Shown: piece after piece, positions 1-64,000 of the stretch
Numbering within the stretch: the first letter of the stretch is position 1
How the letters are laid out: each line of letters begins with the position of its first letter
Virus record (IMG/VR): IMGVR_UViG_3300044675_005321
Location: 3,647-67,646 of that record
Reading direction: 5' to 3' (one strand)
From: a virus
Length of the DNA: 64,000 nucleotides
Program-made: the position numbers and the translations under genes
The notes under the pieces: generated by a model
Told to the model about the DNA's origin: nothing
The model's database searches: none
Seen by the model: the letters and a program-made list of their open reading frames with translations, nothing else

Positions 1-1
1 A

Positions 2-1405
2 CAAGCAAACGGGCTCGTTTCCGCTGCTGATCTAGCTGATTTAAACAGCGCCCTTCGCAAGTCTGCAACTATTGGCTACCAAACCCCCGCCGGCACTTCC
101 GGTGGTGATACAGGTTCTTTAAGTCCTTTAGTTCCTCAAAGCATTGAAAACATTTTGGCAAGTGCTACTTATAGTATGAAGCAACTTGCTTTATGGCCTG
201 CAATGCCTAAAGTATCTGTTACTAATACCTTACACGAATACGCCGTAATCAATTCTCATGGCTTAGATATTGATCCATTTATTAGCGAAGGTTCCGCCGG
301 TACTACAAATCGCTCTGAATATCAAAGAAAGTCAATTCGTATCAAGTACTTAGCTGAAAGAAGAGAAGTAACTGACGTAGGAACCTTGGTTGGCTTGATT
401 GGCGCTAATCAAAATGCGATTGCTTTAGAAACAGAACGCGGCACACTCTCTTTGCTTGCTAAGCTTGAAAAAGCAATGTTCCACGCTAAAGAAAGTAATA
501 ATCCTTTACATTTCGATGGTATCATTCATCAAATTGAATCATATAACAATGGTTCAAATGTATTTGATGCCCGCGGCGCAAGTCCATCACCTAGACTTCT
601 TCAAGACATTTTGGCTAAGCTTTATTCTGCGCCTTTATATGGTACCCCTGATTGTATCTATGTAACCCCAGATATTCATGGCGAATTGATCAAGTTTGCC
701 GTTCAATTTGGCCGCCATGATCAATTGGTTCTTACTAATTCTTCATCTATTACATATGGTACTCAAGAAATTTCTATCATGGGCCCAGTCGGACCAGTAC
801 CAGTAAAGAGCGCCCCATTCTTGGCGAACAATGGTAAAGCGCCATCCACAGGAAGCGCAACCACAGGCGCCGCCGCTGCCCCTGTTCTTTCTTCTGCGGT
901 TGTTGCTGCTGATCTTGCGTCTCAATTTGAAGCGAATGACGCGGGCGATTATTTCTATAAGATCGTAGCAATCAACAATAGTGGTTATTCCGCTGCCGTC
1001 ACTTCTGCCGCTAAGACCGTAGCCGCCGGCGATAAAGTAACTTTGACTATTGCTCAACAATCAGACGCAATCTATTTCAAGATTTTCAGAACACCAGTAG
1101 ACAAGCCAGCAACAGAAGCGGTATTGATCAGCGAAATTCCCGCTACCAATGGCGCGGCTACTGTGTTTGTTGATCGTAATGAAAACATTCCTAACGGGCA
1201 TAAGATCGTATTTGTTCAACATAGTTCCGAAGTTATGGAATTTGCAAAATTACTTGACTTCTTCAGACGCCCCCTCGCTGAAGTACAAACCAGCAAACCA
1301 TTTTTACTCATGCTTTTTGGTTCACCTATTGTTAAGGTTCCTTCTAAGTGTTGGGTTGTCAAGAATGTTCGTGTGGGTTCAAGCTTGATCGAAAAATTGA
1401 GCTAA
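2..1405 (+). CDS. Major capsid protein (5' end outside window)
   Basis: Frame is open from the window edge (QANGLVSAADLADLNSALRKSATIGYQTP...) into the 155..1405 ORF. N-terminal K-S-x-T-x-G-Y resembles the processed start of SPO1/Twort-like capsid proteins; lies upstream of neck and tail genes. Confidence 0.85.
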   Translation, partial: QANGLVSAADLADLNSALRKSATIGYQTPAGTSGGDTGSLSPLVPQSIENILASATYSMKQLALWPAMPKVSVTNTLHEYAVINSHGLDIDPFISEGSAGTTNRSEYQRKSIRIKYLAERREVTDVGTLVGLIGANQNAIALETERGTLSLLAKLEKAMFHAKESNNPLHFDGIIHQIESYNNGSNVFDARGASPSPRLLQDILAKLYSAPLYGTPDCIYVTPDIHGELIKFAVQFGRHDQLVLTNSSSITYGTQEISIMGPVGPVPVKSAPFLANNGKAPSTGSATTGAAAAPVLSSAVVAADLASQFEANDAGDYFYKIVAINNSGYSAAVTSAAKTVAAGDKVTLTIAQQSDAIYFKIFRTPVDKPATEAVLISEIPATNGAATVFVDRNENIPNGHKIVFVQHSSEVMEFAKLLDFFRRPLAEVQTSKPFLLMLFGSPIVKVPSKCWVVKNVRVGSSLIEKLS

Positions 1406-1498
1406 GTTTATTATTTACTTATTTAATATGAAATTATGATAATATGAGGGCATAGAATAAAAGTTCTAAAACTCAATGTTTTAGATTTAAGGTGTCCC

Positions 1499-2467
1499 AT
1501 GAGTACTACAACGCTACTAGATATCATTACGCCCGATTACCTCAAGAAAACTTCTTTATTAGGCGTTGACTTGACCACAGACGACGGCGCCCCCTTCCCG
1601 AATGAAATTTATGAAACTTCGATTCAAGCATCTATTCAACACATAGAAAACGATATCGGAATCAATCTAGAACCCTTCAAGGTGTCTAGAGAGACGCACG
1701 ACGCCGAAAGACAAGGGCGCTTCTCTTATTGGCCTATGAAGCTTGATTATAGGCCTATCGTATCAATTGATAAAGTTCGTATTAGATTTGGTTCTTTCCA
1801 GCCCGTAGATTTGCCCGTATCTTGGATTCGTATGGTGTCCGCTATTCATGGGCAAATGCATATCATCCCATCTCAAGAGAGCTTAGGATCATATTTTTTT
1901 ACGGCCGGTATGCCTATTTTAGGGAATTACGGAATTTTCTATGAAGGGCGGGACTTTATACCAGGCTACTTTGAGTTTGATTATACAGCGGGATTTGAAA
2001 CAAGAAAAGAAACTATCACATTTCCAGCGGGGCAAACTCAATTTACTGTCAATCTTAGTCGTCATTGTTTCTTAAAATATCGTATTGCACTAACATTACC
2101 GGCGGGGGTTTCGGGTAAAGCAATAACACTTGGTCAAGATTCCTTTGTGATTGAGTTAACAAATGCCCCCGTAGCTGATATTCAGATTACATATCTACTT
2201 GATACGTTGCCTAGTGATATTAAGCATATGATCACACTAAAGGCTTCAAGTAATATGATTTTACAAGTAGCGGGGGACTTGATACTTGGCGCCGGTATTG
2301 CATCTAGTTCTATCGGAATTGACGGCTTATCTCAAAGCATTCAAACTACTTCATCAGCTATGTATTCGGGGTATTCATCACGTGTTGACTACTATGAAAA
2401 ACAGTACGATGCATTAAAGAAGGCTGTTAAAGCACAGTACAAAATTAACCAGTTTGGAGTAATCTAA
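1499..2467 (+). CDS. Putative head-tail adaptor (neck) protein
   Basis: Follows the capsid gene; C-terminal GAGIASSSIGIDGLSQSIQTTSSAMYSGY segment resembles SPO1/Twort-like neck proteins. Confidence 0.65.
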   Translation: MSTTTLLDIITPDYLKKTSLLGVDLTTDDGAPFPNEIYETSIQASIQHIENDIGINLEPFKVSRETHDAERQGRFSYWPMKLDYRPIVSIDKVRIRFGSFQPVDLPVSWIRMVSAIHGQMHIIPSQESLGSYFFTAGMPILGNYGIFYEGRDFIPGYFEFDYTAGFETRKETITFPAGQTQFTVNLSRHCFLKYRIALTLPAGVSGKAITLGQDSFVIELTNAPVADIQITYLLDTLPSDIKHMITLKASSNMILQVAGDLILGAGIASSSIGIDGLSQSIQTTSSAMYSGYSSRVDYYEKQYDALKKAVKAQYKINQFGVI

Positions 2468-3295
2468 ATGACTACTATTAATCCTAGAGTTCCAACAAAA
2501 CTACGCCCCCGCGTGGATTGGTTAAATGAAGAGTTCAGAAAACAATTCTTTACAAGATCTATGCTTGTATCTTGGGAAATGTGCGCTGAATGCCCATGCT
2601 CAAATAAAGGCGGCGCGGTCATCCTTGATCTTCCTAGCATTGATACAAATCTAGAGAAACAAGGCGAAGTTCGTTCTGATTGCCCTTTATGCAAGGGTAT
2701 TGGTTATTTTTGGCATAGCAAACAGGATACTAGAGCATTGATCACAAGCGCAAGTTCTGATGAATCAAGGTTTCATGAATATGGGGAATACGCGCGGGGA
2801 ATGGTCAATATTACATTGCTTCCAGAAACTTTGCCCTCATTCGGTGATCGCTTTACAATGGTAGATTCTAGCATGATTTTTAAAGAGACAAAGACACGAA
2901 AGGCCGGCGCGGTACAATCTCTTAGGAATCCTATTGTTCCTCGTGTACTAGATACACAAGGCGGGGCAACAACGCTTAGAGTCCTTCATCTACATGTTGC
3001 AAATAGTACAGGTTTAGGCGTGCTCAATGGTTCACTCATTGAAGGGACAGACTTTGAAGTCAATCAAGATGGAGACATTGATTTTACTAAAGGGGATCTA
3101 AATGGCAAAGCGCCGGCGGTTGGCGTTCGTTTCTCTATTTCTTATTATGGTCATCCTAGATACTATGTAGCCGATAACCCGCATACGCACAGAGATTCAA
3201 GATATGTTCGCAAGAGTATTGATGAACAAATTAGATTGATGCCAGTTCAATGTAAAGCAACCTTAGAATTTATGGGGGTTGGTTTAAATGGTTAA
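2468..3295 (+). CDS. Putative neck/head-closure protein
   Basis: CPC...CPLCKGIGY cysteine motif; synteny with neck genes of SPO1/Twort-like myoviruses. Confidence 0.6.
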   Translation: MTTINPRVPTKLRPRVDWLNEEFRKQFFTRSMLVSWEMCAECPCSNKGGAVILDLPSIDTNLEKQGEVRSDCPLCKGIGYFWHSKQDTRALITSASSDESRFHEYGEYARGMVNITLLPETLPSFGDRFTMVDSSMIFKETKTRKAGAVQSLRNPIVPRVLDTQGGATTLRVLHLHVANSTGLGVLNGSLIEGTDFEVNQDGDIDFTKGDLNGKAPAVGVRFSISYYGHPRYYVADNPHTHRDSRYVRKSIDEQIRLMPVQCKATLEFMGVGLNG

Positions 3296-4070
3296 TGTTA
3301 AGCGCTTATCTCTTGTAGATTTGATTGAGGGCTTAGGACTTAGTAAACAAGATCAAAAACAACGATCAAGACAATTGGCTAGCATGATTCTTGCGGAATG
3401 GTCAGCGGAGGCAAGAAGCGCCCTTAAAGGTTCTGTACAACAAAGTTATCTAAGATCTTTATCAATCAATCAAGCAGATGAAAAGGGAATATCTGTTTCT
3501 TTGCCAAAACCAGGACAAAGCGCAACACTTGCCCTTATGTATGAATTAGGAATGGGGCCAGGGGGAATCGGTACTACGGGGCCTTATGATATGCGCAAAT
3601 TTATGCTTCAAGAGAAAACTAGAAACATAAGACGGGATAAAAAAGGCAATCTATATTTAAATGTGCCCTTTAAAAAGAGTGCTAAGAAGCTTCAAGCAGA
3701 AAACCCCGATATCTATAAGAAAGCAAAGAAATTGGCGCCTATGATTTCTTTTCATGCAAATGCCCACAATGTTACGCCTCAAGGCAGCCCCCGCGGCGCT
3801 AAAGGTAATCAACTACCTAGGGGGCTTGTTCCTAAAAAGGCGCCTCATCATGCTGTTGATATTTACGCCGGTATGAGGAGACAGGCTAGCGCATATTCAA
3901 ATAAACAAGGCAAGCCAGTAATACAAACAAGCGGGTATATTACTTGGCGTAGGATGACAATTGACCAAAAACCCCCAAAATGGATGCATCCAGGAATAGC
4001 GCCATTGCATCTCGCCGATCGTATTTTTAGGATACTTCCACAAATGATTAACTATATATACGGAGTCTAA
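3288..4070 (+). CDS. Putative neck/tail-completion protein, basic
   Basis: Between neck and sheath genes; overlapping start; function from position only. Confidence 0.4.
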   Translation: MVNVKRLSLVDLIEGLGLSKQDQKQRSRQLASMILAEWSAEARSALKGSVQQSYLRSLSINQADEKGISVSLPKPGQSATLALMYELGMGPGGIGTTGPYDMRKFMLQEKTRNIRRDKKGNLYLNVPFKKSAKKLQAENPDIYKKAKKLAPMISFHANAHNVTPQGSPRGAKGNQLPRGLVPKKAPHHAVDIYAGMRRQASAYSNKQGKPVIQTSGYITWRRMTIDQKPPKWMHPGIAPLHLADRIFRILPQMINYIYGV

Positions 4071-4718
4071 ATGTTTGATTTATTATTACTAGAAACGCTT
4101 CACAATGGTTTTGAGTACTATCTTCAAAACAAGAACGATTTTAAAGCGCTATTCTTTGGCCTCAATGATGCTACCCTTGAACAGTGGTTTTCTCTTTTTA
4201 TTGCACAAAAACCCGTATTTCGTGCAAGATATGCACAAGGTACAGCGCAAGCGCCTATGATTACGATTTTGACCGGTCAAGAAGATGTACAAGAAAAGTT
4301 CATGGGCAAGACTGAGTATCGTGCGAATGATGGTAGAATGGTGGTTGGCTACAATGTTTCAGAGAATGCACAAGCGGTCATCTTTGCTAAATCCCCCGAA
4401 CTTGCAAGAATTTATTTCATTGTACTACGTGCAGCATTTGAGCAAGGCGCAAGGGCGATCATGAAGGCGGGGTACTCTCAAACAGCCTATGAGGGTACAA
4501 CGCTACTAGATCCAGAAGAAGAACTATCAAGCGAAGAATTAGGGATCTATGTTCGCAAGATGAACTTTAGCGCCAGTTATCCAGTCGCGATTAAGCTTAC
4601 AAAAGAGGCTGAATTTGGGGATCAACCCACATATTCAAACATTGATAATATTCTTGTTTTAGCAAGTGATCAAGAAAAGAATAATATTCGGGGTGGAGTA
4701 TCACCCGAAACAGAATAA
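4071..4718 (+). CDS. Putative tail terminator protein
   Basis: Immediately upstream of the sheath gene; 215 aa; positional inference. Confidence 0.45.
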   Translation: MFDLLLLETLHNGFEYYLQNKNDFKALFFGLNDATLEQWFSLFIAQKPVFRARYAQGTAQAPMITILTGQEDVQEKFMGKTEYRANDGRMVVGYNVSENAQAVIFAKSPELARIYFIVLRAAFEQGARAIMKAGYSQTAYEGTTLLDPEEELSSEELGIYVRKMNFSASYPVAIKLTKEAEFGDQPTYSNIDNILVLASDQEKNNIRGGVSPETE

Positions 4719-4780
4719 AAAATCAAACATGAAACTTTTATTTATTTTATAATAGAAAAGAAACATGAAGGAGTTTACAC

Positions 4781-6727
4781 ATGCCCAGTTCTTTAAATCT
4801 AAATGGATTAAGAATCTACAAACCAGGCGTATATGCGACAATTGACGCAAGCGCTTTAGGTGGTCAAAACACAAGTACAGGCAACGTTTGCCTAGTCGGC
4901 GCTTTTCCTAGTTTTGAGGCTGACAATCCGCTAACCTTTACAAGCGCCGGAGCGCTAAGGGATTATGACAGCACAGACAAAGAACTAGCGCTACTAGGCA
5001 AACTAGCCTTTGCCCCTAGCGTAGATGATCGTGTACCCGCCGGCGTCAATTCGCTTACTATTTTGAATGTGCAAACTTGCGCACAAGCTAAATACAATTT
5101 AGTAAATGACAACGCGGACACAGTGGCAACCTTTGAAGCTTCCGTATGGGGGGCAAAGAGTAGCAATAGTTATTTAACTTGTTCTTTTAATGGGGCGTTC
5201 GATGTGACTTTAAATCGTAATGGACTTGCAGAAGAGTATTTAAATGTGACAAGTGGCGATGTTTGTTCTTTTGAGTACACAGGTACAGCCCTAACAACCG
5301 CAAGCCTTGATCTTAGCGATACAAGTAATCTAGTAATTACTTGGACTAAGACCGTTGATCTTAATTCAAATAATGCTAGCGCGCCTATAAATGTTACCGA
5401 TATGAAAACAGTATCGGGCTTAGGTTTTCAATTGGATGAAGCGCCAACAGGGAATGTAGTAATTGTAATTAGTGGTTATAATGTAGATGGTGTAGAGTCT
5501 ACACAAACGATTACGCTTAGCAATACTACTAAGGTAACAAGTAATCTGTTTTCTCAAATTTACGGGTTAACCATTACAAATACAGCTAAGGCCGGCCTTG
5601 TTCTCACAATTGACGGCGTCGCGTTCGATCTTGATCTATCAACCTTTGAAACAGTGAGCGACGTTGTAGACTTTGTAAATCAAGCGAGCAATGATTATCA
5701 TTTCACAGCAAACTACTTAGCATCTAAATCATACAATTCGACCACGTTAGATGGTTTCAGAAATGTACAAAATATCAAGGGCGTAGAAGTAGCCGTAACA
5801 GCGAATCTACAAGATTTAATTACTACCTTGCGTGCGTCTAAAGTAGCATCTTTGATTCGTGTTGGAACTATTGCTTGTGATGATTTTACAAATATTACAG
5901 GTACTTTCTTGGCCGGTGGTACTCAATCAAGCGTAGTTCTTAGTGATTGGACTGATGCGCTTGCGCTCATCGAAACAAGCGATATTCAAATTGTTGTCCC
6001 TTTCTCAAGTGATGTTGATGTCCATAAAGAAATTTTGAAACATTGTACTAAAGCGGCGCTTTCAGGTAGTGAAAGAAATGGTTGGGTTGGTGCCAGTGCT
6101 AATCAATCAATTACTGACTTAAAGAACAATTGGGTTAAAGCGCTCAATAATAGAAACATTGCTTTAGTTGGTCAAAGTGTAAAAGTGACTAACCCTCAAG
6201 GCATCATTCAAACACTTGAACCTAAATATTTTGCGTTGATCTGTGCAGCTATGCAAGCCGGTACGCCTGTTGCTACGCCTCTCACTAGAAAGCGCCCCGA
6301 CGTGGTCGATGTTCTCGGCGCTTGGATTGCTAATAGAGATGTAACAGACGCAATCAAGGCCGGTATTTGCGCGTTAACTTCTGATAATTTAGGGTGGCGC
6401 ATTGAACGATCTGTGACTACATGGATCAAAGATGACAATCCTGTTTATTCAGAAGTTTCAGCGAATGAAAGTATCAATACTAGCGTTAGAGACCTTAGAA
6501 ACGCGCTTGATTTGTATATTGGCGATCGTAATTTAAATATCACCAGTTCAAGAATCCAAGGTATCGTTTCGGCCCGTCTCGATCAACAAGTAACAGATGG
6601 TATTATTAAAGCATATAAAAACATAGTCTTAGAGAACTTAGGCGATACGCTCAAAGTAAATTATACCGTAGCAGCTGTTGAACCTTTGAACTTTATTTCT
6701 ATCACCGCCAGCGTTAGCAGATTTTAA
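4781..6727 (+). CDS. Tail sheath protein
   Basis: N-terminal KPGVY, C-terminal VEPLNFISIT, 648 aa, AAGGAG RBS. Confidence 0.9.
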   Translation: MPSSLNLNGLRIYKPGVYATIDASALGGQNTSTGNVCLVGAFPSFEADNPLTFTSAGALRDYDSTDKELALLGKLAFAPSVDDRVPAGVNSLTILNVQTCAQAKYNLVNDNADTVATFEASVWGAKSSNSYLTCSFNGAFDVTLNRNGLAEEYLNVTSGDVCSFEYTGTALTTASLDLSDTSNLVITWTKTVDLNSNNASAPINVTDMKTVSGLGFQLDEAPTGNVVIVISGYNVDGVESTQTITLSNTTKVTSNLFSQIYGLTITNTAKAGLVLTIDGVAFDLDLSTFETVSDVVDFVNQASNDYHFTANYLASKSYNSTTLDGFRNVQNIKGVEVAVTANLQDLITTLRASKVASLIRVGTIACDDFTNITGTFLAGGTQSSVVLSDWTDALALIETSDIQIVVPFSSDVDVHKEILKHCTKAALSGSERNGWVGASANQSITDLKNNWVKALNNRNIALVGQSVKVTNPQGIIQTLEPKYFALICAAMQAGTPVATPLTRKRPDVVDVLGAWIANRDVTDAIKAGICALTSDNLGWRIERSVTTWIKDDNPVYSEVSANESINTSVRDLRNALDLYIGDRNLNITSSRIQGIVSARLDQQVTDGIIKAYKNIVLENLGDTLKVNYTVAAVEPLNFISITASVSRF

Positions 6728-6740
6728 AGGAGCTTAGAAA

Positions 6741-7178
6741 ATGGAAAAAGTTTTTAGTGGTGCAAGAGCAAAGCTCTATTTTAACACAGCAACCGGCCAA
6801 GTTGAAGCGGGGTTCGCTACCGGTATTAGCGTAAACGAAAATCACACTTTACAGCGTGTAAATGTGCTAGGCAATCTCGATTCTGAAGAAATCATTGCGA
6901 CTTCTAGAACTGTTGATGTTCGTTGCGACTTAGTACGAATTAGCGGTCGTTCTCTTAGAACTTTAGGCATTTGGCCAAAGGGGCAAACTGTTGACGTTCT
7001 AAACTTCCCTGAACTCACTATCGTTGTTTATGATGGAGTAGAAAATAAGATCGTTGCACAGATTGAAGGCGCTAGATGTGAGACTAGATCATTTCAAGTA
7101 CAAGCGGGCGCGATTGTGTCTGAAAATGCTAGTTTCCAAGCAAAACGCTTAAAAGATGAAGCTGATTTAGTCTTGTAG
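6741..7178 (+). CDS. Tail tube protein
   Basis: 145 aa beta-rich ORF right after sheath; VFSGARAK start and ENASFQA end. Confidence 0.85.
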   Translation: MEKVFSGARAKLYFNTATGQVEAGFATGISVNENHTLQRVNVLGNLDSEEIIATSRTVDVRCDLVRISGRSLRTLGIWPKGQTVDVLNFPELTIVVYDGVENKIVAQIEGARCETRSFQVQAGAIVSENASFQAKRLKDEADLVL

Positions 7179-7180
7179 GA

Positions 7181-7405
7181 TTGATCATGGATGAACAAAC
7201 CCAAAAGACAATCGGCGCCCCTGTAGATGATATCTCACAGATCAAAGATTTGATGAGTATGACTCAAAACAATGCCCCTTTGGCCCTTGCCATCTTTGCC
7301 GTATTAATGCTAAATAAGGTTAAAAATAATCAAGTGAAATCTGAACTTGAAACAAAGATCAATGATCTTGATGCACGAATTAAGAAGATTGAAAACAAAG
7401 ATTAA
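7181..7405 (+). CDS. Small protein with one hydrophobic helix and a coiled coil
   Basis: PLALAIFAVLML segment followed by heptad-like tail. Confidence 0.45.
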   Translation: MIMDEQTQKTIGAPVDDISQIKDLMSMTQNNAPLALAIFAVLMLNKVKNNQVKSELETKINDLDARIKKIENKD

Positions 7406-7737
7406 ATATACTTAATTTCTCTTTCTAAGCGGTCAATGATATCTTGCTTAGATTTCAAGTATTCGTTAATTGCGTTTGTATATGCGCCCAGTACTCGATA
7501 AACTTTTAATTCAATTTCAGATGATCCGAATGCGCTAAATGTGCCACACTTATTATATTCTTTCATGCCAGCGGTTTCTAAGAAGTATAAGTATTCATCT
7601 GAACTTACGACGTAATTGATTGTCATCTGTGAAATTTGGCCTTTTTCTCTTACGATCAATTGTAAACGATCATCATTATATTCGACGTCATAGCCTTCAC
7701 TTAGTAAAAGGCATTTTGCAAAACTTAGGGAATCCAT
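7402..7737 (-). CDS. Hypothetical protein with its own sigma70-type promoter, opposite to the tail operon
   Basis: 111 aa ORF, GAGG RBS, promoter at 7778-7818. Confidence 0.7.
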   Translation of the reverse strand: MDSLSFAKCLLLSEGYDVEYNDDRLQLIVREKGQISQMTINYVVSSDEYLYFLETAGMKEYNKCGTFSAFGSSEIELKVYRVLGAYTNAINEYLKSKQDIIDRLEREIKYI

Positions 7738-7777
7738 AAAGAACCTCGTTTTAGTGGTTTGTGGTTAAGGTGCTTTC

Positions 7778-7818
7778 ATCATAAATCAAGGTTTTTAATG
7801 TGTCAATAAATTTTACAA
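7778..7818 (-). promoter_or_regulatory. Sigma70-type promoter with conserved upstream box
   Basis: TTGTAAAATTTA-TTGACA-17 bp-TATGAT on the - strand. Confidence 0.75.
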
Positions 7819-7889
7819 GTATTTATATTTTTATTTTTCAATTGAATTGCATAGTATCAAGGCAAATATGACATAGGAGAAAGAAAAAA

Positions 7890-8318
7890 ATGGATTTAAG
7901 AAACTTAGTCCCTGAAGAAGAAGCGGTTAAACCTTTGGTAAAAAGAGAATTGCCCTTGATCATTACATATCATGATCCAGAAGGTGAAAAACATCAAGAT
8001 ACAGTGATTTCAAGAGTGCCAGACGGTGATGGTAAACTGTTAATCGATAGAAAAATGGCCTTGCTCGCCGGCGGTGCATGGGAAAATTTAAGCCCTATTT
8101 CTAAACTACGAATAGAGGCGATTGCTGTTTTAAGCGTACAACTTGTTAACCCCCCCGAATGGTTGAATAAATGGGCTGTGATTGATGATGAATTGTTATT
8201 TGATTTAAGGGAGCAACTTGGCAAGCATGCCAGCTTATACTTTCGCCCAAATCTTGGACAGAGTCAGAATGATTCGGAGGTCTCAAGAGTGGCGATTTAT
8301 TCAAAAGAACTTACCTAA
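7890..8318 (+). CDS. Tail assembly chaperone
   Basis: Between tube and tape-measure genes; PEWL motif; AGGAG RBS. Confidence 0.7.
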   Translation: MDLRNLVPEEEAVKPLVKRELPLIITYHDPEGEKHQDTVISRVPDGDGKLLIDRKMALLAGGAWENLSPISKLRIEAIAVLSVQLVNPPEWLNKWAVIDDELLFDLREQLGKHASLYFRPNLGQSQNDSEVSRVAIYSKELT

Positions 8319-8526
8319 ATCATACCCGAATTCACAGTTTAACGCGCTTTATTCCTCGTTATCTGAAAATGATCACTTTGAAGCATGGCTTTTATCCCTA
8401 TCTGATGAGGATTATGATAAAATACAACCTAGATACAAAGTAAATCAAGACAAAACCATCAAGCACGAAAACAAGATCGATGATCAGTGGGAACGTGAAT
8501 TTTGGCAAAAAGAAAAGGGGGACTAG
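8242..8526 (+). CDS. Probable frameshifted extension of the tail assembly chaperone (+1 frame)
   Basis: Overlaps the chaperone in the +1 frame and ends next to the tape-measure start; TAC-TTT-CGC at 8238-8246. Confidence 0.6.
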   Translation, partial: FAQILDRVRMIRRSQEWRFIQKNLPKSYPNSQFNALYSSLSENDHFEAWLLSLSDEDYDKIQPRYKVNQDKTIKHENKIDDQWEREFWQKEKGD

Positions 8527-10173
8527 ATGGCAACGCAAAGAGTAGAAATCGTTGTAGATCTTAATGATCAAGCCGCTGTGCAGGCCTTGAACAATTTTAA
8601 AACACAGTTTCAAGGTGTTGTTTCAAATGTGCAAGACGCCTTAACCGATGCACAAAAGGCACAAGCCTTTCAAATGCAACAAAGACTCGCGCAGCAACAA
8701 TATGATATGAACAGAGAGCGTGAGCGTAGAAATGAAGAACGCCATCAGAGGCAAATGGCACAAAATCAAGAAAACATACTTAATAGAGAGAATGAGGAAC
8801 GAAGGCGGGCGGAACAAGCACAAAAAGCACAAGTGCAAATTGAAAAAGAAAAAGTACAACAACAGCGATTACGTATCATTCAAGGGGCGGGGCGTATGAT
8901 CACCGCCGGCGTTTCTACCGGTGTAAATATTGCTACAAGTACAGATGCAAGTGGTGTCATTAGTGCAATGGGCGCAGGGGCGGGGCAAGGCGTCAATGCT
9001 TTTGGCGGACTACTTAGTAATTTAGGACTACAAAAAACAGGGGGTATCGTACAAACAATCGGAGGCCTAGCCCCTATTGTTGGACAAGGTGTCGCCGCCG
9101 CTGTTGGTCAAATGTATTCTAGATTTACAGAGGTTGCACAGTATGAAGTCCCCAAAATGATTGCTTCATATCGCGCGGGCGCCGGAATGGCAAAGGCCGC
9201 CCCAACTTTTGGAAATGCTTTTGGCGGTTATTCAATGATGGAATCTTTGAATAATTTAAATGCGTACTCAGCGGCGTTTGGTAGTAAGAATTTTATTAGT
9301 GGGGGGCTGAAAAATGTATATACAGATATGCGAAGCGCTGAAATAATGGGGGTTAGCCCTTTAGCTATTCCACAATTCGCCGCTTTAGGTGGTATGGGTG
9401 GCGCACAACAAAATGAAACGTCAATGGCGGGGATTGCTAGAGGCGTTTTACAGTATGCAAATAGTAGAAATATGTTAGGTTCACAGGCTGAAAAATTGCT
9501 TGGCGCTATCAATTCAGGGATTCAGGGTATGGCGTCTAAAGGACTTGCGGTAGATGCTCGATCATTAACTAGTTTTATTTTAGGCGTATCAAATGCCGGC
9601 ATAAAATCAGTTCAAGGGGCGGGGGCTGTTCGTGCAATTCAAGGGATTGAGGCAATAGCGGGACAGGCAAAAGGCGGATACTTGGGCAATTTTCAAGGTC
9701 TAGCAATGCAGGCATTACAAGCAGAAGCGGCGGCAACTAGCGACGGTACGCCCCTTGGTATGGTGACAAAGCTAGAAGAGTTTCAAACTGACCCTAAACA
9801 AGCTACACAGATCATTAAAAAGAGGCTTGGTGAAACCGTCTCTAAACTTGCATTAGGCGGGGCGGGCTTATCACAAGCGCAAGTGTCCGCGCTATTTGGC
9901 GCAAAAGATGTGGGGGTTGGTACCACGTTTGATCTCACAGGGCAAATAGGCGATCAATTAGATGTGACAAAGAAACTCAATAATCTTGAGAAACAACGTG
10001 TAGAACGTACTTTTGATTATGTAAATACGGGAGGCGGGAAGGCACAACTAGACGCCCTTTTAGACATACAACAGAAGCTAGAAATATTGATTGAAGGGGT
10101 GGGAACTAGTCGATTAACACAGACAATTCTTGACGCCGCTAATGTGGTTATCAACTTTCTTGGGACTAAATAG
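8527..10173 (+). CDS. Tape measure protein
   Basis: Follows chaperones; N-terminal coiled coil then Ala/Gly-rich helical region; 548 aa. Confidence 0.75.
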   Translation: MATQRVEIVVDLNDQAAVQALNNFKTQFQGVVSNVQDALTDAQKAQAFQMQQRLAQQQYDMNRERERRNEERHQRQMAQNQENILNRENEERRRAEQAQKAQVQIEKEKVQQQRLRIIQGAGRMITAGVSTGVNIATSTDASGVISAMGAGAGQGVNAFGGLLSNLGLQKTGGIVQTIGGLAPIVGQGVAAAVGQMYSRFTEVAQYEVPKMIASYRAGAGMAKAAPTFGNAFGGYSMMESLNNLNAYSAAFGSKNFISGGLKNVYTDMRSAEIMGVSPLAIPQFAALGGMGGAQQNETSMAGIARGVLQYANSRNMLGSQAEKLLGAINSGIQGMASKGLAVDARSLTSFILGVSNAGIKSVQGAGAVRAIQGIEAIAGQAKGGYLGNFQGLAMQALQAEAAATSDGTPLGMVTKLEEFQTDPKQATQIIKKRLGETVSKLALGGAGLSQAQVSALFGAKDVGVGTTFDLTGQIGDQLDVTKKLNNLEKQRVERTFDYVNTGGGKAQLDALLDIQQKLEILIEGVGTSRLTQTILDAANVVINFLGTK

Positions 10174-10181
10174 GAGTACTC

Positions 10182-11741
10182 ATGATTAAATTTGAAGTCT
10201 TTTTGACTAGAAAAATAAATGAAAATGAACCAGAATCAGGGTTATATGAAATTAGTGATTATATTCATGATTTACAGATTATGTATGCACTAAAATCACC
10301 ATATGAACAGGCAACTTTGCGGGCGAAGATACCTTTTAATGAGCTTCCTATCATCTTCGGGCGTACTATTCCTATTATGGGGGATCTTTTACAAGACTAT
10401 GATACGATGCAGGTTGATGGATGGGCAACGATCTATGAAATCGATGATGAACAAAACACAAGAAAGCTTAGATTTTTTGGTGTAGTATCCTCTATCAGTT
10501 CGGGCATAGTAGCAGATCAAAATGGCTTAAAAACGACTATCGATTTGAATATAACTTTGAGTTCTTGGATATCTGTTTTACAAACAAATATTAAACTTAT
10601 TTTATCAGAATATTATAAGGCGCAAGGTTTAGATATTGATAGCGGTGTATCTAGTGAACTTGCATACTACGCAAAATTAAACAGCATATTACAAAATTTT
10701 ACAGATCCTAAAGATGCGATCAAGCAATGGTATTCTTTATTTGCTGTGTTTTCCCCAGACTCAAGAATAACTAATAAATCTTTAAAAGATGTAATCTTTA
10801 TCACAAGAACCGATGATTTAAAGAAACATGCTATTAAGGGGCGGACACTCACAGAAATCGTATCTTTTAATTTTGATACACTATTTCCTTCTATAAATAA
10901 TAATATTCTGAGTTCTTTGACGTCTTCATTTCAAGGTGAAATGGAAAGTGTAATTGAATTTTTCCCATCATATGAAGAAGTAAGCAGTAATGAGGGAATT
11001 TTTTCAAATGCTACAGAAGGCCCGCCACAAGCACAGGTTCAGCCAGTTCTTATTTACCGATATAGGCCTATTCCTATTGATTACAAGAATGCACCCGCCG
11101 CCACAAATATCATATTAAATAAAGGTACAGTTAAAAGTGGGGAAATACGTACAAACGAGCAAGGACAACCACAATTAGAATTTGATAGAGAGGGGGGATC
11201 ATTAACTTTTAAATCTATTCAACCTAAACTTCTGAAACCGCTCAAAATAGATACGATTTCAAGCTTATCCATTACATGGAGCGCTAGTAATCGTTTAAAC
11301 TTGATCAATGTATCTACAAGGGCGAGCGGGGTAAACAATATTTTAGGGACAACAACAGACTTTTTTATTGATCAAGAATCTGTGAAAAAATACGGAGTTT
11401 TTGGATATGAGGCAACCTATCCATTTTTTGGCGCAAAACAAGAAAATGATAAGATTAGAGAGTTCGCAAAAGAATTGACTACATATGTACGCTTATTATT
11501 TGGTAGCGGTGAAATATATGGCATTGCTCAATGTGTCTCATACTATGAACCTAATATCAAACATGGCGAATATGTAGTCATTGGGGTTTCGTACCAGCAA
11601 GGCAATATGAGCAACCCATCAAATTACTATATAGGGTATTGTACTCAAGTAACCCATATACATAAAGCGTTATCAGATGGTAGAATACAAAGATCCACAA
11701 GTTTCACCTTAGAGCGTTTACAAGTATATCAAGAAGGATAA
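10182..11741 (+). CDS. Putative baseplate hub protein
   Basis: After tape measure; SVKKYG motif and beta-rich C-terminus typical of hub proteins. Confidence 0.55.
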   Translation: MIKFEVFLTRKINENEPESGLYEISDYIHDLQIMYALKSPYEQATLRAKIPFNELPIIFGRTIPIMGDLLQDYDTMQVDGWATIYEIDDEQNTRKLRFFGVVSSISSGIVADQNGLKTTIDLNITLSSWISVLQTNIKLILSEYYKAQGLDIDSGVSSELAYYAKLNSILQNFTDPKDAIKQWYSLFAVFSPDSRITNKSLKDVIFITRTDDLKKHAIKGRTLTEIVSFNFDTLFPSINNNILSSLTSSFQGEMESVIEFFPSYEEVSSNEGIFSNATEGPPQAQVQPVLIYRYRPIPIDYKNAPAATNIILNKGTVKSGEIRTNEQGQPQLEFDREGGSLTFKSIQPKLLKPLKIDTISSLSITWSASNRLNLINVSTRASGVNNILGTTTDFFIDQESVKKYGVFGYEATYPFFGAKQENDKIREFAKELTTYVRLLFGSGEIYGIAQCVSYYEPNIKHGEYVVIGVSYQQGNMSNPSNYYIGYCTQVTHIHKALSDGRIQRSTSFTLERLQVYQEG

Positions 11742-11746
11742 GTAAT

Positions 11747-12460
11747 ATGTTAAACATAAAAAAACCAGGAGTTAGCACCGCAAAAATACAGGGCGTGGCA
11801 TCAAAGGCAAATAATCAACCAACAATAGGGGCTACAGTTTACAATGGCGCCGCTTCACTTTATACGCCTATTTTAGGGCTTGGGGGCGGTCAATCTTTCG
11901 TATATGCACCGCCAGAAGATCAATCTGATGCGTTTATTGAGTATAATGATAAAATTGCAAGAGGATTCTATGTATCTTCAGCGATTCCGAATGTGTCAGA
12001 CTTGCAGGAGGATACAGGGAAACCAACCGCTAATGAGGCGTACAAAGCATCAATTAAAGATGTACTTATTAAGCAGGGTTCTTCAGTCATCGCCGTATCT
12101 AAAAACAATGGTATTCTTTTGGACACTTCGAGCAATGATCAAGCAATTAGAATACAATTATCACAGACAGGCACACTAAGAATTTCATCAAATGGAATTA
12201 GTGATGATTATGTACTGATTGCCAGTGATACAATGACTTATTTGACCGCTGAGACACAGAAACAAAATCTTTTACTTAGTAGCTTATCATCTAGCTTGAC
12301 AACAGCAATTAGCGCCCTCAATCTAGCACCGAATGCGCCCGTAATAGGTAGTGTACTAGCGGGGATTCTTACACAGCTTCAAACAATCTTAAATAGTACA
12401 AATTTCACAAACCCCCCTTTAAATATGGTATCATCAAAAATAAAGATTCCTAGAGGATAG
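11747..12460 (+). CDS. Putative baseplate spike protein
   Basis: After hub; OB-like N-terminus followed by short beta repeats. Confidence 0.5.
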   Translation: MLNIKKPGVSTAKIQGVASKANNQPTIGATVYNGAASLYTPILGLGGGQSFVYAPPEDQSDAFIEYNDKIARGFYVSSAIPNVSDLQEDTGKPTANEAYKASIKDVLIKQGSSVIAVSKNNGILLDTSSNDQAIRIQLSQTGTLRISSNGISDDYVLIASDTMTYLTAETQKQNLLLSSLSSSLTTAISALNLAPNAPVIGSVLAGILTQLQTILNSTNFTNPPLNMVSSKIKIPRG

Positions 12461-12468
12461 GGGGACAA

Positions 12469-14046
12469 ATGCCAAGTTCGATGCCTAAGGGCGTATCTGT
12501 GCCCAAAACAGGGCGATTAGGAACATTGTTTAAAGTTCCGATTGATTACATTCTAGAGACGAGCAAGGGTGATATGATCACGCTTCCTAATAAGCCTACA
12601 ATGTACATGCAATCCCGCCCAAGCGCTTCACTTATTACATATACTCTTAATTCCTATGTTAAAGAGAATACGGCTTATAGAAATACACACATAGAATTAC
12701 GGGGGTCAAGCGGGTATGTGGAACGTACCGGCTACAATAGACAAGGAGACGTAATTTTTCAAAATGGCTTGGTTATTTTAGAGGAATTCGATCATTGGCT
12801 GAATGAATGGCAAAAGACAGCAAGCAACAAAGATTATCTAGTCTTTAGAAGTCTTATTGAAGGGTTCGCATATAAAGTGAGCGTAGATAAATTTGAGTGG
12901 TCAAGAGACGCGGACACATCTAAATTCTCTTATCAGTGGAGTTTATCACTTCATGCGTATGACAACGCCCCCGAAAGCAAGTTAAAACCTATCTTCTCAC
13001 CGCTTACGGAAGCTGTAAAAGCATTGACAGATCAGATCGATTTAGCAAGCGCCAGTATTGCAATTCTTGATAATGCTGTACAAAACACAAATAAAGAAGT
13101 TTCACAAATTATCAGAGGGCCTATTCAAGCTGTCAATCGTGTAGCATTAGCAATCAAACAAATTGCAAATAGTTTAGATGGGATTTTGTTTCAGTTGCCC
13201 GCATCTGTGATGTCCGACGCTGTCAATGTTTTTGGCAATCTTACCGCCGCTTTACGTACTGTTAAGGGTACCGCGCGGGGGTTGCTAGGTATTGATGAGA
13301 CATTCAACCCCTATGAAGAACAAGTTGATGATCTACTGAGTGAAACACAACAAGCGCAAAATGCAGTAATTGAACTAGCCGGCATAACCAATCAATTAAT
13401 TAGCGCCAGTACTAACAAAGATGCACAAGTAGAACTTGCAATCAATCAAAATCTAGTATCTTTGTTGTACACAGTGAGGGCGGGCGAAAGCATTAGAACC
13501 ATTGCACAAAGACAATTGAACAATGAAGGCGCTTTAGGCGTAATTTTAACACTTAATAATATGCTTGATCAATATACGTACGCAAATGGCCGCCCTTTGT
13601 TGCCAGGTGATGATATATTGATTCCTGTTCTTGAAGGTGGCAACGCAAACGAGTTTAAATTTAAACAAGATGATTATTTTTATACAGACTTGCTACTTAA
13701 CAAAGATGGAGATCTTGAAATCAATAACAATGATTTCAAGCTTATTAGCAAAGAAGAAAATTTAGTTCAAGCAATCAAGAATCGCGTTCTCACAGAGAAA
13801 GGGAGCGCAAGAACTATGCTTGATTATGGATTGCCTGTTCTCATTGGTGGATCTGTGAATAATCGAACAAGCGCCTTTCTTTCTATGCATATCAAAGAAC
13901 AATTAAATAGAGACCCCCGAATAGTTGGCGTAACACAAATTGAAATACTTGTTCAAGGTGATCAAATTGCATTGTCATGTAGTGTTGCCAGTGTTCAAGG
14001 CGTCTCAATTCCTCTAATCGTACCTATTAAAAGAGAGATCAACTAA
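12469..14046 (+). CDS. Baseplate protein with LysM domain and C-terminal gp25/W-like domain
   Basis: YTVRAGESIRTIA (LysM-like); NLVQAIKNRVLTEKG...DYG...DPRI (gp25-like). Confidence 0.7.
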   Translation: MPSSMPKGVSVPKTGRLGTLFKVPIDYILETSKGDMITLPNKPTMYMQSRPSASLITYTLNSYVKENTAYRNTHIELRGSSGYVERTGYNRQGDVIFQNGLVILEEFDHWLNEWQKTASNKDYLVFRSLIEGFAYKVSVDKFEWSRDADTSKFSYQWSLSLHAYDNAPESKLKPIFSPLTEAVKALTDQIDLASASIAILDNAVQNTNKEVSQIIRGPIQAVNRVALAIKQIANSLDGILFQLPASVMSDAVNVFGNLTAALRTVKGTARGLLGIDETFNPYEEQVDDLLSETQQAQNAVIELAGITNQLISASTNKDAQVELAINQNLVSLLYTVRAGESIRTIAQRQLNNEGALGVILTLNNMLDQYTYANGRPLLPGDDILIPVLEGGNANEFKFKQDDYFYTDLLLNKDGDLEINNNDFKLISKEENLVQAIKNRVLTEKGSARTMLDYGLPVLIGGSVNNRTSAFLSMHIKEQLNRDPRIVGVTQIEILVQGDQIALSCSVASVQGVSIPLIVPIKREIN

Positions 14047-14047
14047 A

Positions 14048-15433
14048 ATGGCATATACACAAAGAACAAAAGATGAAATCTTAACAAGTTTACTTGCTAG
14101 GATGGTTGCGAGAAGTCCCGTAACAGATATTGTAGAAGGTAGTGTTATTTATACGCTACTTAGTTCTGTTGCTGAACAGATAGCCGATTCAGAATATAAA
14201 CTAGCGAAACTACGCCAACAATTCACACTTACAAACACTAGCGGGACTGATCTAGATGATCGCGCGCTTGAAATTGGTATTAGTAGACTACAACCAACAA
14301 ACGCAACCGGTGAAATCACTTTGACACGTGCGAGCACCGGTTCAACACTCACACTTGATACCGGCCTTAAAGTATCAAACCCCAGTAATCAAGCACTTGT
14401 TTATTATACAAGAGAAGCCGCGGTATTTGGTACTAATGATCAAACAACTACAGTTTCTATTATTGCGGGCGTTGCAGGTAGCGTAGGAAATGCACTAAAT
14501 AACGCAATTACAAGACTTGAGAATTTCCCTAGTTCTATCATTTCTTGTACAAATATAAACGCGTTAACGAATGGTCTTGATGAGGAGACAGATGATCAGT
14601 TAAGGAATCGATGTAAACAATTTATTCAATCACTTGCAAAAAGTCAACCACAAGCAATTCAAACACTAGCTAAATCGTACATTGCTACAGATGGCACACG
14701 TGCATTTAACGCGGCGATTTACGAATCTGATACATTGCCCGCTTATTGTGAATTGTTGATTGATGATGGTAGCGCCCTTTATAACAATGTAGTAACACAA
14801 ACTATCGCTAGCACATCTTTTGCTGTTTATGGGGATCAAAGTCCGCTTGTGATGCCAGTTTCAAGCCCCATCACTGATTCCTCTAATCTTGTACTCACAA
14901 GAACACGCGGTTCATTGGTGATCAATCCTAACAAGTATAGAATTATTCATGAGCGAGGACTTATCATCTTTTTAGATCGTAGTGATTTAGTCGATGGTGA
15001 TTTTATTACTACTAGTTCCTATAGTATATATACCGGCCTTATTAGTGAGCTACAAAACTTGATTGAAGGTTCATCAGCTGACCCCATCAACAATCCAGGA
15101 TATAGAGCGGCGGGCGTGCGTGTTCGTGTTTTACCCGCACCGATTACGCTTGTCTCTTTTGATCTACAAATTACCGCTTATAACGGCGTTGACTTAGTAG
15201 CACTACAAGCAAGATTACAAGGAATTGCGAACGGTTTTGTAAATACACTTGAAGCGGGGCAACCTTTACTAATTGCGCAATTGATTGATGCTCTTATGAA
15301 TGATACAGACCTTCAAAATGTAAAAGTGTACTCAAGCGCAACATTAAATCTAAGCCCCGATATCTACCCAACAACACAAAGACACATACTAAAAGCAGAT
15401 ACTATTAACTTATTTGTAAGTACTAGGAGATAA
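14048..15433 (+). CDS. Baseplate J-like protein
   Basis: EGSVIYTLL, ATGEIT, AGSVGN, GLDEETDDQLRNR and YRAAGV motifs. Confidence 0.9.
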   Translation: MAYTQRTKDEILTSLLARMVARSPVTDIVEGSVIYTLLSSVAEQIADSEYKLAKLRQQFTLTNTSGTDLDDRALEIGISRLQPTNATGEITLTRASTGSTLTLDTGLKVSNPSNQALVYYTREAAVFGTNDQTTTVSIIAGVAGSVGNALNNAITRLENFPSSIISCTNINALTNGLDEETDDQLRNRCKQFIQSLAKSQPQAIQTLAKSYIATDGTRAFNAAIYESDTLPAYCELLIDDGSALYNNVVTQTIASTSFAVYGDQSPLVMPVSSPITDSSNLVLTRTRGSLVINPNKYRIIHERGLIIFLDRSDLVDGDFITTSSYSIYTGLISELQNLIEGSSADPINNPGYRAAGVRVRVLPAPITLVSFDLQITAYNGVDLVALQARLQGIANGFVNTLEAGQPLLIAQLIDALMNDTDLQNVKVYSSATLNLSPDIYPTTQRHILKADTINLFVSTRR

Positions 15434-15435
15434 AA

Positions 15436-16806
15436 ATGGATCGTGTTAAATTATACCCTCAAGAACGCTTAGATCTTGGCGATGCAGGCGCTTTACAACA
15501 ATTAGTTTATGACTATGTACAAGATGCACTAGGGGCGTTCATTGGCCCCGCTAGAGGTTGCCTATCTCAACCTGTTGTTAGCTTTCTCAATGGTTCACCT
15601 GATAAGATTTCATTCACTGATTTTTCTTTTATTGCCAGCAAACCTATTGGCAACGCTATTTTGGGCGTGAAACAAGTTAATTTTGCATCTCAAATCGTGA
15701 AATTTGATAGTTTGCTTAGTGACCATGGTAATTATCCTATCCCTTTGACCGGCGTAGATAATACGATGTTTCTTTGGGCGCGGCCTCTCATGGTGGATAC
15801 TGATTTAGGTAATAGAAGAAAATGGGATGTTGCACAAGGCGCCGAAGTTACTTTTTCAGACAATACACGTTCTAGAATGCGTGTTGAATTTGCTTTTAGC
15901 GCTACAAATCCAACAATCGAGGGCGATGATTTTCAATATTCACCATTAGCAAAAGTAACCGCTATTAATGGTACTAGTATTTCATTAACTTTTATTTCCG
16001 CATTTGACTCATCAGATGTTCAAGCGGTGACAGGTGAAAGCGGAACTTTTTATGACAGCGCAAATACTAGCGCAACGGCGTTTAGTGGTATGCTACCAAC
16101 ATACTTATCAAATACCTATGATGTAAACGTGGGCTTATTAAGTATTATTCATGCACTAGGCAGAATGACAAGACAAATGCACGCAAAGGGCGAAAATGAC
16201 CCCGCCGGCACTGTTACCCCCGCCCAGTGGTATAATACACAGCCTAAGATCTCTTTGAATGGGGCATATAAGAAAATTAATACTCATGATTTTGAGATTA
16301 ACGTCTTACAAGGGCAAGTAGGCAATCTAGAAAATCAAGTTCTAGAGCGGGGAACTGTTCCTTTTGCTTATTGGATTGTGGCAGGGAATCCATTATATGT
16401 CGCGAATGTATGGCACGTTGTGAGAGGGACAACAACCGGAATCTATATTGATCCGGCAAATCCTAATAATTTTCGATTATATATGAATAATGAGATGGTG
16501 AATAGCGGTTTTTATGTGAATGGCTGTAGTGTTACACAGATACACAATCCAACAAACAAGAACCATAATCGTATGAGTGTTCAAATGAGATGGTCGGCGA
16601 ATCCTACAAATCATACGGATTGGGTGGATCCTGATGTTGGCAATCAAAGAGTTTTTTCATTTGATACGATACCTTGGGAATTAGCTAATGAAGCGTCATT
16701 CACAAGTACAACCGGATCAAATGACTATAATAATTTAACGAACGCCGCCAGCATCTTCTTTTTGATTACACTATTTGGCGCCCCTGTCAATCCTTATGGA
16801 GCTTAG
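15436..16806 (+). CDS. Putative baseplate/tail-fibre structural protein
   Basis: Coupled downstream of baseplate J; short coiled coil before a beta-rich C-terminal domain. Confidence 0.45.
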   Translation: MDRVKLYPQERLDLGDAGALQQLVYDYVQDALGAFIGPARGCLSQPVVSFLNGSPDKISFTDFSFIASKPIGNAILGVKQVNFASQIVKFDSLLSDHGNYPIPLTGVDNTMFLWARPLMVDTDLGNRRKWDVAQGAEVTFSDNTRSRMRVEFAFSATNPTIEGDDFQYSPLAKVTAINGTSISLTFISAFDSSDVQAVTGESGTFYDSANTSATAFSGMLPTYLSNTYDVNVGLLSIIHALGRMTRQMHAKGENDPAGTVTPAQWYNTQPKISLNGAYKKINTHDFEINVLQGQVGNLENQVLERGTVPFAYWIVAGNPLYVANVWHVVRGTTTGIYIDPANPNNFRLYMNNEMVNSGFYVNGCSVTQIHNPTNKNHNRMSVQMRWSANPTNHTDWVDPDVGNQRVFSFDTIPWELANEASFTSTTGSNDYNNLTNAASIFFLITLFGAPVNPYGA

Positions 16807-16809
16807 TAA

Positions 16810-17556
16810 ATGGCAAACTTAGAAATCAGCCCCTTATCAAAGACGATCGGAGACAATGGGGGCTATTTGATCTATGTAATCGGTGATTATTTCACAAATA
16901 GCACAATTACAAATGATCAAGAGATTAAGATTAGGCTGAAGAACACAAGTACTCTTGCTTATACCCAGTATCTTTATTCATGTATACCAGGGCAGGGCGT
17001 CAATTGCCAAGTACAAAGGGGGCAATATGTCTTATGTGCATCCCCTATTTTGGAACCAGGTATTTACGATTTAGTGTTAACTTATGGCGTACAAGATTAC
17101 ACAATTAGCGCCGGCGTGCAGGTAAAAAGACGCTTAAGAAGTCTTGAAACCTATGAACTACGGGCGGCCTTGCCCCCATTGTATAAGGCCGGCGAACGCT
17201 TATTAAATCAAGATACTTTGTTTTCATATGCCAGTACACAGCTTGACAATGTAGAATATAGCAACCTAGCGATTTTGACTGATTGTATAGGTGATGAGCT
17301 CACCTACTTAAAGGGCAAATCTAGAACTAGAGTAGCGGAACAATTGACAATGATTCATGAAATCAATTCAAATGATGAAACATTGATCAAACTAGAAAGC
17401 AATCTAGGACTTGAAGAGGGACAAATTGTCTATGTACAGGGTATTAAATGCGTCGCTACTAGCATTGCAGGCAACGCGGTATATATCCAAACCCAACAAC
17501 CTTTTAGCCTTGTACAGCAAGGGGCGGAGGTGAGCTATGCTACTATCTCAAATTGA
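16810..17556 (+). CDS. Putative baseplate protein (Ig-like N-terminus)
   Basis: ISP...GGYLIYVIGDYF start resembles IPT/TIG domains; within baseplate operon. Confidence 0.4.
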   Translation: MANLEISPLSKTIGDNGGYLIYVIGDYFTNSTITNDQEIKIRLKNTSTLAYTQYLYSCIPGQGVNCQVQRGQYVLCASPILEPGIYDLVLTYGVQDYTISAGVQVKRRLRSLETYELRAALPPLYKAGERLLNQDTLFSYASTQLDNVEYSNLAILTDCIGDELTYLKGKSRTRVAEQLTMIHEINSNDETLIKLESNLGLEEGQIVYVQGIKCVATSIAGNAVYIQTQQPFSLVQQGAEVSYATISN

Positions 17557-18451
17557 TAAAGCTAGACATTCAACAGTTTTTACTAGGGCTACGACAACAG
17601 ATCTAGATAGACTTAGTTTTTTCTATGATCTAGTACGCCCCGCTTCGTTTCCTCGTGTATATTGGGCAAAAGTGATGCAGGCTATTGTTTACCAGCCAAA
17701 AGGCACATATGCACAATTATTCAACGTTCTCTATTGGTCATTCAAACCATGGACAGATCAAGAGACTTATGAAAATGTGCTAATCAGTACTGAAGGGCGC
17801 TTTGTCTTGCCTACCGGTGATTTATCTGATGGTAGAGTACATAAATTAGTTCGATGCACGTTTACCGATGGTTCAGTAAAAATCTACATGGTGTATCAAA
17901 TTCATGAGACAGGCACGCCCCCGATCGTTGTTCGTAGGTATCAATTATTTACTGATCAAACACATGCCAGCAATTCAATGTTTTCAGTTTATACAAGAGG
18001 GCAAAGTGTAACAGTGAAAACAATGGAATTTTTACCCTTCCTCATCTTTGAGACTACAGGCGGAGGCCTTGGGAATCTAAACGCCCTTGATGATCTAAGG
18101 AATGGTAAAATTACAATATACCTTGATTCTACACTAGCGAAAGCACCCCCAACATATATGAAGGAAGACAATGAAGAAAGAGACGCCGGCGAACCCTTCG
18201 GCGGGCAATTACTAGAACTTTTTGATCTTGATCCAGACACAGAGAACTACGGCGATCAAATCAATGGGCCTTTTCCTCTTTATTTGGGGGGTTCTCAATT
18301 AGAGGGGGTATTTGGTACATTATTAGATAAATGCATCTCAGCCGGTATCAAGTATGAACTGATAAATCAGGATTGGGATACATCTCTTGGTTATCAAACA
18401 TTAAATATCTATGCGCAACAAGGTATCTATCCATTCCCGCCGAAAAATTAG
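17537..18451 (+). CDS. Putative baseplate wedge (gpI-like) protein
   Basis: ATTTDLD...PKGT and C-terminal SAGIKY pattern; last gene of the operon. Confidence 0.5.
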   Translation: MLLSQIDKARHSTVFTRATTTDLDRLSFFYDLVRPASFPRVYWAKVMQAIVYQPKGTYAQLFNVLYWSFKPWTDQETYENVLISTEGRFVLPTGDLSDGRVHKLVRCTFTDGSVKIYMVYQIHETGTPPIVVRRYQLFTDQTHASNSMFSVYTRGQSVTVKTMEFLPFLIFETTGGGLGNLNALDDLRNGKITIYLDSTLAKAPPTYMKEDNEERDAGEPFGGQLLELFDLDPDTENYGDQINGPFPLYLGGSQLEGVFGTLLDKCISAGIKYELINQDWDTSLGYQTLNIYAQQGIYPFPPKN

Positions 18452-18485
18452 TTATGATCTTTTGTCATAGTTAAGATTTTTATTG

Positions 18486-18698
18486 AACATCTTAACTAAA
18501 AAATAATGTTATATTTCAATAAGATACAGAGATGATTAACATAATTAAGATGTTTTAAGTAATAGTTTAATATTAAAAAATATATAATATGTACATGATG
18601 TATACATATAATATATATATAGGCGCTATCAAGTACATAATTACATAATCATCTCTGTATCTTATTGAAATATAACATTATTTTGTAGTTAAGATGTT
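18486..18698. repeat. Long inverted repeat element 1 (origin-like)
   Basis: 53-bp arms 18486-18538 and 18646-18698, one mismatch, AT-rich 107-bp spacer, several TTAAGAT motifs; upstream of primase-helicase. Confidence 0.9.
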
Positions 18699-18725
18699 TT
18701 TGCGTATCTTTTATACGGTTTTAGT

Positions 18726-18754
18726 TTGACATTTCATATTTTTTTCTCTATTTT
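18726..18754 (+). promoter_or_regulatory. Sigma70-type promoter of the replication operon
   Basis: TTGACA-17 bp-TATTTT; AGGAG RBS before 18788. Confidence 0.6.
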
Positions 18755-18787
18755 GATTCAACCTTACACCCTCACAGGAGATCACCT

Positions 18788-21700
18788 ATGAACGAAGCAA
18801 AAGGCAAGTTCTATCCTCATCTATCCCAAGACGTATTAAATCAATGGTATGCTGAACCCCTATTCTGTTCTATTTTGCCTAATCTCAAAGTAAAAGCGGG
18901 ACAGTATACAAACCCCGCCGTATTTCATGTTGACCTCAAAGAAGCGCTTAGAACACAGTTCAACACTGATGCACAGATGCAACCAGCACACGCGCCACAG
19001 CTTGTCAAATCTACAGCGCAATCATGGAGGCTTGGAATTGAGCATATCAAAGATTTACAAGTACAAATTGACTTTATCGCTTTAGATTTTGATGCGAAAA
19101 GGGAAGATAATCCACGCGAAAAATGGGCGTGGTCAAATGATGATTTTTCGGCTTGCATCACATCATGGAACGCACATCCTATTTTAGGCAATGCGTTAAC
19201 ATATAAAACAAAACATGGTTTACGTGTCATTTTGCCCCTAGAAGCGCCCTTTATTGTGGATAAAGAATTACGGGGCAAAGATTGGGAGAAAGTCTATGAA
19301 TCTGTATTAGCTAGACTACCTAAATCATCTTTTGGCGCTTTTGATGTGTCTTGTGATACTGTAGTCAAAACATATAGAATGCCTCAAGTGATCAGAGAAA
19401 AAGAGTATCTACATTCTTTTTTCTATGTGCCATCGAAACAATATGTACATAAAATTGATATGTTCTCTTTTTTCTCTGATATCTCTTATATCACCGCACA
19501 AAGACAAGCGATTAGGGGTGTGAGTCAAGGATTGATCGAAGTATTCAAAGACAATAAGTTATATATTGAACCTATGAATAAACAAATCAATGGTGAATTA
19601 GTTCATCGTGTGCAATGTCCATGGCATGATTTACATTCATCAAATGATGACAAGAGCACCGCCAGCGTTCTTTTTCTTGGTGATAATGGTTGGGTTTTTA
19701 ATTGTATGCACGCATCTTGCAAGATTGAGCGTACAAAACCGAACGCACTTAGAAACAAATTCCCTAGAGGTTGGGATGATTTTGTTCAAGATGGTTTTGA
19801 ATATGAGTTTAATAGCATCGACGGGCAAGAGATCATTAGAAACTTAGTAGAGGTTCTTAAATCCTCTAAAGAAGCGCCCTTTTATCAAAGAGGCAATGAA
19901 ATTGTACGTGTGAAGATGAATTTAGAAATTGATAGAGAAACAATTTACACGCCTAGCGTAGAAGAAATCACAGGGTACATTTTACAGTTTTCTAGATGGT
20001 ACACAGTGAAGACCACAAAAGAAGGCGTATCAAGAAATTACATAGCTTTGCAAGTAGCAACGATCAAAATTTATTATGCGTACATTAAAGACATGTTGCC
20101 ACGTATTGAAGGGATTACAAGCATTCCGCCAGTCAATGGGGCATTTGAACCATTGCAAACGCACAAAGGTTATTGTGAAGCTCAAGCGTGTTTTTACTCA
20201 CCAGTCAAACATTTCAATTTTAATGCTTTGCAAGATATACCCTCAAGCATCAAGGCCGCTAAGGATGCAGCAATAAGATTACTTGATCTATTTTGTGATT
20301 TCCCTTTTGCACAAGACCATTATAGATTGATGGCACTAGCTACACTATTTACAGCCGGATTCCGTAAAAAGATTGATGCCCCCGCGCCTTTGTTTCTAGT
20401 ATCAGCAAACACAAAAGCAGCAGGGAAGACAACGTTTATTCAGACAGCTTTGGCCGGCGTTTATGGTATCAGACAGCCTACGATCATGGCAACGCCGGAG
20501 AAGCAAGAAGAACTTGAGAAACAATTAAACACAATGCTTCTTGAGGGGGAAGATTATATAGTCCTTGATAATATAACGCAGGCGCTAGGTTCGGGTAGTA
20601 TTGACGCTATTTTAACAAGTTCTGTATATAAGACCCGCGTTCTTGGTAAAAGTCAAATGCCAACAATTAAAATTAGATCCTTCTTTGCGGGCACTTCGAA
20701 CAATGCAATCATGAAGGCGGATACAGATAGGCGCGTGATTACTGTGCGTCTAGTCTCGGATCTAGATAGACCCGATGAGCGAAGGGACTTTAAGCATAGA
20801 GACATTTTGTCATTCGCCTCACAAAATACGAGTTCTATTTGGCGGGATATGTTGACTATTCAAAAGAGTTTTCAAGAACTTGCAAACGTGGATGAGTTAG
20901 CAAATGAACTTAGTTCTATGGGAAGTTTTACCGAATGGGCTGATTGGGTACAATACCCCGTAGCATGGGTGGGCAAGTTGCTTGGTTTTATGAATGTCGA
21001 TATTGTTGAAATGTCTAGATCTGAAATTGTATCTAGAGAAAATGATGACTTGAACACAATATTTCAAGGCCTTTACGGGTATCAAAAAGATATCGGGGCG
21101 GGTACTCAATGGAATGCGCAAGACTTGTACACAGCCTTAAAAAATAAGCGTTCAGACGATGATTATTTAGAACCGCTACAAGATGCCTTGCTTCAAGGCG
21201 TCTCTTTAAGTGTGGTTAATATTGGGCGCCGATTGATGAAATACAAAGATAAAGTATGTAATGGGTATAAATTACAATATCACCGCGTAGCAGGTAATAA
21301 AAACACGTTTTCGCTCGTTCGTATTACACCGCCTAACGAACGAAAAGAGTTTATGCCTGAACCAAATTATCAAGATTGGGCAAGGGTACAAACTCCAACA
21401 AAAGAAGAGAGCGCGCCAGTAAACACTAATGAAGCAATTACACAAGATAGCATATTAAGCCAATGTGGATACAAAGAAGATAAAGACAATAAGCAACGTT
21501 GTAATTTCCTTCAAAAGGGTAATCTTTGTGCGTTTACGGTTGATACATGTGAGGCCGCATTCATTTACCAAATCGACGAACCAAAAAAAGAACAACCAAA
21601 ACAAGAATCTTTATTCGCACTTGAGACAATTGATAACTTTAAGCAAATATGCACTGAAGCTTTGAAACAACGATTGATTACGCTAATTACTGAACTCAAG

Positions 21701-22114
21701 AAACCAGCTGAAATCGTAGATATCTTGACTAAAGAAGGTTTCGCCGTAGATAAAGGCAAATGGTCAAGTGTTAAGGTAAATAAAGCAATTGAATATTTTA
21801 GCTTGACTCAAAAGAAGATGAGTACAGCAGAACAAAAGCTTGAAAAAAGAGGCGTGTATGATCATCGTTGGCTTGAGGGATACCCAACTACAAGGATTTC
21901 ACAAGAAGAATATTTATCGAAGTACGCTGAAGGCATGCCCATTGGCGGGATTACCTGTGGCACAAGTACAGATAAAAAGAGCGTGAGATTTACCGGCGCT
22001 TCACTTATTCAAAGCGTTCTAGGTGTATCACAGATTAAAGATGCTATTGCTAAGGCTACCACGCCCGAACAGAGAGAGCAGGCAGCAAAAGAGAAATACG
22101 GTGATAAAGAATAA
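18788..22114 (+). CDS. Primase-helicase (prim-pol-like N-terminus, Zn motif, P-loop domain)
   Basis: LDFD and TKHGLRV primase-like motifs; CPWH...CMHASC; Walker A AAGKT and IVLDN. Confidence 0.8.
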   Translation: MNEAKGKFYPHLSQDVLNQWYAEPLFCSILPNLKVKAGQYTNPAVFHVDLKEALRTQFNTDAQMQPAHAPQLVKSTAQSWRLGIEHIKDLQVQIDFIALDFDAKREDNPREKWAWSNDDFSACITSWNAHPILGNALTYKTKHGLRVILPLEAPFIVDKELRGKDWEKVYESVLARLPKSSFGAFDVSCDTVVKTYRMPQVIREKEYLHSFFYVPSKQYVHKIDMFSFFSDISYITAQRQAIRGVSQGLIEVFKDNKLYIEPMNKQINGELVHRVQCPWHDLHSSNDDKSTASVLFLGDNGWVFNCMHASCKIERTKPNALRNKFPRGWDDFVQDGFEYEFNSIDGQEIIRNLVEVLKSSKEAPFYQRGNEIVRVKMNLEIDRETIYTPSVEEITGYILQFSRWYTVKTTKEGVSRNYIALQVATIKIYYAYIKDMLPRIEGITSIPPVNGAFEPLQTHKGYCEAQACFYSPVKHFNFNALQDIPSSIKAAKDAAIRLLDLFCDFPFAQDHYRLMALATLFTAGFRKKIDAPAPLFLVSANTKAAGKTTFIQTALAGVYGIRQPTIMATPEKQEELEKQLNTMLLEGEDYIVLDNITQALGSGSIDAILTSSVYKTRVLGKSQMPTIKIRSFFAGTSNNAIMKADTDRRVITVRLVSDLDRPDERRDFKHRDILSFASQNTSSIWRDMLTIQKSFQELANVDELANELSSMGSFTEWADWVQYPVAWVGKLLGFMNVDIVEMSRSEIVSRENDDLNTIFQGLYGYQKDIGAGTQWNAQDLYTALKNKRSDDDYLEPLQDALLQGVSLSVVNIGRRLMKYKDKVCNGYKLQYHRVAGNKNTFSLVRITPPNERKEFMPEPNYQDWARVQTPTKEESAPVNTNEAITQDSILSQCGYKEDKDNKQRCNFLQKGNLCAFTVDTCEAAFIYQIDEPKKEQPKQESLFALETIDNFKQICTEALKQRLITLITELKKPAEIVDILTKEGFAVDKGKWSSVKVNKAIEYFSLTQKKMSTAEQKLEKRGVYDHRWLEGYPTTRISQEEYLSKYAEGMPIGGITCGTSTDKKSVRFTGASLIQSVLGVSQIKDAIAKATTPEQREQAAKEKYGDKE

Positions 22115-23265
22115 TGAGTTCAAAATTTACACATGTTTCAGCATCACAAATCAAAACATATCTTGATTGCCCCCGTAAATGGTATCTTCAAAAGATCGTA
22201 GGCTTACCCAGTCCATCAAGCGCATCTACCGAACTCGGTAAAGATATCCATAGCATTATTGAGGCCTATTTCAGAGATGGTTTAGATATACCAGATACAG
22301 AGATCGGCGCTATTGCTAAGAGGGGTCTTGAGTATCTACCTAGTAGAGATGAAGATTTAGCGATTGAACTTGGTATTCATGAAGCGCTACCGATCAAGGA
22401 TTCACCAGTTCCGATTATGGGGTTTATTGATTTACTCCATAAAGGACAAGGGTTTGTACGAATCATTGATCATAAAACAACCAGTTCAAAAAAGTATACA
22501 AAGACTTCAAAAGAGCTAGGCTACGATGTACAGATGAATATCTACGCCCGCTCGATTTTTGATAACATGCCTACTCTTGAACATGTTGAAGTTATGCATG
22601 TTTACTATGGTACGAAATCGCCAGCATGGTCATCTAGTGTGTCATATATACTCACTAGACAAGAGAATGATGCGCATTTCAATGAGATAGTAAAAACAAT
22701 TGACAAGATGAAATTAGACGCTATAAAAGAAGAACTCGAAATTGAAAAGAACTTAGATTCATGTTTCAAGTTTGGGGGTTGCCCTTATCGCTCCGAATGT
22801 CTTTTAAAAAGAAAAGAGATTGACACTATGACACAGACACAAGGCCTTGATCTAGCAAGCAAGCTAGGACTAACAGCACCAAAAGCACCAGTTCAAAACG
22901 TATCTATTGCGCCTCAAGTAGAAGCAAAGATTCAAGCACAAATCGAAAAACCTTTAGCAATTGTCCCACCATATGAACGCCGATCATTGTTTATTGGTTG
23001 TTTACCTCAAAAAAGTATGATTGCGCCTATCACTTTTTATGAAGCATTCAGAGAAGAAATTCAGATGATTTGCAATCAGTTTCAAGTTTTTCATTTGTCT
23101 CAAGTAGACTATGGGAAAGGTTGGAATGCGTTTCAATCTTTGCTAGCATCTCAATCTTGGTCAAAGACAACAACAAGTATCTATATTGATCCTATGAGTG
23201 ATGAGTTTACAAGAGTAGGCAGTTTGCTAATTGCGAATGCAAGTACAGTAATTCGAAGAGTCTAA
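22114..23265 (+). CDS. PD-(D/E)XK nuclease (RecB/Cas4-like exonuclease)
   Basis: SASQI...CPRKW, GFIDL, IIDHKT, QMNIY and C-terminal C..C..C cluster. Confidence 0.85.
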   Translation: MSSKFTHVSASQIKTYLDCPRKWYLQKIVGLPSPSSASTELGKDIHSIIEAYFRDGLDIPDTEIGAIAKRGLEYLPSRDEDLAIELGIHEALPIKDSPVPIMGFIDLLHKGQGFVRIIDHKTTSSKKYTKTSKELGYDVQMNIYARSIFDNMPTLEHVEVMHVYYGTKSPAWSSSVSYILTRQENDAHFNEIVKTIDKMKLDAIKEELEIEKNLDSCFKFGGCPYRSECLLKRKEIDTMTQTQGLDLASKLGLTAPKAPVQNVSIAPQVEAKIQAQIEKPLAIVPPYERRSLFIGCLPQKSMIAPITFYEAFREEIQMICNQFQVFHLSQVDYGKGWNAFQSLLASQSWSKTTTSIYIDPMSDEFTRVGSLLIANASTVIRRV

Positions 23266-23271
23266 TTTAAA

Positions 23272-24903
23272 ATGATTGCTACTGAATGGGAACGCTTGAA
23301 ATTAGTTCCCTTAGATAAAATTGAACATAATCAAGATTTGACAAAATACCTAAAGAAACCAGAAGGCAAACAAGCGCTAAGGCCTATTCAAAATGACATG
23401 TTATGGCAAGCAATTGATCGAAAAGGCTTACTAGGTTTTGTTGCATGTGGTGAAGGTAAAACATTAGTCTCAATGCTTCTCCCTACTGTGTTAAGATCAG
23501 AACGCCCGCTATTATTGTTGCCGGCCTTCATGATTACACAGCATAAATCAGATCGTTGCTCATATGGTACTCATTGGGATTTGAAAGAAATGAAAGTGTT
23601 ATCATATGAAACGCTTAGCTCTCCAAAAAGACTAAAAGAACTTGAAGATTACGCCCCTGATCTCATTATTTGTGATGAAGCGCACTTATTACGAAATCTA
23701 AAAAGCGCAAGAGTACGCCGCTTAGATAATTACATGCTCAAGTTTGCCCCTATGTTCTGTGCGTTAAGCGGTACTTTGGTTGCGCGCTCAATCGTGGATT
23801 ACTCACATTTAGCATCATGGGCGCTAGGCGCTTATTCGCCTATTCCTAGACTATCTCAAATCGTGCAAGAATGGTGTTTGAGCATTGAAGACGGTATACC
23901 CTCTAAACTAGTGAGCGAAATCATCCCTAAAGGTTCAAAAGAAGAATATTTATCAAGACTTCAGAGAACAAAAGGGATTGTTATCACTAAAAGTCAAGAG
24001 GTTGGCGCATCACTGATTATCAACAAAGAAAAAATCAGCATGCCCGCCAGCCTTAAAAAGAGTATCGCAATTGCAATGAGCACAAATGACATTGTGAGCG
24101 CTACAAATGAAATTCTTGACAGTGAACAGCTTGAAGCTGTGTTTCAATCATCTGATCTATGGACTCCGAAAGATGCTTTTTTGCTTAGAGTATGGGGGCA
24201 AATCTCTTGCGGGTTTATCTATGCTTGGGATTGGGAAGATAGAAAAATTGATCATGAATGGATTGAGTATAAAAGAGCGTGGGGGCGTGCATCGTTTCAA
24301 ATGCTTGAACGCTCAAACTTTGATAGCATCTCTTTGATTTCACAGTATGCAGAGACTAAAGAAGCGCCAAAAGCTCTATCTATAGCATGGCAAAATTGGA
24401 AGAGTGTAAAAGATAGGGAAGCGCCAAAAACAAAGGCGATTTGGCTTGATGATTTCTTGATCGACTATGTGCAAAAATGGACACTTGAACAATCTGAACC
24501 GGTTTTAATATGGTGTGCATATTCAGCCCTTGCGCATAGGTTAAAAGACGCCTTGAATTGTGAATTGTACGGCGCAGGCAATGAAGATGCAAAAAGACTT
24601 GATACAAATAAACACAAGGCACATACAGCAATCATGAGTATCCAAGCACATGGCACAGGGAAGAACTTACAAGCATGGAATAATCAAATCATCGTTCACC
24701 CTTTGGCGCATCCTAGCACATGGGAACAAATGCTAGCTAGGACACATAGACCAGGGCAATCAGCAGATGAAGTACATGTATCTATCTTAAATATGGGCTT
24801 ATTTGCTAAATCGTTTAGTAAAGCGCTTAGAGATGCTCAATATATACAAGATACAACCGGTCAGAAACAAAGATTGATCTATGCAACAAAAAATAATAAA
24901 TAA
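23272..24903 (+). CDS. SF2 (SNF2-like) helicase
   Basis: GEGKT, DEAH, LSGT, GKNLQ and QMLARTHRPGQ motifs. Confidence 0.85.
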   Translation: MIATEWERLKLVPLDKIEHNQDLTKYLKKPEGKQALRPIQNDMLWQAIDRKGLLGFVACGEGKTLVSMLLPTVLRSERPLLLLPAFMITQHKSDRCSYGTHWDLKEMKVLSYETLSSPKRLKELEDYAPDLIICDEAHLLRNLKSARVRRLDNYMLKFAPMFCALSGTLVARSIVDYSHLASWALGAYSPIPRLSQIVQEWCLSIEDGIPSKLVSEIIPKGSKEEYLSRLQRTKGIVITKSQEVGASLIINKEKISMPASLKKSIAIAMSTNDIVSATNEILDSEQLEAVFQSSDLWTPKDAFLLRVWGQISCGFIYAWDWEDRKIDHEWIEYKRAWGRASFQMLERSNFDSISLISQYAETKEAPKALSIAWQNWKSVKDREAPKTKAIWLDDFLIDYVQKWTLEQSEPVLIWCAYSALAHRLKDALNCELYGAGNEDAKRLDTNKHKAHTAIMSIQAHGTGKNLQAWNNQIIVHPLAHPSTWEQMLARTHRPGQSADEVHVSILNMGLFAKSFSKALRDAQYIQDTTGQKQRLIYATKNNK

Positions 24904-24944
24904 TTTGTAAAAAGTCTTGACAAACTAGAAAACTATGCTATTTT
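24904..24944 (+). promoter_or_regulatory. Sigma70-type promoter upstream of the SSB-like gene
   Basis: TTTGTAAAAAGTC-TTGACA-16 bp-TATTTT. Confidence 0.55.
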
Positions 24945-24987
24945 GATTTTACAAACATGCTCAACCCTTAAAACAAGGAAATGACAA

Positions 24988-25497
24988 ATGACATTTGACA
25001 TTAGCAAATATGCCGGACAGATTGCACAAGCAACACAAGCCCGCGTGTCTCGTGATAACATTGCTCAAGGTGATCACATTTTACAAATCGAAGGCGTTAA
25101 AGGCCTCACAAGTCAAAATGATGGTTCTGATTATATCATCATTGAAGCATCAATCGCGTCAAGCAGTACAATGCAAATCGGGACACCTGTAAAGCATATG
25201 TACAAATTGACCGGCGTACCAGCGTGGAAGCAAAAAGGCAACATTGAGGCGCTCAAGTCTTTTGTGTGTTCTGTTTTGCCCCCTGAATTTAGATCACAAG
25301 TATCAGCTGAAATCGTGATCAATGCTTGTAATGGTGGATCTGAATCCGTACTTGTAAATCATCAAGTACGCTGTCGCGTTGTTGAAAAGAAAAGCAAACT
25401 TGATAAAGCGTTTCTTGAGACCAATTGGATGCCTGTAGATGGTGCATTGTCCCCATCATCAAACAATGATGATGATCTTGACAACCTACCATTCTAA
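24988..25497 (+). CDS. Putative single-stranded DNA-binding protein
   Basis: Acidic C-terminal tail DDDLDNLPF; located in the replication module. Confidence 0.7.
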   Translation: MTFDISKYAGQIAQATQARVSRDNIAQGDHILQIEGVKGLTSQNDGSDYIIIEASIASSSTMQIGTPVKHMYKLTGVPAWKQKGNIEALKSFVCSVLPPEFRSQVSAEIVINACNGGSESVLVNHQVRCRVVEKKSKLDKAFLETNWMPVDGALSPSSNNDDDLDNLPF

Positions 25498-25585
25498 AAA
25501 TTTGTAGTACGTACAAAAAAACTATTGACAAACCACAAAAAGAAGCTAAGATCAAAATAGCTCCGTAGTGGAGGTTAAGGCGTAG

Positions 25586-25619
25586 AAAAACCCGCGTGTT
25601 AATTCATGCGGGTTTTTTT
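25586..25619 (+). terminator. Rho-independent terminator (possibly bidirectional)
   Basis: AAAAACCCGCGTG-ttaatt-CATGCGGGTTTTTTT. Confidence 0.8.
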
Positions 25620-25650
25620 ACATTTAGTTTCTAAGATATATTTATTTAAT

Positions 25651-25691
25651 TTTGTAAATTTATTGACAAATTGAAAAACAAGCGGTATTAT
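25651..25691 (+). promoter_or_regulatory. Sigma70-type promoter of the DNA polymerase gene
   Basis: TTTGTAAATTTA-TTGACA-17 bp-TATTAT. Confidence 0.75.
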
Positions 25692-25722
25692 CAAACACCT
25701 TAGCCACACAACAGGAGAAACT

Positions 25723-27612
25723 ATGAAATATGTTGCTATTGATACAGAAACACATTTAATTGTTGATAACAATGTCCCAGCCCCTATTTGCTTAACAGCC
25801 TTTTTGATGGATGAGCAAGATAACACAGATTCATTTATTGCCCGCTTTGATACAACATTGTATACATGGTTAAAGAGTGTTTTTCTTGATACCAGTAGAA
25901 CAATTATCATGCACAACGCGGCCTTTGATTTATCTGTCATCTGTGCCTCATATCCAACGCTTTACGGCCCCGTATTTCGAGCGCTTAAAGAAGGTAGGGT
26001 ACATGATACCGGTATCATTGAAAAACTACATAAAATCGCTCATGGGGGCGAAGGTGTAGGGATGATAGATGTAAATGGTTCTAAGGTCTCTAAATTGTCT
26101 CTTGCCGGTCTTGTGTACAAGTACTTTATGATTGATATCACAGCCAGCAAACAAGCGGATTCCATACGCTATAATTATGATTCTCTTAGATCTCAATCCC
26201 TTGAGATTTGGAGTCATGAAGCTAAAATTTACGCTGTTTATGATGCTATGTACACATTTCTAGTTTATCAAGTACAAATGGCGCAAATTCCCCAAGATGA
26301 GATCATGGGGCACGCTAAACAAGTATCCTATGATTTCGCGCTACGCTTGACAGGTTCGCAAGGTATTTGTGTTGATGCCTCAAAAGTATCATCTGTAAAA
26401 AAGAGCTTAGAGGATGCAATTAGAGAAACCGCAACGCCTTTACTTGATGCAGGTATCTTGAAAATCGAAAAGGGCGAAATTAAAGAGAATAAGAGTGTTT
26501 TAAAGGCAAAAGTACAAACAGCGTATGAGTCTATGAAAAAAGAGATCAAAAAGACAAATTCGGGCGAAATTAGCGTAGATAAAGGCGCACTAGAAGAGAG
26601 TGAGGATGCGGACTTGTTAGCACTCTTAGAATATAGAGAAATAACTAAGCTTCTCAGTACCTACATTGACAGCGTTGAGATGGTCAATTTGCCCCGTATG
26701 GATGGGCGCTTACGATGTGATTATGAAGTCTTGCAAGCTACCGGCCGGACTAGTTCAAAAGATCCTAATTTGCAAAATCTACCACGCAGGGAAGGAATTA
26801 GAGATTGTTTCGTTCCTAGTCAATGTTTTGTCTTTGTGGCTTGTGATTATGACGCCGCCGAACTAAGAACACTTGCACAATGCCATTATTCCATTACAGG
26901 CAAAGAAAGTCCCCTTCTACGCATGTATAAGCAAGATTCGGGGTTTGACCCTCATACATGGTTTGCGTGTAAAATGCTTAATATAACGTATGAAGAGGGT
27001 ATGACTAGAAAGTCTCAAGGTGATAAAGAAATCAAGAAGCAAAGACAACGCGCGAAGGCTTGTAATTTTGGATTTCCAGGCGGTATGGGCGCCAGCTCAT
27101 TTATGGCGTATGCTAAAGGGTACGGGGTATCCCTCACAAGAGACGAAGCGCAAGACCTAAAGAACCAATGGTTTGACGCGTGGCAACTTTGGGATTGGTT
27201 AGATCATGCACAAGACGCACACGATCAAGGATTTGTTATTATTCCTCAATCACAACGCAAGCGGGGGCGTGTGTCTTTTACTCAAGCTTGTAATACACCC
27301 TTTCAAGGATTAGCCAGCGATGGGGCGAAAGAGGCCTTATTTAGGGTTGCGCTTGAATGCTTTTCTGATACGGATAGCCCTTTATATGGTTCTAGACCGG
27401 TTGTCTTTATTCATGATGAAATTATTATCGAGGCGCCAGAATATAAGGCGCAATCAGCCGCTAAGAGATTACAAGAAGTGATGATTGATGCTATGCAAAC
27501 ATTTTGCCCCGATACACCTATCGAGGCATCGCCAACACTTATGCGCTTGTGGTCAAAGAATGCTGAAAGCAAAATAGATGCTGATGGTAATTACACAATA
27601 TGGACTAATTAA
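25723..27612 (+). CDS. polA: Family A DNA polymerase with 3'-5' exonuclease
   Basis: DTET, HNAAFD, TGRTSS..PNLQN, DYDAAELR, RQRAKACNFG and IHDE motifs. Confidence 0.95.
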   Translation: MKYVAIDTETHLIVDNNVPAPICLTAFLMDEQDNTDSFIARFDTTLYTWLKSVFLDTSRTIIMHNAAFDLSVICASYPTLYGPVFRALKEGRVHDTGIIEKLHKIAHGGEGVGMIDVNGSKVSKLSLAGLVYKYFMIDITASKQADSIRYNYDSLRSQSLEIWSHEAKIYAVYDAMYTFLVYQVQMAQIPQDEIMGHAKQVSYDFALRLTGSQGICVDASKVSSVKKSLEDAIRETATPLLDAGILKIEKGEIKENKSVLKAKVQTAYESMKKEIKKTNSGEISVDKGALEESEDADLLALLEYREITKLLSTYIDSVEMVNLPRMDGRLRCDYEVLQATGRTSSKDPNLQNLPRREGIRDCFVPSQCFVFVACDYDAAELRTLAQCHYSITGKESPLLRMYKQDSGFDPHTWFACKMLNITYEEGMTRKSQGDKEIKKQRQRAKACNFGFPGGMGASSFMAYAKGYGVSLTRDEAQDLKNQWFDAWQLWDWLDHAQDAHDQGFVIIPQSQRKRGRVSFTQACNTPFQGLASDGAKEALFRVALECFSDTDSPLYGSRPVVFIHDEIIIEAPEYKAQSAAKRLQEVMIDAMQTFCPDTPIEASPTLMRLWSKNAESKIDADGNYTIWTN

Positions 27613-27887
27613 ATATTCTTCTTTTGTTGTAGGTTTACTAAGCGTTCTTCAATTCTACCAAGTAAAACCTTGATATCTGATATCTCTGAAACTAGCTTAT
27701 CTTGCTTAGTATCCATCGATCTAATTTCTTGTTCAATAGATACATGTTTATCAGTTAAATTCTTAATCTCTTGCTCTAGTCTAACTAATCGTTGTTCTTT
27801 ATCACTTAATGACTTATAGATAGGGTAGATGGATGAAATCAAGGTTGATACACCCGCAATTGAGATGGTGATTGTTTGATTGTCCAT
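27609..27887 (-). CDS. Putative holin-like protein (TM helix plus coiled coil)
   Basis: Hydrophobic N-terminus, heptad C-terminus; adjacent to the endolysin. Confidence 0.45.
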   Translation of the reverse strand: MDNQTITISIAGVSTLISSIYPIYKSLSDKEQRLVRLEQEIKNLTDKHVSIEQEIRSMDTKQDKLVSEISDIKVLLGRIEERLVNLQQKKNI

Positions 27888-27893
27888 TTGATA

Positions 27894-28373
27894 CTATCCT
27901 TTCCACTGTGTGAGGGTGCCACGTATATCATAATGAACAAAATTTTCATAAATACCTACGCCGCCTTTTTTCATTTTGCCTTGATCAATAAGCTTCAAGA
28001 TCGTTTGTTGTACTTGTGCGGGGCTTAACCCGTCGATTCTGATATCTGAGGCCTTCGCCTGTAAGTGTTGACTATTTTTTGAACCCTTACACTGTGCATT
28101 AAGCTTCTCATCACGATAACCACCGCCAGGGATGATCTTAATAGGTTTTTTGACTTCGTTTCTAAGTACTTGAAGATTTTCTAGTAGTTCTTGCGCATTG
28201 TTCAATAATTCACTAGGAACGCTACAAGAATATTCTAGTTCACTGATTGAAAAATTTTCAGTCCCTAATTTCTTATCTACCGAAGGCACAGAAACCGCCG
28301 GCGATTGCTCCAATGGTACTAAATCCGAGGTTGAAGTATTCAGAGATTTTTGTGTTCTTGTTCTCACAGCCAT
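27894..28373 (-). CDS. Peptidase M15A-type endolysin
   Basis: GYR...N...SQHL...ASDI...FVHYDIR zinc peptidase motifs; AAGGAGG RBS. Confidence 0.85.
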   Translation of the reverse strand: MAVRTRTQKSLNTSTSDLVPLEQSPAVSVPSVDKKLGTENFSISELEYSCSVPSELLNNAQELLENLQVLRNEVKKPIKIIPGGGYRDEKLNAQCKGSKNSQHLQAKASDIRIDGLSPAQVQQTILKLIDQGKMKKGGVGIYENFVHYDIRGTLTQWKG

Positions 28374-28551
28374 TTAATGCCTCCTTGAGTTCATCATTTT
28401 GTTGTTTCAATTGTTTATTCTCTTCTTTTAGTCTATTTATTTCAAGTTTCAAGTTTCTAAGTTCTTGAGCAAATAACTTGATCAATGCATCATCTTCTTG
28501 AGCTTGAGTAGTAGAAATAAGAAGGATTGTAAAAAATAGGGCACGTTTCAT
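28273..28551 (-). CDS. Signal-peptide coiled-coil protein, possibly spanin-like
   Basis: MKRALFFTILLISTTQA signal, coiled coil, C-terminal hydrophobic segment; in the lysis cassette. Confidence 0.45.
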   Translation of the reverse strand: MKRALFFTILLISTTQAQEDDALIKLFAQELRNLKLEINRLKEENKQLKQQNDELKEALNGCENKNTKISEYFNLGFSTIGAIAGGFCAFGR

Positions 28552-28552
28552 G

Positions 28553-29470
28553 TTAAACTTTCACATATCCATCATTAGAGATTGGGACTTCTAGCCAGCG
28601 TATCCCCGTCCATACCCATTTCCATGAATTTTGCCCCCCCATTGCTCTACTATCGCCTGCGGTTCCTGATGAACCTACAACCGCACTTACAAGCGTTTGA
28701 GACGTTGGCGGGCTTGTGATCGTGATGGCGGCCGTTGTTGAATTATCCATCTGCATAAATCCAAACCAATCCCCAGCTTGTGTCGGAATAGGGGCGTAGA
28801 ATGTTTGTGTCCAAGACGTTGTATTGACCCAAAATTTATTTAATGCTTCGGGGGGCATTTGTTGCGCAACACCCCAAGACGTGATTTTCTCATTTGCATC
28901 TAGTGTACGAACTACGGGATTTGCATACGTGCTAGCATCGATTGCGTAGATATCAATATGAGATTTATGTGTTGTAGTAGCAACAGCCGTAGTTTGTTGG
29001 TTGTCAAAATATACATTTCCCATACTTGCCCAACCCGCCCCCCTAGCAATGATTTTCACTGTCTTAGAGGATGATGAGCAATCCACAAAGAGTAAACCAC
29101 GATATGAGGCATTTGACCCACCAGGCTGATCAGTCATATAATGACTTTGGAATCTAGGGATTGTATCAACGCCGTCTATATTCCATGTCAGATATGGGGT
29201 AGCTACGTATGTACTCCCCGATGAGTAGTACATATATGGATCAAGAACAAAATAATAACCTTGAGGCAAAACAAGTCCATTTACAGACGTAGACACCCCT
29301 TCGATATATTTTCCCGCGTAGTGTTGTTGTCTTGTGAAGAACTGATGCAACTCAACACTGTCAAGAATACGCGGGTTGTATGTTGGATCTTGTACGCCGG
29401 CCACTGAATCAAAACCGGTTTCAATTGCGAAGATCGATTGATTGGTTGATTGAATAGGAATATGGGACAT
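28553..29470 (-). CDS. Putative tail-fibre/receptor-binding accessory protein
   Basis: Ser/Thr/aromatic-rich beta protein downstream of the tail fibre; start placed at MSHIP. Confidence 0.45.
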   Translation of the reverse strand: MSHIPIQSTNQSIFAIETGFDSVAGVQDPTYNPRILDSVELHQFFTRQQHYAGKYIEGVSTSVNGLVLPQGYYFVLDPYMYYSSGSTYVATPYLTWNIDGVDTIPRFQSHYMTDQPGGSNASYRGLLFVDCSSSSKTVKIIARGAGWASMGNVYFDNQQTTAVATTTHKSHIDIYAIDASTYANPVVRTLDANEKITSWGVAQQMPPEALNKFWVNTTSWTQTFYAPIPTQAGDWFGFMQMDNSTTAAITITSPPTSQTLVSAVVGSSGTAGDSRAMGGQNSWKWVWTGIRWLEVPISNDGYVKV

Positions 29471-29471
29471 A

Positions 29472-29861
29472 CTAAATCTCCATCTCAAGACGAATAGCGC
29501 CGGCGGTTGATGTAGTAGTACTAAAATTATCCATACTTGTATATGTACATGATGCCAGCCCTTTTGATAAAGGCGTATACCATCTTTCCGATACTGTGCT
29601 ATTTGTATACCACATAGAACGATTTGTAAGATGATCAGGGTTATTTAATGTTCGTTGTAAATTATGAGACAAACTAGTAGTTGTAGCGCCACCATCACCA
29701 ATCAAGCGAATGAATGTAGTACTGAACGTATTTCGGTAAATTACATAAGGGCCGGTTGCAACCCTATGACTTGTTGTCATACCAGGATAGACCACGCTAG
29801 CGCTACCCATAAACATATAACCATATTTTGAATTTCGAGATGTTGAACCTTCATAGCTCAT
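29472..29861 (-). CDS. Hypothetical Ser/Thr-rich virion-associated protein
   Basis: GGAGG RBS before MSYEG; coupled to neighbours. Confidence 0.45.
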   Translation of the reverse strand: MSYEGSTSRNSKYGYMFMGSASVVYPGMTTSHRVATGPYVIYRNTFSTTFIRLIGDGGATTTSLSHNLQRTLNNPDHLTNRSMWYTNSTVSERWYTPLSKGLASCTYTSMDNFSTTTSTAGAIRLEMEI

Positions 29862-30283
29862 AATGGGAACCTCCAGATGAGAAGAGATGATGATGGGCAT
29901 TCATAGGATGCCGAAAATTGTAGTTCACAATCTGCGGGGGCATCGAATACTAAATGAGCTTCGGTAGTTTGAAGACCATACGTACTAAGATACGTTGATG
30001 AATAAGGCCTTGATACAATAGGGGATGATGCAAACAATGAGGAATCCATCGTTGTAAATACGACGGTAAAATAGCGAAGTATAACACCGGTTGCGGTGTT
30101 TGATGATGCCCAATTCCAAGTTGCATGATATCTAAATCCGCCTTCAAGTGTTACATTTGTCCCGATAGATAAGGGGGTAAATGTGCCCCCTTGTAAAACC
30201 CATGGGGGGGATGCCGCGCTTGATTGCCTATTTAGGATACATACCCCAGCATGTCCATTAAAATTTTTAATTAAAAAACTCAT
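29858..30283 (-). CDS. Hypothetical Ser/Thr-rich virion-associated protein
   Basis: Follows the tail fibre gene; beta-rich. Confidence 0.45.
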   Translation of the reverse strand: MSFLIKNFNGHAGVCILNRQSSAASPPWVLQGGTFTPLSIGTNVTLEGGFRYHATWNWASSNTATGVILRYFTVVFTTMDSSLFASSPIVSRPYSSTYLSTYGLQTTEAHLVFDAPADCELQFSASYECPSSSLLIWRFPL

Positions 30284-30292
30284 GATAAGGCC

Positions 30293-33154
30293 TTAAAGGA
30301 TGATCCAGTTTGTACCGGTAGACTGTAAAGTCAATGCTGAATATTGCTGAATCATATCAGTCCCTCCAGTGAGTCCGTCAATAGATACACCGGTTGAGGG
30401 GGTAATGAGTACATAAAAAGAGGTTAATTTCTTAAAGTTTAACTTCATCCCTTTATTGCCAGCACTAGGTACAATGTTAGTTAAGGCAACTGTTGAATTA
30501 GCGGTTGGACTAAGAAGATATGTAATTTCTAAAGTACCTGCACTAGGGGCGGCGGGCGTATAGATATTTGAAACGAAGGTACCTGTGATTACATCGGGCA
30601 AACTACCGCCACCACCGCCCCCGCTCACTGTACCAGGTTTCCATTGTGAACTTGCGCTTTCCCAAACTAGCGCTTGCCCATTTGTAGGCGCTGTTGTTGT
30701 TGTGTCCACATCGGACAATGCATTTACAGAGAACCCCGAAAGAGATACTACAGCGTCAATTCGTGAAGCGCCTGTATTATTTGTGAAAGTAATTCCTGTA
30801 TTTGTTGCGTTGCCACTTGCAAGACCGGCGCCGGCGGCGCTTCGTGCTAAAGCGTCTGTATATTGTGTGATGGTTGACGCAATTACGCCACTAGACACAG
30901 TTATTCCCGCCCCTGCTGTATAGTATGACTTCATCGCTGTATCTTGTGTGCTGATCGCATTGTCAACATACTTAGAATTTACAGACTTCGTAGAATTGTC
31001 ATTAGCGCTTAGATCGGGGACAATTGGGGAAGATGAGAAAGTTTTTACACCTGCAATTGTTTGCGCTGTTGTCATACGTACAAAGTCGGTTGAGTCCAGC
31101 CCATCAAGTAAATCGGCATCTAGACCACTACCTGAACCATCAACAGTCTTGATTTTTGTGAGTACGTCGCTCGCCGTATAACTTGTGGCATCAAGTTTGC
31201 CAGCTAACCCATTGTCTACATACGCCACAGTAGCATATGTAGCTGATCCGCCTTCTAATAAGTTTACGCGGGAATCTAAAGCATCTGTGATACCTGTAAC
31301 ATAAAGTTTGACAGTTGGGGCGTTGGGCGCTTTGCTTAAATCATCAATATCATTTGTCACGGCGGCGCTTAATGCCCTTGAATCAGTGAAGTAAAGTTTA
31401 CTTGCTTCACCTTGCGCCCCTTGCCCTTCTGAAATATCCCCTGTATATAGAGTTACGGCGCCAATTTGATCATTTACACTAGATACGGGGGAAGTTGAAT
31501 TGTAAAGTGCAATCCAGCCAGGGGCATCAGAATCATAGATATAATTTCCATTGTTCGCGGGGGTTGGATCATTGACAACAATAGCAACATCCCCCGTATT
31601 GATACCGGTAAGCGCGTTTCTTTCTGCAATGGTCTGTACTACATACGGTTTAGTCAAGGCAAGCGGGGGAATATGGTGATTAGGAATTAGTCCATTGGCG
31701 TCTAATTCAGCGACGCCATTCGCAACGCCCTTATCAGAAGTTCTAAGTAAATCAGCGGAATCAGTTAATTGAGTACTCGCGGTGATAAGTGTTGGCTTGT
31801 CTCGTAGTTCTGTATAACTACCAGTGAAAGAGGTTTCAACACCTAGCGCACTAATGAAATTTGCTGAAGTAGTAAATGTTTTCACTGTGTTATTTGCGTA
31901 TCCTGTTCGGCCTGCAATCACAACACCACTAGTTAAATTTGTTTGTAGTGTGTTTAGGCCACTACATTCTGAAACAATAATTAAAAATGGTGAGGATACA
32001 TTTGAAGGGATGATACGAAGGTTATTTAGTGAGCAACGATTAAAATAGATTGTGCAATTTGTCAAATTTGAAATCAGAATATTTTGATTAGAAAATTCGC
32101 AATCGGTGAAGGTCATAAATGTTGCGCTTGAATCTGTCACACCGTCAATTGTGAGACCTCCCAAAAATTGAACACTTTGAAAAATATGACGGCCTTTTGT
32201 CCCTGTGATGCTAGTAGCCCCCTCAATTTGTAGATTAGTAATGCGAACGCGTTCACTTGTCCCGCTAATTGCAAGACCACGCCCGCCCGCTAGTTCGCAA
32301 ATTGTGTTTCCAGCATTGGGACAAATAATCCCTAGATTTACTTTATCCTCAATTGAAAGCGTAGCGCCGCCAAAAGAACCAGCGGAAGCATAAATAACAT
32401 TGCCTTGATCAACGCCAATTTCATTGATTACCGCTTGAAAATCATTGAGGCCATCGTTAACATAATAAGAATTACTATGTAAATGATGTGCTTCTACATC
32501 ATCTAAGCGAAGATCAAGCGCTGAATCGGCGTTGGTTCTGTTGGTGATTTCACTTTGTAAATCAGCTTCAAGCGCTCTAAGGTCAACGCCGGCGGTTAGT
32601 GTGAGGATATCGGCTTGTAGTGTGTCAATATCTGTTTCCGCGGTTGTTAGCCTTGAAGATACATCGTTCACCGATTGGGCTGATGCTTTGGTGAGGATAT
32701 CCGCTTGTAGTGTGTCAATATCTGACTCCGCGCTTGTCAATCGTGTATCAATGCCAGACACTTGCCCATCTAGTGTAGTGAATTGACCCTCAAGCGTTGT
32801 TAAGCGGGTATCAAGCGCGTTATCGCCATTTGTTCGATTGGTGATCTCTGTTGCTAAATCTTGTTCTAGTGTCTGTAATCCTAGTTCAAGGCTTGAAGAA
32901 GCGCTATCATACGCGGCATTAAAGCGTGTTTGTGTCCAATAAAGATTCGTACCTTCGGGCATGTTTGAGGTAGTCATTGACACATTGCCATTAACATCAG
33001 GAATAATACCATTCACGGAATCAACATCACCTTGACCAAGCCCGCCAGGCATTTGAGACGCGGGAATTTTGCCGGTTTCGTCAAGTGTTGCAATTCCGCC
33101 GGCTTGCCCCTTTTCACTTTCGGGGATACCTTTGTTCTTATAGAGTGTTGCCAT
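30293..33154 (-). CDS. Tail fibre/tailspike with coiled coil and probable beta-helix domain
   Basis: GIATLDETGKIP, VDSVNG, LDADLLDG and QTIAGVKTF fibre motifs; central F..C.F.N repeats. Confidence 0.8.
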   Translation of the reverse strand: MATLYKNKGIPESEKGQAGGIATLDETGKIPASQMPGGLGQGDVDSVNGIIPDVNGNVSMTTSNMPEGTNLYWTQTRFNAAYDSASSSLELGLQTLEQDLATEITNRTNGDNALDTRLTTLEGQFTTLDGQVSGIDTRLTSAESDIDTLQADILTKASAQSVNDVSSRLTTAETDIDTLQADILTLTAGVDLRALEADLQSEITNRTNADSALDLRLDDVEAHHLHSNSYYVNDGLNDFQAVINEIGVDQGNVIYASAGSFGGATLSIEDKVNLGIICPNAGNTICELAGGRGLAISGTSERVRITNLQIEGATSITGTKGRHIFQSVQFLGGLTIDGVTDSSATFMTFTDCEFSNQNILISNLTNCTIYFNRCSLNNLRIIPSNVSSPFLIIVSECSGLNTLQTNLTSGVVIAGRTGYANNTVKTFTTSANFISALGVETSFTGSYTELRDKPTLITASTQLTDSADLLRTSDKGVANGVAELDANGLIPNHHIPPLALTKPYVVQTIAERNALTGINTGDVAIVVNDPTPANNGNYIYDSDAPGWIALYNSTSPVSSVNDQIGAVTLYTGDISEGQGAQGEASKLYFTDSRALSAAVTNDIDDLSKAPNAPTVKLYVTGITDALDSRVNLLEGGSATYATVAYVDNGLAGKLDATSYTASDVLTKIKTVDGSGSGLDADLLDGLDSTDFVRMTTAQTIAGVKTFSSSPIVPDLSANDNSTKSVNSKYVDNAISTQDTAMKSYYTAGAGITVSSGVIASTITQYTDALARSAAGAGLASGNATNTGITFTNNTGASRIDAVVSLSGFSVNALSDVDTTTTAPTNGQALVWESASSQWKPGTVSGGGGGGSLPDVITGTFVSNIYTPAAPSAGTLEITYLLSPTANSTVALTNIVPSAGNKGMKLNFKKLTSFYVLITPSTGVSIDGLTGGTDMIQQYSALTLQSTGTNWIIL
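32601..32724. repeat. Intragenic 34-bp direct repeat, 90-bp period
   Basis: gtgaggatatc(g/c)gcttgtagtgtgtcaatatctg at 32601 and 32691, encoding DIDTLQADILT twice. Confidence 0.8.
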
Positions 33155-33469
33155 TTAAATACCTCGTTCCCAAGCGGTCAATGTGGCTGTTACGGGGGTA
33201 ATTGCACCATTAAAAACTATTTTTACTTTATCAAATAAAGGGGCGTCTTTGCCCGCAATCATGACAGTATCTAGTTCACTCGCTCCTAAAATATGAGACT
33301 TAAAGTCGCTTTCACCACAAGGCAAAATAAACACATCAAAATTCCCAGCGCCTAAATTGCTACAAGAAACTTGCACATTAGATGGGTAGTTTGCAAAGTC
33401 AACACGTGAATTACTTCTTGTGAATATCACTTCATTCAAATCAGTTAGTTTTGTTGTTTGGTAAGTCAT
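33155..33469 (-). CDS. Hypothetical protein (likely virion)
   Basis: AAGGAG RBS; between terminase and tail fibre. Confidence 0.55.
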   Translation of the reverse strand: MTYQTTKLTDLNEVIFTRSNSRVDFANYPSNVQVSCSNLGAGNFDVFILPCGESDFKSHILGASELDTVMIAGKDAPLFDKVKIVFNGAITPVTATLTAWERGI

Positions 33470-33508
33470 AATTGATTCTCCTTCTTATTGATCATATTAA
33501 CTTGTTGA

Positions 33509-35179
33509 TTAGTTTTCATCATCAAAATCATCTTTGAAATCCCAACTTGCTAAAATTCTATGTAAATCTCTTGTATCTTCTTCACGCAACCCATTCACTG
33601 TCTGATCTAGATCATCCAGATACTCACGATCGCCGAAACTAATGATATGTTGAAACCTTTCTTCTCTTAGTACACAGTGAGCAATCCATAAAGACATAAC
33701 AGTATCATCATGTTTCTCTCTACCTAAGCCCCATAATTCTTGTATCAATGGATCACTTATCTCTTTATCAATACTTGTGCGACTAGGAATAATCACTTTC
33801 CCATTCTCAAAGAGTACAGATAGAGAAGTAACCCCATCCCATGGACTTGCCTTTTTTGCCCCCGTAGTCAAGTGAGGCCGTAAAGGTAGATCAGAAGTTT
33901 GCTTGAGTCCTACATAATGCAATTCACCGAATGCGTTTCGTTCTACAGCAACCGCATAAACACGCCCTTTAAAGCGCTCATATTCCCTAATTACAGCGTT
34001 CCTAAGTTCACTTGTACTCATACCCCGCTTTCTAAACAATCCTAGTAAATAATGATCGCCGGTTCGTCTGTCTCTTGCCCATGTTGTGCCAACAGTGAAA
34101 TCACTATCTTTTGTTTCCGCATGCTGTGCGTTTTGTACAAGGGAAAAATCCCAGCCTTGAACAATATCAAATTGATCGGCGTTAATGTGCTGTGGGACTT
34201 CATAAAAACTTAGATTTCTTCCTCTCTCTTGTGCATGTTGCAACCATTCCCATTTAAAGGCCGCCGCTGTATCGTCTTGAACTTGGTTTAAAAATTCTCT
34301 TGCGAACATTTGTGAACCTATGGTCATACGTTCTTCCATGAGCATTTCAAAAGGCCTATGTTCCTTCCATAAAACTACCGGTTCGCCTACTACCTTTACG
34401 CCGGTTATTCTTGATTTACCATTGATTTCTTTTGTCTCATATTCATAATGTTCCGGCCACTTGATAATTGCGGGATCTTCTTGAACTGACCATGTTGCAT
34501 CAACTTTTAAATGTCCATAGAGATCATCGTGATGCTTCCTAGTCCCAATGACAATCATAAGCCCGCCAGGTTCTAACATAGGTTGAACAGTACCACGAAA
34601 CCACCGGCGCGTTTTCTCTCTACTTGTTTGTGAGTACACTGTGTCATCATCCTCTAAGTCATCCGCTAAGATGATATCAAAATGCGCCCCAGTGATTGCG
34701 CCGCCGGCCCCAATTGCTTGAATTGTAGGATCAACGCTATGATTTTTTCTTTTTACATAGATTTGTCTTTGTGTCCAGCTTTCGCCGCCACCTTCAAAGG
34801 GTAAACAGCCAGCATCTGTATCACTTGCCCAATCTTCAATAATCCTCTCACTTTTAAGAAGTTCTTTCACACGGGACATACGGCGCTCAGCTTGGGGGGC
34901 GCTTGCACAAATCCACAAGATACGCACATCCCTATTTAAACAAATAGCACGTAATGCATATGTCACCGCTAGTTCTGTTTTACCATGTGAACGAGGCGCT
35001 AGTAATAGAATTCTATTTTTTCGGCGCTCTTTGATTGCTTGATTGCGTTCATCCTCTAACCGCTTTAGCCATGCTACTCTATGTCTTGCGTATTGCATAC
35101 CACAGTAATAAACATCAAAGAAAACAGGGGAATGCGCCGCTAATAACCTTCGTTCGATTGGCGTACTAGGTAAAATCAT
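33509..35179 (-). CDS. terL: Terminase large subunit
   Basis: APRSHGKT Walker A, IILADD Walker B, IGTRKHHDD, nuclease GWD...HDD. Start (MILPS) uncertain. Confidence 0.9.
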   Translation of the reverse strand: MILPSTPIERRLLAAHSPVFFDVYYCGMQYARHRVAWLKRLEDERNQAIKERRKNRILLLAPRSHGKTELAVTYALRAICLNRDVRILWICASAPQAERRMSRVKELLKSERIIEDWASDTDAGCLPFEGGGESWTQRQIYVKRKNHSVDPTIQAIGAGGAITGAHFDIILADDLEDDDTVYSQTSREKTRRWFRGTVQPMLEPGGLMIVIGTRKHHDDLYGHLKVDATWSVQEDPAIIKWPEHYEYETKEINGKSRITGVKVVGEPVVLWKEHRPFEMLMEERMTIGSQMFAREFLNQVQDDTAAAFKWEWLQHAQERGRNLSFYEVPQHINADQFDIVQGWDFSLVQNAQHAETKDSDFTVGTTWARDRRTGDHYLLGLFRKRGMSTSELRNAVIREYERFKGRVYAVAVERNAFGELHYVGLKQTSDLPLRPHLTTGAKKASPWDGVTSLSVLFENGKVIIPSRTSIDKEISDPLIQELWGLGREKHDDTVMSLWIAHCVLREERFQHIISFGDREYLDDLDQTVNGLREEDTRDLHRILASWDFKDDFDDEN

Positions 35180-35246
35180 TTTATTTGACAAACTTTGATC
35201 ATTTGGCATACTAGAACAACTCTTTCAACCTCTACAAGGAGATAAA

Positions 35247-35723
35247 ATGCTGTGTTATATCTTGATCTTATCACTTTTTACACATGATCAATCGATCGAT
35301 TACTCAAAAAAACTAAGTAAAACTTTTCAAAATAGATTGAAAACATGTAAGATGATCGCCCAAGAAGCTAAGAATCAAGCGATTGATCCAGTTCTAGCAG
35401 TTTCAATCGCATTCAACGAATCTAAGTTCACACAAGAAGCGATTGCGTTTGATGGCAAAGGTTTTGGCCCTATGCAGGCAACGCCGCGCCTATGGTGTGA
35501 AAACAAGAAACTTGAAAATTGCGACCTTATCAAGGCCGGTGTGACAGCCCTTAGAACCTATCTAGAAATTCACGACGGTGATGAGTTTCAAGCGGTCAAG
35601 GCGTATGCAGGCAAAGGCCAAAAGGCGCATAACTATGCTCGCCGTATTCTTAGAATCAAAGCTAAAACAAATCACCTACTAAAGGGAATCAAAGATGAAG
35701 ATCTCATTATCATTGAAAACTAA
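35247..35723 (+). CDS. Lytic transglycosylase (SLT-like) with N-terminal hydrophobic anchor
   Basis: IDPVLAVSIAFNESKF, GPMQ and AVKAY motifs. Confidence 0.8.
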   Translation: MLCYILILSLFTHDQSIDYSKKLSKTFQNRLKTCKMIAQEAKNQAIDPVLAVSIAFNESKFTQEAIAFDGKGFGPMQATPRLWCENKKLENCDLIKAGVTALRTYLEIHDGDEFQAVKAYAGKGQKAHNYARRILRIKAKTNHLLKGIKDEDLIIIEN

Positions 35724-36807
35724 TATCAAGGCAATCAAAGAAATCATCGCCGTAGCAAAACGCAAAAAAACGCCCGAATACTTGTCTTTTGTGCATGTTG
35801 ATTGTGTTGTTGTTGGCGCTAGTCGCTTTGTTCGTTTGTCCGCTACTGACCTTGAAACTACGATTACTCATAAATTAATTGATTGTGATTTCGTTGGGGA
35901 CTCATCATTTAGTACTTTGATTCATCATGAAGCGCTTAGTAAGTTATTACCTACCTATAAAACCATTGATATCATTGATGACAAGATCAAGGCCGGACAA
36001 GCTGAAATCACGCATCAAGTACTTGATTCCACAGATTACTCTGATATCTTGACCGATATTCAAGGAATTCAAGGGCAAGAAGACGCATACGCTTTAAATG
36101 ATACAGATATCATCGAACTTCGAAACGCTTTAGCTACGGCGCTAATTGCTTCCTCGAATGAAGAATCAAGGGTTCGATTGTGCAGCGTGTTTCTATCTAC
36201 AAATGATCAAGGTTTTCTAGTCGCTACCGCTACAGATGGACACCGCTTGACTATCTACAAAACAGGCATCAAAACCAATTTAAATGCGTTGCTTCCTAAA
36301 GGTCAAGTTCCGCTTCTTTGCGACGTACTCAATGGCAATGTTGACGCTCGAATTTGGGCAACAAAGAGTATGCTATATGTATCAAGGGGGCAAGATTTCA
36401 TTTTAGCGGTGCGCTTGATTGCTGAAGAATTCCCAGATATTTCACGCATCGTTCCAAAGAACAACGAATATATGATCACATTCAACAGCGCTCATCTTCA
36501 CAGCGTTAAAGAAGCGTTGTTATTTGCACAAGATAAAGCGGGAGCAGGCATCACTTTGAGACACCAAAAAGAAGGCAATAAGCTTTATCTTAGTCTCAAA
36601 GATTCCAGTACTACCGGTTTGACCTACGAATCAAAAGATGAAGGGTTTGCGCATATCGATTATCAAATCAGTTTTTCCCCTAAGTATCTTTTAGATGCGC
36701 TACAAAATACGCCGATCATGCTTGCAGGTCAAAGCGAATTTTCCCCCGTACTATGTACAGAAGAGACAGGGAAGATTTTAAATGTGCTTATGGCACGTCG
36801 TGGCTAA
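35695..36807 (+). CDS. dnaN: DNA polymerase III beta sliding clamp homologue
   Basis: LSATDLE, ATDGHRL, RLIAEEFPDISRIVP, FSPKYLLDAL and VLMARR motifs; 370 aa. Confidence 0.9.
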   Translation: MKISLSLKTNIKAIKEIIAVAKRKKTPEYLSFVHVDCVVVGASRFVRLSATDLETTITHKLIDCDFVGDSSFSTLIHHEALSKLLPTYKTIDIIDDKIKAGQAEITHQVLDSTDYSDILTDIQGIQGQEDAYALNDTDIIELRNALATALIASSNEESRVRLCSVFLSTNDQGFLVATATDGHRLTIYKTGIKTNLNALLPKGQVPLLCDVLNGNVDARIWATKSMLYVSRGQDFILAVRLIAEEFPDISRIVPKNNEYMITFNSAHLHSVKEALLFAQDKAGAGITLRHQKEGNKLYLSLKDSSTTGLTYESKDEGFAHIDYQISFSPKYLLDALQNTPIMLAGQSEFSPVLCTEETGKILNVLMARRG

Positions 36808-36830
36808 TTTTAATAAGTACTTGATTGACT

Positions 36831-37598
36831 ATGAAAACTAATGAAATTTATCATGGTGATTGTCTTGATTTGCTACCTAGTATTCCTAGTAAATCTGTTG
36901 ATATGATCCTTTGTGATTTGCCTTATGGTACAACGGCCTGCGAGTGGGATTCTATTATTGATATGACTAGACTTTGGCAGGAGTATGAGAGAGTGATTAA
37001 GGATAACGGCGCTATCGTTTTGACGGCCTGCAACGAATTCACTTTTGCTTTGTACAATAGCAATCCAAAGATGTTTAAATATCGGTGGATATGGAAGAAG
37101 TCATTGGCTACCGGATTTCTCTTAGCAAAGAAGCAGCCTATGAGGAATTTTGAGGATGTACTTGTCTTTTACAAGAAACAGCCGACATATAATCCTATTT
37201 CCTTCAGAAAGGGGAAGAGTGAGCATAGAGATGTGAATATGAAGCATATTGATTGCAATGTTTATGCTCAAAATAGGCTAAAAAGAAAGGTAGCAAATGA
37301 AGATAGATTGCCAACTACGATTTTAGAATTTCAATCCGCAAATACTGGATCAAGCATTAACATAACAATCCATCCAACACAAAAGCCGGTTGCATTGTTT
37401 GAGTACCTAATCAAGACCTACACCAATGAAAATGAGTTAGTCTTAGATAATTGTAGCGGTAGCGGTACAACGGCCATCGCGTGCATGAATACCAATAGAA
37501 GGTTTATTTGCATTGAGAGGGATGAAACCTATCACCGCAAGAGCATTGAGAGAATGAACAACCATGAACCACTATTCCATTTGGGGGATAAATGCTAG
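36831..37598 (+). CDS. Beta-class N6A/N4C DNA methyltransferase, array copy 1
   Basis: DLPY motif IV, HPTQKP, DNCSGSGTT motif I. Confidence 0.92.
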   Translation: MKTNEIYHGDCLDLLPSIPSKSVDMILCDLPYGTTACEWDSIIDMTRLWQEYERVIKDNGAIVLTACNEFTFALYNSNPKMFKYRWIWKKSLATGFLLAKKQPMRNFEDVLVFYKKQPTYNPISFRKGKSEHRDVNMKHIDCNVYAQNRLKRKVANEDRLPTTILEFQSANTGSSINITIHPTQKPVALFEYLIKTYTNENELVLDNCSGSGTTAIACMNTNRRFICIERDETYHRKSIERMNNHEPLFHLGDKC

Positions 37599-38356
37599 AA
37601 GAAAACAAGATACATTTAGGCGATTGCCTTGACCTTATGCCGTCCATTCCCAGTAAATCGGTTGATATGATCCTTTGCGATTTGCCTTATGGGACAACGG
37701 CTTGCGAGTGGGATTCTATCATTGACATGTCTAAACTTTGGCAAGAGTATGAACGAGTGATCAAAGATAATGGGGCTATCGTTCTGACAGCATCATCATA
37801 TTTTACTTTTAAACTTTGGCAGAGCAATATTCGACTATTTAGATATAAGATTGTATGGAATAAGAGATTAAAAGTGGGCTTGTTTGACGCAACAAGAAGA
37901 CCAATGAGACAGCATGAAGATATTTTAATTTTCTATAAAAAGTCGCCTTGTTACAATCCACAAATGACTTTATCAGATACGGCTTACTCTATGAAAGCCG
38001 GTCAAAAAGTGCATCCTAAATTTCAAAAAGATCCTATTTTTACACAAGAAAAGAAAGACGTAAAAACAAGATATCCATCGGATATCATACAAATAGATTC
38101 AGCGAACTTAACAAGAGAACGAGGACTACACCCAACGCAAAAACCTGTAGCATTGTTTGAGTATCTAATCAAAACCTATACAAACGAGAACGAACTAGTC
38201 TTAGATAATTGTAGCGGTAGCGGTACAACGGCCATCGCGTGCATGAACACCAATCGCCGGTTTATCTGCATTGAGAGAGATGAAACATATCATCGCAAGT
38301 CAATTGAGAGACTGGCAAATCATGAACCTTTATTGCACATGGGGGATAAATGCTAG
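37592..38356 (+). CDS. Beta-class N6A/N4C DNA methyltransferase, array copy 2
   Basis: Same motifs; different central region. Confidence 0.92.
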   Translation: MLEENKIHLGDCLDLMPSIPSKSVDMILCDLPYGTTACEWDSIIDMSKLWQEYERVIKDNGAIVLTASSYFTFKLWQSNIRLFRYKIVWNKRLKVGLFDATRRPMRQHEDILIFYKKSPCYNPQMTLSDTAYSMKAGQKVHPKFQKDPIFTQEKKDVKTRYPSDIIQIDSANLTRERGLHPTQKPVALFEYLIKTYTNENELVLDNCSGSGTTAIACMNTNRRFICIERDETYHRKSIERLANHEPLLHMGDKC

Positions 38357-39117
38357 AAGAAAACAAGATACATTTAGGCGATTGCCTTGACCTTATGCCG
38401 TCCATTCCCAGTAAATCGGTTGATATGATCCTTTGCGATTTGCCTTATGGGACAACGGCTTGTGAATGGGACAGCATCATTGACATGGCTAGGCTTTGGG
38501 CTGAGTATGAACGAGTGATTAAGGATAATGGAGCTATTGTTTTGACGGCTAACTCAGTATTCACCTTTAAACTTTATAACTCAAATCCCAAAATCTTTAA
38601 ATACAAACAAGTGTGGGATAAAATTATAAAAGTTGGGCACTTGTCAGCAAATAGAATACCCATGCGACAACATGAGGATGTTTTATTATTTTGCAGGGGG
38701 ACGCCTCCTTATTTTCCACAAATGTCAAAAGGTGCACCATATACTATGAAGAGAAACAATAGAATGGAATCTGTGGCTTACTTAGGAGGATCAGCAACGA
38801 AAAGAAGTGATACAAATAATAACGGAGAACGATATCCTTCAGATATTATACAAATAGCATCTGCGGTATTCTCAAAAGATAAAGGGCAACACCCAACACA
38901 AAAGCCAGTAGCCTTGTTTGAGTACCTAATCAAAACCTATACCAACGAAAACGAGCTAGTCTTAGATAACTGCTCAGGCAGTGGCACCACCGCCGTTGCC
39001 TGCATAAATACAAACCGCCGGTTTATCTGCATTGAGAGAGATGAAACATATCATCGCAAGTCAATTGAGAGACTGGCAAATCATGAACCACTATTGCACA
39101 TGGGGGATAAATGCTAG
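38350..39117 (+). CDS. Beta-class N6A/N4C DNA methyltransferase, array copy 3
   Basis: Same motifs; different central region. Confidence 0.92.
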   Translation: MLEENKIHLGDCLDLMPSIPSKSVDMILCDLPYGTTACEWDSIIDMARLWAEYERVIKDNGAIVLTANSVFTFKLYNSNPKIFKYKQVWDKIIKVGHLSANRIPMRQHEDVLLFCRGTPPYFPQMSKGAPYTMKRNNRMESVAYLGGSATKRSDTNNNGERYPSDIIQIASAVFSKDKGQHPTQKPVALFEYLIKTYTNENELVLDNCSGSGTTAVACINTNRRFICIERDETYHRKSIERLANHEPLLHMGDKC

Positions 39118-39872
39118 AAGAGAATAAGATCCACCTTGGCGATTGCCTTGACCTCATGCCATCCATTCCCAGTAAATCGATTGATATGATCCTTTGCGAT
39201 CTTCCCTATGGAACGACGGCCTGCGAGTGGGATTCTATTATTGATATGACTAGACTTTGGCAGGAGTATGAGAGAATTATCAAGGACAACGGCGCAATTG
39301 TTTTGACGGCCAATAATGTCTTTACTTTCAAGCTATGGTCAAGCAATCCAGCGCTTTTTAGATATAGATGGATTTGGATCAAGAGTTTAAAAACTCAATT
39401 TCTCAATGCAAATAGAAGACCTTTATCGCAATTTGAGGAAGTGATGATTTTTTACAAAAAACAGCCAAAATATAATCCTCAAATGCAAGATGGCAAAGCA
39501 TATAAAATAAGTAATGAGAAATCTTCAATCGGTGGCAAGAGTGCCTACGGTGATGAAAAACTGGTTAGAATTCCAACAGTCAATAATGGTGAATACTTTC
39601 CCAGTGATATCTTAGAATTTTCAAATGAGATAGGATTTCATCCAACACAGAAGCCGGTGGCCTTGTTTGAGTACCTAATCAAAACCTATACCAATGAAGG
39701 CGAAATCGTACTTGATAATTGCAGCGGTTCAGGGACTACAGCGATAGCGTGTTTAAATAGCAATAGGCAATTTATTTGCATGGAGAAAGACGAAACCTAT
39801 TATAAAAGATCACTTGATAGACTAGCTAATCATGAACCTCTCTTATATTTTACAAACCACAATGAAAACTAA
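39111..39872 (+). CDS. Beta-class N6A/N4C DNA methyltransferase, array copy 4
   Basis: Same motifs; different central region. Confidence 0.92.
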   Translation: MLEENKIHLGDCLDLMPSIPSKSIDMILCDLPYGTTACEWDSIIDMTRLWQEYERIIKDNGAIVLTANNVFTFKLWSSNPALFRYRWIWIKSLKTQFLNANRRPLSQFEEVMIFYKKQPKYNPQMQDGKAYKISNEKSSIGGKSAYGDEKLVRIPTVNNGEYFPSDILEFSNEIGFHPTQKPVALFEYLIKTYTNEGEIVLDNCSGSGTTAIACLNSNRQFICMEKDETYYKRSLDRLANHEPLLYFTNHNEN

Positions 39873-39934
39873 GAAAGAAAATTAAAAAGTTTTTTGTTTA
39901 CTATGTGATCCATTTTAAAAGAAAGTGAGACAAC

Positions 39935-40327
39935 ATGGATGATTTACAAAGAACGCTTATGATTGAAGAGATGCTTGAACGTGGTGAAGTGTATGAAGGT
40001 TATAGGGACAATAAACATTTCACGCTTGAGCATAAGCGCTTTTATAACAAATGCACGAAAGAACGCTTCTTAAGTGAGTTCTCTTACGATTTGACTTGGC
40101 GGGAGATTGCATCAAGGCTAGGCATAAGCCAATATGCAGCGCGGGAACTTGGTACTTATTATGGCGTCGGTAAGAAACAATTGAAAAAGAATAGAACTGT
40201 GACAGATGAACAGATCATTGAGGCGTTCAAAGAGTACCCTAAAAAATCGATCAAAGAACTCAAGGATGATTTACAATTGTGCTTCTCTACTGTTTGGCGT
40301 CGTGCTAAAGAACTAGGACTAATATGA
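39935..40327 (+). CDS. Putative HTH DNA-binding protein
   Basis: TWREIASRLGISQYAAR and a second HTH-like segment. Confidence 0.6.
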   Translation: MDDLQRTLMIEEMLERGEVYEGYRDNKHFTLEHKRFYNKCTKERFLSEFSYDLTWREIASRLGISQYAARELGTYYGVGKKQLKKNRTVTDEQIIEAFKEYPKKSIKELKDDLQLCFSTVWRRAKELGLI

Positions 40328-40683
40328 TCAAGGATATTCCGCCCAAATTATTTGATGAGTTTGATTTTTCTTTTGTTGAATACGGTAATGAAGATTTATC
40401 AGATCCAGAGATCATCAAGAATCAAATCAACCTTCGTTTCTACATGCTTGAGAGATACATGCATGAGAAAACAGAAGAACAAGTAGTAAAAGAGATTAAT
40501 GATTTAGCTTCTTTTATCTTGTATTTGCCCTATCAAGCAACCAAATTGACATTTAATCAAAAAACATACTTCTATTGTATCTTAGAAGGTTGCAGGCATT
40601 ATCGTTGGTATTTTGGACTAACAAAAGAAGAAAAATTAAATTTGAGAAAAACCTATCTTGCCTCTTTTGGAATAAGAAAATGA
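40324..40683 (+). CDS. Hypothetical protein
   Basis: ATGA coupling at both ends. Confidence 0.6.
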   Translation: MIKDIPPKLFDEFDFSFVEYGNEDLSDPEIIKNQINLRFYMLERYMHEKTEEQVVKEINDLASFILYLPYQATKLTFNQKTYFYCILEGCRHYRWYFGLTKEEKLNLRKTYLASFGIRK

Positions 40684-41261
40684 AAACAAATATCCGAATG
40701 GACGGCGAGCGCAAGAATATTTTTGAAATCTTGGCCTTGCTTGATTGGGAACCAGATCAAAGACTCATGGATTTAGAAGAAAAATTAATGAATGGTTACT
40801 TTGATCAAAAGAGAAAAAGAACTAAAAGATATGTAGAACCAAAATTCACTAAGGCCGAATTAAAAAAATTATGTGCTCAACAAATACCTTGGGGGCAAAT
40901 TGCAGAGAAGCTAGGGGAATCCGTAATACGTGTACGGGATTACGCACAAAGAAACGGTATTACAAATCATATATCTGTTGGCAGACCTAAGATTATAGAT
41001 GCACAAGAAAAGATGGCTAGTCGTATTAGATATTATGATCGTATTTCACCTTCTGAAGAGAAGATTGATCAGCTCATGATCTTGTATGGGGGGTTCATTG
41101 GCCTACTTGCATTTAAACTAAACAAACCTTTTAGAATAGCAAGAAATGTGCTGATACATAGAAAGCGATATGATGCTTGGCTAAAGTATAATTATTATCT
41201 AGGGCGCGGCGGTAGGCCTAAGACTCTTGAAGAAATTAGAGCAAAACAAAATGATCAATAA
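40680..41261 (+). CDS. Putative HTH DNA-binding protein
   Basis: PWGQIAEKLGESVIRVRDYA; start placed at MKTNIR. Confidence 0.55.
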   Translation: MKTNIRMDGERKNIFEILALLDWEPDQRLMDLEEKLMNGYFDQKRKRTKRYVEPKFTKAELKKLCAQQIPWGQIAEKLGESVIRVRDYAQRNGITNHISVGRPKIIDAQEKMASRIRYYDRISPSEEKIDQLMILYGGFIGLLAFKLNKPFRIARNVLIHRKRYDAWLKYNYYLGRGGRPKTLEEIRAKQNDQ

Positions 41262-41306
41262 TATAGAGAAACTAAGCGCCTTATTATATATCAAACTAGC
41301 TACTTT

Positions 41307-43898
41307 TTAAATGATACAAGCCCCGCCGGCGCATGCTAGTTCTTGCGCTTGTATTGTTTCATCTGTACCCTCTAAAACGCTATCAAAATCAACGGCGTTG
41401 CTTGATCTAAGAGATACCCATAAATCAAATGCGTCTGATCGATCTTGCTTCTTTTGGCGTGCTCGCTCTAAGTCTTTTTCTAGTGTTGTCTTTGATTTGT
41501 GTGTCTCATATGCTTGTTCGATTTGTTCAACCTCTTCAAAGTACATATTTTGATTTTCTACATGATCATAGACCGCTCTAAATGGGGGCTGTTGGTAGTC
41601 ATAATCCCCGCTCATTCCTAAGAAAGATACACCGCAAAAATATTCTTGATTATCAAAGACAAATTCGCCCGCTTCTTCCCACTCATGGGGGCGAACGTTG
41701 CAAGTGTTTGAAACATTGTGATCAGAACCCTCAAGGGACTTAGGGCGTGCGTTCCCATTCTTTACCCACGAATTATAGACCATTTTAACAAGTGATAAGA
41801 ATTCAGTAGCTTTGAGATCGTTTTTAAACAAGTTTTCGGGGTTGCATTCTACAGCAAAGATCAAACATTTATCTGTCCCATTCGCCGCCCATACACTATT
41901 TTTCACCGCTTGGGGGTTTAGTTCCTCAAACTTTTGAACAAGTGCAGAATCCGCGGGAACTTGTACATGTCTTAAAAATCTTCTTGAGTGTTCGGGATGG
42001 ATACCAGACGCACAACCAAGGATCACCGAAGCTGTCCCGCTAGGTTTAACACATGTAATTCTTGCAGCTTGATTGATACCGATCTTCTTTGCAAATTGCT
42101 TATTGATCACGATTGCAAATTCAGCCAGTGATTTAAGTAAAAAGGCCGCTCTATCCTCTTCATGCTTGAAAAAGAATGCTGAATTTGCAAGGCCAGTCAA
42201 TGACACACCTAGCAACGCTTCACGCTCAACGATTTGTTCAGATACCGGCCCTAAATATTCTGATTTAGTGTAACTTGCTTGAAGGGTGCCCAGCTTTACA
42301 GCGTTCTTCACCGCTACATAGAACGCATCAATTGAGTCAATAGAGAAATCTTTAAACTTAGATGCGTTAACCTCTGTCAAATTGCATGCTTGCCAACCGC
42401 TTTGAAATGTATAGCCTTGATCTTCATATTTGGATCTATTTTCGGGGTTGATCAAGTCTAATGTGTACTCTTCAACAATTTGCCCTTCTTTGTCCTTGAT
42501 GAGCATAGGACACATAGAAATTTCAACGCAATTATGAACCACTACACCATTAGCAATGAAACTATGTGTTTTGTTTTCTGTAAGATCGTAGACTTCTTCT
42601 TTCACAACAAAATCAAAAGAGACTACGGGGGAAACTCCTACATTTGAAACATTGTCATCTAGTACTACATGCACAAGATCACCAGGCAACAAATCGCCAG
42701 CCTCAATCCATCCTTTAGACGTCATGATTTGATGGTTTCTAGTACATTCTACAAAGTATCCATTTTCTAAACTCAATCGGTACACGTCTTGAATACCGGT
42801 ACAGAACACGCCCTTATCGGTACTCTCTGAAAAAGTACCTTGTTTGAATCGGGGGTCAATTCTCAAAGAAGTTTTCTGATTCTCCTCAAACAATTGCTTA
42901 GCAGTCTTATAACCTTCAGCAGTCAAGATCTTTGTTCTACCGCTAACGCATGGGTTGAAACAGAATTCTGTTGACTCTGTAAACACAAAACCAGGTTCAC
43001 CCCATTGAGGCACATTATCAAGAAACTTTTTCATAAAATCTTGTTTGTCAAGTTTATTTTTCAATGCTACCGCAGAAATATTAGCACGTGCACGATATGG
43101 CGCTTCTTTCCACCAATTACCGGTTTTCGCTGTCCACATATCCGCGTCATCCATGCTAAAAATTGCAATGGTAGCGCTTCGACGCACGCCACCGCTTAAC
43201 ACGCAATCAGATGCAATACAAACAATATCTAAACAATCAATGCTTCTTAGTTTTTGCCCAGCCCTTGAAACAAGTATCTTTTCAATCATTTGTAAACTGA
43301 ATTTTAGGGGAATAGGCCCAGGCGCTTTACCCCCATGGGACAGCGCCGCGCCTTTCTTTCTGATCAAGGAATAGTTAAAGATGGGCATTGTATCAGATTG
43401 ACCGAGATAGAATTGAATAAGGGCATCAAGCGCATCAGCCCAGCCCTCAATCGTATCTTTGATCATGATAACTTTCATTTGTGCATTGTTGATTTGATCA
43501 GATGAGATCACAGGGGGCAATTTTGAAATATGGTGCTTCTGTACAGAATAACCAACGCCACAGCCACACAATAGCAACCACAATGACTCAGCAAAGAAGC
43601 GGGGGCGATCACAAAATGACGTTGTACAATTGAAAATACGCCAAGGCTTGTCAAGAATTGCCTTCCCTCCGAATTGTAAAGATCTTTGAGAACCTAAGAT
43701 CTCTTTGCGCTTTAGTGCATCTTCAATCTCGTTCAAATCCTCATAGATTTCAATGGTATCGATGAACTTTGTTGCATGCATATTCATCAGCCGATCTACA
43801 GATTCAGACCAGTTTTCACGGCGCTTTTTAGATGGTAAATACTTTGCATATGTTTGCTTGAATGTGAAATTTGCAAGATTGTTGCGTTGAATATCCAT
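41307..43898 (-). CDS. nrdJ: Class II (B12-dependent) ribonucleotide reductase with intein
   Basis: FNCT, GCGVG, GGVRRSA, NP/CVE, CNL, CVKPSGT and C-terminal CAGGAC; no beta subunit nearby; GGAGG RBS before MDIQ. Confidence 0.9.
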   Translation of the reverse strand: MDIQRNNLANFTFKQTYAKYLPSKKRRENWSESVDRLMNMHATKFIDTIEIYEDLNEIEDALKRKEILGSQRSLQFGGKAILDKPWRIFNCTTSFCDRPRFFAESLWLLLCGCGVGYSVQKHHISKLPPVISSDQINNAQMKVIMIKDTIEGWADALDALIQFYLGQSDTMPIFNYSLIRKKGAALSHGGKAPGPIPLKFSLQMIEKILVSRAGQKLRSIDCLDIVCIASDCVLSGGVRRSATIAIFSMDDADMWTAKTGNWWKEAPYRARANISAVALKNKLDKQDFMKKFLDNVPQWGEPGFVFTESTEFCFNPCVSGRTKILTAEGYKTAKQLFEENQKTSLRIDPRFKQGTFSESTDKGVFCTGIQDVYRLSLENGYFVECTRNHQIMTSKGWIEAGDLLPGDLVHVVLDDNVSNVGVSPVVSFDFVVKEEVYDLTENKTHSFIANGVVVHNCVEISMCPMLIKDKEGQIVEEYTLDLINPENRSKYEDQGYTFQSGWQACNLTEVNASKFKDFSIDSIDAFYVAVKNAVKLGTLQASYTKSEYLGPVSEQIVEREALLGVSLTGLANSAFFFKHEEDRAAFLLKSLAEFAIVINKQFAKKIGINQAARITCVKPSGTASVILGCASGIHPEHSRRFLRHVQVPADSALVQKFEELNPQAVKNSVWAANGTDKCLIFAVECNPENLFKNDLKATEFLSLVKMVYNSWVKNGNARPKSLEGSDHNVSNTCNVRPHEWEEAGEFVFDNQEYFCGVSFLGMSGDYDYQQPPFRAVYDHVENQNMYFEEVEQIEQAYETHKSKTTLEKDLERARQKKQDRSDAFDLWVSLRSSNAVDFDSVLEGTDETIQAQELACAGGACII
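42531..42950 (-). mobile_element. Mini-intein (140 aa, no endonuclease)
   Basis: Starts CVSGRTKILT, block B CTRNHQI, ends VYDLT...SFIANGVVVHN followed by extein Cys. Confidence 0.92.
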
Positions 43899-43973
43899 GT
43901 TTATTTCCTCCATGGTTTACAGTGATGAAAGTTCCTAAGTATAAATCTTTAAATATGTGTAAACAATTTTATT

Positions 43974-44363
43974 TTAGCGTGTGTACTCAATCTCAATGAG
44001 TTCTTGAATCTCTTGATTTACTTCTTTTACTTCTGTCTCAATCGTTTCTTGAATCTCTTTCATTTCTTTTGCGCCTTTACCGATACACAGAAACAAAACA
44101 GATAGGCAAACAATAATCAATGAAAATTCGCTAATTGTGAGTAGTGAGGCAATATCAACAAAGAGTAAAGGCAATAAACAAACGATTAGAAAGCATGTGA
44201 TACATGTAATGATTGTTTTATGTGCTCTTCTTTGTTCTTTGTGGATAAGTAAAAGTTTTTCAAGCGTTAATCGGTAAACCATGAGGTTCATTAAGTCTAC
44301 GCTTGCCCGCTTCAAGTCAATTTGTTCGGGGTTGGGATTAATTTCTTTGTCTTGCTCGATCAT
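43974..44363 (-). CDS. Two-TM membrane protein
   Basis: Two hydrophobic stretches flanked by charged helices. Confidence 0.6.
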   Translation of the reverse strand: MIEQDKEINPNPEQIDLKRASVDLMNLMVYRLTLEKLLLIHKEQRRAHKTIITCITCFLIVCLLPLLFVDIASLLTISEFSLIIVCLSVLFLCIGKGAKEMKEIQETIETEVKEVNQEIQELIEIEYTR

Positions 44364-44415
44364 TGTTTTTTGTATCCTTTTTGTGCGTTTCTTTGATCAT
44401 TTTGCATAGAATGTA

Positions 44416-45243
44416 CTAGAAGTTATCATCACCAAATAAATTATATAAATTTGATACTCTTTTATTAGCAATAGCTGCATATTCTGGATTTATTTCACTA
44501 GAAATAAAATTTCTTTTTAATTTTAGGCACATTTTAGCTGTGGTCCCACTCCCCACAAAGGGATCATAAACTAAATCCCCCTCATTACTCCAAGAAAAGA
44601 GGTGATCTTCTACTAACTTCTCAGGAATTATAGCAGGATGTGAAAAGGCAAAATTATCTTTGGTAGAATGCCCCTTACCTACATTATATTCCCATACATT
44701 AGTTCTTCTACCATACTTTTGATATCCTCCCCTAGGATGCTTATATAATTGACCAGAATGTAGTCTTTTTGTACCAGAATCACCCTTTCGCTCTTCTTTA
44801 TTCTCCCTATCACAGATTAAGTTTATTGTCTTGGGTTTACCCTTACTAAAAACAAACATATATTCAAAAGTTTGCCAATATCCTTGATTATTACCACATG
44901 CACCTCTGGGTTTTTTCAGGTATATCATTGTATCAAATAATCCAAAACCTATCTGTTTAAAGTATAAAGCTTGTTTAAAAGATGAACCAGATTCATCCCA
45001 ATTTGTAGTCTGATCACCCACCACCCAAACAACAACTCCCCCAGATTTAGTAACTCTATATAAGCTAGTTATGATCCGCTCAATATCAATCTTAAAGTTA
45101 CCATCATAGTATCTCATATTGTCATATGGAGGTGATGTTATTGTTAAATCTAAAAAATCACTAGGCATTCTATTCATTGTACATATACAATCCTCTATAT
45201 AAACTTTATTTAGTTCTAGTGGAATATCATTAGTACTATGCAT
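44416..45243 (-). CDS. Beta-class DNA methyltransferase (SPPY, likely N4C), divergent from the others
   Basis: TSPPY, HPA and DPFVGSGTT motifs; AAGGAG RBS. Confidence 0.92.
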   Translation of the reverse strand: MHSTNDIPLELNKVYIEDCICTMNRMPSDFLDLTITSPPYDNMRYYDGNFKIDIERIITSLYRVTKSGGVVVWVVGDQTTNWDESGSSFKQALYFKQIGFGLFDTMIYLKKPRGACGNNQGYWQTFEYMFVFSKGKPKTINLICDRENKEERKGDSGTKRLHSGQLYKHPRGGYQKYGRRTNVWEYNVGKGHSTKDNFAFSHPAIIPEKLVEDHLFSWSNEGDLVYDPFVGSGTTAKMCLKLKRNFISSEINPEYAAIANKRVSNLYNLFGDDNF

Positions 45244-45419
45244 TTTTCAAACTCCTTGTTAGATGTCTTTTTTTAGAGTGGAATGATATGTAATCTTTCT
45301 CCTAGGGGTTTTACAAGAAAAATAAAATCTTGTTATCTATAAACATACATAGATCATAAAAACACATAAGAAAGGAAAAATATATTCACAAGCTATCCAT
45401 TGTTGAACAATCCAGGCAT

Positions 45420-45713
45420 TCATTTTTGTTCATCCATATTCAAAATAAATTGATTATTGATACCGGTAACAGTGAAATTTGCATCACTGTTGGCGGGGTG
45501 AATTTTTACTAGAAACTTGCCACTAACGACCGGATGAAAATCAATTTCCCAGTTATCAAACACGCGGTAAATGTTTTTATCTGTCACCTCTGCAATCATT
45601 GACGCCGCCTCAATCAAAGAGTACATAGATGAAAACTTAGTAGGGATTCCCATTTCTTTTTCATGGTCACATTTGATTATAAAGTCTATTTCAAACTTTT
45701 CGGGGGTTCTCAT
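45420..45713 (-). CDS. Hypothetical protein
   Basis: Overlaps thyX end; same operon. Confidence 0.55.
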   Translation of the reverse strand: MRTPEKFEIDFIIKCDHEKEMGIPTKFSSMYSLIEAASMIAEVTDKNIYRVFDNWEIDFHPVVSGKFLVKIHPANSDANFTVTGINNQFILNMDEQK

Positions 45714-46419
45714 ATGTTCTCCATAGTTCAGATTTCATTTGTTCTAGTTCTTTTTTAATAAAGATTGATTTGTCTAGTAGCTTCATAGATTCAGGGAATA
45801 AGAACGCTGTAATCTCTTTGACAGCGCCGGCAAATTCCCTAATCTCTTCTTGTGCGTGCTCATCAAGGCGTAATGCTAAAAAGTGCATGATTGCTTGTAA
45901 ATCAGCCTTCCAGATACAAGATGAATACATACCCAGGGGCAATTGAACGCGTGCTTGTTCTCTACATATCCCTTGAGATAGCATCCATTTGTAATTTTGG
46001 TAGCAAACTTTGTATGACTCATTTAACCGGTCAAACGCTTCTAGTTCGATATTTGTTTCAACGTGCCCATAACTTGATTGCTTGCTTGTTGGGTGCTGTA
46101 GCCTCCATATATCAGGCCTAAAGAACTCTTCTTTGATTTCTACATAGCGCCCAGATACTTCATTCCATGAACAGCCGATTACATGTTTCATCCATTGCCT
46201 AAGAACAAAGATTGGCGCTTTGACTCTAAATTTAATGCTTGCCATTCTAAAGGGTGATGTGTGCTCATGCTCCCATAGGTAGCTCATAAGCTTTGCATCT
46301 TTATCAGTGAACTCTTCAGTTTGCGCGCCAAAAGATACGCGGGCGGCATTCACAATCGAACAATCATCACCGAACACATCAACCAGTTCAACAAAACCTT
46401 CATAGATATCAATTTTCAT
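45691..46419 (-). CDS. thyX: FAD-dependent thymidylate synthase
   Basis: AARVS, HTSPF, RQWMKH...NEVSGRY, REQAR and LRLDEHAQEEIR motifs. Confidence 0.92.
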   Translation of the reverse strand: MKIDIYEGFVELVDVFGDDCSIVNAARVSFGAQTEEFTDKDAKLMSYLWEHEHTSPFRMASIKFRVKAPIFVLRQWMKHVIGCSWNEVSGRYVEIKEEFFRPDIWRLQHPTSKQSSYGHVETNIELEAFDRLNESYKVCYQNYKWMLSQGICREQARVQLPLGMYSSCIWKADLQAIMHFLALRLDEHAQEEIREFAGAVKEITAFLFPESMKLLDKSIFIKKELEQMKSELWRTYENPRKV

Positions 46420-46443
46420 ATGTACTCCTTAGTAGTCCTTCTA

Positions 46444-46974
46444 TTATAATACGCTTAATTGAAATTCGTTTATTTTAGATACTAAATCGGGTAATTCTGT
46501 ATTAGGTACTAATGAGACTTTGTAGGCTTGCAAATCCTTGAGATTGAGAGATTTCTTAGTATCATGTGCCCAGTCTCTAAAGGGAATAAGAAACCATTGA
46601 TCGTCTGTATCTTTGGGCGTGAGACATACTAAGATACATGCAACAAATCCCCAGCGGTCAAGAAGCTTTAGTTCGTCAATCTGTTTTTCATTGATTGCAT
46701 CCAGTGTAATCATTGTACTTGATCGATATTTTAATTCGATCAGCCCGCTTCTCCCATCACGTAGGAAAATTTCAAAATCTGCTCCAGCTGCTCCAGTGTT
46801 CACCGCTAAAAATCGATGATTACTTAGGTTCTTTGAGACTCGAACATAAGGTTCAAATCGTTTCTTAATCATCCCTAGATCTTGAGTCATATAGTATTGG
46901 TTTAATCTCTCAATGATACGCTCATAATAATCACCCGCCTTCTTTGATTTAAGGCCTCTTTTCAAATCTTCCAT
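46444..46974 (-). CDS. RecU-like Holliday junction resolvase
   Basis: G..YE..I...N..Y, ADF, IELK and Q...L motifs. Confidence 0.7.
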   Translation of the reverse strand: MEDLKRGLKSKKAGDYYERIIERLNQYYMTQDLGMIKKRFEPYVRVSKNLSNHRFLAVNTGAAGADFEIFLRDGRSGLIELKYRSSTMITLDAINEKQIDELKLLDRWGFVACILVCLTPKDTDDQWFLIPFRDWAHDTKKSLNLKDLQAYKVSLVPNTELPDLVSKINEFQLSVL

Positions 46975-47064
46975 GTGGTTCTATGCTCCTATGCTTAAAA
47001 TAGCATGGTAGCATATTAGAATGTAAAACGCATAATTTGATGATCGTATACTCGTAAATAAATT

Positions 47065-47274
47065 TTACATTGCTAGCATGTTGACAACATATTGTACTAG
47101 TAAACACCAGCCTACTACGATTACAGGAATCAAAACAATACTTAGAATAGATATGACGCATGTTAATAAGAACGATGCTACTTCTTCAAAAACAGTTGTC
47201 TTTGGTTCACTTTGTTCTTGTACTTGTTCTTTTTTGACGATTGGGAATAGTCCACAGGGTTCAGGTTTTCTCAT
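47065..47274 (-). CDS. Small membrane protein
   Basis: Long C-terminal hydrophobic stretch; ATGA coupling. Confidence 0.5.
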   Translation of the reverse strand: MRKPEPCGLFPIVKKEQVQEQSEPKTTVFEEVASFLLTCVISILSIVLIPVIVVGWCLLVQYVVNMLAM

Positions 47275-47618
47275 TTTGGAATTACGCTTTCTCTTGTTTC
47301 AAGTTCATTGATTTCGGCGAGGATGTGTGGCGCTTTACTTGTCAAAATTGATGCAAAACTATCTGTACTTGATAGGTTGAATCGTAAATACTTTGTTGTA
47401 AAGTGATGGGCAAGTGATACATGAACAAATCTATAATCTACAAAAGTATTTAGTACAATGATCACATCTGTTTCACTAATACATGCGTTGAATAGTACTT
47501 CATGCAATGTTTCTTTGTTGTCAAGTTCTAAGCTTTTAGCGTTTACTTCCCAAGCGAGGCCAGAAGGTTCTAAGCCGGCGTTTAGTAATGTATTTGTAAT
47601 TTGTTGGTTGTCGATCAT
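47271..47618 (-). CDS. Hypothetical early protein
   Basis: GGAG RBS before MIDNQ; promoter directly upstream. Confidence 0.6.
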   Translation of the reverse strand: MIDNQQITNTLLNAGLEPSGLAWEVNAKSLELDNKETLHEVLFNACISETDVIIVLNTFVDYRFVHVSLAHHFTTKYLRFNLSSTDSFASILTSKAPHILAEINELETRESVIPK

Positions 47619-47659
47619 TTTTTTCTCCGTAGTGTGATCGTTTTTGTTAAGGTAGTTTG

Positions 47660-47719
47660 TGAATAGCACATGGTTTCTATGTTGTCAATAAATTTTACAA
47701 AATAAATTAAAAATATTTT
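47660..47719 (-). promoter_or_regulatory. Sigma70-type promoter with conserved upstream box
   Basis: AAAATATTTTTAATTTATTTTGTAAAATTTA-TTGACA-17 bp-TATTCA. Confidence 0.7.
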
Positions 47720-48606
47720 ACTTATCTTCTTTTGATAAAGACTCATAGTCTAATTCGTTGATTACTTTTTTGCTAAGTCCTGAATCACATAGACCCCAAG
47801 TCAAACAGCCGCTTAGGTATTCTTCTTCAAATAGTTCAAGCTGATCATCGTTTTTCAAGGCCCAGTCTAGAACCTCATCCACATTTCCACGCTTGAAAAA
47901 AGAGTAAACCGCATCTTTGCGCCCTTTTTGTTTGGCGAGCTCTTTTACTTCTGTCTCAAGCTGTCTAATACGCTCAAAGCGTTCGGGCGATTCATGGTAT
48001 GCGTGCTTGATTTCTGATTTGCGGGCAAAGATGCAAGGGAAACAGCCAACACGTGAAAAACCTCTTGTATATAAAGGATTCGGCGCAACATTAAATCTTT
48101 TGTGAATTGCGATTACGTCGTCAACAGTCCATTCAATCAAGGGGCGCCAGATTGTACTTTCATCTTTTTCCTCAAACGCACCTAGTTTGCTTCGTGCTTG
48201 GCTTTCTTCTTTGCGAATACCTACAGCGCTCACAGGTTTCTTTTTATACTTTGCCCGTACGTCATCCATGTAGTCTAATTGGGGGGCTACCTTGAGTTCA
48301 AGCGTACAAGTTCGAATTACATTAGAAGGGAAGAATATTTTATTAAGTACTAATTCTTCATACCCCCCCCCTATTCTCTGTCTTGAAATACTTTTCGTTT
48401 CGTAGTCTCTTGATCTCTTTTTTCAAAACAAACTTCTCTAAATAGTTCAAGTACTCATATGTTGCTTCATGCTCCCAGCCGGTATCACAGAACACAGCTT
48501 CAAAATCAAGGTTCAATTCAAGTAGATGCAAGATCATTGCTGTTGAATCTTTGCCGCCCGATACATTGGCTACAAGTGGGCGATCTTTCAAAAAATCAAG
48601 GTTCAT
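47718..48606 (-). pseudogene. PAPS-reductase-family (PP-loop) gene split by a frameshift in a G9 tract
   Basis: 5' part has SGGKDS and DTGWE; the other frame continues FPS..RTCTLELK, GIRKEES.AR, RVGCFPC. Removing one G at 48363-48371 gives one 295-aa ORF. Confidence 0.85.
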
Positions 48607-48640
48607 TTGTCCTCCTAGGTCAATTCTTGATTAGGTTCAC

Positions 48641-48681
48641 AAAGTACTTCATCGATTACACATTGTCAATAAATTTTACAA
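48641..48681 (-). promoter_or_regulatory. Sigma70-type promoter of the PAPS-reductase-family gene
   Basis: TTGTAAAATTTA-TTGACA-17 bp-TACTTT; AGGAGG RBS. Confidence 0.7.
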
Positions 48682-48748
48682 ACGTACTATGATCTTTTGA
48701 TTGATACATATAAGCATAGTTCATAAAATCAAAGAGAAAGGATCCATC

Positions 48749-49129
48749 ATGTACGATTACGATTTACAACAATGCACCATAGAACCAATTCCGCTCAATA
48801 CCCCGATCATGTATCAGGGTATTGCATCACCAACGAACTACCAACAAAGAGAACCGATTAACTTTGTACTCTTTAACTTGCCTATCGTTCTTGTTTTCTT
48901 ATTTTGCTTAGTGGCAAAGCTGCTAAAGAAACCAAGTCCCAAAATTGACCATTTCACCATTCAAACAGATACTAAGCTTCACCAGCTAAGATTAAGAATT
49001 GAGACACTAGAAAAACAGGCAAAAAATGACCCTCTGAACCTAAATGCAAAGATTGACAGACTAGAAACTATTCTTAGATCACTTGAGACACCCGCCCCAT
49101 TTTTGCCCAAAAAACCCGATAACGATTAA
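48749..49129 (+). CDS. Single-TM membrane protein
   Basis: FVLFNLPIVLVFLFCLVA helix followed by coiled coil. Confidence 0.55.
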   Translation: MYDYDLQQCTIEPIPLNTPIMYQGIASPTNYQQREPINFVLFNLPIVLVFLFCLVAKLLKKPSPKIDHFTIQTDTKLHQLRLRIETLEKQAKNDPLNLNAKIDRLETILRSLETPAPFLPKKPDND

Positions 49130-49208
49130 AAGGTATTTTTTGGCGCTATTTTTACAATGTAAACCAGTTCAAAAATCAGTATTTTGTTAAGATCTTCTAA
49201 GCTAGTTA

Positions 49209-49456
49209 AGATCAAAAAAAAGATCTTAACTAGAAAATAATGTTATAGATCAATAACTTACATAGATGATTAAGATAATTAAGATATTTTAAGTCTTAAT
49301 GATGAAACAGAAATACATAAGAAAATAAATTATGTGTTTTATGTTTATATATAGGGAGTATACAAAAAAACTCAATTATCCTTATCATCCTAACTAGTAC
49401 TATGTAAATTATTGATCTATAACGTTATTTTCTAGTTAAGATCTTTTTTTTGATCT
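49209..49456. repeat. Long inverted repeat element 2, homologous to element 1
   Basis: 57-bp arms 49209-49265 and 49400-49456, two mismatches; many TTAAGAT/ATCTTAA motifs around it. Confidence 0.9.
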
Positions 49457-49565
49457 CTTTCATATCTTAATTCGGGATGTCTGATCTTAATAATCTTAAC
49501 TTTGCCTATGAAAAAGAAAACAAGTATCATGAAATCATAGATTAGCACGAAAAGGGAGCATACAC

Positions 49566-50117
49566 ATGATAGCCAGCGAATACTATGACTTATTAGAGGC
49601 GTCTGAGTGGCACATATCAAACCTAGATACATTTCTAAGAGAACTACAGGGCGGGGCAACATTGAAAAACGCCGGCATCTTAGCGGAGTACACGCCAAAG
49701 CAAATTAAAAAGATAGAAAGTATCTACGCGCAATTTTGTAATGATGAGCTTGATGAACCATCGATAGAATTTATCGTAGGTTTCTATGTCTCTAAAGCTG
49801 TAGCGTATAGAGATAAAAGATGGATAGGTTTTGTAGAGGCCGGAGGCAAACAGGCGAGCGCCGGCATGTGGCTATTAGAACGCCGCGTAGGTGGTGAATT
49901 TGGCGCACCAGTTCAAAAAGTACAGCAAGAAATCAAAGCGGGGGTTATGTACTCAAGCGTTCAAGAAGCAATAGAGGCCACGCAAAAGAAACTAGGTATC
50001 AAACAGATTGAGGAACAGGGGGACTATTGGGCAAAGCTACAAACAGCCGCCGCGTTGTCTCAAGAATTGCCCGTATTGCCTATTGAGGCACACCCTAAAA
50101 AAGATCCTCAACCATGA
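49566..50117 (+). CDS. Putative terminase small subunit
   Basis: N-terminal HTH-like GATLKNAGILA and WLLERR...EFG motif seen in small terminases. Confidence 0.55.
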   Translation: MIASEYYDLLEASEWHISNLDTFLRELQGGATLKNAGILAEYTPKQIKKIESIYAQFCNDELDEPSIEFIVGFYVSKAVAYRDKRWIGFVEAGGKQASAGMWLLERRVGGEFGAPVQKVQQEIKAGVMYSSVQEAIEATQKKLGIKQIEEQGDYWAKLQTAAALSQELPVLPIEAHPKKDPQP

Positions 50118-50260
50118 TCAAAAATTGCATAGTGAAATATGAAACTTGTTATCATGCTCTAGATTGCTTTAAAACCTATCTAAAATCAATGATACGCCCT
50201 TTGGGAATAGGTGGACTAGGCAAACATTAACTAAATAAAACTGATCGAGAATTAGCGCAT

Positions 50261-50983
50261 ATGAAAAAGAGATATAGTACAAGAGACTTCTTGAAACCTA
50301 AGAGCACATGCGAAGGAGCGTTAATAGCGACTAGGCGTGCTCTTGCTGATTGTGAGGTTCGGGGATGGTTGGCTGACGATATAGGCGTATCATATTCAAA
50401 GTTTTGTGAATACCTATCCACATATGATGATAATGCAAATATACTTAAAACATGGGCTAAACATTGGGATATGTCGCCGAATGTGCTTCAAAAAATAGTG
50501 TTCATTGATCCATCAATTCCCAGTATACTAAAAACAACTAGGATGACAGACATAAAAGCATCACAAGTACTTTCTAATCTTAAATTTTGCGTCTCTATTG
50601 TTCATAGAAACCTTAATCAATCAATTGATGATCAAAAGATTGCAATTCGCAAATGGACAGGGTTAAATAGTGAATATGCAATACTAGCCCCCAGCCTCTA
50701 CCATTGTTCAGAAGCTTTGATTGATGCTAGTATTGATGAGGGCGCTTGTGAATGCCATATTGATGAACGCATCTTATTTATGGTAGCAACATGGGGCGGG
50801 TGGCAAATACGAGCGGAAATTGATCATTGGTTGACGAATGTAGCTACGATTTATAGGGGCGTATCTCTTGGGTACTACCCAACAGATATGCAAGTTGAAT
50901 TTACTGAATGTTCGATGAGAAAGGCGCCGATCGATGCTATTGAGAAATATAAGCTTGATCAAGTGAAAAAGATTTTCATTTAA
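50261..50983 (+). CDS. Hypothetical protein (true start may be 50114)
   Basis: 240-aa ORF with HTH-like WLADDIGVSYSKF. Confidence 0.55.
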   Translation: MKKRYSTRDFLKPKSTCEGALIATRRALADCEVRGWLADDIGVSYSKFCEYLSTYDDNANILKTWAKHWDMSPNVLQKIVFIDPSIPSILKTTRMTDIKASQVLSNLKFCVSIVHRNLNQSIDDQKIAIRKWTGLNSEYAILAPSLYHCSEALIDASIDEGACECHIDERILFMVATWGGWQIRAEIDHWLTNVATIYRGVSLGYYPTDMQVEFTECSMRKAPIDAIEKYKLDQVKKIFI

Positions 50984-51045
50984 ATTACTGTGTGAAAGAT
51001 AAATCTTGTAGAAAGTGTTAACACTTCACTAAAACAGGAGAAATT

Positions 51046-51345
51046 ATGAAAAAGATCAAGCCAGTACATAGGCAATTGGTACACTTAGACCGCCCGCAAA
51101 CAGCTATCTTGAAACTGATTGCTATGATGGGCGAAGTATCACAGAAAGAAGCTATCACAGCTATTTTCAACATGGGATTAGGCGCACTACTCAAGGCAAT
51201 CAATGAAAACGATGATATCCAGTTTTTAGCTACGCTCAAGACCTATGGTAAAGATGAAACAACCAACCTTCTTTTTACAGAACTTTTTAAGCTTAGCGAC
51301 TCAAGGAAGGCAACCAATGAACGCACTGAATCAGACAAAACTTGA
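51046..51345 (+). CDS. Hypothetical protein, possibly ribbon-helix-helix
   Basis: AGGAG RBS; beta-alpha-alpha-like N-terminus. Confidence 0.55.
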   Translation: MKKIKPVHRQLVHLDRPQTAILKLIAMMGEVSQKEAITAIFNMGLGALLKAINENDDIQFLATLKTYGKDETTNLLFTELFKLSDSRKATNERTESDKT

Positions 51346-51919
51346 GCTATTCGAGTTTCTTTGTTGCAAAGACCATCTAGAAGAAGAAAAACCTATGAGA
51401 AATAGAACACTATATGAGGATCTAAACAACGAATTAGCGGCGTCAAAAGATATCGCTGATCTTTGTGAACGATCATCAATTTTACTAGCAAATATCATCA
51501 AGCTTGCAGACAACCCCGATGCACTTGATATCTTTACAAAACAAGCTGAAGTTCTAAGCTATATGTTCAAAGATATGGCTTACAAATGCCCTAAAAAGGC
51601 GATTCGTTCAATGGTATCAGAATGGATTAGGGAAGAAAAAACACTACGTGAAATGGCTGATTTGCTCAATCAACAAGGCTTGACCACACACACCGGCAAG
51701 ATGTGGACTCATGCGCTTGTGGCGTATGCTTTTAAAGATTTGTTCGAGGCAAACAAAACCAATCCCGCGCAAGTGAGCGCCCCATTACGTGCAAAAGAAT
51801 TGAGAGATCGGGGATGGACACTAGACGCAATCGCCCACGCCCTCAATGACGAAGGTTTCAGCACGCTACGGGGTGGGGCGTATTCTTCAGGCACTGTGCA
51901 TCACCTACTAAAGGATTGA
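51317..51919 (+). CDS. Protein with two recombinase-type DNA-binding domains, no catalytic domain seen
   Basis: TLREMADLLNQQGLTT..GKMWT and TLDAIAHALNDEGFST..GGAYS. Confidence 0.65.
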   Translation: MNALNQTKLELFEFLCCKDHLEEEKPMRNRTLYEDLNNELAASKDIADLCERSSILLANIIKLADNPDALDIFTKQAEVLSYMFKDMAYKCPKKAIRSMVSEWIREEKTLREMADLLNQQGLTTHTGKMWTHALVAYAFKDLFEANKTNPAQVSAPLRAKELRDRGWTLDAIAHALNDEGFSTLRGGAYSSGTVHHLLKD

Positions 51920-51920
51920 T

Positions 51921-52061
51921 ATGAACGCTATTATGATTGCTAGTCTTGGACTACTAAGGCAAATTGCTGAACCTATTTTAAGAGAAGATGCAACCATTCA
52001 ACAACAAGTACTTGAGTTCTTAGATACCTTGATCAAGCGACTTGCGGGAGATATTGAATGA
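51921..52061 (+). CDS. 46-aa hypothetical protein (not in ORF track)
   Basis: MNAIMIASLG...AGDIE; AAGGA RBS; ATGA overlap with next gene. Confidence 0.55.
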   Translation: MNAIMIASLGLLRQIAEPILREDATIQQQVLEFLDTLIKRLAGDIE

Positions 52062-52297
52062 AGATCAAAGATCAGATACAAGAACTAAGAGAACAGATCG
52101 CACGCTTAACAATGCATCTTGTCAATAAGAATGAAGTACTTAGAGAACAGGCCTCTGAAATTGCGAAGGTTCAAAAAGAGCTATGTGCGCTAAGCGCTTC
52201 AGTTGATACGCAAACAACCCGTATTGATGCCTTGCTTATCATGTATCAAGGTATCACCATCCCAAAAGACTTGAGCAAACTAAAGAAAGAAGGTTAA
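52058..52297 (+). CDS. Small coiled-coil protein
   Basis: Heptad pattern; similar to next ORF. Confidence 0.6.
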   Translation: MKIKDQIQELREQIARLTMHLVNKNEVLREQASEIAKVQKELCALSASVDTQTTRIDALLIMYQGITIPKDLSKLKKEG

Positions 52298-52299
52298 TC

Positions 52300-52488
52300 A
52301 TGGGAGTAAAAAGAGACATTGATGATCTACAGAATGAGATTGCTAAGGTTCAAAGAGATCTAAGTGATCTAATCGATGCACAAAACAAAAGAATTGAGGC
52401 CTTGAACACTTTGTTTCATTTTACTAGACAAGATATCAAAGATCTAAGCGCAAAGATTCCAAAAGAACCAACAGGACAAGATCAATGA
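52300..52488 (+). CDS. Small coiled-coil protein, paralog of previous ORF
   Basis: Shared EIAKVQ...RI(D/E)AL...KDLS. Confidence 0.6.
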   Translation: MGVKRDIDDLQNEIAKVQRDLSDLIDAQNKRIEALNTLFHFTRQDIKDLSAKIPKEPTGQDQ

Positions 52489-52961
52489 AGTCCGAGCACT
52501 TAAAGCAACGAATGAATCAAGTTTTAGTACTTGCTGAAAGTTCAAGATGCCCCCGTAAAAAGTTCGGTTGTTTGATCATTGACCCCTTGAATAATCGTGT
52601 GATTAGTGACGGATGGAATGGAGCGCCAAAAGGGCCAGAGCGCCTATGTGGCAATGAAGTGTGTGCCCGTGATCAAGCCTCAATTCAAAGCGGTTCAAGC
52701 CCTCATATTGGTTGTCACCATGCAGAAATGAACGCTATTTGTAACGCCGCTTCTATGGGTACCAGCACGAAAGGCGCTTGGGCTATTGTCAATGGCGAAC
52801 CTTGCCTTATGTGCGCTAAGATGCTTCATCATTCGCTCATTGCTACTGTGGTAATCATTCGGGGGGCTTACCTTGGCGCACAGCTTACAGGAGATGCAGG
52901 CGTCCAGTATCTACTTGATCATAGTATCAATGTAATTTTTGAAAGGATTGAACATGGTTGA
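52485..52961 (+). CDS. dCMP deaminase
   Basis: S.C...FG, GWNG, HAEMNAI and PCLMCAK motifs. Confidence 0.9.
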   Translation: MKSEHLKQRMNQVLVLAESSRCPRKKFGCLIIDPLNNRVISDGWNGAPKGPERLCGNEVCARDQASIQSGSSPHIGCHHAEMNAICNAASMGTSTKGAWAIVNGEPCLMCAKMLHHSLIATVVIIRGAYLGAQLTGDAGVQYLLDHSINVIFERIEHG

Positions 52962-53214
52962 TTTTTTATATAGTTTCAATGGTTGCGTTTTTATTACGGC
53001 GCTTCTGTACTTGCTCATATGGATTTTGAAGCTTGTCCACGAACTACGATTTGTACACATTGGCGCCCTTCGCATGTTCGCTTTATGCGTGTTACTAGGT
53101 TTCTTTGTGTACTTCTTATTCATGCTTAGTTTACGAGCGCCGGCGATCATTGCGTCTTTCATGTTTGTTAATATGATCATCGGTGCGTTGGAAGGTGAGG
53201 GCAATGAAAACTAA
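52954..53214 (+). CDS. Small multi-TM membrane protein
   Basis: Three hydrophobic segments; overlaps both neighbours. Confidence 0.55.
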   Translation: MVDFLYSFNGCVFITALLYLLIWILKLVHELRFVHIGALRMFALCVLLGFFVYFLFMLSLRAPAIIASFMFVNMIIGALEGEGNEN

Positions 53215-54211
53215 TTGCGTTTATCATGGTGATTGTCTTGATTTGTTGCCTAGCATACCGAGTAAATCTGTTGACATGATACTTTGTGATCTTCCGTACG
53301 GGACTACAGCTTGTGCGTGGGATTCAATTATCCCTTTAGATAGGTTATGGAGAGAATACGAACGAGTAATCAAGGATAATGGGAACATTGTTTTAACCGC
53401 TCAAGGTATGTTCGGGGCTAAGCTAATGACTTTCAGAGAAACATGGTTCAATCATGATTATGTATGGATAAAGAACCAACATTCAAACTTCGCTTTAGTA
53501 GGTATCCAGCCACTACGTATCTTTGAAAATGTACTTGTATTCAGACCACCAAGAAAAGACGATATAGATAGAGCATTTAACAAAGAACTAAGGGCATATT
53601 TCAAGCAAGTAAATGAGTTCATAGGTTTAAATAGATCACAGATAGAACAGATCATAGGAAATAAGGGCTATCATCATTCTTACGGCGTGACGGGTTGTCA
53701 ATTTGAACTATGCACACAGAAAACATATGAACAATTGATCGAGTGTTTCAAGATTGACCAGATGCAGGGCTATTTGAACTTTGAAACTTTGCAATCTATG
53801 AAAGAAGAATTGATTCCTTTTACTTTTAACTTTGATGATCGTATTAAAAGTACAAAGCAAGCAAAGAAAGATGCTTTTGGAAGTACTGACACTTTAGGCA
53901 ATTGCGCAAAAGATTACAAAGAACACACAAGCAAAGAATACGAAAACTATCCAAGAAATACGCTATATTTTGACTGTGAACGAGGACAACACCCAACACA
54001 GAAACCGGTATCACTATTTGAATATTTAATAAGAACCTATTCAAATGAAAATGAAGTAATCTTAGACAATTGCAGCGGTTCAGGGACTACAGCGATTGCG
54101 TGTTTAAATAGTAATAGGCAATATATTTGCATAGAAAAAGATGAAACCTACTACAAAAAATCACTTGAGCGCATAGCTAATCATGAACCCTTGTTAAACT
54201 TAGGACAATGA
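53204..54211 (+). CDS. Beta-class DNA methyltransferase copy 5 (long central region)
   Basis: DLPY, HPTQKP and DNCSGSGTT motifs. Confidence 0.92.
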   Translation: MKTNCVYHGDCLDLLPSIPSKSVDMILCDLPYGTTACAWDSIIPLDRLWREYERVIKDNGNIVLTAQGMFGAKLMTFRETWFNHDYVWIKNQHSNFALVGIQPLRIFENVLVFRPPRKDDIDRAFNKELRAYFKQVNEFIGLNRSQIEQIIGNKGYHHSYGVTGCQFELCTQKTYEQLIECFKIDQMQGYLNFETLQSMKEELIPFTFNFDDRIKSTKQAKKDAFGSTDTLGNCAKDYKEHTSKEYENYPRNTLYFDCERGQHPTQKPVSLFEYLIRTYSNENEVILDNCSGSGTTAIACLNSNRQYICIEKDETYYKKSLERIANHEPLLNLGQ

Positions 54212-54444
54212 AATGTATGGCAGTCATTTATTAGTTCGCTTATTGATTAGTGAAACATGCATCTTAGATATCTGTGAGCGTTTAGAGCGTGTGCATTGCC
54301 TCATAGATCAAGAAGTCATAGACAGAATACGAGCGCTTGAAACCACGTACCAAGGGCGGGCAACGAAAACAATTTTATTGATGCCTTAAATTTGAGAATG
54401 TTGCTTGAAACTTATATACTTGTACTTGATCAACAGGAGTATAC

Positions 54445-54726
54445 ATGAACAAGTTTGAAAAGATAGCAATTGACCTATCAACCATTTTATCTATGAAGAA
54501 TGAGGCCTATGGAAACGCTTTTGACAAGACAACACAGATACTCACGCTTCTTTATCCTCATGGAATCAAAGTAGACCAGTACAAAGATATTCATGTCATT
54601 GTTCGTATGCTTGATAAGCTGTCAAGGATTGCAAGAGACAATGACCCAATGGGGGAAAGTCCGTATATGGACATTGCAGGATATTCTATTTTGGCACTTG
54701 CTAGGGATGAGAACAATGAGAACTAA
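54445..54726 (+). CDS. DUF1599/nucleotide-modification-associated-like protein
   Basis: KNEAYGNAF...RMLDKLSRI...DIAGYSIL; TTGAGA-17-TATACT promoter and AGGAG RBS upstream. Confidence 0.65.
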   Translation: MNKFEKIAIDLSTILSMKNEAYGNAFDKTTQILTLLYPHGIKVDQYKDIHVIVRMLDKLSRIARDNDPMGESPYMDIAGYSILALARDENNEN

Positions 54727-55735
54727 TTGCGTGTTGCATGGTGATTGTCTTGACTTGTTGCCAAGTATACCCGATAAATCGATCGATATGATACTTTGTG
54801 ATCTTCCGTACGGGACTACAGCATGTTCATGGGACTCTATCATCCCTTTAGATAGGTTATGGGCTGAGTATGCAAGAGTGATCAAAGATAATGGGAACAT
54901 TGTTCTGACAGCTCAAGGCATGTTTTGTGCAAAGCTTATGACATTCAAAGAAACATGGTTTAATCACGATTACGTGTGGATAAAGAACCAACATTCAAAC
55001 TTCGCTTTGGTAGGTATCCAGCCACTACGAATCTTTGAAAATGTACTTGTATTCAGACCACCAAGAAAAGACGATATAGAGAGGGCATTTAACAAAGAAC
55101 TAAGGGCATATTTCAAGCAAGTAAATGATTTCATAGGTTTGACGGCTGAAAAGATAGCAAAGATAATAGGCCATATGGGTTACCATCATTCTTACGGCGT
55201 TAATGGTTCACAGTTCGCACTATGTACAAAAGAAACCTATGATCAATTAATTGAGTGTTTCAAGATTGACCAGATGGACGGATACTTGACCTTTGAAACT
55301 TTGCAATCTATGAAAGAGAAACAATTTAACGCACCATATACTTTTAATTTTGATGACCGTATAAGAAGTACAAAACAGACAAAGAGTAATGATTTTAATA
55401 GGCAGATGTATGGAGACAAAACAAATCAAAAATACAAAGGGCATATAAGCAAAGAATATGAAAACTACCCAAGAAACACGCTATATTTTGATTGTGAAAG
55501 GGGTATGCATCCAACACAGAAGCCAGTAGCGTTGTTTGAGTATTTAATAAGAACCTATTCAAATGAGAATGAAGTTATCTTAGACAATTGTTCAGGTTCA
55601 GGGACAACAGCGATAGCGTGTTTAAATAGCAATAGGCAATTTATTTGCATGGAGAAAGATGAAACCTATTACAAAAGATCACTTGAACGCATAGCTAATC
55701 ATGAACCCTTGTTAAACTTGATCAATGAGAAATAA
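54716..55735 (+). CDS. Beta-class DNA methyltransferase copy 6 (paralog of copy 5)
   Basis: Same motifs; start placed at MRTNC. Confidence 0.92.
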   Translation: MRTNCVLHGDCLDLLPSIPDKSIDMILCDLPYGTTACSWDSIIPLDRLWAEYARVIKDNGNIVLTAQGMFCAKLMTFKETWFNHDYVWIKNQHSNFALVGIQPLRIFENVLVFRPPRKDDIERAFNKELRAYFKQVNDFIGLTAEKIAKIIGHMGYHHSYGVNGSQFALCTKETYDQLIECFKIDQMDGYLTFETLQSMKEKQFNAPYTFNFDDRIRSTKQTKSNDFNRQMYGDKTNQKYKGHISKEYENYPRNTLYFDCERGMHPTQKPVALFEYLIRTYSNENEVILDNCSGSGTTAIACLNSNRQFICMEKDETYYKRSLERIANHEPLLNLINEK

Positions 55736-55779
55736 GCTAAATAAAACTTTGAATTCATGGTTAAATTTGTTAGATTGCT

Positions 55780-55895
55780 ACTTGATACATGCCCCTTTTT
55801 GTGAGAGTTGAACGAGACCCATATTAACGCGTAGCACCTTTGGCATGTATCAAGTTGACTAGCCCGCTTTTTTTGTTTTTGGCGGGCTTGTCTTT
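55780..55895 (+). ncRNA. Candidate small RNA
   Basis: TTGAAT-16-TAGATT upstream; perfect 14-bp stem (55780-55793/55842-55855) with 48-nt loop; then AGCCCGC/GCGGGCT hairpin. Confidence 0.4.
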
Positions 55896-55957
55896 ATCTT
55901 TGTTTATCGATTTAAAATAGTTTATTTTGTATACTAGAAACAAAGATAGGAGACTCA

Positions 55958-57553
55958 ATGAAATCATCATCAACAATTCATCAGCTTGCTGAGCTTGCAG
56001 ATATATCAGAAGAATTATTACAAAAGGCGCTAAAGACAGCGGAGGCGGGGGGCAAAATTGAACCTTCAGCCTATGATCTTGATCCATCGAACTACGCAGC
56101 GTATACCAGTTCAGACAGCTACAGAGGTTCAGAGCATGAGGGAACAAGTCAATTAGACTACGACATCTTGACTTATATGTCACGCGTGCCCGTTATCTCA
56201 TCGATCCTACAAACCAGAATCAATCAGATTGCAGAGTTTTGCATTCCTCAAGAAGATCAGTTCAAAGCGGGCTATGTGATACGTCTAAGGGACAAGACAA
56301 AAGAACCTACAGACGAAGAAAAAAAAGAAATGCAAACTTTGACACAATGGATTGAAACTTGTGGAGAAGGTTACAAGTTTGGGGGCGCTTGGGACTTTGA
56401 AAGCTTTGTTCGTATGATCATTAGAGACAGCCTAATCTATGATCAAGCATGCTTTGAAATCATCAAAAACAGGGGCGGGGCAATCATAGGATTTATTCCC
56501 GTAGATGCAAGCACAATTAGGCGTGCTAGTGTGACAGAGGAGGAGAAGAAAACAGGTCATCGAGATTGGATTGATAGCGCCTTTATTCAAGTAATCAATG
56601 GTAAAAGAGTAGCTACGTTTGATAATGATCAATTAGCGTTCTGTATTCGTAGACCACGAACAAACATTGTATCGCGTGGATATGGATTCCCCGAACTTGA
56701 GGAACTTGTTAAAGTCGTAACGCACTTAGTCAACGCCGAAACCTACAACGCTTCTAATTTTACAAATGGTATACATGCAAATAGCATCTTAGCAATCAAG
56801 AGTAAGATGAACCCTCAATTATTTAGAGCGTTTAAGCGTGAGTTCTATGCTAATTTGTCAGGCCCCGCACAAGCAAAGAGAACGCCTATTATCCAGCTTG
56901 ATCCCGAAAGTCAAGAAGAGATTGAGAGCGTGAACTTAGGCGCAACAGCCGAAGAGATGGGGTACAAAGATTGGCTAGGATACTTAACAAAAGTCGCGTG
57001 TTCAGTGTATCAAATTGACCCCGCTGAATTAGGTTTTGTTTTTGGTACAGAAGGGCAAACAGGAGCATTGACCCAACAAGGCCCAGGCGCCCGAATTCAA
57101 GCCTCTAAGGATAAAGGCTTATACCCACTACTAAGAAGCGTTCAAAATTGGATTAATAGACACATAATCCACCAAGTAAATGATAAATATGAACTACGCT
57201 TCATGGGGCTTGATGCAGAGACAGAAAAAGACGCGTTGACCTCTGATATTCAAAGAGTATCGAACTACATGACTATCAACGAAATCAGGGCAAAACATGG
57301 ACTAGAGGAGATTGAAGGCGGCGACGTGATCTTGAACCAAGCATATATTACAGCATTGGGCATGAGTCAACAGCAAGCACAAGAACAGCAAGCCCCCCAA
57401 GGTCAAGAAGATGATGGAGACAATTATGGCCAAGAAGAAGAGCAAGAAGAAGGCAATCAAACACAGGATGAACAAGAACCCGATCAAGAAGCGGGCGCGG
57501 GGGAGGAAGTAGCAAAATCTATGGGGTCAAAAAAATTTAGCATTGAGATCTAG
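55958..57553 (+). CDS. Portal protein
   Basis: PVDASTIR, GYGFPELE, YQIDPAELG and MTINEIRAKHGL motifs; acidic tail. Confidence 0.92.
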   Translation: MKSSSTIHQLAELADISEELLQKALKTAEAGGKIEPSAYDLDPSNYAAYTSSDSYRGSEHEGTSQLDYDILTYMSRVPVISSILQTRINQIAEFCIPQEDQFKAGYVIRLRDKTKEPTDEEKKEMQTLTQWIETCGEGYKFGGAWDFESFVRMIIRDSLIYDQACFEIIKNRGGAIIGFIPVDASTIRRASVTEEEKKTGHRDWIDSAFIQVINGKRVATFDNDQLAFCIRRPRTNIVSRGYGFPELEELVKVVTHLVNAETYNASNFTNGIHANSILAIKSKMNPQLFRAFKREFYANLSGPAQAKRTPIIQLDPESQEEIESVNLGATAEEMGYKDWLGYLTKVACSVYQIDPAELGFVFGTEGQTGALTQQGPGARIQASKDKGLYPLLRSVQNWINRHIIHQVNDKYELRFMGLDAETEKDALTSDIQRVSNYMTINEIRAKHGLEEIEGGDVILNQAYITALGMSQQQAQEQQAPQGQEDDGDNYGQEEEQEEGNQTQDEQEPDQEAGAGEEVAKSMGSKKFSIEI

Positions 57554-57600
57554 AATGCAATATAATTAGCCTTGAACATAGGAAACAAGGACTAGAAAAC

Positions 57601-58611
57601 ATGTTTAATTATACACAATGCGCCAATGATTTAATCAAGGCGCTGACTCATAAATACATTCGTAGAGTTCCCAAGGGAGTAACCAAGACCGGCAAAACAA
57701 AGTATATTTACTTCTATGCAGGCCAAGAAACACCACGTCAAAAAGGCGGGAGTAATGAGGTAGTCGATCATGTCAATTCTCTATTAGTGAGTAGGCAAGC
57801 CCGCGGCGATAAAAATCACTTTGAGCATTTAGTTGATAGTTTAAAAAAGGTTCGTGATACACTGAACAAAGTAAACGCAGGTAATATCGATAAAAAAGCG
57901 TTGAGAGACGCCGTAAATCATATTATGCCCGATGCTCGTGCGGCCGCTCTCAATCGATTATCTATGTCCTCAAATTCAGTCGATAAAATTAGAGCTCAAA
58001 TAAATGTTGACGCTCTAGTTAATACTGTTATGAGCGGTAAAATGAAAAACGATATCTTTAATATGATCAAGGAACAGATCGCACAAAAAACCCCAACCGA
58101 TGTAATCGAAACAAGAACGTTAGACTACATGCAAAACAGGGTTCAGGATCTTATTAAGCGTGCGGCGAATGCCCCAACACAAGAGAGCAAAACTACTAAT
58201 GTAGATCAAGAGTATCAAAGGGTGCTTGATCAAACAGCCAACCCCGATCATGTTGATACTATTGTGGCGGTCCTTTCTCGTAAACTCAAGGATGGGGAGA
58301 GTGTGACAGCGCAGAGCGTATCAAATACCATGCTTTCTAATGTGGTTAGTCAGATAGTCCCCGATATTAAAAGCGGTTTAGTAAATAGATTCAGGGCAGA
58401 CTTGACACAAAGACAAATTGACCCCGCTAGTATTAAAACAAAAGATATTGTACAAAAAGTGATAGGGGATGAGGGCGTTGTTAATAAAATTAAAGAAACT
58501 TTAGTAGATGGCGTCAATAATGATAAGGATGTTGAAAGTATACAATATCAAGTATTCCAGCACATAGCAAACGCCGCACAGAAACATATTACAACCCTCT
58601 TACAGAAGTAA
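57601..58611 (+). CDS. Candidate internal head protein with HKYIRR leader
   Basis: Leader shared with 62085 gene; downstream of portal. Confidence 0.55.
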   Translation: MFNYTQCANDLIKALTHKYIRRVPKGVTKTGKTKYIYFYAGQETPRQKGGSNEVVDHVNSLLVSRQARGDKNHFEHLVDSLKKVRDTLNKVNAGNIDKKALRDAVNHIMPDARAAALNRLSMSSNSVDKIRAQINVDALVNTVMSGKMKNDIFNMIKEQIAQKTPTDVIETRTLDYMQNRVQDLIKRAANAPTQESKTTNVDQEYQRVLDQTANPDHVDTIVAVLSRKLKDGESVTAQSVSNTMLSNVVSQIVPDIKSGLVNRFRADLTQRQIDPASIKTKDIVQKVIGDEGVVNKIKETLVDGVNNDKDVESIQYQVFQHIANAAQKHITTLLQK

Positions 58612-58702
58612 ATGGGCGCAAGACCCTTAGAAAACAATAAAATTTACAAATAACAAGATAAAATTATACAATGATCCTTGAATACAACAAGGACTAGACA
58701 AC

Positions 58703-59503
58703 ATGTTTCGATTTACCCCGCTAGTAAAAAGTATGTTCCCTTTAGATTTGCATGCTCATGCACGATTTGACGAATTGAAGATGATCATTGCAGATAAGCC
58801 AACAGACTACACAGAGAAGCAAGTATATGATATTGTCAAAGATTGCATACTTAACGAATTTTCTTTTTATATAGACTACTTAGAAGATAGAATCGCTTTT
58901 CACCTCTACAATGATTCGCCGGCGTATGCAGACGATTTGAAACAGGTAAAAGAGAAAATACTTGACCCCGAATTTATGTCTATGGTTGCCAGTGAGATCT
59001 ATGAAGAGTTTTATCAAATGGATTTTGCGCCTTTGGACTTGCCCAAGGAGTTTGATGACAAAGAAATCACAGCATGGGCACGCCGGTTTTTGATAAACGA
59101 AATCACACTGTCCGCCGTAAAGGTGATCAATCTTGAAAAGATGCAAAAGTCAATGAGTTTCAATGTACCTCAAGCGGTGAGAAACGCAGCAAAAAGAGGC
59201 TTAGAGCTTCGTAGGGAGAATAAGCGGGGCGGCCTTAGCAACGAACAAGCTAGTAAATTTGGGATAGGTTCAGGCGTTCAAAGGGCTGTGAACCTAAGTG
59301 AAGGCAAAGTATCACTTCAAACACTGAAGCGCATGAAATCATTTTTTGCACGTCATCGAGTCTACAAAGAAAAAGGGTATCACAAAGATCAAACTAGCGC
59401 TTCATATATCTCTTGGCTACTATGGGGCGGGGATGCAGGCGACGCATGGGCAACAAGAACACTTGAACAAATAGAAAAGAAAGAGAACCAGAATGAAAAT
59501 TAA
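58703..59503 (+). CDS. Candidate head-associated protein
   Basis: LVKS leader; C-terminal AAKRGLELR...WLLWGGDAG domain seen in phage head regions. Confidence 0.55.
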   Translation: MFRFTPLVKSMFPLDLHAHARFDELKMIIADKPTDYTEKQVYDIVKDCILNEFSFYIDYLEDRIAFHLYNDSPAYADDLKQVKEKILDPEFMSMVASEIYEEFYQMDFAPLDLPKEFDDKEITAWARRFLINEITLSAVKVINLEKMQKSMSFNVPQAVRNAAKRGLELRRENKRGGLSNEQASKFGIGSGVQRAVNLSEGKVSLQTLKRMKSFFARHRVYKEKGYHKDQTSASYISWLLWGGDAGDAWATRTLEQIEKKENQNEN

Positions 59504-59735
59504 CTTAGAACTAAGCGCCGAAGAACTACGCAAATTCAATCAAGATACTTTAGAAAATCATATCATTGCGAACGCTGATCGAATTGCTAAGGCCGTATTT
59601 AAAGACTCTTTAAACAAGGGTTTCAGAGGCGGCGAAATCAAATTGATCGATGATCTAAGCGCCAAAATGGTTGATCTCTATGAACAAAGATTACAAGTAC
59701 TTAGTAAAAACATAATCAAGGAAGCTACAAAATGA
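59493..59735 (+). CDS. Hypothetical protein
   Basis: Overlap-coupled in the head operon. Confidence 0.55.
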   Translation: MKINLELSAEELRKFNQDTLENHIIANADRIAKAVFKDSLNKGFRGGEIKLIDDLSAKMVDLYEQRLQVLSKNIIKEATK

Positions 59736-59974
59736 AAAATCTATTGTTAAACAGCACTTCAGCGCTATTCAAGGCAATTGAAAACAATGAGGGGCATATT
59801 GATATCTATGTAGACGATGAACGTTGCTACACAATTTTGATTGATACAAAACAATTAGTCAAACATGGATTTCAAGGCGCATTCAAATATGATCTTGTCA
59901 AAGAACAGCAAGTTTCAATCGTTGACCTTTTAGAAGAAGAAATCACACTTTGGCAAAGTGACACAGAAGAATAA
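59732..59974 (+). CDS. Hypothetical protein
   Basis: ATGA coupling; AAGGA RBS. Confidence 0.55.
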   Translation: MKNLLLNSTSALFKAIENNEGHIDIYVDDERCYTILIDTKQLVKHGFQGAFKYDLVKEQQVSIVDLLEEEITLWQSDTEE

Positions 59975-59988
59975 TATAAATACACATA

Positions 59989-60048
59989 AAAATATTTTTA
60001 ATTTATTTTGTAAAATCTCTTGACAAGGTACAAAACATAAAGTATTCA
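59989..60048 (+). promoter_or_regulatory. Sigma70-type promoter with conserved upstream box
   Basis: AAAATATTTTTAATTTATTTTGTAAAATCTC-TTGACA-17 bp-TATTCA. Confidence 0.7.
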
Positions 60049-60087
60049 TAACAGCACCTTAACCAACCAACAAAGGACAAAGCAAAA

Positions 60088-60456
60088 ATGAACGCTTTAC
60101 TTCAAAGAGTCTTAGAGACTTTCACCAGCCTTCAAGGCAAGAGAAAAACCTTACAATCAACACGCATCACCGTAACCGCTGTAGACTATGAAAGACATGA
60201 TATTTACACAAGTAACCGCTTACATAATCGCAAATGGTCAAGCAATATGGCACATGATGAAGTTACTGTGACATTGTCATCAAAATTCGGAGATACAAAT
60301 TTAATTTTTACAGCCTATGATTACGAAGCTGACGCGGTTACAATTAGATTTACTCACCAGTTACAAGCAGCCTCATTCTTTGACGCATCCATCACAGAAG
60401 AAGATTTAGACAATGTACACGGTTTCTTTGCGGAACATATTGAATTGCTAGCATAG
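60088..60456 (+). CDS. Hypothetical protein in a stand-alone promoter-gene-terminator unit
   Basis: Promoter upstream, terminator downstream. Confidence 0.65.
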   Translation: MNALLQRVLETFTSLQGKRKTLQSTRITVTAVDYERHDIYTSNRLHNRKWSSNMAHDEVTVTLSSKFGDTNLIFTAYDYEADAVTIRFTHQLQAASFFDASITEEDLDNVHGFFAEHIELLA

Positions 60457-60481
60457 AACCTAGGCAATCAGAAAACCGAAT

Positions 60482-60507
60482 AAAAGGGGCTTAATTGCCC
60501 CTTTTTT
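60482..60507 (+). terminator. Rho-independent terminator
   Basis: AAAAGGGGC-ttaatt-GCCCCTTTTTT. Confidence 0.8.
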
Positions 60508-60575
60508 CATTTATACTCTCTAAATCGTGTATTATGTGCATATTATCATTTAAACTATGCAGAAAGGCAAACACG

Positions 60576-62018
60576 ATGCAGAAAGACGATTTAATAAAGA
60601 ATGCCAGTGAGCAAATCAGAGAACAACATGATATCTTCTTAGTACAATTACTAGGGGTAGAGAATAGCGGCCTAGACGCCCTACGTATCAAAGAACTATA
60701 TGATAAAGGTTTGATTGATTTAAATGATCCAGGTTTACAGGTTGGCGGCGTTGATCCATTTACTTTTTTACAAGTAGCGGGAAAAATCTTTGATAGTGTT
60801 GATCATGATACAAAAGTTAAAATGAGGTCATGGAGTCTTGACGATTGGCGCTTATCAGTCAAGAGTAAACTTGAAAAGATGGTAGGCAAGAACGCGCCGG
60901 TTGACGGTTCACAGATGGCAACGCCGCCGCTCACACAGAGCACAGATCTAAAAGCGCCGGTACTTATTCCCGCGTGGATGAGTCCAGCAGAAAAAGGCGC
61001 TTATGTTTCAGCAATCACACGAGCGGGAGCATACGCAAGAGGCTTGGGGAATAGACTAGATGAGGACTTATCAAAAGTAATCGCTGAAGGTTGGCAAGGT
61101 GAGCAAATTAGCGAGGAGGTCAATCCCTCACAACGTGAATACATGCTTGATACAATACGCAATGAAACAGCGAACGAATTTATAGGATCTAGGGATGCAA
61201 AAACCTTAGCATCGAGGCTTGCAGATCTCACAAAGTACTATTCTCACAATTGGCAAAGAATCGCACAAACCGAATTACAAGCAAGTCACAATGAAGGGCG
61301 CTTCATTGACGCCGTAGCAAACAATGAACGAATAGCGAGGGTTCCAGATACAGACGCTTGCGAAACTTGTTTATCTTTGTTTGTTGGCGGTGATGGTAAT
61401 CTACTGATCTTTGAACCTTCGGAACTTGCTCAAAATGGATCAAATGTAGGCAAAGCAAAAGGCGAACACAAAGCAACGCTATTCCCTGTTCATCCTAATT
61501 GTAGATGTGATACGATTCCAGTTCCTCAAGGTTTCTATGTACTAAGAGACGGGCGAATTAGGCGGGAGGAATTGAACAAGGCAATCAAAGTGCCTAGCAA
61601 ATATTTAAGCGGGTTATCTAGTGAAGAAAAAGAAGCACGCACAAAAGAAATTAGGCAACGCGTAAAGGGCGGCGAAGATCAAAGAACATACGCCCCTATG
61701 ATTGGCGACAAAGACGCAAAGACAAAACCATCAAAATACACTAGAACAGAACTAGCAAGTAAAGTGAGGGAGGCTACGAAAACAAATAGCACAGAAGAAT
61801 TTATTAGCGTAGCATCTAAGATTTCAGGCGTACCCCGCTCAATCGTAGCAGAAGTACATAAGCGAGGAGCGGAAGCGTGGAGCGTGGGACATAGGCCAGG
61901 GGCGTCGCAAGTCGCATGGGCAAGGGCGCGCGTTTACTCATTCTTGACCGGCGGGAAAACTAGACAAACAGCAGATAAAGACCTATGGGCGAAATACTTA
62001 GAAACTAAGAAATCATAG
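60576..62018 (+). CDS. Head morphogenesis (MuF/gp7-like) protein with extra basic C-terminal domain
   Basis: RIAQTE, C..C and PVHPNCRC motifs; C-terminal PSKYT...WARARVYSF domain. Start placed at MQKDD because the longer start overlaps the terminator. Confidence 0.8.
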   Translation: MQKDDLIKNASEQIREQHDIFLVQLLGVENSGLDALRIKELYDKGLIDLNDPGLQVGGVDPFTFLQVAGKIFDSVDHDTKVKMRSWSLDDWRLSVKSKLEKMVGKNAPVDGSQMATPPLTQSTDLKAPVLIPAWMSPAEKGAYVSAITRAGAYARGLGNRLDEDLSKVIAEGWQGEQISEEVNPSQREYMLDTIRNETANEFIGSRDAKTLASRLADLTKYYSHNWQRIAQTELQASHNEGRFIDAVANNERIARVPDTDACETCLSLFVGGDGNLLIFEPSELAQNGSNVGKAKGEHKATLFPVHPNCRCDTIPVPQGFYVLRDGRIRREELNKAIKVPSKYLSGLSSEEKEARTKEIRQRVKGGEDQRTYAPMIGDKDAKTKPSKYTRTELASKVREATKTNSTEEFISVASKISGVPRSIVAEVHKRGAEAWSVGHRPGASQVAWARARVYSFLTGGKTRQTADKDLWAKYLETKKS

Positions 62019-63937
62019 ATAAAAAGTTTAAATCGTACATAATAGAGAAGATACTTAGAAACAAAGTGAACAGGGTTAAAAAAGATGTTTAGATACTCAT
62101 CATTCATTGACTCATTGCTCAAGGCAATGACTCATAAATATATTAGACGCGTTCCCAAGGGAGTAACCAAGACAGGGAAAACAAAGTATATTTATTACTA
62201 CGCAGGCCAAGAAGGGCATGGTCAAGGCGTAGCACATGAAAGCGAACTTGTTGAAGGGGCAGCATTTGCATTCGGCGAACATAGAAAGACAAGATATCAT
62301 GCACATATTCGCAAAGTAGACGGCGATAAAATTACTGTTCGTTACGATGATGGGGCGAAAAAGGGACAAGAAGAAACTATGACTAAGAAGCAATTTCAAG
62401 CGTTAGTGCATGGTGAACATAAGGAATCAATCAAACAGGCACAAGCTAAAGCAGATAGGCAATTAAAAGACTTTCAAACAGGCAAAGACAAGGGCGTAAA
62501 GGTTAAACAAGAAACACTTGATAAACTAGCGCAAAGAGTAGCAAATTTAAAAAATTTAGTCAGTCACATTGACCAGCCCGCAAAGGTGGATGCCCCTTGG
62601 ATGAGTGAACGAGAACGAAGAGTTTTTGAGGGGCAAAATCGACTTTTTACATTGCTTGAGAACAAAGAGATCACCGAGTCACTTTTAAAATCTAGAACGA
62701 ACCCTACAATTATCAAGGACATGCTAAAAAATGTTATTACATCTATTTTCAAGTACAAAGACCTATCACAAATTCCTAAGAACGATTTACGTCTCTTATT
62801 AGACGCAAATAGATCCGCATATATGAACTCAAACTCTGATATAGAAACTTTGATTCTAACACTATCGCAATTATGGCAAAAATTGCCCTATGCACCAAGA
62901 GAAAAAAATGAACAGGTTGGGAGAATAGATGTTATACATGCGGATCTAGTAAAACAGACAGCCGAACAAAAAAAGAAAAGGGCGATACATATTGAGGCGG
63001 TAAAGCAAGCGCAAGATGCGATGATCAAAACTGATCCAGATTTAGCAAAGATCATCTACGGCAATATGATTTTTACTCAAGTTACAGATAAAAAAGGAAT
63101 TGGGGCAGGTGTACAAGGTTTTTTCTCTACCGGCACGCCGGCGCAGAAAGTGTATATTGGGAGAGGTACAAAACTAGATACTATTTATCATTCCGCCGAT
63201 GTGATTTATATGGACACCGAAGATACATTCGATAGAAATGCTTCTGTCTTTTCCCCCCTTCCTGAAAAAGCCAAGACATATTTACAAACAGAATATATTA
63301 AATCTGTTGTGATTCATGAGCTTGCTCACCGTTTCTCAAAATCTTTGATAGAACAAGGTGATAAGGTTTCTTTTCTAGAATCGTTTAAGTATTTTGCATA
63401 CAATGCCGGCCAGATTACACGAACGGTAGAATCTGTCATGAATAGACCCATTCAAGAATTCACCATATTTTCAAAACAAGCTAGCAGACTCATCAGCACC
63501 ATTCTAGGGAACTACCCCGCTTTTAACCGATCGACCAATGAAATCACAGGTATTTTGAAGCAAGATAATGAGTCAAGCAAAGAGCATACAATTAAGGTTT
63601 CTGATATAAACTTTGAGGCGTTAGGAGAAAGCAAGATAGTACATTCCGAAGGTGCTAATTCTACTATACAAATACCCTTAAACAATGGGGGGCGCTTTAA
63701 TATTTTAATTCCAATTACACCAATAGACCTTCTAGAAAAATTTAATAGATATCGTACATTATTGCCTACCACAAATGCACATGCAAACGATGAAGAATGT
63801 TTTAGTGATATGATGGCGGCGGTATGTGATCCGAACTACAAAGATGAACCATTGCGAACAAAATTCTTACAATACATAGTAGAGTATAAAGACAAATTCG
63901 GGGCGTAATGTACTAAGAAATCATAGATAAAAAGTTT
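62004..63937 (+). repeat. 26-bp perfect direct repeat flanking the 62085 gene
   Basis: actaagaaatcatagataaaaagttt at 62004-62029 and 63912-63937. Confidence 0.85.
62085..63908 (+). CDS. Candidate internal head protein: HKYIRR leader plus zincin-like (HExxH) domain
   Basis: LLKAMTHKYIRRVPKG leader; VVIHELAH and downstream EECFSD. Confidence 0.65.
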   Translation: MFRYSSFIDSLLKAMTHKYIRRVPKGVTKTGKTKYIYYYAGQEGHGQGVAHESELVEGAAFAFGEHRKTRYHAHIRKVDGDKITVRYDDGAKKGQEETMTKKQFQALVHGEHKESIKQAQAKADRQLKDFQTGKDKGVKVKQETLDKLAQRVANLKNLVSHIDQPAKVDAPWMSERERRVFEGQNRLFTLLENKEITESLLKSRTNPTIIKDMLKNVITSIFKYKDLSQIPKNDLRLLLDANRSAYMNSNSDIETLILTLSQLWQKLPYAPREKNEQVGRIDVIHADLVKQTAEQKKKRAIHIEAVKQAQDAMIKTDPDLAKIIYGNMIFTQVTDKKGIGAGVQGFFSTGTPAQKVYIGRGTKLDTIYHSADVIYMDTEDTFDRNASVFSPLPEKAKTYLQTEYIKSVVIHELAHRFSKSLIEQGDKVSFLESFKYFAYNAGQITRTVESVMNRPIQEFTIFSKQASRLISTILGNYPAFNRSTNEITGILKQDNESSKEHTIKVSDINFEALGESKIVHSEGANSTIQIPLNNGGRFNILIPITPIDLLEKFNRYRTLLPTTNAHANDEECFSDMMAAVCDPNYKDEPLRTKFLQYIVEYKDKFGA

Positions 63938-64000
63938 CATAATAAGATAATATACAAGAAACTAGAAACACAATAAACAGGACTAGAAAACATGTTTAGA

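What the first reader, a model, noticed from the sequence alone, without database searches (positions are those of the whole stretch)
1..64000. Genome-wide strand polarity: CTGG nearly absent from the + strand, CCAG common
Seen: reading the + strand by eye I found CTGG only six times (37345, 38312, 39073, 39561, 44484, 44906), all inside methyltransferase genes, while CCAG occurs throughout. The bias holds in + strand genes (Ala-Gly and Thr-Gly written GCC-GGN, ACC-GGN or ACA-GGN rather than NCT-GGN) and in - strand genes (fibre, terL, nrdJ), so it is not codon usage. Established: T7 carries its EcoP15I sites in one orientation and escapes Type III restriction, which needs inversely oriented sites. 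Inference: selection by a host system that cuts at head-to-head asymmetric CCAG-containing sites, or a polar replication or packaging signal. The exceptions mark recently imported DNA.
Basis: partly seen in the sequence, partly recalled or inferred. Interest (0 to 1): 0.88.

Follow-up and report, generated by a model that had tools for sequence, protein, structure and literature searches.

The report
One-way CCAG sites in a phage
An uncultured freshwater phage has silently rewritten its genes so that the four-letter DNA word CCAG points one way along the whole genome, most likely to escape a bacterial DNA-cutting enzyme that only cuts between oppositely pointing sites.

Summary
The whole 67,646-bp phage genome has 8 and 186. 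A synonymous-codon shuffle expects 104±8.5 CTGG. The purge uses all three reading frames and does not flip in minus-strand genes, so it acts on DNA, not on codons or RNA.

The nearest relative (84% DNA identity) has 0 CTGG against 157 CCAG. CCAG positions turn over like any other 4-mer. Of 46 other phage loci used as controls, none shows the polarity.

The same genomes purge other restriction-type words on both strands. The relative carries a second one-strand purge, CCAAAB, at 2 found against 56 expected.

Best reading (about 0.68): escape from a host restriction system that needs inverted site pairs (Type III, Type ISP or MANTIS-like) and recognises CCAG. This is the T7/EcoP15I principle, here with a 4-bp word. 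Host and enzyme are unidentified.

Earlier notes of this scan report CCAG purged on both strands in unrelated aquatic phages.

The parts
1..64000 (.). Window-wide one-orientation arrangement of the 4-mer: CCAG 182 on + (that is, CTGG 182 on -) and CTGG 6 on +
   Evidence: the whole genome has 186 and 8
36825..39872 (+). Array of four tandem PF01555 DNA methyltransferase genes holding 4 of the 6 + strand CTGG (37345, 38312, 39073, 39561). The array has CCAG 6 and GC 0.385
   Evidence: The array has no counterpart at this locus in G001. The copies are 64-73% aa identical
44416..45243 (-). Fifth PF01555 methyltransferase gene holding the other 2 + strand CTGG (44484, 44906). GC is 0.326, below the genome's 0.39
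   Evidence: The segment is not aligned to G001
53183..55735 (+). Two further PF01555 methyltransferase genes (53183-54211 and 54593-55735) with no + strand CTGG. They are homologous to the single methyltransferase of G001
27609..35209 (-). Minus-strand gene block (endolysin, 953-aa tail fibre, terL) in which the bias does NOT flip. The sense strand avoids CCAG and uses CTGG freely
41307..48606 (-). Second minus-strand block (nrdJ with intein, thymidylate synthase, resolvase, split PAPS-reductase-family gene), showing the same non-flipping bias

Best explanation
The phage (an uncultured freshwater myovirus of about 67.6 kb) is under strong, continuing DNA-level selection against the word CTGG on one strand, while the complementary orientation (CCAG) is neutral. 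The most likely cause is a host restriction system that recognises the asymmetric 4-bp site CCAG, marks only one strand, and cuts only when two unmodified sites face each other on the same DNA molecule. This is the logic of Type III, Type ISP and MANTIS-like systems. With all sites in direct repeat the genome offers no inverted pair and is refractory, whereas a single reversed site among about 150 would restore a cleavable pair. That explains why the purge is complete.

Shown: the counts, independence from coding strand, synonymous routes in all frames, persistence over 16% DNA divergence, neutral turnover of CCAG, and absence from control phages.

Inferred: that the agent is a host enzyme, that it requires inverted pairs, and which type it is.
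For: (1) Counts are 6 against 182 in the window, 8 against 186 in the genome and 0 against 157 in relative G001. Codon-shuffle expectations are 104-108 and 98.

(2) The purge is DNA-level and strand-fixed. In + genes NCT before GGN occurs in 1 of 187 cases against 1009 of 3337 elsewhere, and NNC before TGG in 0 of 74. In - genes the mirror word is avoided: CCA before G in 1 of 50, NCC before AGN in 1 of 70, and CAG after C in 0 of 14. Sense CTGG is used freely there.

(3) G000 and G001 differ at 16% of 49,865 aligned bases, yet neither backbone has a CTGG. Meanwhile 76 of 145 aligned CCAG sites differ between them, a conservation of 0.48 against a median of 0.49 for 248 4-mers.

(4) Restriction avoidance is a general trait of these genomes. 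Words purged on both strands include GAGCC/GGCTC (0 of 28 expected, 1 of 26), CCSGG, CTGCAG (0 of 8), and in G002 CCWGG and GAATTC (0 of 18). CTGG is the only 4-mer with observed/expected at or below 0.2 in G000, G001, G002 and G005.

(5) There is a second one-strand purge, independent of coding strand. In G001, CCAAAB occurs 1 time against 38.5 expected in + genes and 1 against 17.9 in - genes, while its complement occurs 37 times against 50.

(6) Of 47 loci of at least 10 kb (from 79 fetched) from phages carrying a homologous methyltransferase, only L069 is polar, and L069 is G002 itself. The other 46 have CTGG observed/expected of 0.31-1.42 and are symmetric.

(7) The purge state varies between near-identical terL sequences. 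L022 has 0 of 35 and 1 of 48 while L046 has 6 of 29 and 29 of 43. L029 has 26 of 42 while L047 has 8 of 52. It is absent in the GC 0.69 lineage. This fits host-specific agents.

(8) Literature. T7 carries 36 EcoP15 sites in one orientation and is not restricted, while T3 has both orientations and is restricted (PMC3874151, passages read). One-strand depletion is described as an escape from Type III and MANTIS (bioRxiv 10.64898/2026.09.23.753747, passages read). Type III systems with 4-bp sites exist: CACC and CGCC (PMC8259958, abstract and section 14). A CCAG-specific methyltransferase was confirmed in H. pylori A45, and CCAG is methylated in T. phaeum (PMC10689673, passages read).
Against: No host and no enzyme were identified, and there is no cultured relative (under 30% aa identity).

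The same 4-mer is the most depleted word in clade members with GC from 0.37 to 0.64. According to earlier unchecked notes of this scan, it is also purged in unrelated aquatic phages. That would need an unusually widespread and conserved specificity for a restriction system.

G000 still has 8 reversed sites, which under a strict inverted-pair rule should leave it sensitive.

Both purged words (CTGG and CCAAAB) lie on the same + strand. A model in which the + strand itself is vulnerable predicts this, whereas the pair model gives it only one chance in two.

GAGCC, published as a Type III site (Eco86II), is purged on both strands here.

CCAG is slightly above all 500 shuffles (182 against a maximum of 180).

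Many distant relatives deplete the second orientation as well (L025 has 12 of 61, G005 has 146 of 265). A strict pair rule does not require this.
Confidence: 0.68

Rival explanations
1. One physical strand of the phage DNA is specifically vulnerable. For example, it is exposed as single-stranded DNA during rolling-circle or unidirectional replication, or it is the only strand attacked by a site-specific nickase. A host or phage enzyme that acts on CTGG (and CCAAAB) in that strand then selects against each site independently.
For: Both one-strand purges, CTGG and CCAAAB, are on the same + strand. The purge is complete, and the other strand is unconstrained. The polarity never flips along the genome.
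Against: Four-fold degenerate third positions have the same composition on the sense strand of + and - genes (GC skew -0.089 against -0.106, AT skew 0.036 against 0.056). This leaves a molecule-wide skew of at most about 0.01, so there is no footprint of prolonged single-strandedness. Two large palindromic, origin-like elements at 18.5 and 49.3 kb would, if they fire bidirectionally, switch strand roles, yet no switch is seen. A nickase model predicts only weak selection against an isolated reversed site, but the purge is total. From recall, I know of no site-specific single-strand DNA defence with 4-bp specificity.
Confidence: 0.14
2. The polarity is intrinsic to the phage. CCAG or CTGG would be a polar signal read by the phage's own machinery: a terminase or packaging motor, a primase recognition word, or a Chi/KOPS-like guide. 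In that case CTGG in the wrong orientation would cause premature cleavage, priming or stalling.
For: The motif and its polarity relative to the majority coding strand recur in both deep branches of the terL clade. CCAG is mildly above the codon-shuffle expectation (182 against 149 here, 125 against 78 in G003). The phage encodes its own primase-polymerase-like protein, helicase and PolA.
Against: CCAG sites are not positionally conserved (0.48 against a median of 0.49). G002 has lost most of them (27 of 152 kept, rank 234 of 249). The CCAG excess lies within the range of the 46 control loci (0.43-1.56). Clade members with similar terL show no bias at all (GC 0.69 group, L038, L029). G003 seems to purge a different word, CTRGG. 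According to earlier notes, unrelated phages purge the same word on both strands, which points to an external agent. Known polar signals are enriched 5-8-mers, not an avoided 4-mer (from recall).
Confidence: 0.08
3. The asymmetry is a by-product of codon usage, context-dependent mutation bias, RNA-level selection (for example avoidance of an mRNA interferase site), or a sequencing or assembly artefact.
For: 77% of the coding sequence is on the + strand, and CTG is a rare codon here. CAG outnumbers CTG overall, 735 to 340.
Against: The codon-preserving shuffle expects 104 (minimum 78 of 500). The bias holds in - genes, whose mRNAs carry 61 CUGG, which excludes an RNA-level cause. All three frames are purged by different synonymous routes, which excludes a single mutation type. 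Independent assemblies that differ at 16% of bases share the bias. None of the 46 control loci shows it.
Confidence: 0.02

Closest known systems
Phage T7 and EcoP15I (Type III R-M): 36 CAGCAG sites all in one orientation, with T7 refractory and T3 restricted (PMC3874151, passages read; original papers Schroeder 1986 and Meisel 1992 seen only as references)
   Same: An asymmetric site is present many times in a single orientation along the whole genome. The logic is that enzymes requiring inverted pairs cannot cut direct repeats.
   Different: The word here is a 4-mer, not a 6-mer, with 157-186 sites instead of 36. The bias is demonstrably independent of coding strand; as I recall, T7 is transcribed from one strand only. 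It is maintained across relatives that are 16% diverged. The cognate enzyme and the host are unknown.
   Same: Depletion on one strand only is interpreted as escape from hemimethylating systems that prefer a site orientation. A graded preference could explain why relatives also partly deplete the second orientation.
   Different: That work concerns 6-bp sites and statistical tendencies (about 40% of virulent phages). This is a near-absolute purge of a 4-bp word in an uncultured freshwater clade.
Type III R-M systems with 4-bp sites: DthLIII (CACC) and FnoB1III (CGCC) (PMC8259958). Also a CCAG-specific methyltransferase in H. pylori A45 (PMC10689673)
   Same: They show that 4-bp asymmetric Type III sites exist and that CCAG-specific DNA methylation exists.
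   Different: None comes from a plausible host of this phage. The passages I read do not state the type of the H. pylori CCAG enzyme, and its supplements were closed.
Classical restriction-site avoidance in virulent phages (survey PMC6286503, seen in search listing only)
   Same: Silent recoding removes enzyme target words. It is present in these same genomes for GAGCC, CCSGG, CTGCAG, TCGA and ACGT.
   Different: Classical avoidance removes both orientations. Here one orientation is left at or above expectation.

Membership tests
Single-orientation site arrangement evading restriction that requires inverted pairs (T7/EcoP15I type) | An asymmetric word occurs many times with (nearly) all copies in one orientation, far beyond chance | tested here: met
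   6 against 182 in the window, 8 against 186 in the genome, 0 against 157 in G001; the codon shuffle expects 98-108 of the rare orientation
Single-orientation site arrangement evading restriction that requires inverted pairs (T7/EcoP15I type) | The bias belongs to the DNA molecule, not to coding strand or codon usage | tested here: met
   + genes 4 of 82 expected and - genes 2 of 22 expected; mirror-image codon-pair avoidance in - genes
Single-orientation site arrangement evading restriction that requires inverted pairs (T7/EcoP15I type) | The retained orientation is selectively neutral (sites are tolerated, not needed) | tested here: met
   CCAG positional conservation is 69 of 145 = 0.48, against a median of 0.49 (rank 139 of 248); observed/expected of 1.22 is within the control range of 0.43-1.56
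Single-orientation site arrangement evading restriction that requires inverted pairs (T7/EcoP15I type) | A cognate host enzyme exists (Type III, ISP or MANTIS-like) with that specificity and an inverted-pair requirement | not testable with these tools
   The host is unknown. There is no cultured relative. The only genome-contig hit is a 3.6-kb contig in a lake MAG. The literature shows only that 4-bp Type III sites and CCAG methylation exist elsewhere
Single-orientation site arrangement evading restriction that requires inverted pairs (T7/EcoP15I type) | The phage is resistant, and becomes sensitive when a reversed site is added | not testable with these tools
   This needs the host and a plating assay
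Classical (two-strand) restriction-site avoidance | The word and its reverse complement are both depleted | tested here: not met
   CCAG is 186 against 152 expected in G000 and 157 against 144 in G001. The criterion is met for other words in the same genomes and for CCAG/CTGG in some relatives (L022 has 0 of 35 and 1 of 48)
Polar guide sequences (Chi, KOPS/SRS type) | One orientation is over-represented, the signal is functionally conserved, and the skew switches at origin or terminus | tested here: not met
   There is no enrichment beyond controls, no positional conservation and no switch along 67.6 kb
Avoidance of an mRNA-cleaving toxin site | The depletion follows the sense strand of every gene | tested here: not met
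   The sense strands of - strand genes carry 61 CTGG

The most novel reading that the evidence does not exclude
CCAG would be the target of a widespread, still unidentified, orientation-sensitive (one-strand-marking) defence with a 4-bp site in freshwater bacteria. Phages that meet a strict form of it become perfectly polar (this clade: 0 against 157). Phages that meet a graded form, or additional forms, purge both orientations (distant clade members here, and the giant and T4-like lake phages noted earlier in this scan). The polar clade, together with a second polar word (CCAAAB), would then be a natural reporter for finding and classifying that system.
Probability: 0.3. Interest if true: 0.75.

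Novelty: new member of a known kind. Interest (0 to 1): 0.6.

Why it matters
One-orientation site arrangement is a textbook curiosity that rests largely on T7 and EcoP15I, where, as I recall, every gene lies on one strand, so coding bias is hard to exclude. This case is cleaner and far more extreme. It involves a 4-bp word with about 100 expected sites of one orientation reduced to 0-8. The purge is proved independent of gene direction and has been held through 16% sequence divergence. A second one-strand word and ordinary two-strand purges in the same genomes serve as internal controls.

The case predicts a specific, testable host system: CCAG, marked on one strand, requiring inverted pairs. 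It also gives a mechanistic clue to the CCAG purge that this scan has repeatedly seen in unrelated aquatic phages. More generally, it shows that strand-resolved word statistics, controlled for gene orientation, can reveal what kind of restriction an uncultured phage faces.

Tried and rejected
Codon usage, RNA-level selection, single-mutation-type bias and artefact were all tested and rejected.

Replication-strand mutational asymmetry was tested at four-fold sites and none was found.

Other word asymmetries in relatives (GACA/TGTC, CAGA/TCTG, ACAG/CTGT) looked striking. After the codon shuffle they are mostly codon usage in loci coded on one strand, so I dropped them.

I scanned for further polar 5-7-mers in G000 and G001 pooled. 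Only weak 6-mers and the CCAAA-family words emerged. The latter were followed up.

A phage-encoded Type III-like system was considered. The 543-aa helicase has only a weak generic ResIII hit (E 7.9e-5), and it sits with a PD-(D/E)XK exonuclease inside the replication module. I rejected this as unsupported.

Host identification failed. There are no tRNA genes. There is no near DNA match in the phage collection. Protein matches to cultured phages are below 30% identity. The one genome-contig hit is a 3.6-kb contig of a lake MAG.

A donor of the methyltransferase genes was not found. The best relative is 80% identical and lies on G003's contig.

Literature searches for a described polar or avoided CCAG in phages found none. 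This covers only the held library. The supplements of the MANTIS preprint and of the Snapper paper, which may list motifs and enzyme types, were closed.

The tools structure prediction, complex prediction, read laying and the look-up of sequencing runs were not used.
Full report
OBSERVATION. On the + strand of the window CTGG occurs 6 times, at 37345, 38312, 39073, 39561, 44484 and 44906. CCAG occurs 182 times. The tool DNA search independently lists 188 CTGG matches, 6 on + and 182 on -, against a mean of 307 for both strands in 100 dinucleotide-preserving shuffles. In a scan of every word against its reverse complement, CCAG/CTGG is the top asymmetry at k=4 (z 12.8). All eight one-letter extensions of CTGG are depleted (0-4 against 27-64), so the word is the bare 4-mer. 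The window is bases 3647-67646 of a single 67,646-bp virus record. That whole record has CTGG 8 and CCAG 186.

IS IT MORE THAN CODON USAGE? I called 69 ORFs greedily, covering 93.8% of the window. These are my own calls, not a curated annotation. I shuffled synonymous codons within each gene 500 times. The shuffle expects CTGG 104.2 +/- 8.5 (minimum 78). By gene orientation it expects 82.0 in + genes (observed 4) and 22.2 in - genes (observed 2). It expects CCAG 149.1 +/- 9.8 (maximum 180) against 182 observed. This null keeps the codon usage that the purge has itself shaped, so it is conservative.

Codon-pair counts show how the purge is achieved. In + genes:
- NCT precedes GGN in 1 of 187 cases, against 1009 of 3337 elsewhere.
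- NNC precedes TGG in 0 of 74 cases.
- CTG precedes G in 5 of 468 cases.

In - genes the mirror word is avoided on the sense strand:
- CCA before G in 1 of 50 cases.
- NCC before AGN in 1 of 70 cases.
- CAG after C in 0 of 14 cases.

Sense CTGG is used freely in - genes (for example NCT before GGN in 36 of 88 cases). The selection therefore acts on one physical DNA strand, through all three frames, and not on mRNA or codons.

WHAT THE GENOME IS. The phage has a major head protein, tail sheath, baseplate, portal and terL. It has a replication module with a 1108-aa primase/polymerase-like protein, a PD-(D/E)XK exonuclease, a helicase and a family-A polymerase. It also has a clamp-like protein, nrdJ with an intein, thymidylate synthase and seven PF01555 DNA methyltransferases. 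It has no tRNA genes. No cultured relative exceeds 30% protein identity. The one genome-contig hit is a 3.6-kb contig in a lake MAG. The phage is an uncultured myovirus, probably freshwater, with an unknown host.

RELATIVES. A terL search of IMG/VR gave 48 loci. I fetched five whole contigs. Counts come and codon-shuffle expectations:

| Contig | Size | Relation to G000 | CTGG found / expected | CCAG found / expected | Note |
|---|---|---|---|---|---|
| G001 | 55.8 kb | terL 98% aa; DNA 83.8% over 49,865 aligned bases | 0 / 98 | 157 / 144 | |
| G002 | 65.8 kb | terL 91% | 10 / 108 | 71 / 137 | CCWGG 0 on both strands |
| G003 | 25.5 kb | terL 69% | 18 / 40 | 125 / 78 | CTGGG and CTAGG together 0 / 17 |
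| G005 | 65 kb | terL 51%, GC 0.56 | 23 / 175 | 146 / 265 | |
| G004 | 77.9 kb | GC 0.68 | 715 (not) | 939 (not) | no purge; its loci L015/L016 have 287 against 266 and 165 against 132 |

I analysed the 29 loci of at least 7 kb, out of the 48. CTGG or CCAG is the most depleted 4-mer in most of them. One orientation is near zero and the other ranges from near zero to expectation:
- L022: 0 of 35 and 1 of 48
- L025: 0 of 43 and 12 of 61
- L021: 6 of 32 and 34 of 40

On a terL tree of 28 of these loci plus the window (one locus was dropped because its match was under 380 aa), the state differs between almost identical terL sequences. Examples are L022 against L046, and L029 against L047. The GC 0.69 lineage and L038 show nothing.

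As an outside control I used 47 loci of at least 10 kb, out of 79 fetched, from phages that carry a homologue of the tandem methyltransferase. Only L069 is polar, and L069 is G002 itself. The other 46 have CTGG observed/expected of 0.31-1.42 and CCAG of 0.43-1.56, and they are symmetric. I did not test whether some of those 46 belong to the terL clade.

SELECTION, NOT HISTORY. G000 and G001 differ at 16% of aligned bases. Of 145 aligned CCAG sites in G000, 69 are CCAG in G001. That is 0.48, rank 139 of 248 words, against a median of 0.49. CCAG sites therefore come and go like any other word. CTGG would be expected to arise at a comparable rate, yet the shared backbone has none in either genome. 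The retained orientation is neutral and the other is removed as it arises. In G002, CCAG has been lost more than other words (27 of 152 kept, rank 234 of 249). This fits G002's partial depletion of the second orientation.

THE EXCEPTIONS. All six window sites lie in five PF01555 methyltransferase genes. The two further genomic sites (1045 and 1192) lie in a 538-aa ORF outside the window. Its start is paralogous to the ORF at window 62085.

With best-hit alignments of at least 500 bp, none of the 8 sites is aligned to G001. With a lenient criterion (at least 200 bp), 2 of the 8 fall in 207-215-bp matches of 70-73% identity to a different methyltransferase of G001. The unaligned quarter of G000 still holds 38 CCAG against 6 CTGG.

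The four tandem genes are 64-73% identical in protein, with variable middles. Two of them share an identical stretch around their CTGG. G002 has two such genes and G003 one, and G002's carry no CTGG. The closest database relative of copy 2 is 80% identical. The fifth gene has GC 0.326.

'Exchangeable cassettes that have not been purged' therefore fits. 'Recently imported' is plausible but unproven. In G002 all 10 exceptions lie in backbone DNA.

CONTEXT INSIDE THE SAME GENOMES. These phages show ordinary restriction avoidance on both strands:
- GAGCC/GGCTC: 0 of 28 and 1 of 26
- CCCGG/CCGGG: 0 of 12 and 0 of 14
- CTGCAG: 0 of 8
- TCGA: 111 of 206
- ACGT: 94 of 141
- In G001, CTGAG/CTCAG: 0 of 22 and 1 of 27
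- In G002, CCWGG, GAATTC (0 of 18) and GTCTC/GAGAC

Against that background CTGG is the only 4-mer with observed/expected at or below 0.2 in G000, G001, G002 and G005, and it is one-sided.

A second one-sided purge appeared. In G001, CCAAAB (B = not A) occurs 2 times against 56 expected: 1 of 38.5 in + genes and 1 of 17.9 in - genes. Its complement occurs 37 times against 50. G000 has 17 against 71 and G002 has 36 against 72. G005 has GCCCTC 1 of 26 against GAGGGC 41 of 38, but there nearly all genes share one strand.

MECHANISM. The pattern has three parts. More than 150 sites are tolerated in one orientation. Essentially none is tolerated in the other. The purge is complete rather than partial. 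This is what is expected if the selecting enzyme cuts only when two unmodified sites on one DNA molecule face each other and communicate over long distances. That holds for Type III enzymes, which do not cleave direct repeats. T7, with 36 EcoP15 sites in one orientation, escapes, while T3 does not (PMC3874151, passages read). It also holds for Type ISP enzymes, and in graded form for MANTIS (bioRxiv 10.64898/2026.09.23.753747, passages read). A single reversed site among 150 restores a cleavable pair, which explains the strength of selection.

Four-base Type III sites are documented: CACC and CGCC (PMC8259958, abstract and section 14). CCAG-specific methylation is also documented (PMC10689673, passages read). 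A graded orientation preference, or additional enzymes in other hosts, would account for relatives that also thin out the second orientation.

Which orientation is lost may simply follow the smaller starting number. The shuffle expects 108 CTGG against 152 CCAG on the majority coding strand. This last point is inference.

WHAT SPEAKS AGAINST IT.
- No host or enzyme is known.
- The same 4-mer is purged in lineages of GC 0.37-0.64. Earlier, unchecked notes of this scan also report it in unrelated aquatic phages. That asks for an unusually widespread specificity.
- G000's 8 reversed sites should leave it sensitive under a strict rule. Perhaps its five extra methyltransferases compensate; this is untested.
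- Both one-sided words are missing from the same + strand. A model in which that strand is vulnerable predicts this outright.
- GAGCC, a published Type III site, is purged on both strands.
- CCAG slightly exceeds all 500 shuffles.

RIVALS. A strand-specific attack (single-stranded stage or nickase) remains possible at about 0.14. Four-fold sites show no molecule-wide skew: the sense-strand GC skew is -0.089 in + genes and -0.106 in - genes. The polarity does not switch at the two origin-like palindromes. A nickase would also select only weakly against a lone reversed site.

A phage-intrinsic polar signal has about 0.08. It is contradicted by the neutral turnover of CCAG, by the absence of enrichment beyond controls, and by clade members with no bias.

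Codon usage, an RNA-level cause, mutation bias and artefact are rejected, at about 0.02.

NOVELTY. The principle is known. The instance is new in the library I could search: searches found no description of polar or avoided CCAG in phages. It is the most extreme and best-controlled example I am aware of; that comparison rests on recall. I file it as a new member of a known kind. It carries a bolder possibility: that it reports a widespread, unidentified CCAG-specific, orientation-sensitive defence in freshwater bacteria.

Noticed in passing
G001 (L049-L051) whole contig; window/G000 genome-wide: There is a second one-strand purge. CCAAAB (B = C, G or T) on the + strand occurs 2 times against 56 expected in G001 (1 of 38.5 in + genes, 1 of 17.9 in - genes), while its complement occurs 37 times against 50. 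G000 has 17 against 71 and G002 has 36 against 72. It looks like a second orientation-dependent target.
   Followed up: partly
window and G001/G002 genome-wide: Classic two-strand purges of restriction-type words occur: GAGCC/GGCTC (0 of 28, 1 of 26), CCSGG (0 of 12, 0 of 14), CTGCAG (0 of 8), TCGA and ACGT. G001 also purges CTGAG/CTCAG and ACTAGT. G002 purges CCWGG, GAATTC, GGWCC and GTCTC/GAGAC. CCGG is above expectation in G000 (110 against 70), possibly as a sink for mutated CTGG.
   Followed up: partly
G003 (L056-L057); G005 (L062-L065): G003 lacks CTGGG and CTAGG entirely (0 against about 17 expected), while CCCAG and CCTAG are above expectation, which hints at a CCYAG-type polar word. 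G005 has GCCCTC 1 of 26 against GAGGGC 41 of 38. The statistics are weak or confounded, because genes lie mostly on one strand.
   Followed up: no
window 18486-18698 and 49209-49456: There are two large near-perfect palindromes, with 53-nt arms (98% complementary) and 57-nt arms (96%), about 30.7 kb apart. They share TTAAGAT-like words and are candidate origins or packaging sites.
   Followed up: partly
window 47718-48269 and 48358-48606 (- strand): A PAPS-reductase-family (PP-loop) gene is split into two ORFs. The upstream piece matches Pfam PF01507 positions 2-65 and the downstream piece positions 101-173.
   Followed up: partly
window 41307-43913 (- strand): The B12-dependent ribonucleotide reductase (nrdJ-like) gene is interrupted by an intein splicing domain (PF14890, E 5.8e-13).
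   Followed up: no
genome 1-144 and 67503-67646 (outside and at the end of the window); window 62085-63908: The first 144 bases of the contig recur at its end at 97.9% identity, and bases 56-551 resemble 65650-66146 (78%). These are a shared upstream region plus gene start of a small family of 'leader plus variable body' genes. The contig is probably a closed circle or terminally redundant.
   Followed up: partly
window 36825-39872, 44416-45243, 53183-55735: The phage carries seven PF01555 DNA methyltransferase genes, whereas the nearest relative G001 shows one. Array size differs among relatives: 4 in G000, 2 in G002, 1 in G003 and 0 at that locus in G001.
   Followed up: partly

What the first reader, a model, noticed from the sequence alone, without database searches (positions are those of the whole stretch)
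36831..39872. Methyltransferase accordion: conserved repeats alternating with variable target-recognition cassettes
Seen: four translationally coupled beta-class MTases with near-identical termini and dissimilar middles. Identity is patchwork: copies 2/3 share 123 identical bp (37582-37704, 38340-38462) and 74 bp (38255-38328, 39016-39089); copies 1/4 share 60 bp (36933-36992, 39216-39275); copies 1/2 share 52 bp (37438-37489, 38196-38247). Established: in beta-class enzymes the TRD lies between motifs IV-VIII and I. Inference: the conserved junctions act as recombination arms that add, delete or swap specificities, an expandable anti-restriction array that needs no recombinase of its own.
Basis: partly seen in the sequence, partly recalled or inferred. 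Interest (0 to 1): 0.85.

Follow-up and report, generated by a model that had tools for sequence, protein, structure and literature searches.

The report
Phage methyltransferase array with swappable cassettes
A lake phage carries four back-to-back DNA methyltransferase genes that share nearly the same ends but have different DNA-reading middles, and related phages have gained, lost and swapped these middles by recombination, probably to shield their DNA from many host restriction enzymes.

Summary
Window 36825-39872 holds four intact, overlapping beta-class (PF01555) DNA methyltransferase genes.

The shared ends are kept mainly by selection on the protein, because fourfold sites are near saturation. 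Recent conversion tracts lie on top of this (permutation p=0.0001).

Relatives with the same backbone carry 0, 1, 2 or 4 genes between the sliding-clamp and RNR genes. In one relative the clamp DNA is 97-100% identical and identity breaks at the first methyltransferase.

A second, unrelated lake-phage backbone carries 1-3 copies at one locus. There, only the middle of one gene is replaced between otherwise 100% identical contigs.

The M4 middle is 443 bp identical to genes in that other backbone.

Best reading: an orphan, multi-specificity anti-restriction array that diversifies by homologous recombination in conserved coding arms.

Methylation motifs are untested. No copy-number variation was seen in reads. 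A composite assembly of this particular four-gene order is not excluded.

The scan has noted other cassette-type phage methylases on other DNA, but with different architectures. I class this as a new variant of known kinds.

The parts
36825..37598 (+). M1, beta-class DNA methyltransferase, 257 aa (TTG start; ATG at 36831). Its N-terminus is of the 'outer' MKTN type.
   Evidence: ORF. PF01555 E=3.3e-30. The N-terminal tract 36848-36872 is shared with M5.
37592..38356 (+). M2, beta-class DNA methyltransferase, 254 aa.
   Evidence: E=4.7e-32. It is 43% identical over its full length to M.Phi145I of Lactococcus phage phi145. The best recognition-core match in any fetched locus is 32%.
38350..39117 (+). 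M3, beta-class DNA methyltransferase, 255 aa.
   Evidence: E=6.7e-29. The best recognition-core match elsewhere is 57%, in L014.
39111..39872 (+). M4, beta-class DNA methyltransferase, 253 aa. Its C-terminus is of the 'outer' type, like M5 and M6.
   Evidence: E=1.7e-27. Fourfold-site identity of the C module to M5 is 0.88. The tract 39740-39788 is shared with M6.
37203..37370 (+). Hypervariable recognition core (putative TRD) of M1.
   Evidence: Coordinates. Majority-residue frequency is 0.24-0.49 in this region across 144 family members.
37964..38128 (+). Hypervariable recognition core of M2.
38722..38889 (+). Hypervariable recognition core of M3.
39483..39638 (+). Hypervariable recognition core of M4.
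   Evidence: It is 100% identical as protein to L011, L015, L200, L202, L203 and L246.
37371..37792 (+). Junction module 1: the C module of M1, the 7-nt overlap and the N module of M2.
   Evidence: Coordinates. The stretch 37482-37635 (154 bp) matches exactly the junctions in L008, L010 and L186 of another phage backbone.
38129..38550 (+). Junction module 2: the C module of M2, the overlap and the N module of M3.
   Evidence: It holds the second copy of the 123-bp exact tract.
38890..39311 (+). Junction module 3: the C module of M3, the overlap and the N module of M4.
   Evidence: It holds the second copy of the 74-bp exact tract.
39174..39616 (+). M4 cassette shared exactly (443 bp) with methyltransferase genes of another phage backbone.
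   Evidence: Exact match to L012, L013, L188 and L189. Identity profiles fall to 53-80% on both sides.
35695..36807 (+). Phage sliding-clamp gene, the left border of the island.
   Evidence: PF02767 and PF02768. The DNA is 97-100% identical to L136 up to about 36840, then falls to about 67%.
39935..40327 (+). HTH protein of 130 aa, the right border. It travels with the methyltransferase module in two backbones.
   Evidence: Weak HTH Pfam matches. Homologs follow the methyltransferases in 19 loci of the second backbone.
53183..54211 (+). M5, a paralog with a middle about 100 aa longer, in a second island.
54593..55735 (+). M6, a paralog with a long middle.

Best explanation
The region is a hypervariable island of orphan Type II beta-class DNA methyltransferase genes in a roughly 68-kb contractile-tailed lake phage. 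The enzymes are most likely N6-adenine methyltransferases.

Each gene has three parts:
- a conserved N module holding motif IV (DLPY);
- a conserved C module holding HPTQKP and the AdoMet motif SGSGTT;
- a hypervariable core of about 55 residues between them, which is the target-recognition domain.

Because the conserved modules are repeated in frame, homologous recombination within them always yields a whole, in-frame enzyme. This holds between copies, between the phage's two islands, and between co-infecting phages of different lineages. Such recombination can replace one middle, delete copies or add copies.

**Shown here**
- The genes are intact and their junctions overlap.
- Their ancestry is mosaic.
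- The array differs between relatives.
- Cassette replacement has its breakpoints in the conserved modules.

**Inferred**
- Each copy methylates a different short motif.
- Together the copies pre-protect phage DNA from several host restriction systems.
- The four genes are expressed as one operon by translational coupling, together with the clamp gene upstream.
For: **Family.** The four genes match PF01555 at 1e-27 to 1e-32. Motif IV precedes motif I and the catalytic columns are invariant. The nearest solved structures are M.RsrI (8.7e-21) and M.MboIIA. M2 is 43% identical to M.Phi145I. That enzyme is listed as beta-class, makes GGWG(6mA) and protects against HphI (PMC4190342, abstract and passages).

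**Mosaicism inside the genome.**

**Variation at the locus in the same backbone.**
- Window: 4 genes.
- L136: 2 genes (clamp protein 99% identical).
- L088: 1 gene.
- L090: 2 genes.
- L181: 1 gene.
- L094 and L095: 0 genes.

**Second backbone.** Of 19 loci in which an HTH gene follows the methyltransferases, 14 have one copy, 2 have two and 3 have three.

**Cassette replacement.**
- L196 and L187 are 100% identical upstream and again from HPTQKP onward, but about 40% identical in the middle of copy 1.
- L185 and L196 share a 100% identical junction, yet both middles differ and the copy number is 2 against 3.

**Exchange across backbones.** Exact tracts of 443 bp and 154 bp are shared, although the nearest whole-genome relative is only 81-85% identical.

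**Family-wide modularity.** Among 146 sequences the N and C modules average 84% identity and the TRD averages 28%. Spearman correlation between TRD and C similarity is 0.05. Of 164 pairs with near-identical N and C modules, 142 have TRDs no more than 50% identical.

**No redundancy within arrays.** Recognition-core identity is 0.12-0.30 in the window. In 13 other multi-copy loci (11 tandem arrays, plus L009 and L026) it is 0.05-0.29 over 19 pairs.

**Orphan status.** The neighbours are a clamp gene, HTH genes and an RNR gene. No nuclease partner is among the flanking genes that I scanned.
Against: - No methylation motif, activity or restriction protection was measured for any copy.
- The host is unknown. 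Bacterial and archaeal genomes hold only relatives of 47-55% identity.
- Logan contigs break at every conserved module, so no read or contig bridges two unique middles. The four joints seen had short sides (24-48 nt). The one that I traced (X4; the same letters form a loose end in X2) matches genes of the other backbone, not deletion variants. The other three were not traced.
- In run X3 one bin inside M2 had no cover.
- The array has 'resident-type' outer ends and 'other-backbone-type' inner junctions. A mis-threaded metagenome assembly could produce the same pattern.
- The lack of redundancy within arrays is not clearly different from random draws, because only 55 of all pairs in the family have TRDs at least 90% identical.
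- The promoter and terminator scan found no more sites than in shuffles.
Confidence: 0.75

Rival explanations
1. The four-gene order in this record is a composite made by the metagenome assembler. On this reading the assembly path left the phage's single resident methyltransferase gene at a shared exact tract, ran through arrays of co-occurring phages and came back.
For: - The outer ends are of the type found in same-backbone relatives and in M5 and M6.
- The three inner junctions and the M4 middle match another backbone exactly over 154 and 443 bp.
- Exact repeats of 52-123 bp lie inside the array.
- Public contigs break at each conserved module.
Against: - Contigs holding the unique middles of M1, M2 and M3 are 100% identical to the window. 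They occur in the runs that also hold long flank pieces.
- Their contig depths are close to the flank depths in four runs from four studies. Roughly: X1 9, X2 7-8, X3 5-6, X4 3-4. The tool warns that such depths are rough.
- Arrays of 2-3 overlapping copies recur in independent assemblies. L196 and L198 are 100% identical over 6107 bp.
- Even a composite would be built from real multi-copy arrays.
Confidence: 0.12
2. The copies are not four independent specificities. They would work in pairs, either as strand partners for asymmetric sites (as two-domain Type IIS methylases do) or as heterodimers, since beta-class enzymes are argued to need dimers.
For: - The review PMC7544214 (passages) argues that class beta enzymes must dimerize.
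- The dimer-forming conserved modules are 76-97% identical between copies.
- M.Phi145I reads an asymmetric motif.
- The overall tree pairs the copies as (M1,M4) and (M2,M3), with 47 of 76 informative sites.
- One relative (L027) has two units fused in one ORF.
Against: - Single-copy loci are the commonest state: 14 of 19 in the second backbone, and 428 places in 396 cultured-phage records. One copy therefore suffices.
- Odd copy numbers (3) occur.
- The L027 fusion looks like a frameshift in the tail of the first gene.
- No multimer model could be run.
Confidence: 0.15
3. It is a dosage accordion. On this reading the tandem copies were amplified to raise methyltransferase output, as in poxvirus gene accordions.
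For: The genes are arranged head to tail with repeated homologous arms.
Against: - Recognition cores are only 12-30% identical.
- Silent sites are saturated between most copies.
- No array examined has two like middles.
Confidence: 0.03
4. The methyltransferases serve the phage's own replication or packaging control rather than defence evasion. An example would be marking DNA at the fork through the adjacent sliding clamp.
For: - The array lies directly after the phage clamp gene.
- The tail HEPL is nearly invariant across the aligned family members.
- Earlier notes of this scan proposed clamp-docking tails on phage methylases.
Against: - The second backbone carries the same genes with no clamp hit in its flanks.
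- A regulatory role does not explain dozens of interchangeable recognition cores or copy numbers of 0-4.
Confidence: 0.08

Closest known systems
Orphan beta-class phage methyltransferase M.Phi145I / M.Phi93I of lactococcal 936-type phages (Murphy et al. 2014, PMC4190342; I read the abstract and passages)
   Same: It has the same scaffold. It is 43% identical to M2 over the full length, with the same N and C modules and a different middle. It is phage-borne, has no nuclease partner, and was shown to protect against a restriction enzyme.
   Different: It is a single gene beside the terminase. No tandem copies and no cassette exchange are described in the parts that I read.
TRD movement between Type III mod genes of Helicobacter pylori by homologous recombination in motif-encoding DNA (Furuta and Kobayashi 2012, PMC3467074; I read the abstract and outline)
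   Same: Both concern beta-class enzymes with a central TRD. In both, the TRD moves between non-orthologous genes through recombination in conserved flanking coding DNA, and TRD and non-TRD parts are incongruent. All three features are seen here.
   Different: That case is bacterial. The genes belong to restriction-modification systems at dispersed loci within one species. Here the genes are orphan phage genes, stacked head to tail with overlapping junctions, and the exchange crosses phage lineages.
Multispecific C5-cytosine methyltransferases of Bacillus subtilis phages (Gunthert et al. 1986 and Tran-Betcke et al. 1986; seen only as references in PMC4190342; the details are recalled)
   Same: This is also a phage answer to many host restriction systems, using several recognition modules on one conserved design.
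   Different: There, several TRDs sit inside one polypeptide with one catalytic core (recalled). Here each TRD has its own complete enzyme, and the chemistry is amino-methylation.
Poxvirus-type gene accordions (recalled; my search for 'gene accordion' with 'phage', listed only bacterial and other cases)
   Same: Both are tandem copies of a host-range or counter-defence gene whose number can change by recombination between repeats.
   Different: Accordion copies are near-identical and transient. These copies are old and functionally diverged.

Membership tests
Beta-class (Type II) amino DNA methyltransferase, PF01555 N6_N4_Mtase | The profile match is above the curated cut-off. | tested here: met
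   The scores are 97-112 bits against a cut-off of 26.7 for all four genes.
Beta-class (Type II) amino DNA methyltransferase, PF01555 N6_N4_Mtase | Motif IV (D/S-P-P-Y type) lies N-terminal to AdoMet motif I, with the variable recognition region between them. | tested here: met
   DLPY is at residues 31-34, HPTQKP and SGSGTT are at about residues 183-216, and the variable block lies between them. The class order follows PMC7544214 (passages).
Beta-class (Type II) amino DNA methyltransferase, PF01555 N6_N4_Mtase | The sequence is similar to solved members. | tested here: met
   M.RsrI matches at 8.7e-21 and M.MboIIA at 1.1e-18. DpnA and CcrM also match.
Beta-class (Type II) amino DNA methyltransferase, PF01555 N6_N4_Mtase | The fold has been confirmed. 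| tested here: inconclusive
   The AlphaFold2 model of M2, built with a 58-sequence alignment, had a mean pLDDT of 53. I did not use it.
Beta-class (Type II) amino DNA methyltransferase, PF01555 N6_N4_Mtase | Methyl transfer to N6-adenine at a defined motif. | not testable with these tools
   This is inferred from the D-x-P-Y motif (recalled rule) and from the 43% identity to the m6A enzyme M.Phi145I.
Orphan (solitary) phage methyltransferase | No cognate restriction endonuclease gene lies beside it. | tested here: met
   The neighbours are SLT, clamp, HTH proteins, two unknowns and RNR. Not every ORF of the window was scanned.
TRD movement by homologous recombination (Furuta and Kobayashi type) | The same TRD occurs in genes with different non-TRD parts or at different loci. 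| tested here: met
   The M4 TRD is 100% identical to L011, L015 and L200, while the C module is 77% identical. There is a 443-bp exact tract.
TRD movement by homologous recombination (Furuta and Kobayashi type) | The breakpoints lie in conserved motif-encoding DNA. | tested here: met
   The profiles return to 93-100% at the HPTQKP segment and within the N module.
TRD movement by homologous recombination (Furuta and Kobayashi type) | TRD and non-TRD relationships are incongruent. | tested here: met
   Spearman correlation is 0.05 (TRD against C) and 0.11 (TRD against N). Of 164 pairs with near-identical scaffolds, 142 have unlike TRDs. I built no formal tree test.
Gene accordion (transient tandem amplification) | The copies are near-identical. 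| tested here: not met
   Recognition cores are 12-30% identical and silent sites are saturated.
Gene accordion (transient tandem amplification) | Copy number varies within one population. | tested here: inconclusive
   The contigs of four runs gave only short-sided joints. The one that I traced matches genes of other phages, and the other three were not traced. No long reads were available.
Integron or shufflon-type cassette array | A dedicated site-specific recombinase and attachment sites lie beside the array. | tested here: not met
   No recombinase adjoins the array. The nearest ORF with a Recombinase-domain fragment is at 51245-51919. The repeats are coding modules, not att sites.
Multispecific single-chain phage methyltransferase | Several TRDs lie in one polypeptide with one catalytic core. 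| tested here: not met
   Each ORF has its own motifs IV and I and its own stop codon.

The most novel reading that the evidence does not exclude
The junction modules are each about 420 bp long and consist of a C module, a 7-nt overlap and an N module. They would be portable, in-frame recombination arms shared at up to 100% DNA identity by unrelated lake-phage lineages.

On this reading, any recognition cassette circulating in the community can be captured, stacked or discarded without a dedicated recombinase. At least 40 types occur among 146 sequences.

That would make a community-wide, integrase-free cassette library for methylation specificity.

A bolder corollary follows from the claim that beta-class enzymes work as dimers with nearly identical interfaces. 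Co-expressed copies might then also form mixed dimers that widen the set of protected sites.
Probability: 0.35. Interest if true: 0.8.

Novelty: new variant of a known kind. Interest (0 to 1): 0.62.

Why it matters
Restriction-modification is the commonest bacterial defence. How uncultured phages keep pace with its diversity is largely unmeasured.

Here one constant enzyme scaffold carries dozens of natural recognition cores, and related phages hold from none to four of them at one locus. This gives three things:
- a readable record of the phage-host arms race in lakes;
- a natural library for learning how about 55 residues set the target of a beta-class methyltransferase;
- a ready design for engineering multi-motif methylation, for example to pre-methylate DNA for transformation of hard-to-transform laboratory strains.

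It also extends TRD movement, so far described for bacterial restriction-modification genes, to orphan genes of viruses and to exchange between viral lineages.

Tried and rejected
**Steps that led nowhere**
- Megablast of the region against 50,697 cultured phage records found only two short matches covering 1-2% of the query.
- The promoter and terminator scan found no more sites than in shuffles.
- The AlphaFold2 model of M2 was poor (mean pLDDT 53), probably because the alignment is too uniform in the conserved modules. I made no fold search and did not spend the second job.
- The genome-contig scan gave no close relative and no host (best 47-55% identity).
- Read evidence for copy-number variants failed. 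Logan contigs break at the conserved modules. The four joints had sides of 24-48 nt. The joint that I traced (37028 to 39321, X4), and the same letters as a loose end in X2, match genes in loci of the second backbone. The other three joints were not traced.
- In run X3 one bin inside M2 (37808-38041) had no cover. I draw nothing from that.
- The M4 cassette contig has a higher depth than the flanks in all four runs. This fits its presence in other phages, but the depths are rough.
- The scan with M2 as query found no copy of its recognition core elsewhere. The best full-length match was 73% and the best core match 32%.

**Literature.** Of my ten searches, seven looked for and found no paper on tandem whole-gene methyltransferase arrays in phages or on cassette exchange between them. 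The library holds open-access papers and bioRxiv only. Supplements were not consulted.

**Readings considered and rejected**
- Dosage accordion: the middles are unlike.
- Integron or shufflon: there is no recombinase and there are no att sites.
- Single-chain multispecific enzyme: each copy is complete.

**Caveats on counts**
- The census (146 sequences) still held up to three entries that are the window's own proteins listed again by the search (P0053, P0079, P0114). They were removed (144 sequences).
- Sequences longer than 275 aa, and M5 and M6, were left out of both counts.
- Several locus ids are the same contig fetched twice: L196=L008, L187=L010, L188=L013, and L184=L090=L014. In the within-array count these were counted once, and L198, a separate contig identical to L196 over its 6107 bp, was left out. 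The 19 loci are all different contigs.


Full report
**What is there.** The window is bases 3647-67646 of a 67,646-bp virus record rated 100% complete. It encodes baseplate and sheath-initiator proteins, a family A DNA polymerase, a PD-(D/E)XK exonuclease, a helicase, a RecU-like resolvase, ThyX, a class II RNR with an intein, and a large terminase. Public runs that hold the region are lake, freshwater, aquatic and, in one case, estuary metagenomes. Twenty rows from 20 studies hold a part of it.

Between the phage's sliding-clamp gene (35695-36807) and a small HTH gene (39935-40327) lie four same-strand ORFs of 253-257 aa. All are PF01555 methyltransferases, with E from 1.7e-27 to 4.7e-32. They are joined by 7-nt ATGCTAG overlaps behind a GGGGGA stretch.

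The catalytic DLPY motif, the HPTQKP segment and the SGSGTT AdoMet motif are invariant in all four. DLPY comes first, which is the class beta order (PMC7544214, passages). The nearest solved structures are M.RsrI and M.MboIIA.

The genome holds seven PF01555 genes in all. Two further paralogs with longer middles lie at 53183-54211 and 54593-55735, and an unrelated one lies at 44416-45243 on the minus strand.

**Checking the observation.** The pair of copies that is most alike changes along the gene:
- M2=M3 at both ends;
- M1=M4 in codons 36-45;
- M1=M2 in codons 206-215.

Among the 76 sites of the four-copy alignment that split the copies two against two, 47 group (M1,M4)(M2,M3), 17 group (M1,M2)(M3,M4) and 12 give the third grouping.

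I permuted polymorphic sites inside the conserved modules alone. The long runs for M1-M4 (N module), M2-M3 (N and C modules) and M1-M2 (C module) were reached in none of 10,000 shuffles. The other eight pair-by-module tests gave p=0.02-0.40.

The ends are not near-identical as DNA. Fourfold-degenerate sites agree at only 0.33-0.58 for most pairs. The exceptions are M2-M3 in the N module (0.88) and M1-M2 in the C module (0.68). M4's C module agrees with M5 and M6 at 0.88 and 0.72.

So the copies are old, their ends are held by selection on the protein, and a few recent conversion tracts lie on top.

**Relatives with the same backbone.** I used the terminase as an anchor in IMG/VR and in metagenome contigs. 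The locus between clamp and RNR holds:
- four genes in the window;
- two different, non-overlapping genes in L136 (terminase 97%, clamp 99% as protein);
- one 343-aa gene in L088 (terminase 98%);
- two genes in L090 (terminase 91%);
- one gene in L181;
- none in L094 and L095 (terminase 69%).

More distant relatives (L099, L141, L143) have neither clamp nor methyltransferase there. Contigs that end before the locus (L089, L091, L137, L144) say nothing.

Against L136 the clamp DNA is 97-100% identical up to about 36840. Identity then drops to about 67% inside M1 and recovers to 80-97% from about 39620. The island is therefore bounded by the conserved ends of the first and last gene.

Whole-record counts of PF01555 matches also differ. 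The window's record has 7 matches. L090's record has 5, two of them fragments at the record ends. L088's record, 84% complete, has 1.

**A second backbone.** Scans with the methyltransferases themselves brought in a second group of lake-phage contigs. Apart from this module, blastn at E 1e-10 aligned only one or two short stretches of about 69-75% identity with the window. In this group the methyltransferases are followed by homologs of the window's HTH gene, and in some loci also by homologs of the two genes after it.

In 19 such loci, 14 have one methyltransferase, 2 have two and 3 have three. The compositions differ. The junctions are the same 7-nt overlaps.

Two comparisons show the mechanism directly:
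- L196 and L187 come from different metagenomes. They are 100% identical upstream and over the first 110 nt or so of copy 1. Identity falls to about 40% across the middle and returns to 93-100% at the HPTQKP segment.
- L185 and L196 share a 100% identical junction between copies 1 and 2. Yet both middles differ, and L185 has two copies where L196 has three. Its last C module matches that of L196's third copy.

**Exchange between backbones.** The M4 middle (39174-39616, 443 bp) is identical to genes in L012, L013, L188 and L189. M4's first 60 nt and last 170 nt are only 53-80% identical to them. The M1/M2 junction (37482-37635, 154 bp) is identical to junctions in L008, L010 and L186. The nearest whole-genome relative of the window is only 81-85% identical, so these tracts are recent transfers.

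The array's outer ends are of the type seen in L088, L136, M5 and M6: an MKTN start and a tail ending in NEN. Its three inner junctions are of the second-backbone type. The simplest history is that an array interior was grafted into a resident gene by crossovers in the N and C modules.

**Family-wide picture.** The 120 best clusters are 61-86% identical, and all come from environmental sources. Among 146 sequences of normal length:
- the N and C modules average 84% identity;
- the TRD region averages 28%;
- TRD similarity is uncorrelated with C (rho 0.05) or N (rho 0.11) similarity;
- 142 of 164 pairs with near-identical N and C modules have TRDs no more than 50% identical;
- single-linkage clustering gives 40 TRD groups at 50% identity and 67 at 60%.

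Conservation drops sharply over residues 125-179 of M2. The motif V-VIII segment can also be uncoupled from the core. For example, M1 against L186 is 95% identical in V-VIII but 47% in the core.

In cultured phages the family is common but mostly single-copy, with 396 records and 428 places, all under 60% identity. One member has been characterised. M.Phi145I is 43% identical to M2. It makes GGWG(6mA) and protects against HphI (PMC4190342).

**How it most likely works.** Each copy is a complete orphan enzyme, and the recognition core sets the motif. The copies in any one array or multi-copy locus are unlike: 0.12-0.30 in the window and 0.05-0.29 in 13 others. This fits several specificities rather than dosage.

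The conserved modules are in frame and repeated. Recombination within them therefore swaps, deletes or adds units and still leaves working genes. No dedicated recombinase is beside the array. The phage has general recombination genes.

The steps that remain inferred are the activity of each copy, its motif, the protective role and operon expression.

**Weak points.** No read or contig bridges two unique middles, because public contigs break at the conserved modules. The joints seen there had short sides. The one that I traced belongs to genes of the second backbone, and the other three were not traced. So copy-number variation within this phage's population is not shown.

The graft pattern is also what a composite assembly would look like. 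Against that rival:
- the unique middles of M1-M3 occur at 100% identity in the same four runs as long flank pieces;
- their contig depths are close to the flank depths in each run (depths are rough);
- multi-copy arrays recur in independent assemblies.

I put the composite-assembly rival at about 0.12.

**Comparison with what is known.**
- The mechanism matches TRD movement in the Type III mod genes of Helicobacter pylori (PMC3467074, abstract).
- The role matches orphan phage methyltransferases (PMC4190342).
- The purpose matches the multispecific C5 enzymes of Bacillus phages (recalled; cited in PMC4190342).

The new element is the architecture. Whole enzymes are stacked with overlapping, portable junction modules. 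Copy number runs from 0 to 4 at one locus. Cassettes and junctions are shared across unrelated phage lineages.

Seven of my literature searches found no description of this.

Earlier notes of this scan describe other modular phage methylases on other genomes. These are C5 arrays within one chain, and split beta-class enzymes with TRD-only genes. They have different architectures. I tested none of them.

**Verdict.** I class this as a new variant of known kinds and give it an interest of 0.62.

Noticed in passing
window 41307-43913 (-): The class II RNR gene carries an intein (Intein_splicing, E=5.8e-13). In L090 and L136 the RNR matches in two abutting pieces over a shorter span. L088 matches in one piece like the window. 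The intein therefore seems present in some relatives and absent in others.
   Followed up: partly
window 44416-45243 (-), 53183-54211 (+), 54593-55735 (+): The genome holds seven PF01555 genes in 67.6 kb. M5 and M6 form a second island before the portal region. Their recognition regions are about 100 aa longer and they are about 87% identical to each other. Relatives L020 and L026 have one or two such genes there.
   Followed up: partly
L027:1077-2858: Two methyltransferase units are read as one 594-aa ORF. The linker looks like the out-of-frame tail of the first gene. This is either a frameshift fusion or a sequencing error.
   Followed up: partly
window 39935-41261 and loci L194, L206, L208: The genes after the array (HTH 130 aa, ORF 119 aa, ORF 228 aa) travel with the methyltransferases in an otherwise unrelated backbone. 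The 119-aa ORF is 79% identical there. The 130-aa and 228-aa proteins seem to share an HTH-like segment. Their role is unknown.
   Followed up: no
C-termini of M1-M6, e.g. window 37560-37595: A tail with HEPL, followed by L or F, is nearly invariant across the aligned family members. The array lies directly after the phage's sliding-clamp gene. Earlier notes proposed clamp docking. The second backbone shows no clamp hit in its flanks.
   Followed up: no
window 51245-51919 (+): A 224-aa ORF ends in a fragment of the serine-recombinase 'Recombinase' domain (E=1.7e-10) and has an HTH_62 match. It may be a truncated or split integrase-like gene.
   Followed up: no
window 47718-48269 (-): A PAPS-reductase-family ORF matches only profile positions 101-173 of 175. 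The N-terminal part is therefore missing from this ORF.
   Followed up: no
window 39246-39689 in runs X1-X4: The contig holding the M4 middle has a higher depth than the flanking phage contigs in all four runs laid (13.4 against about 9, 13.8 against 8-10, 11.4 against about 6, and 14.7 against 3-6). This is as expected if other phages in the same lakes carry the same cassette.
   Followed up: partly
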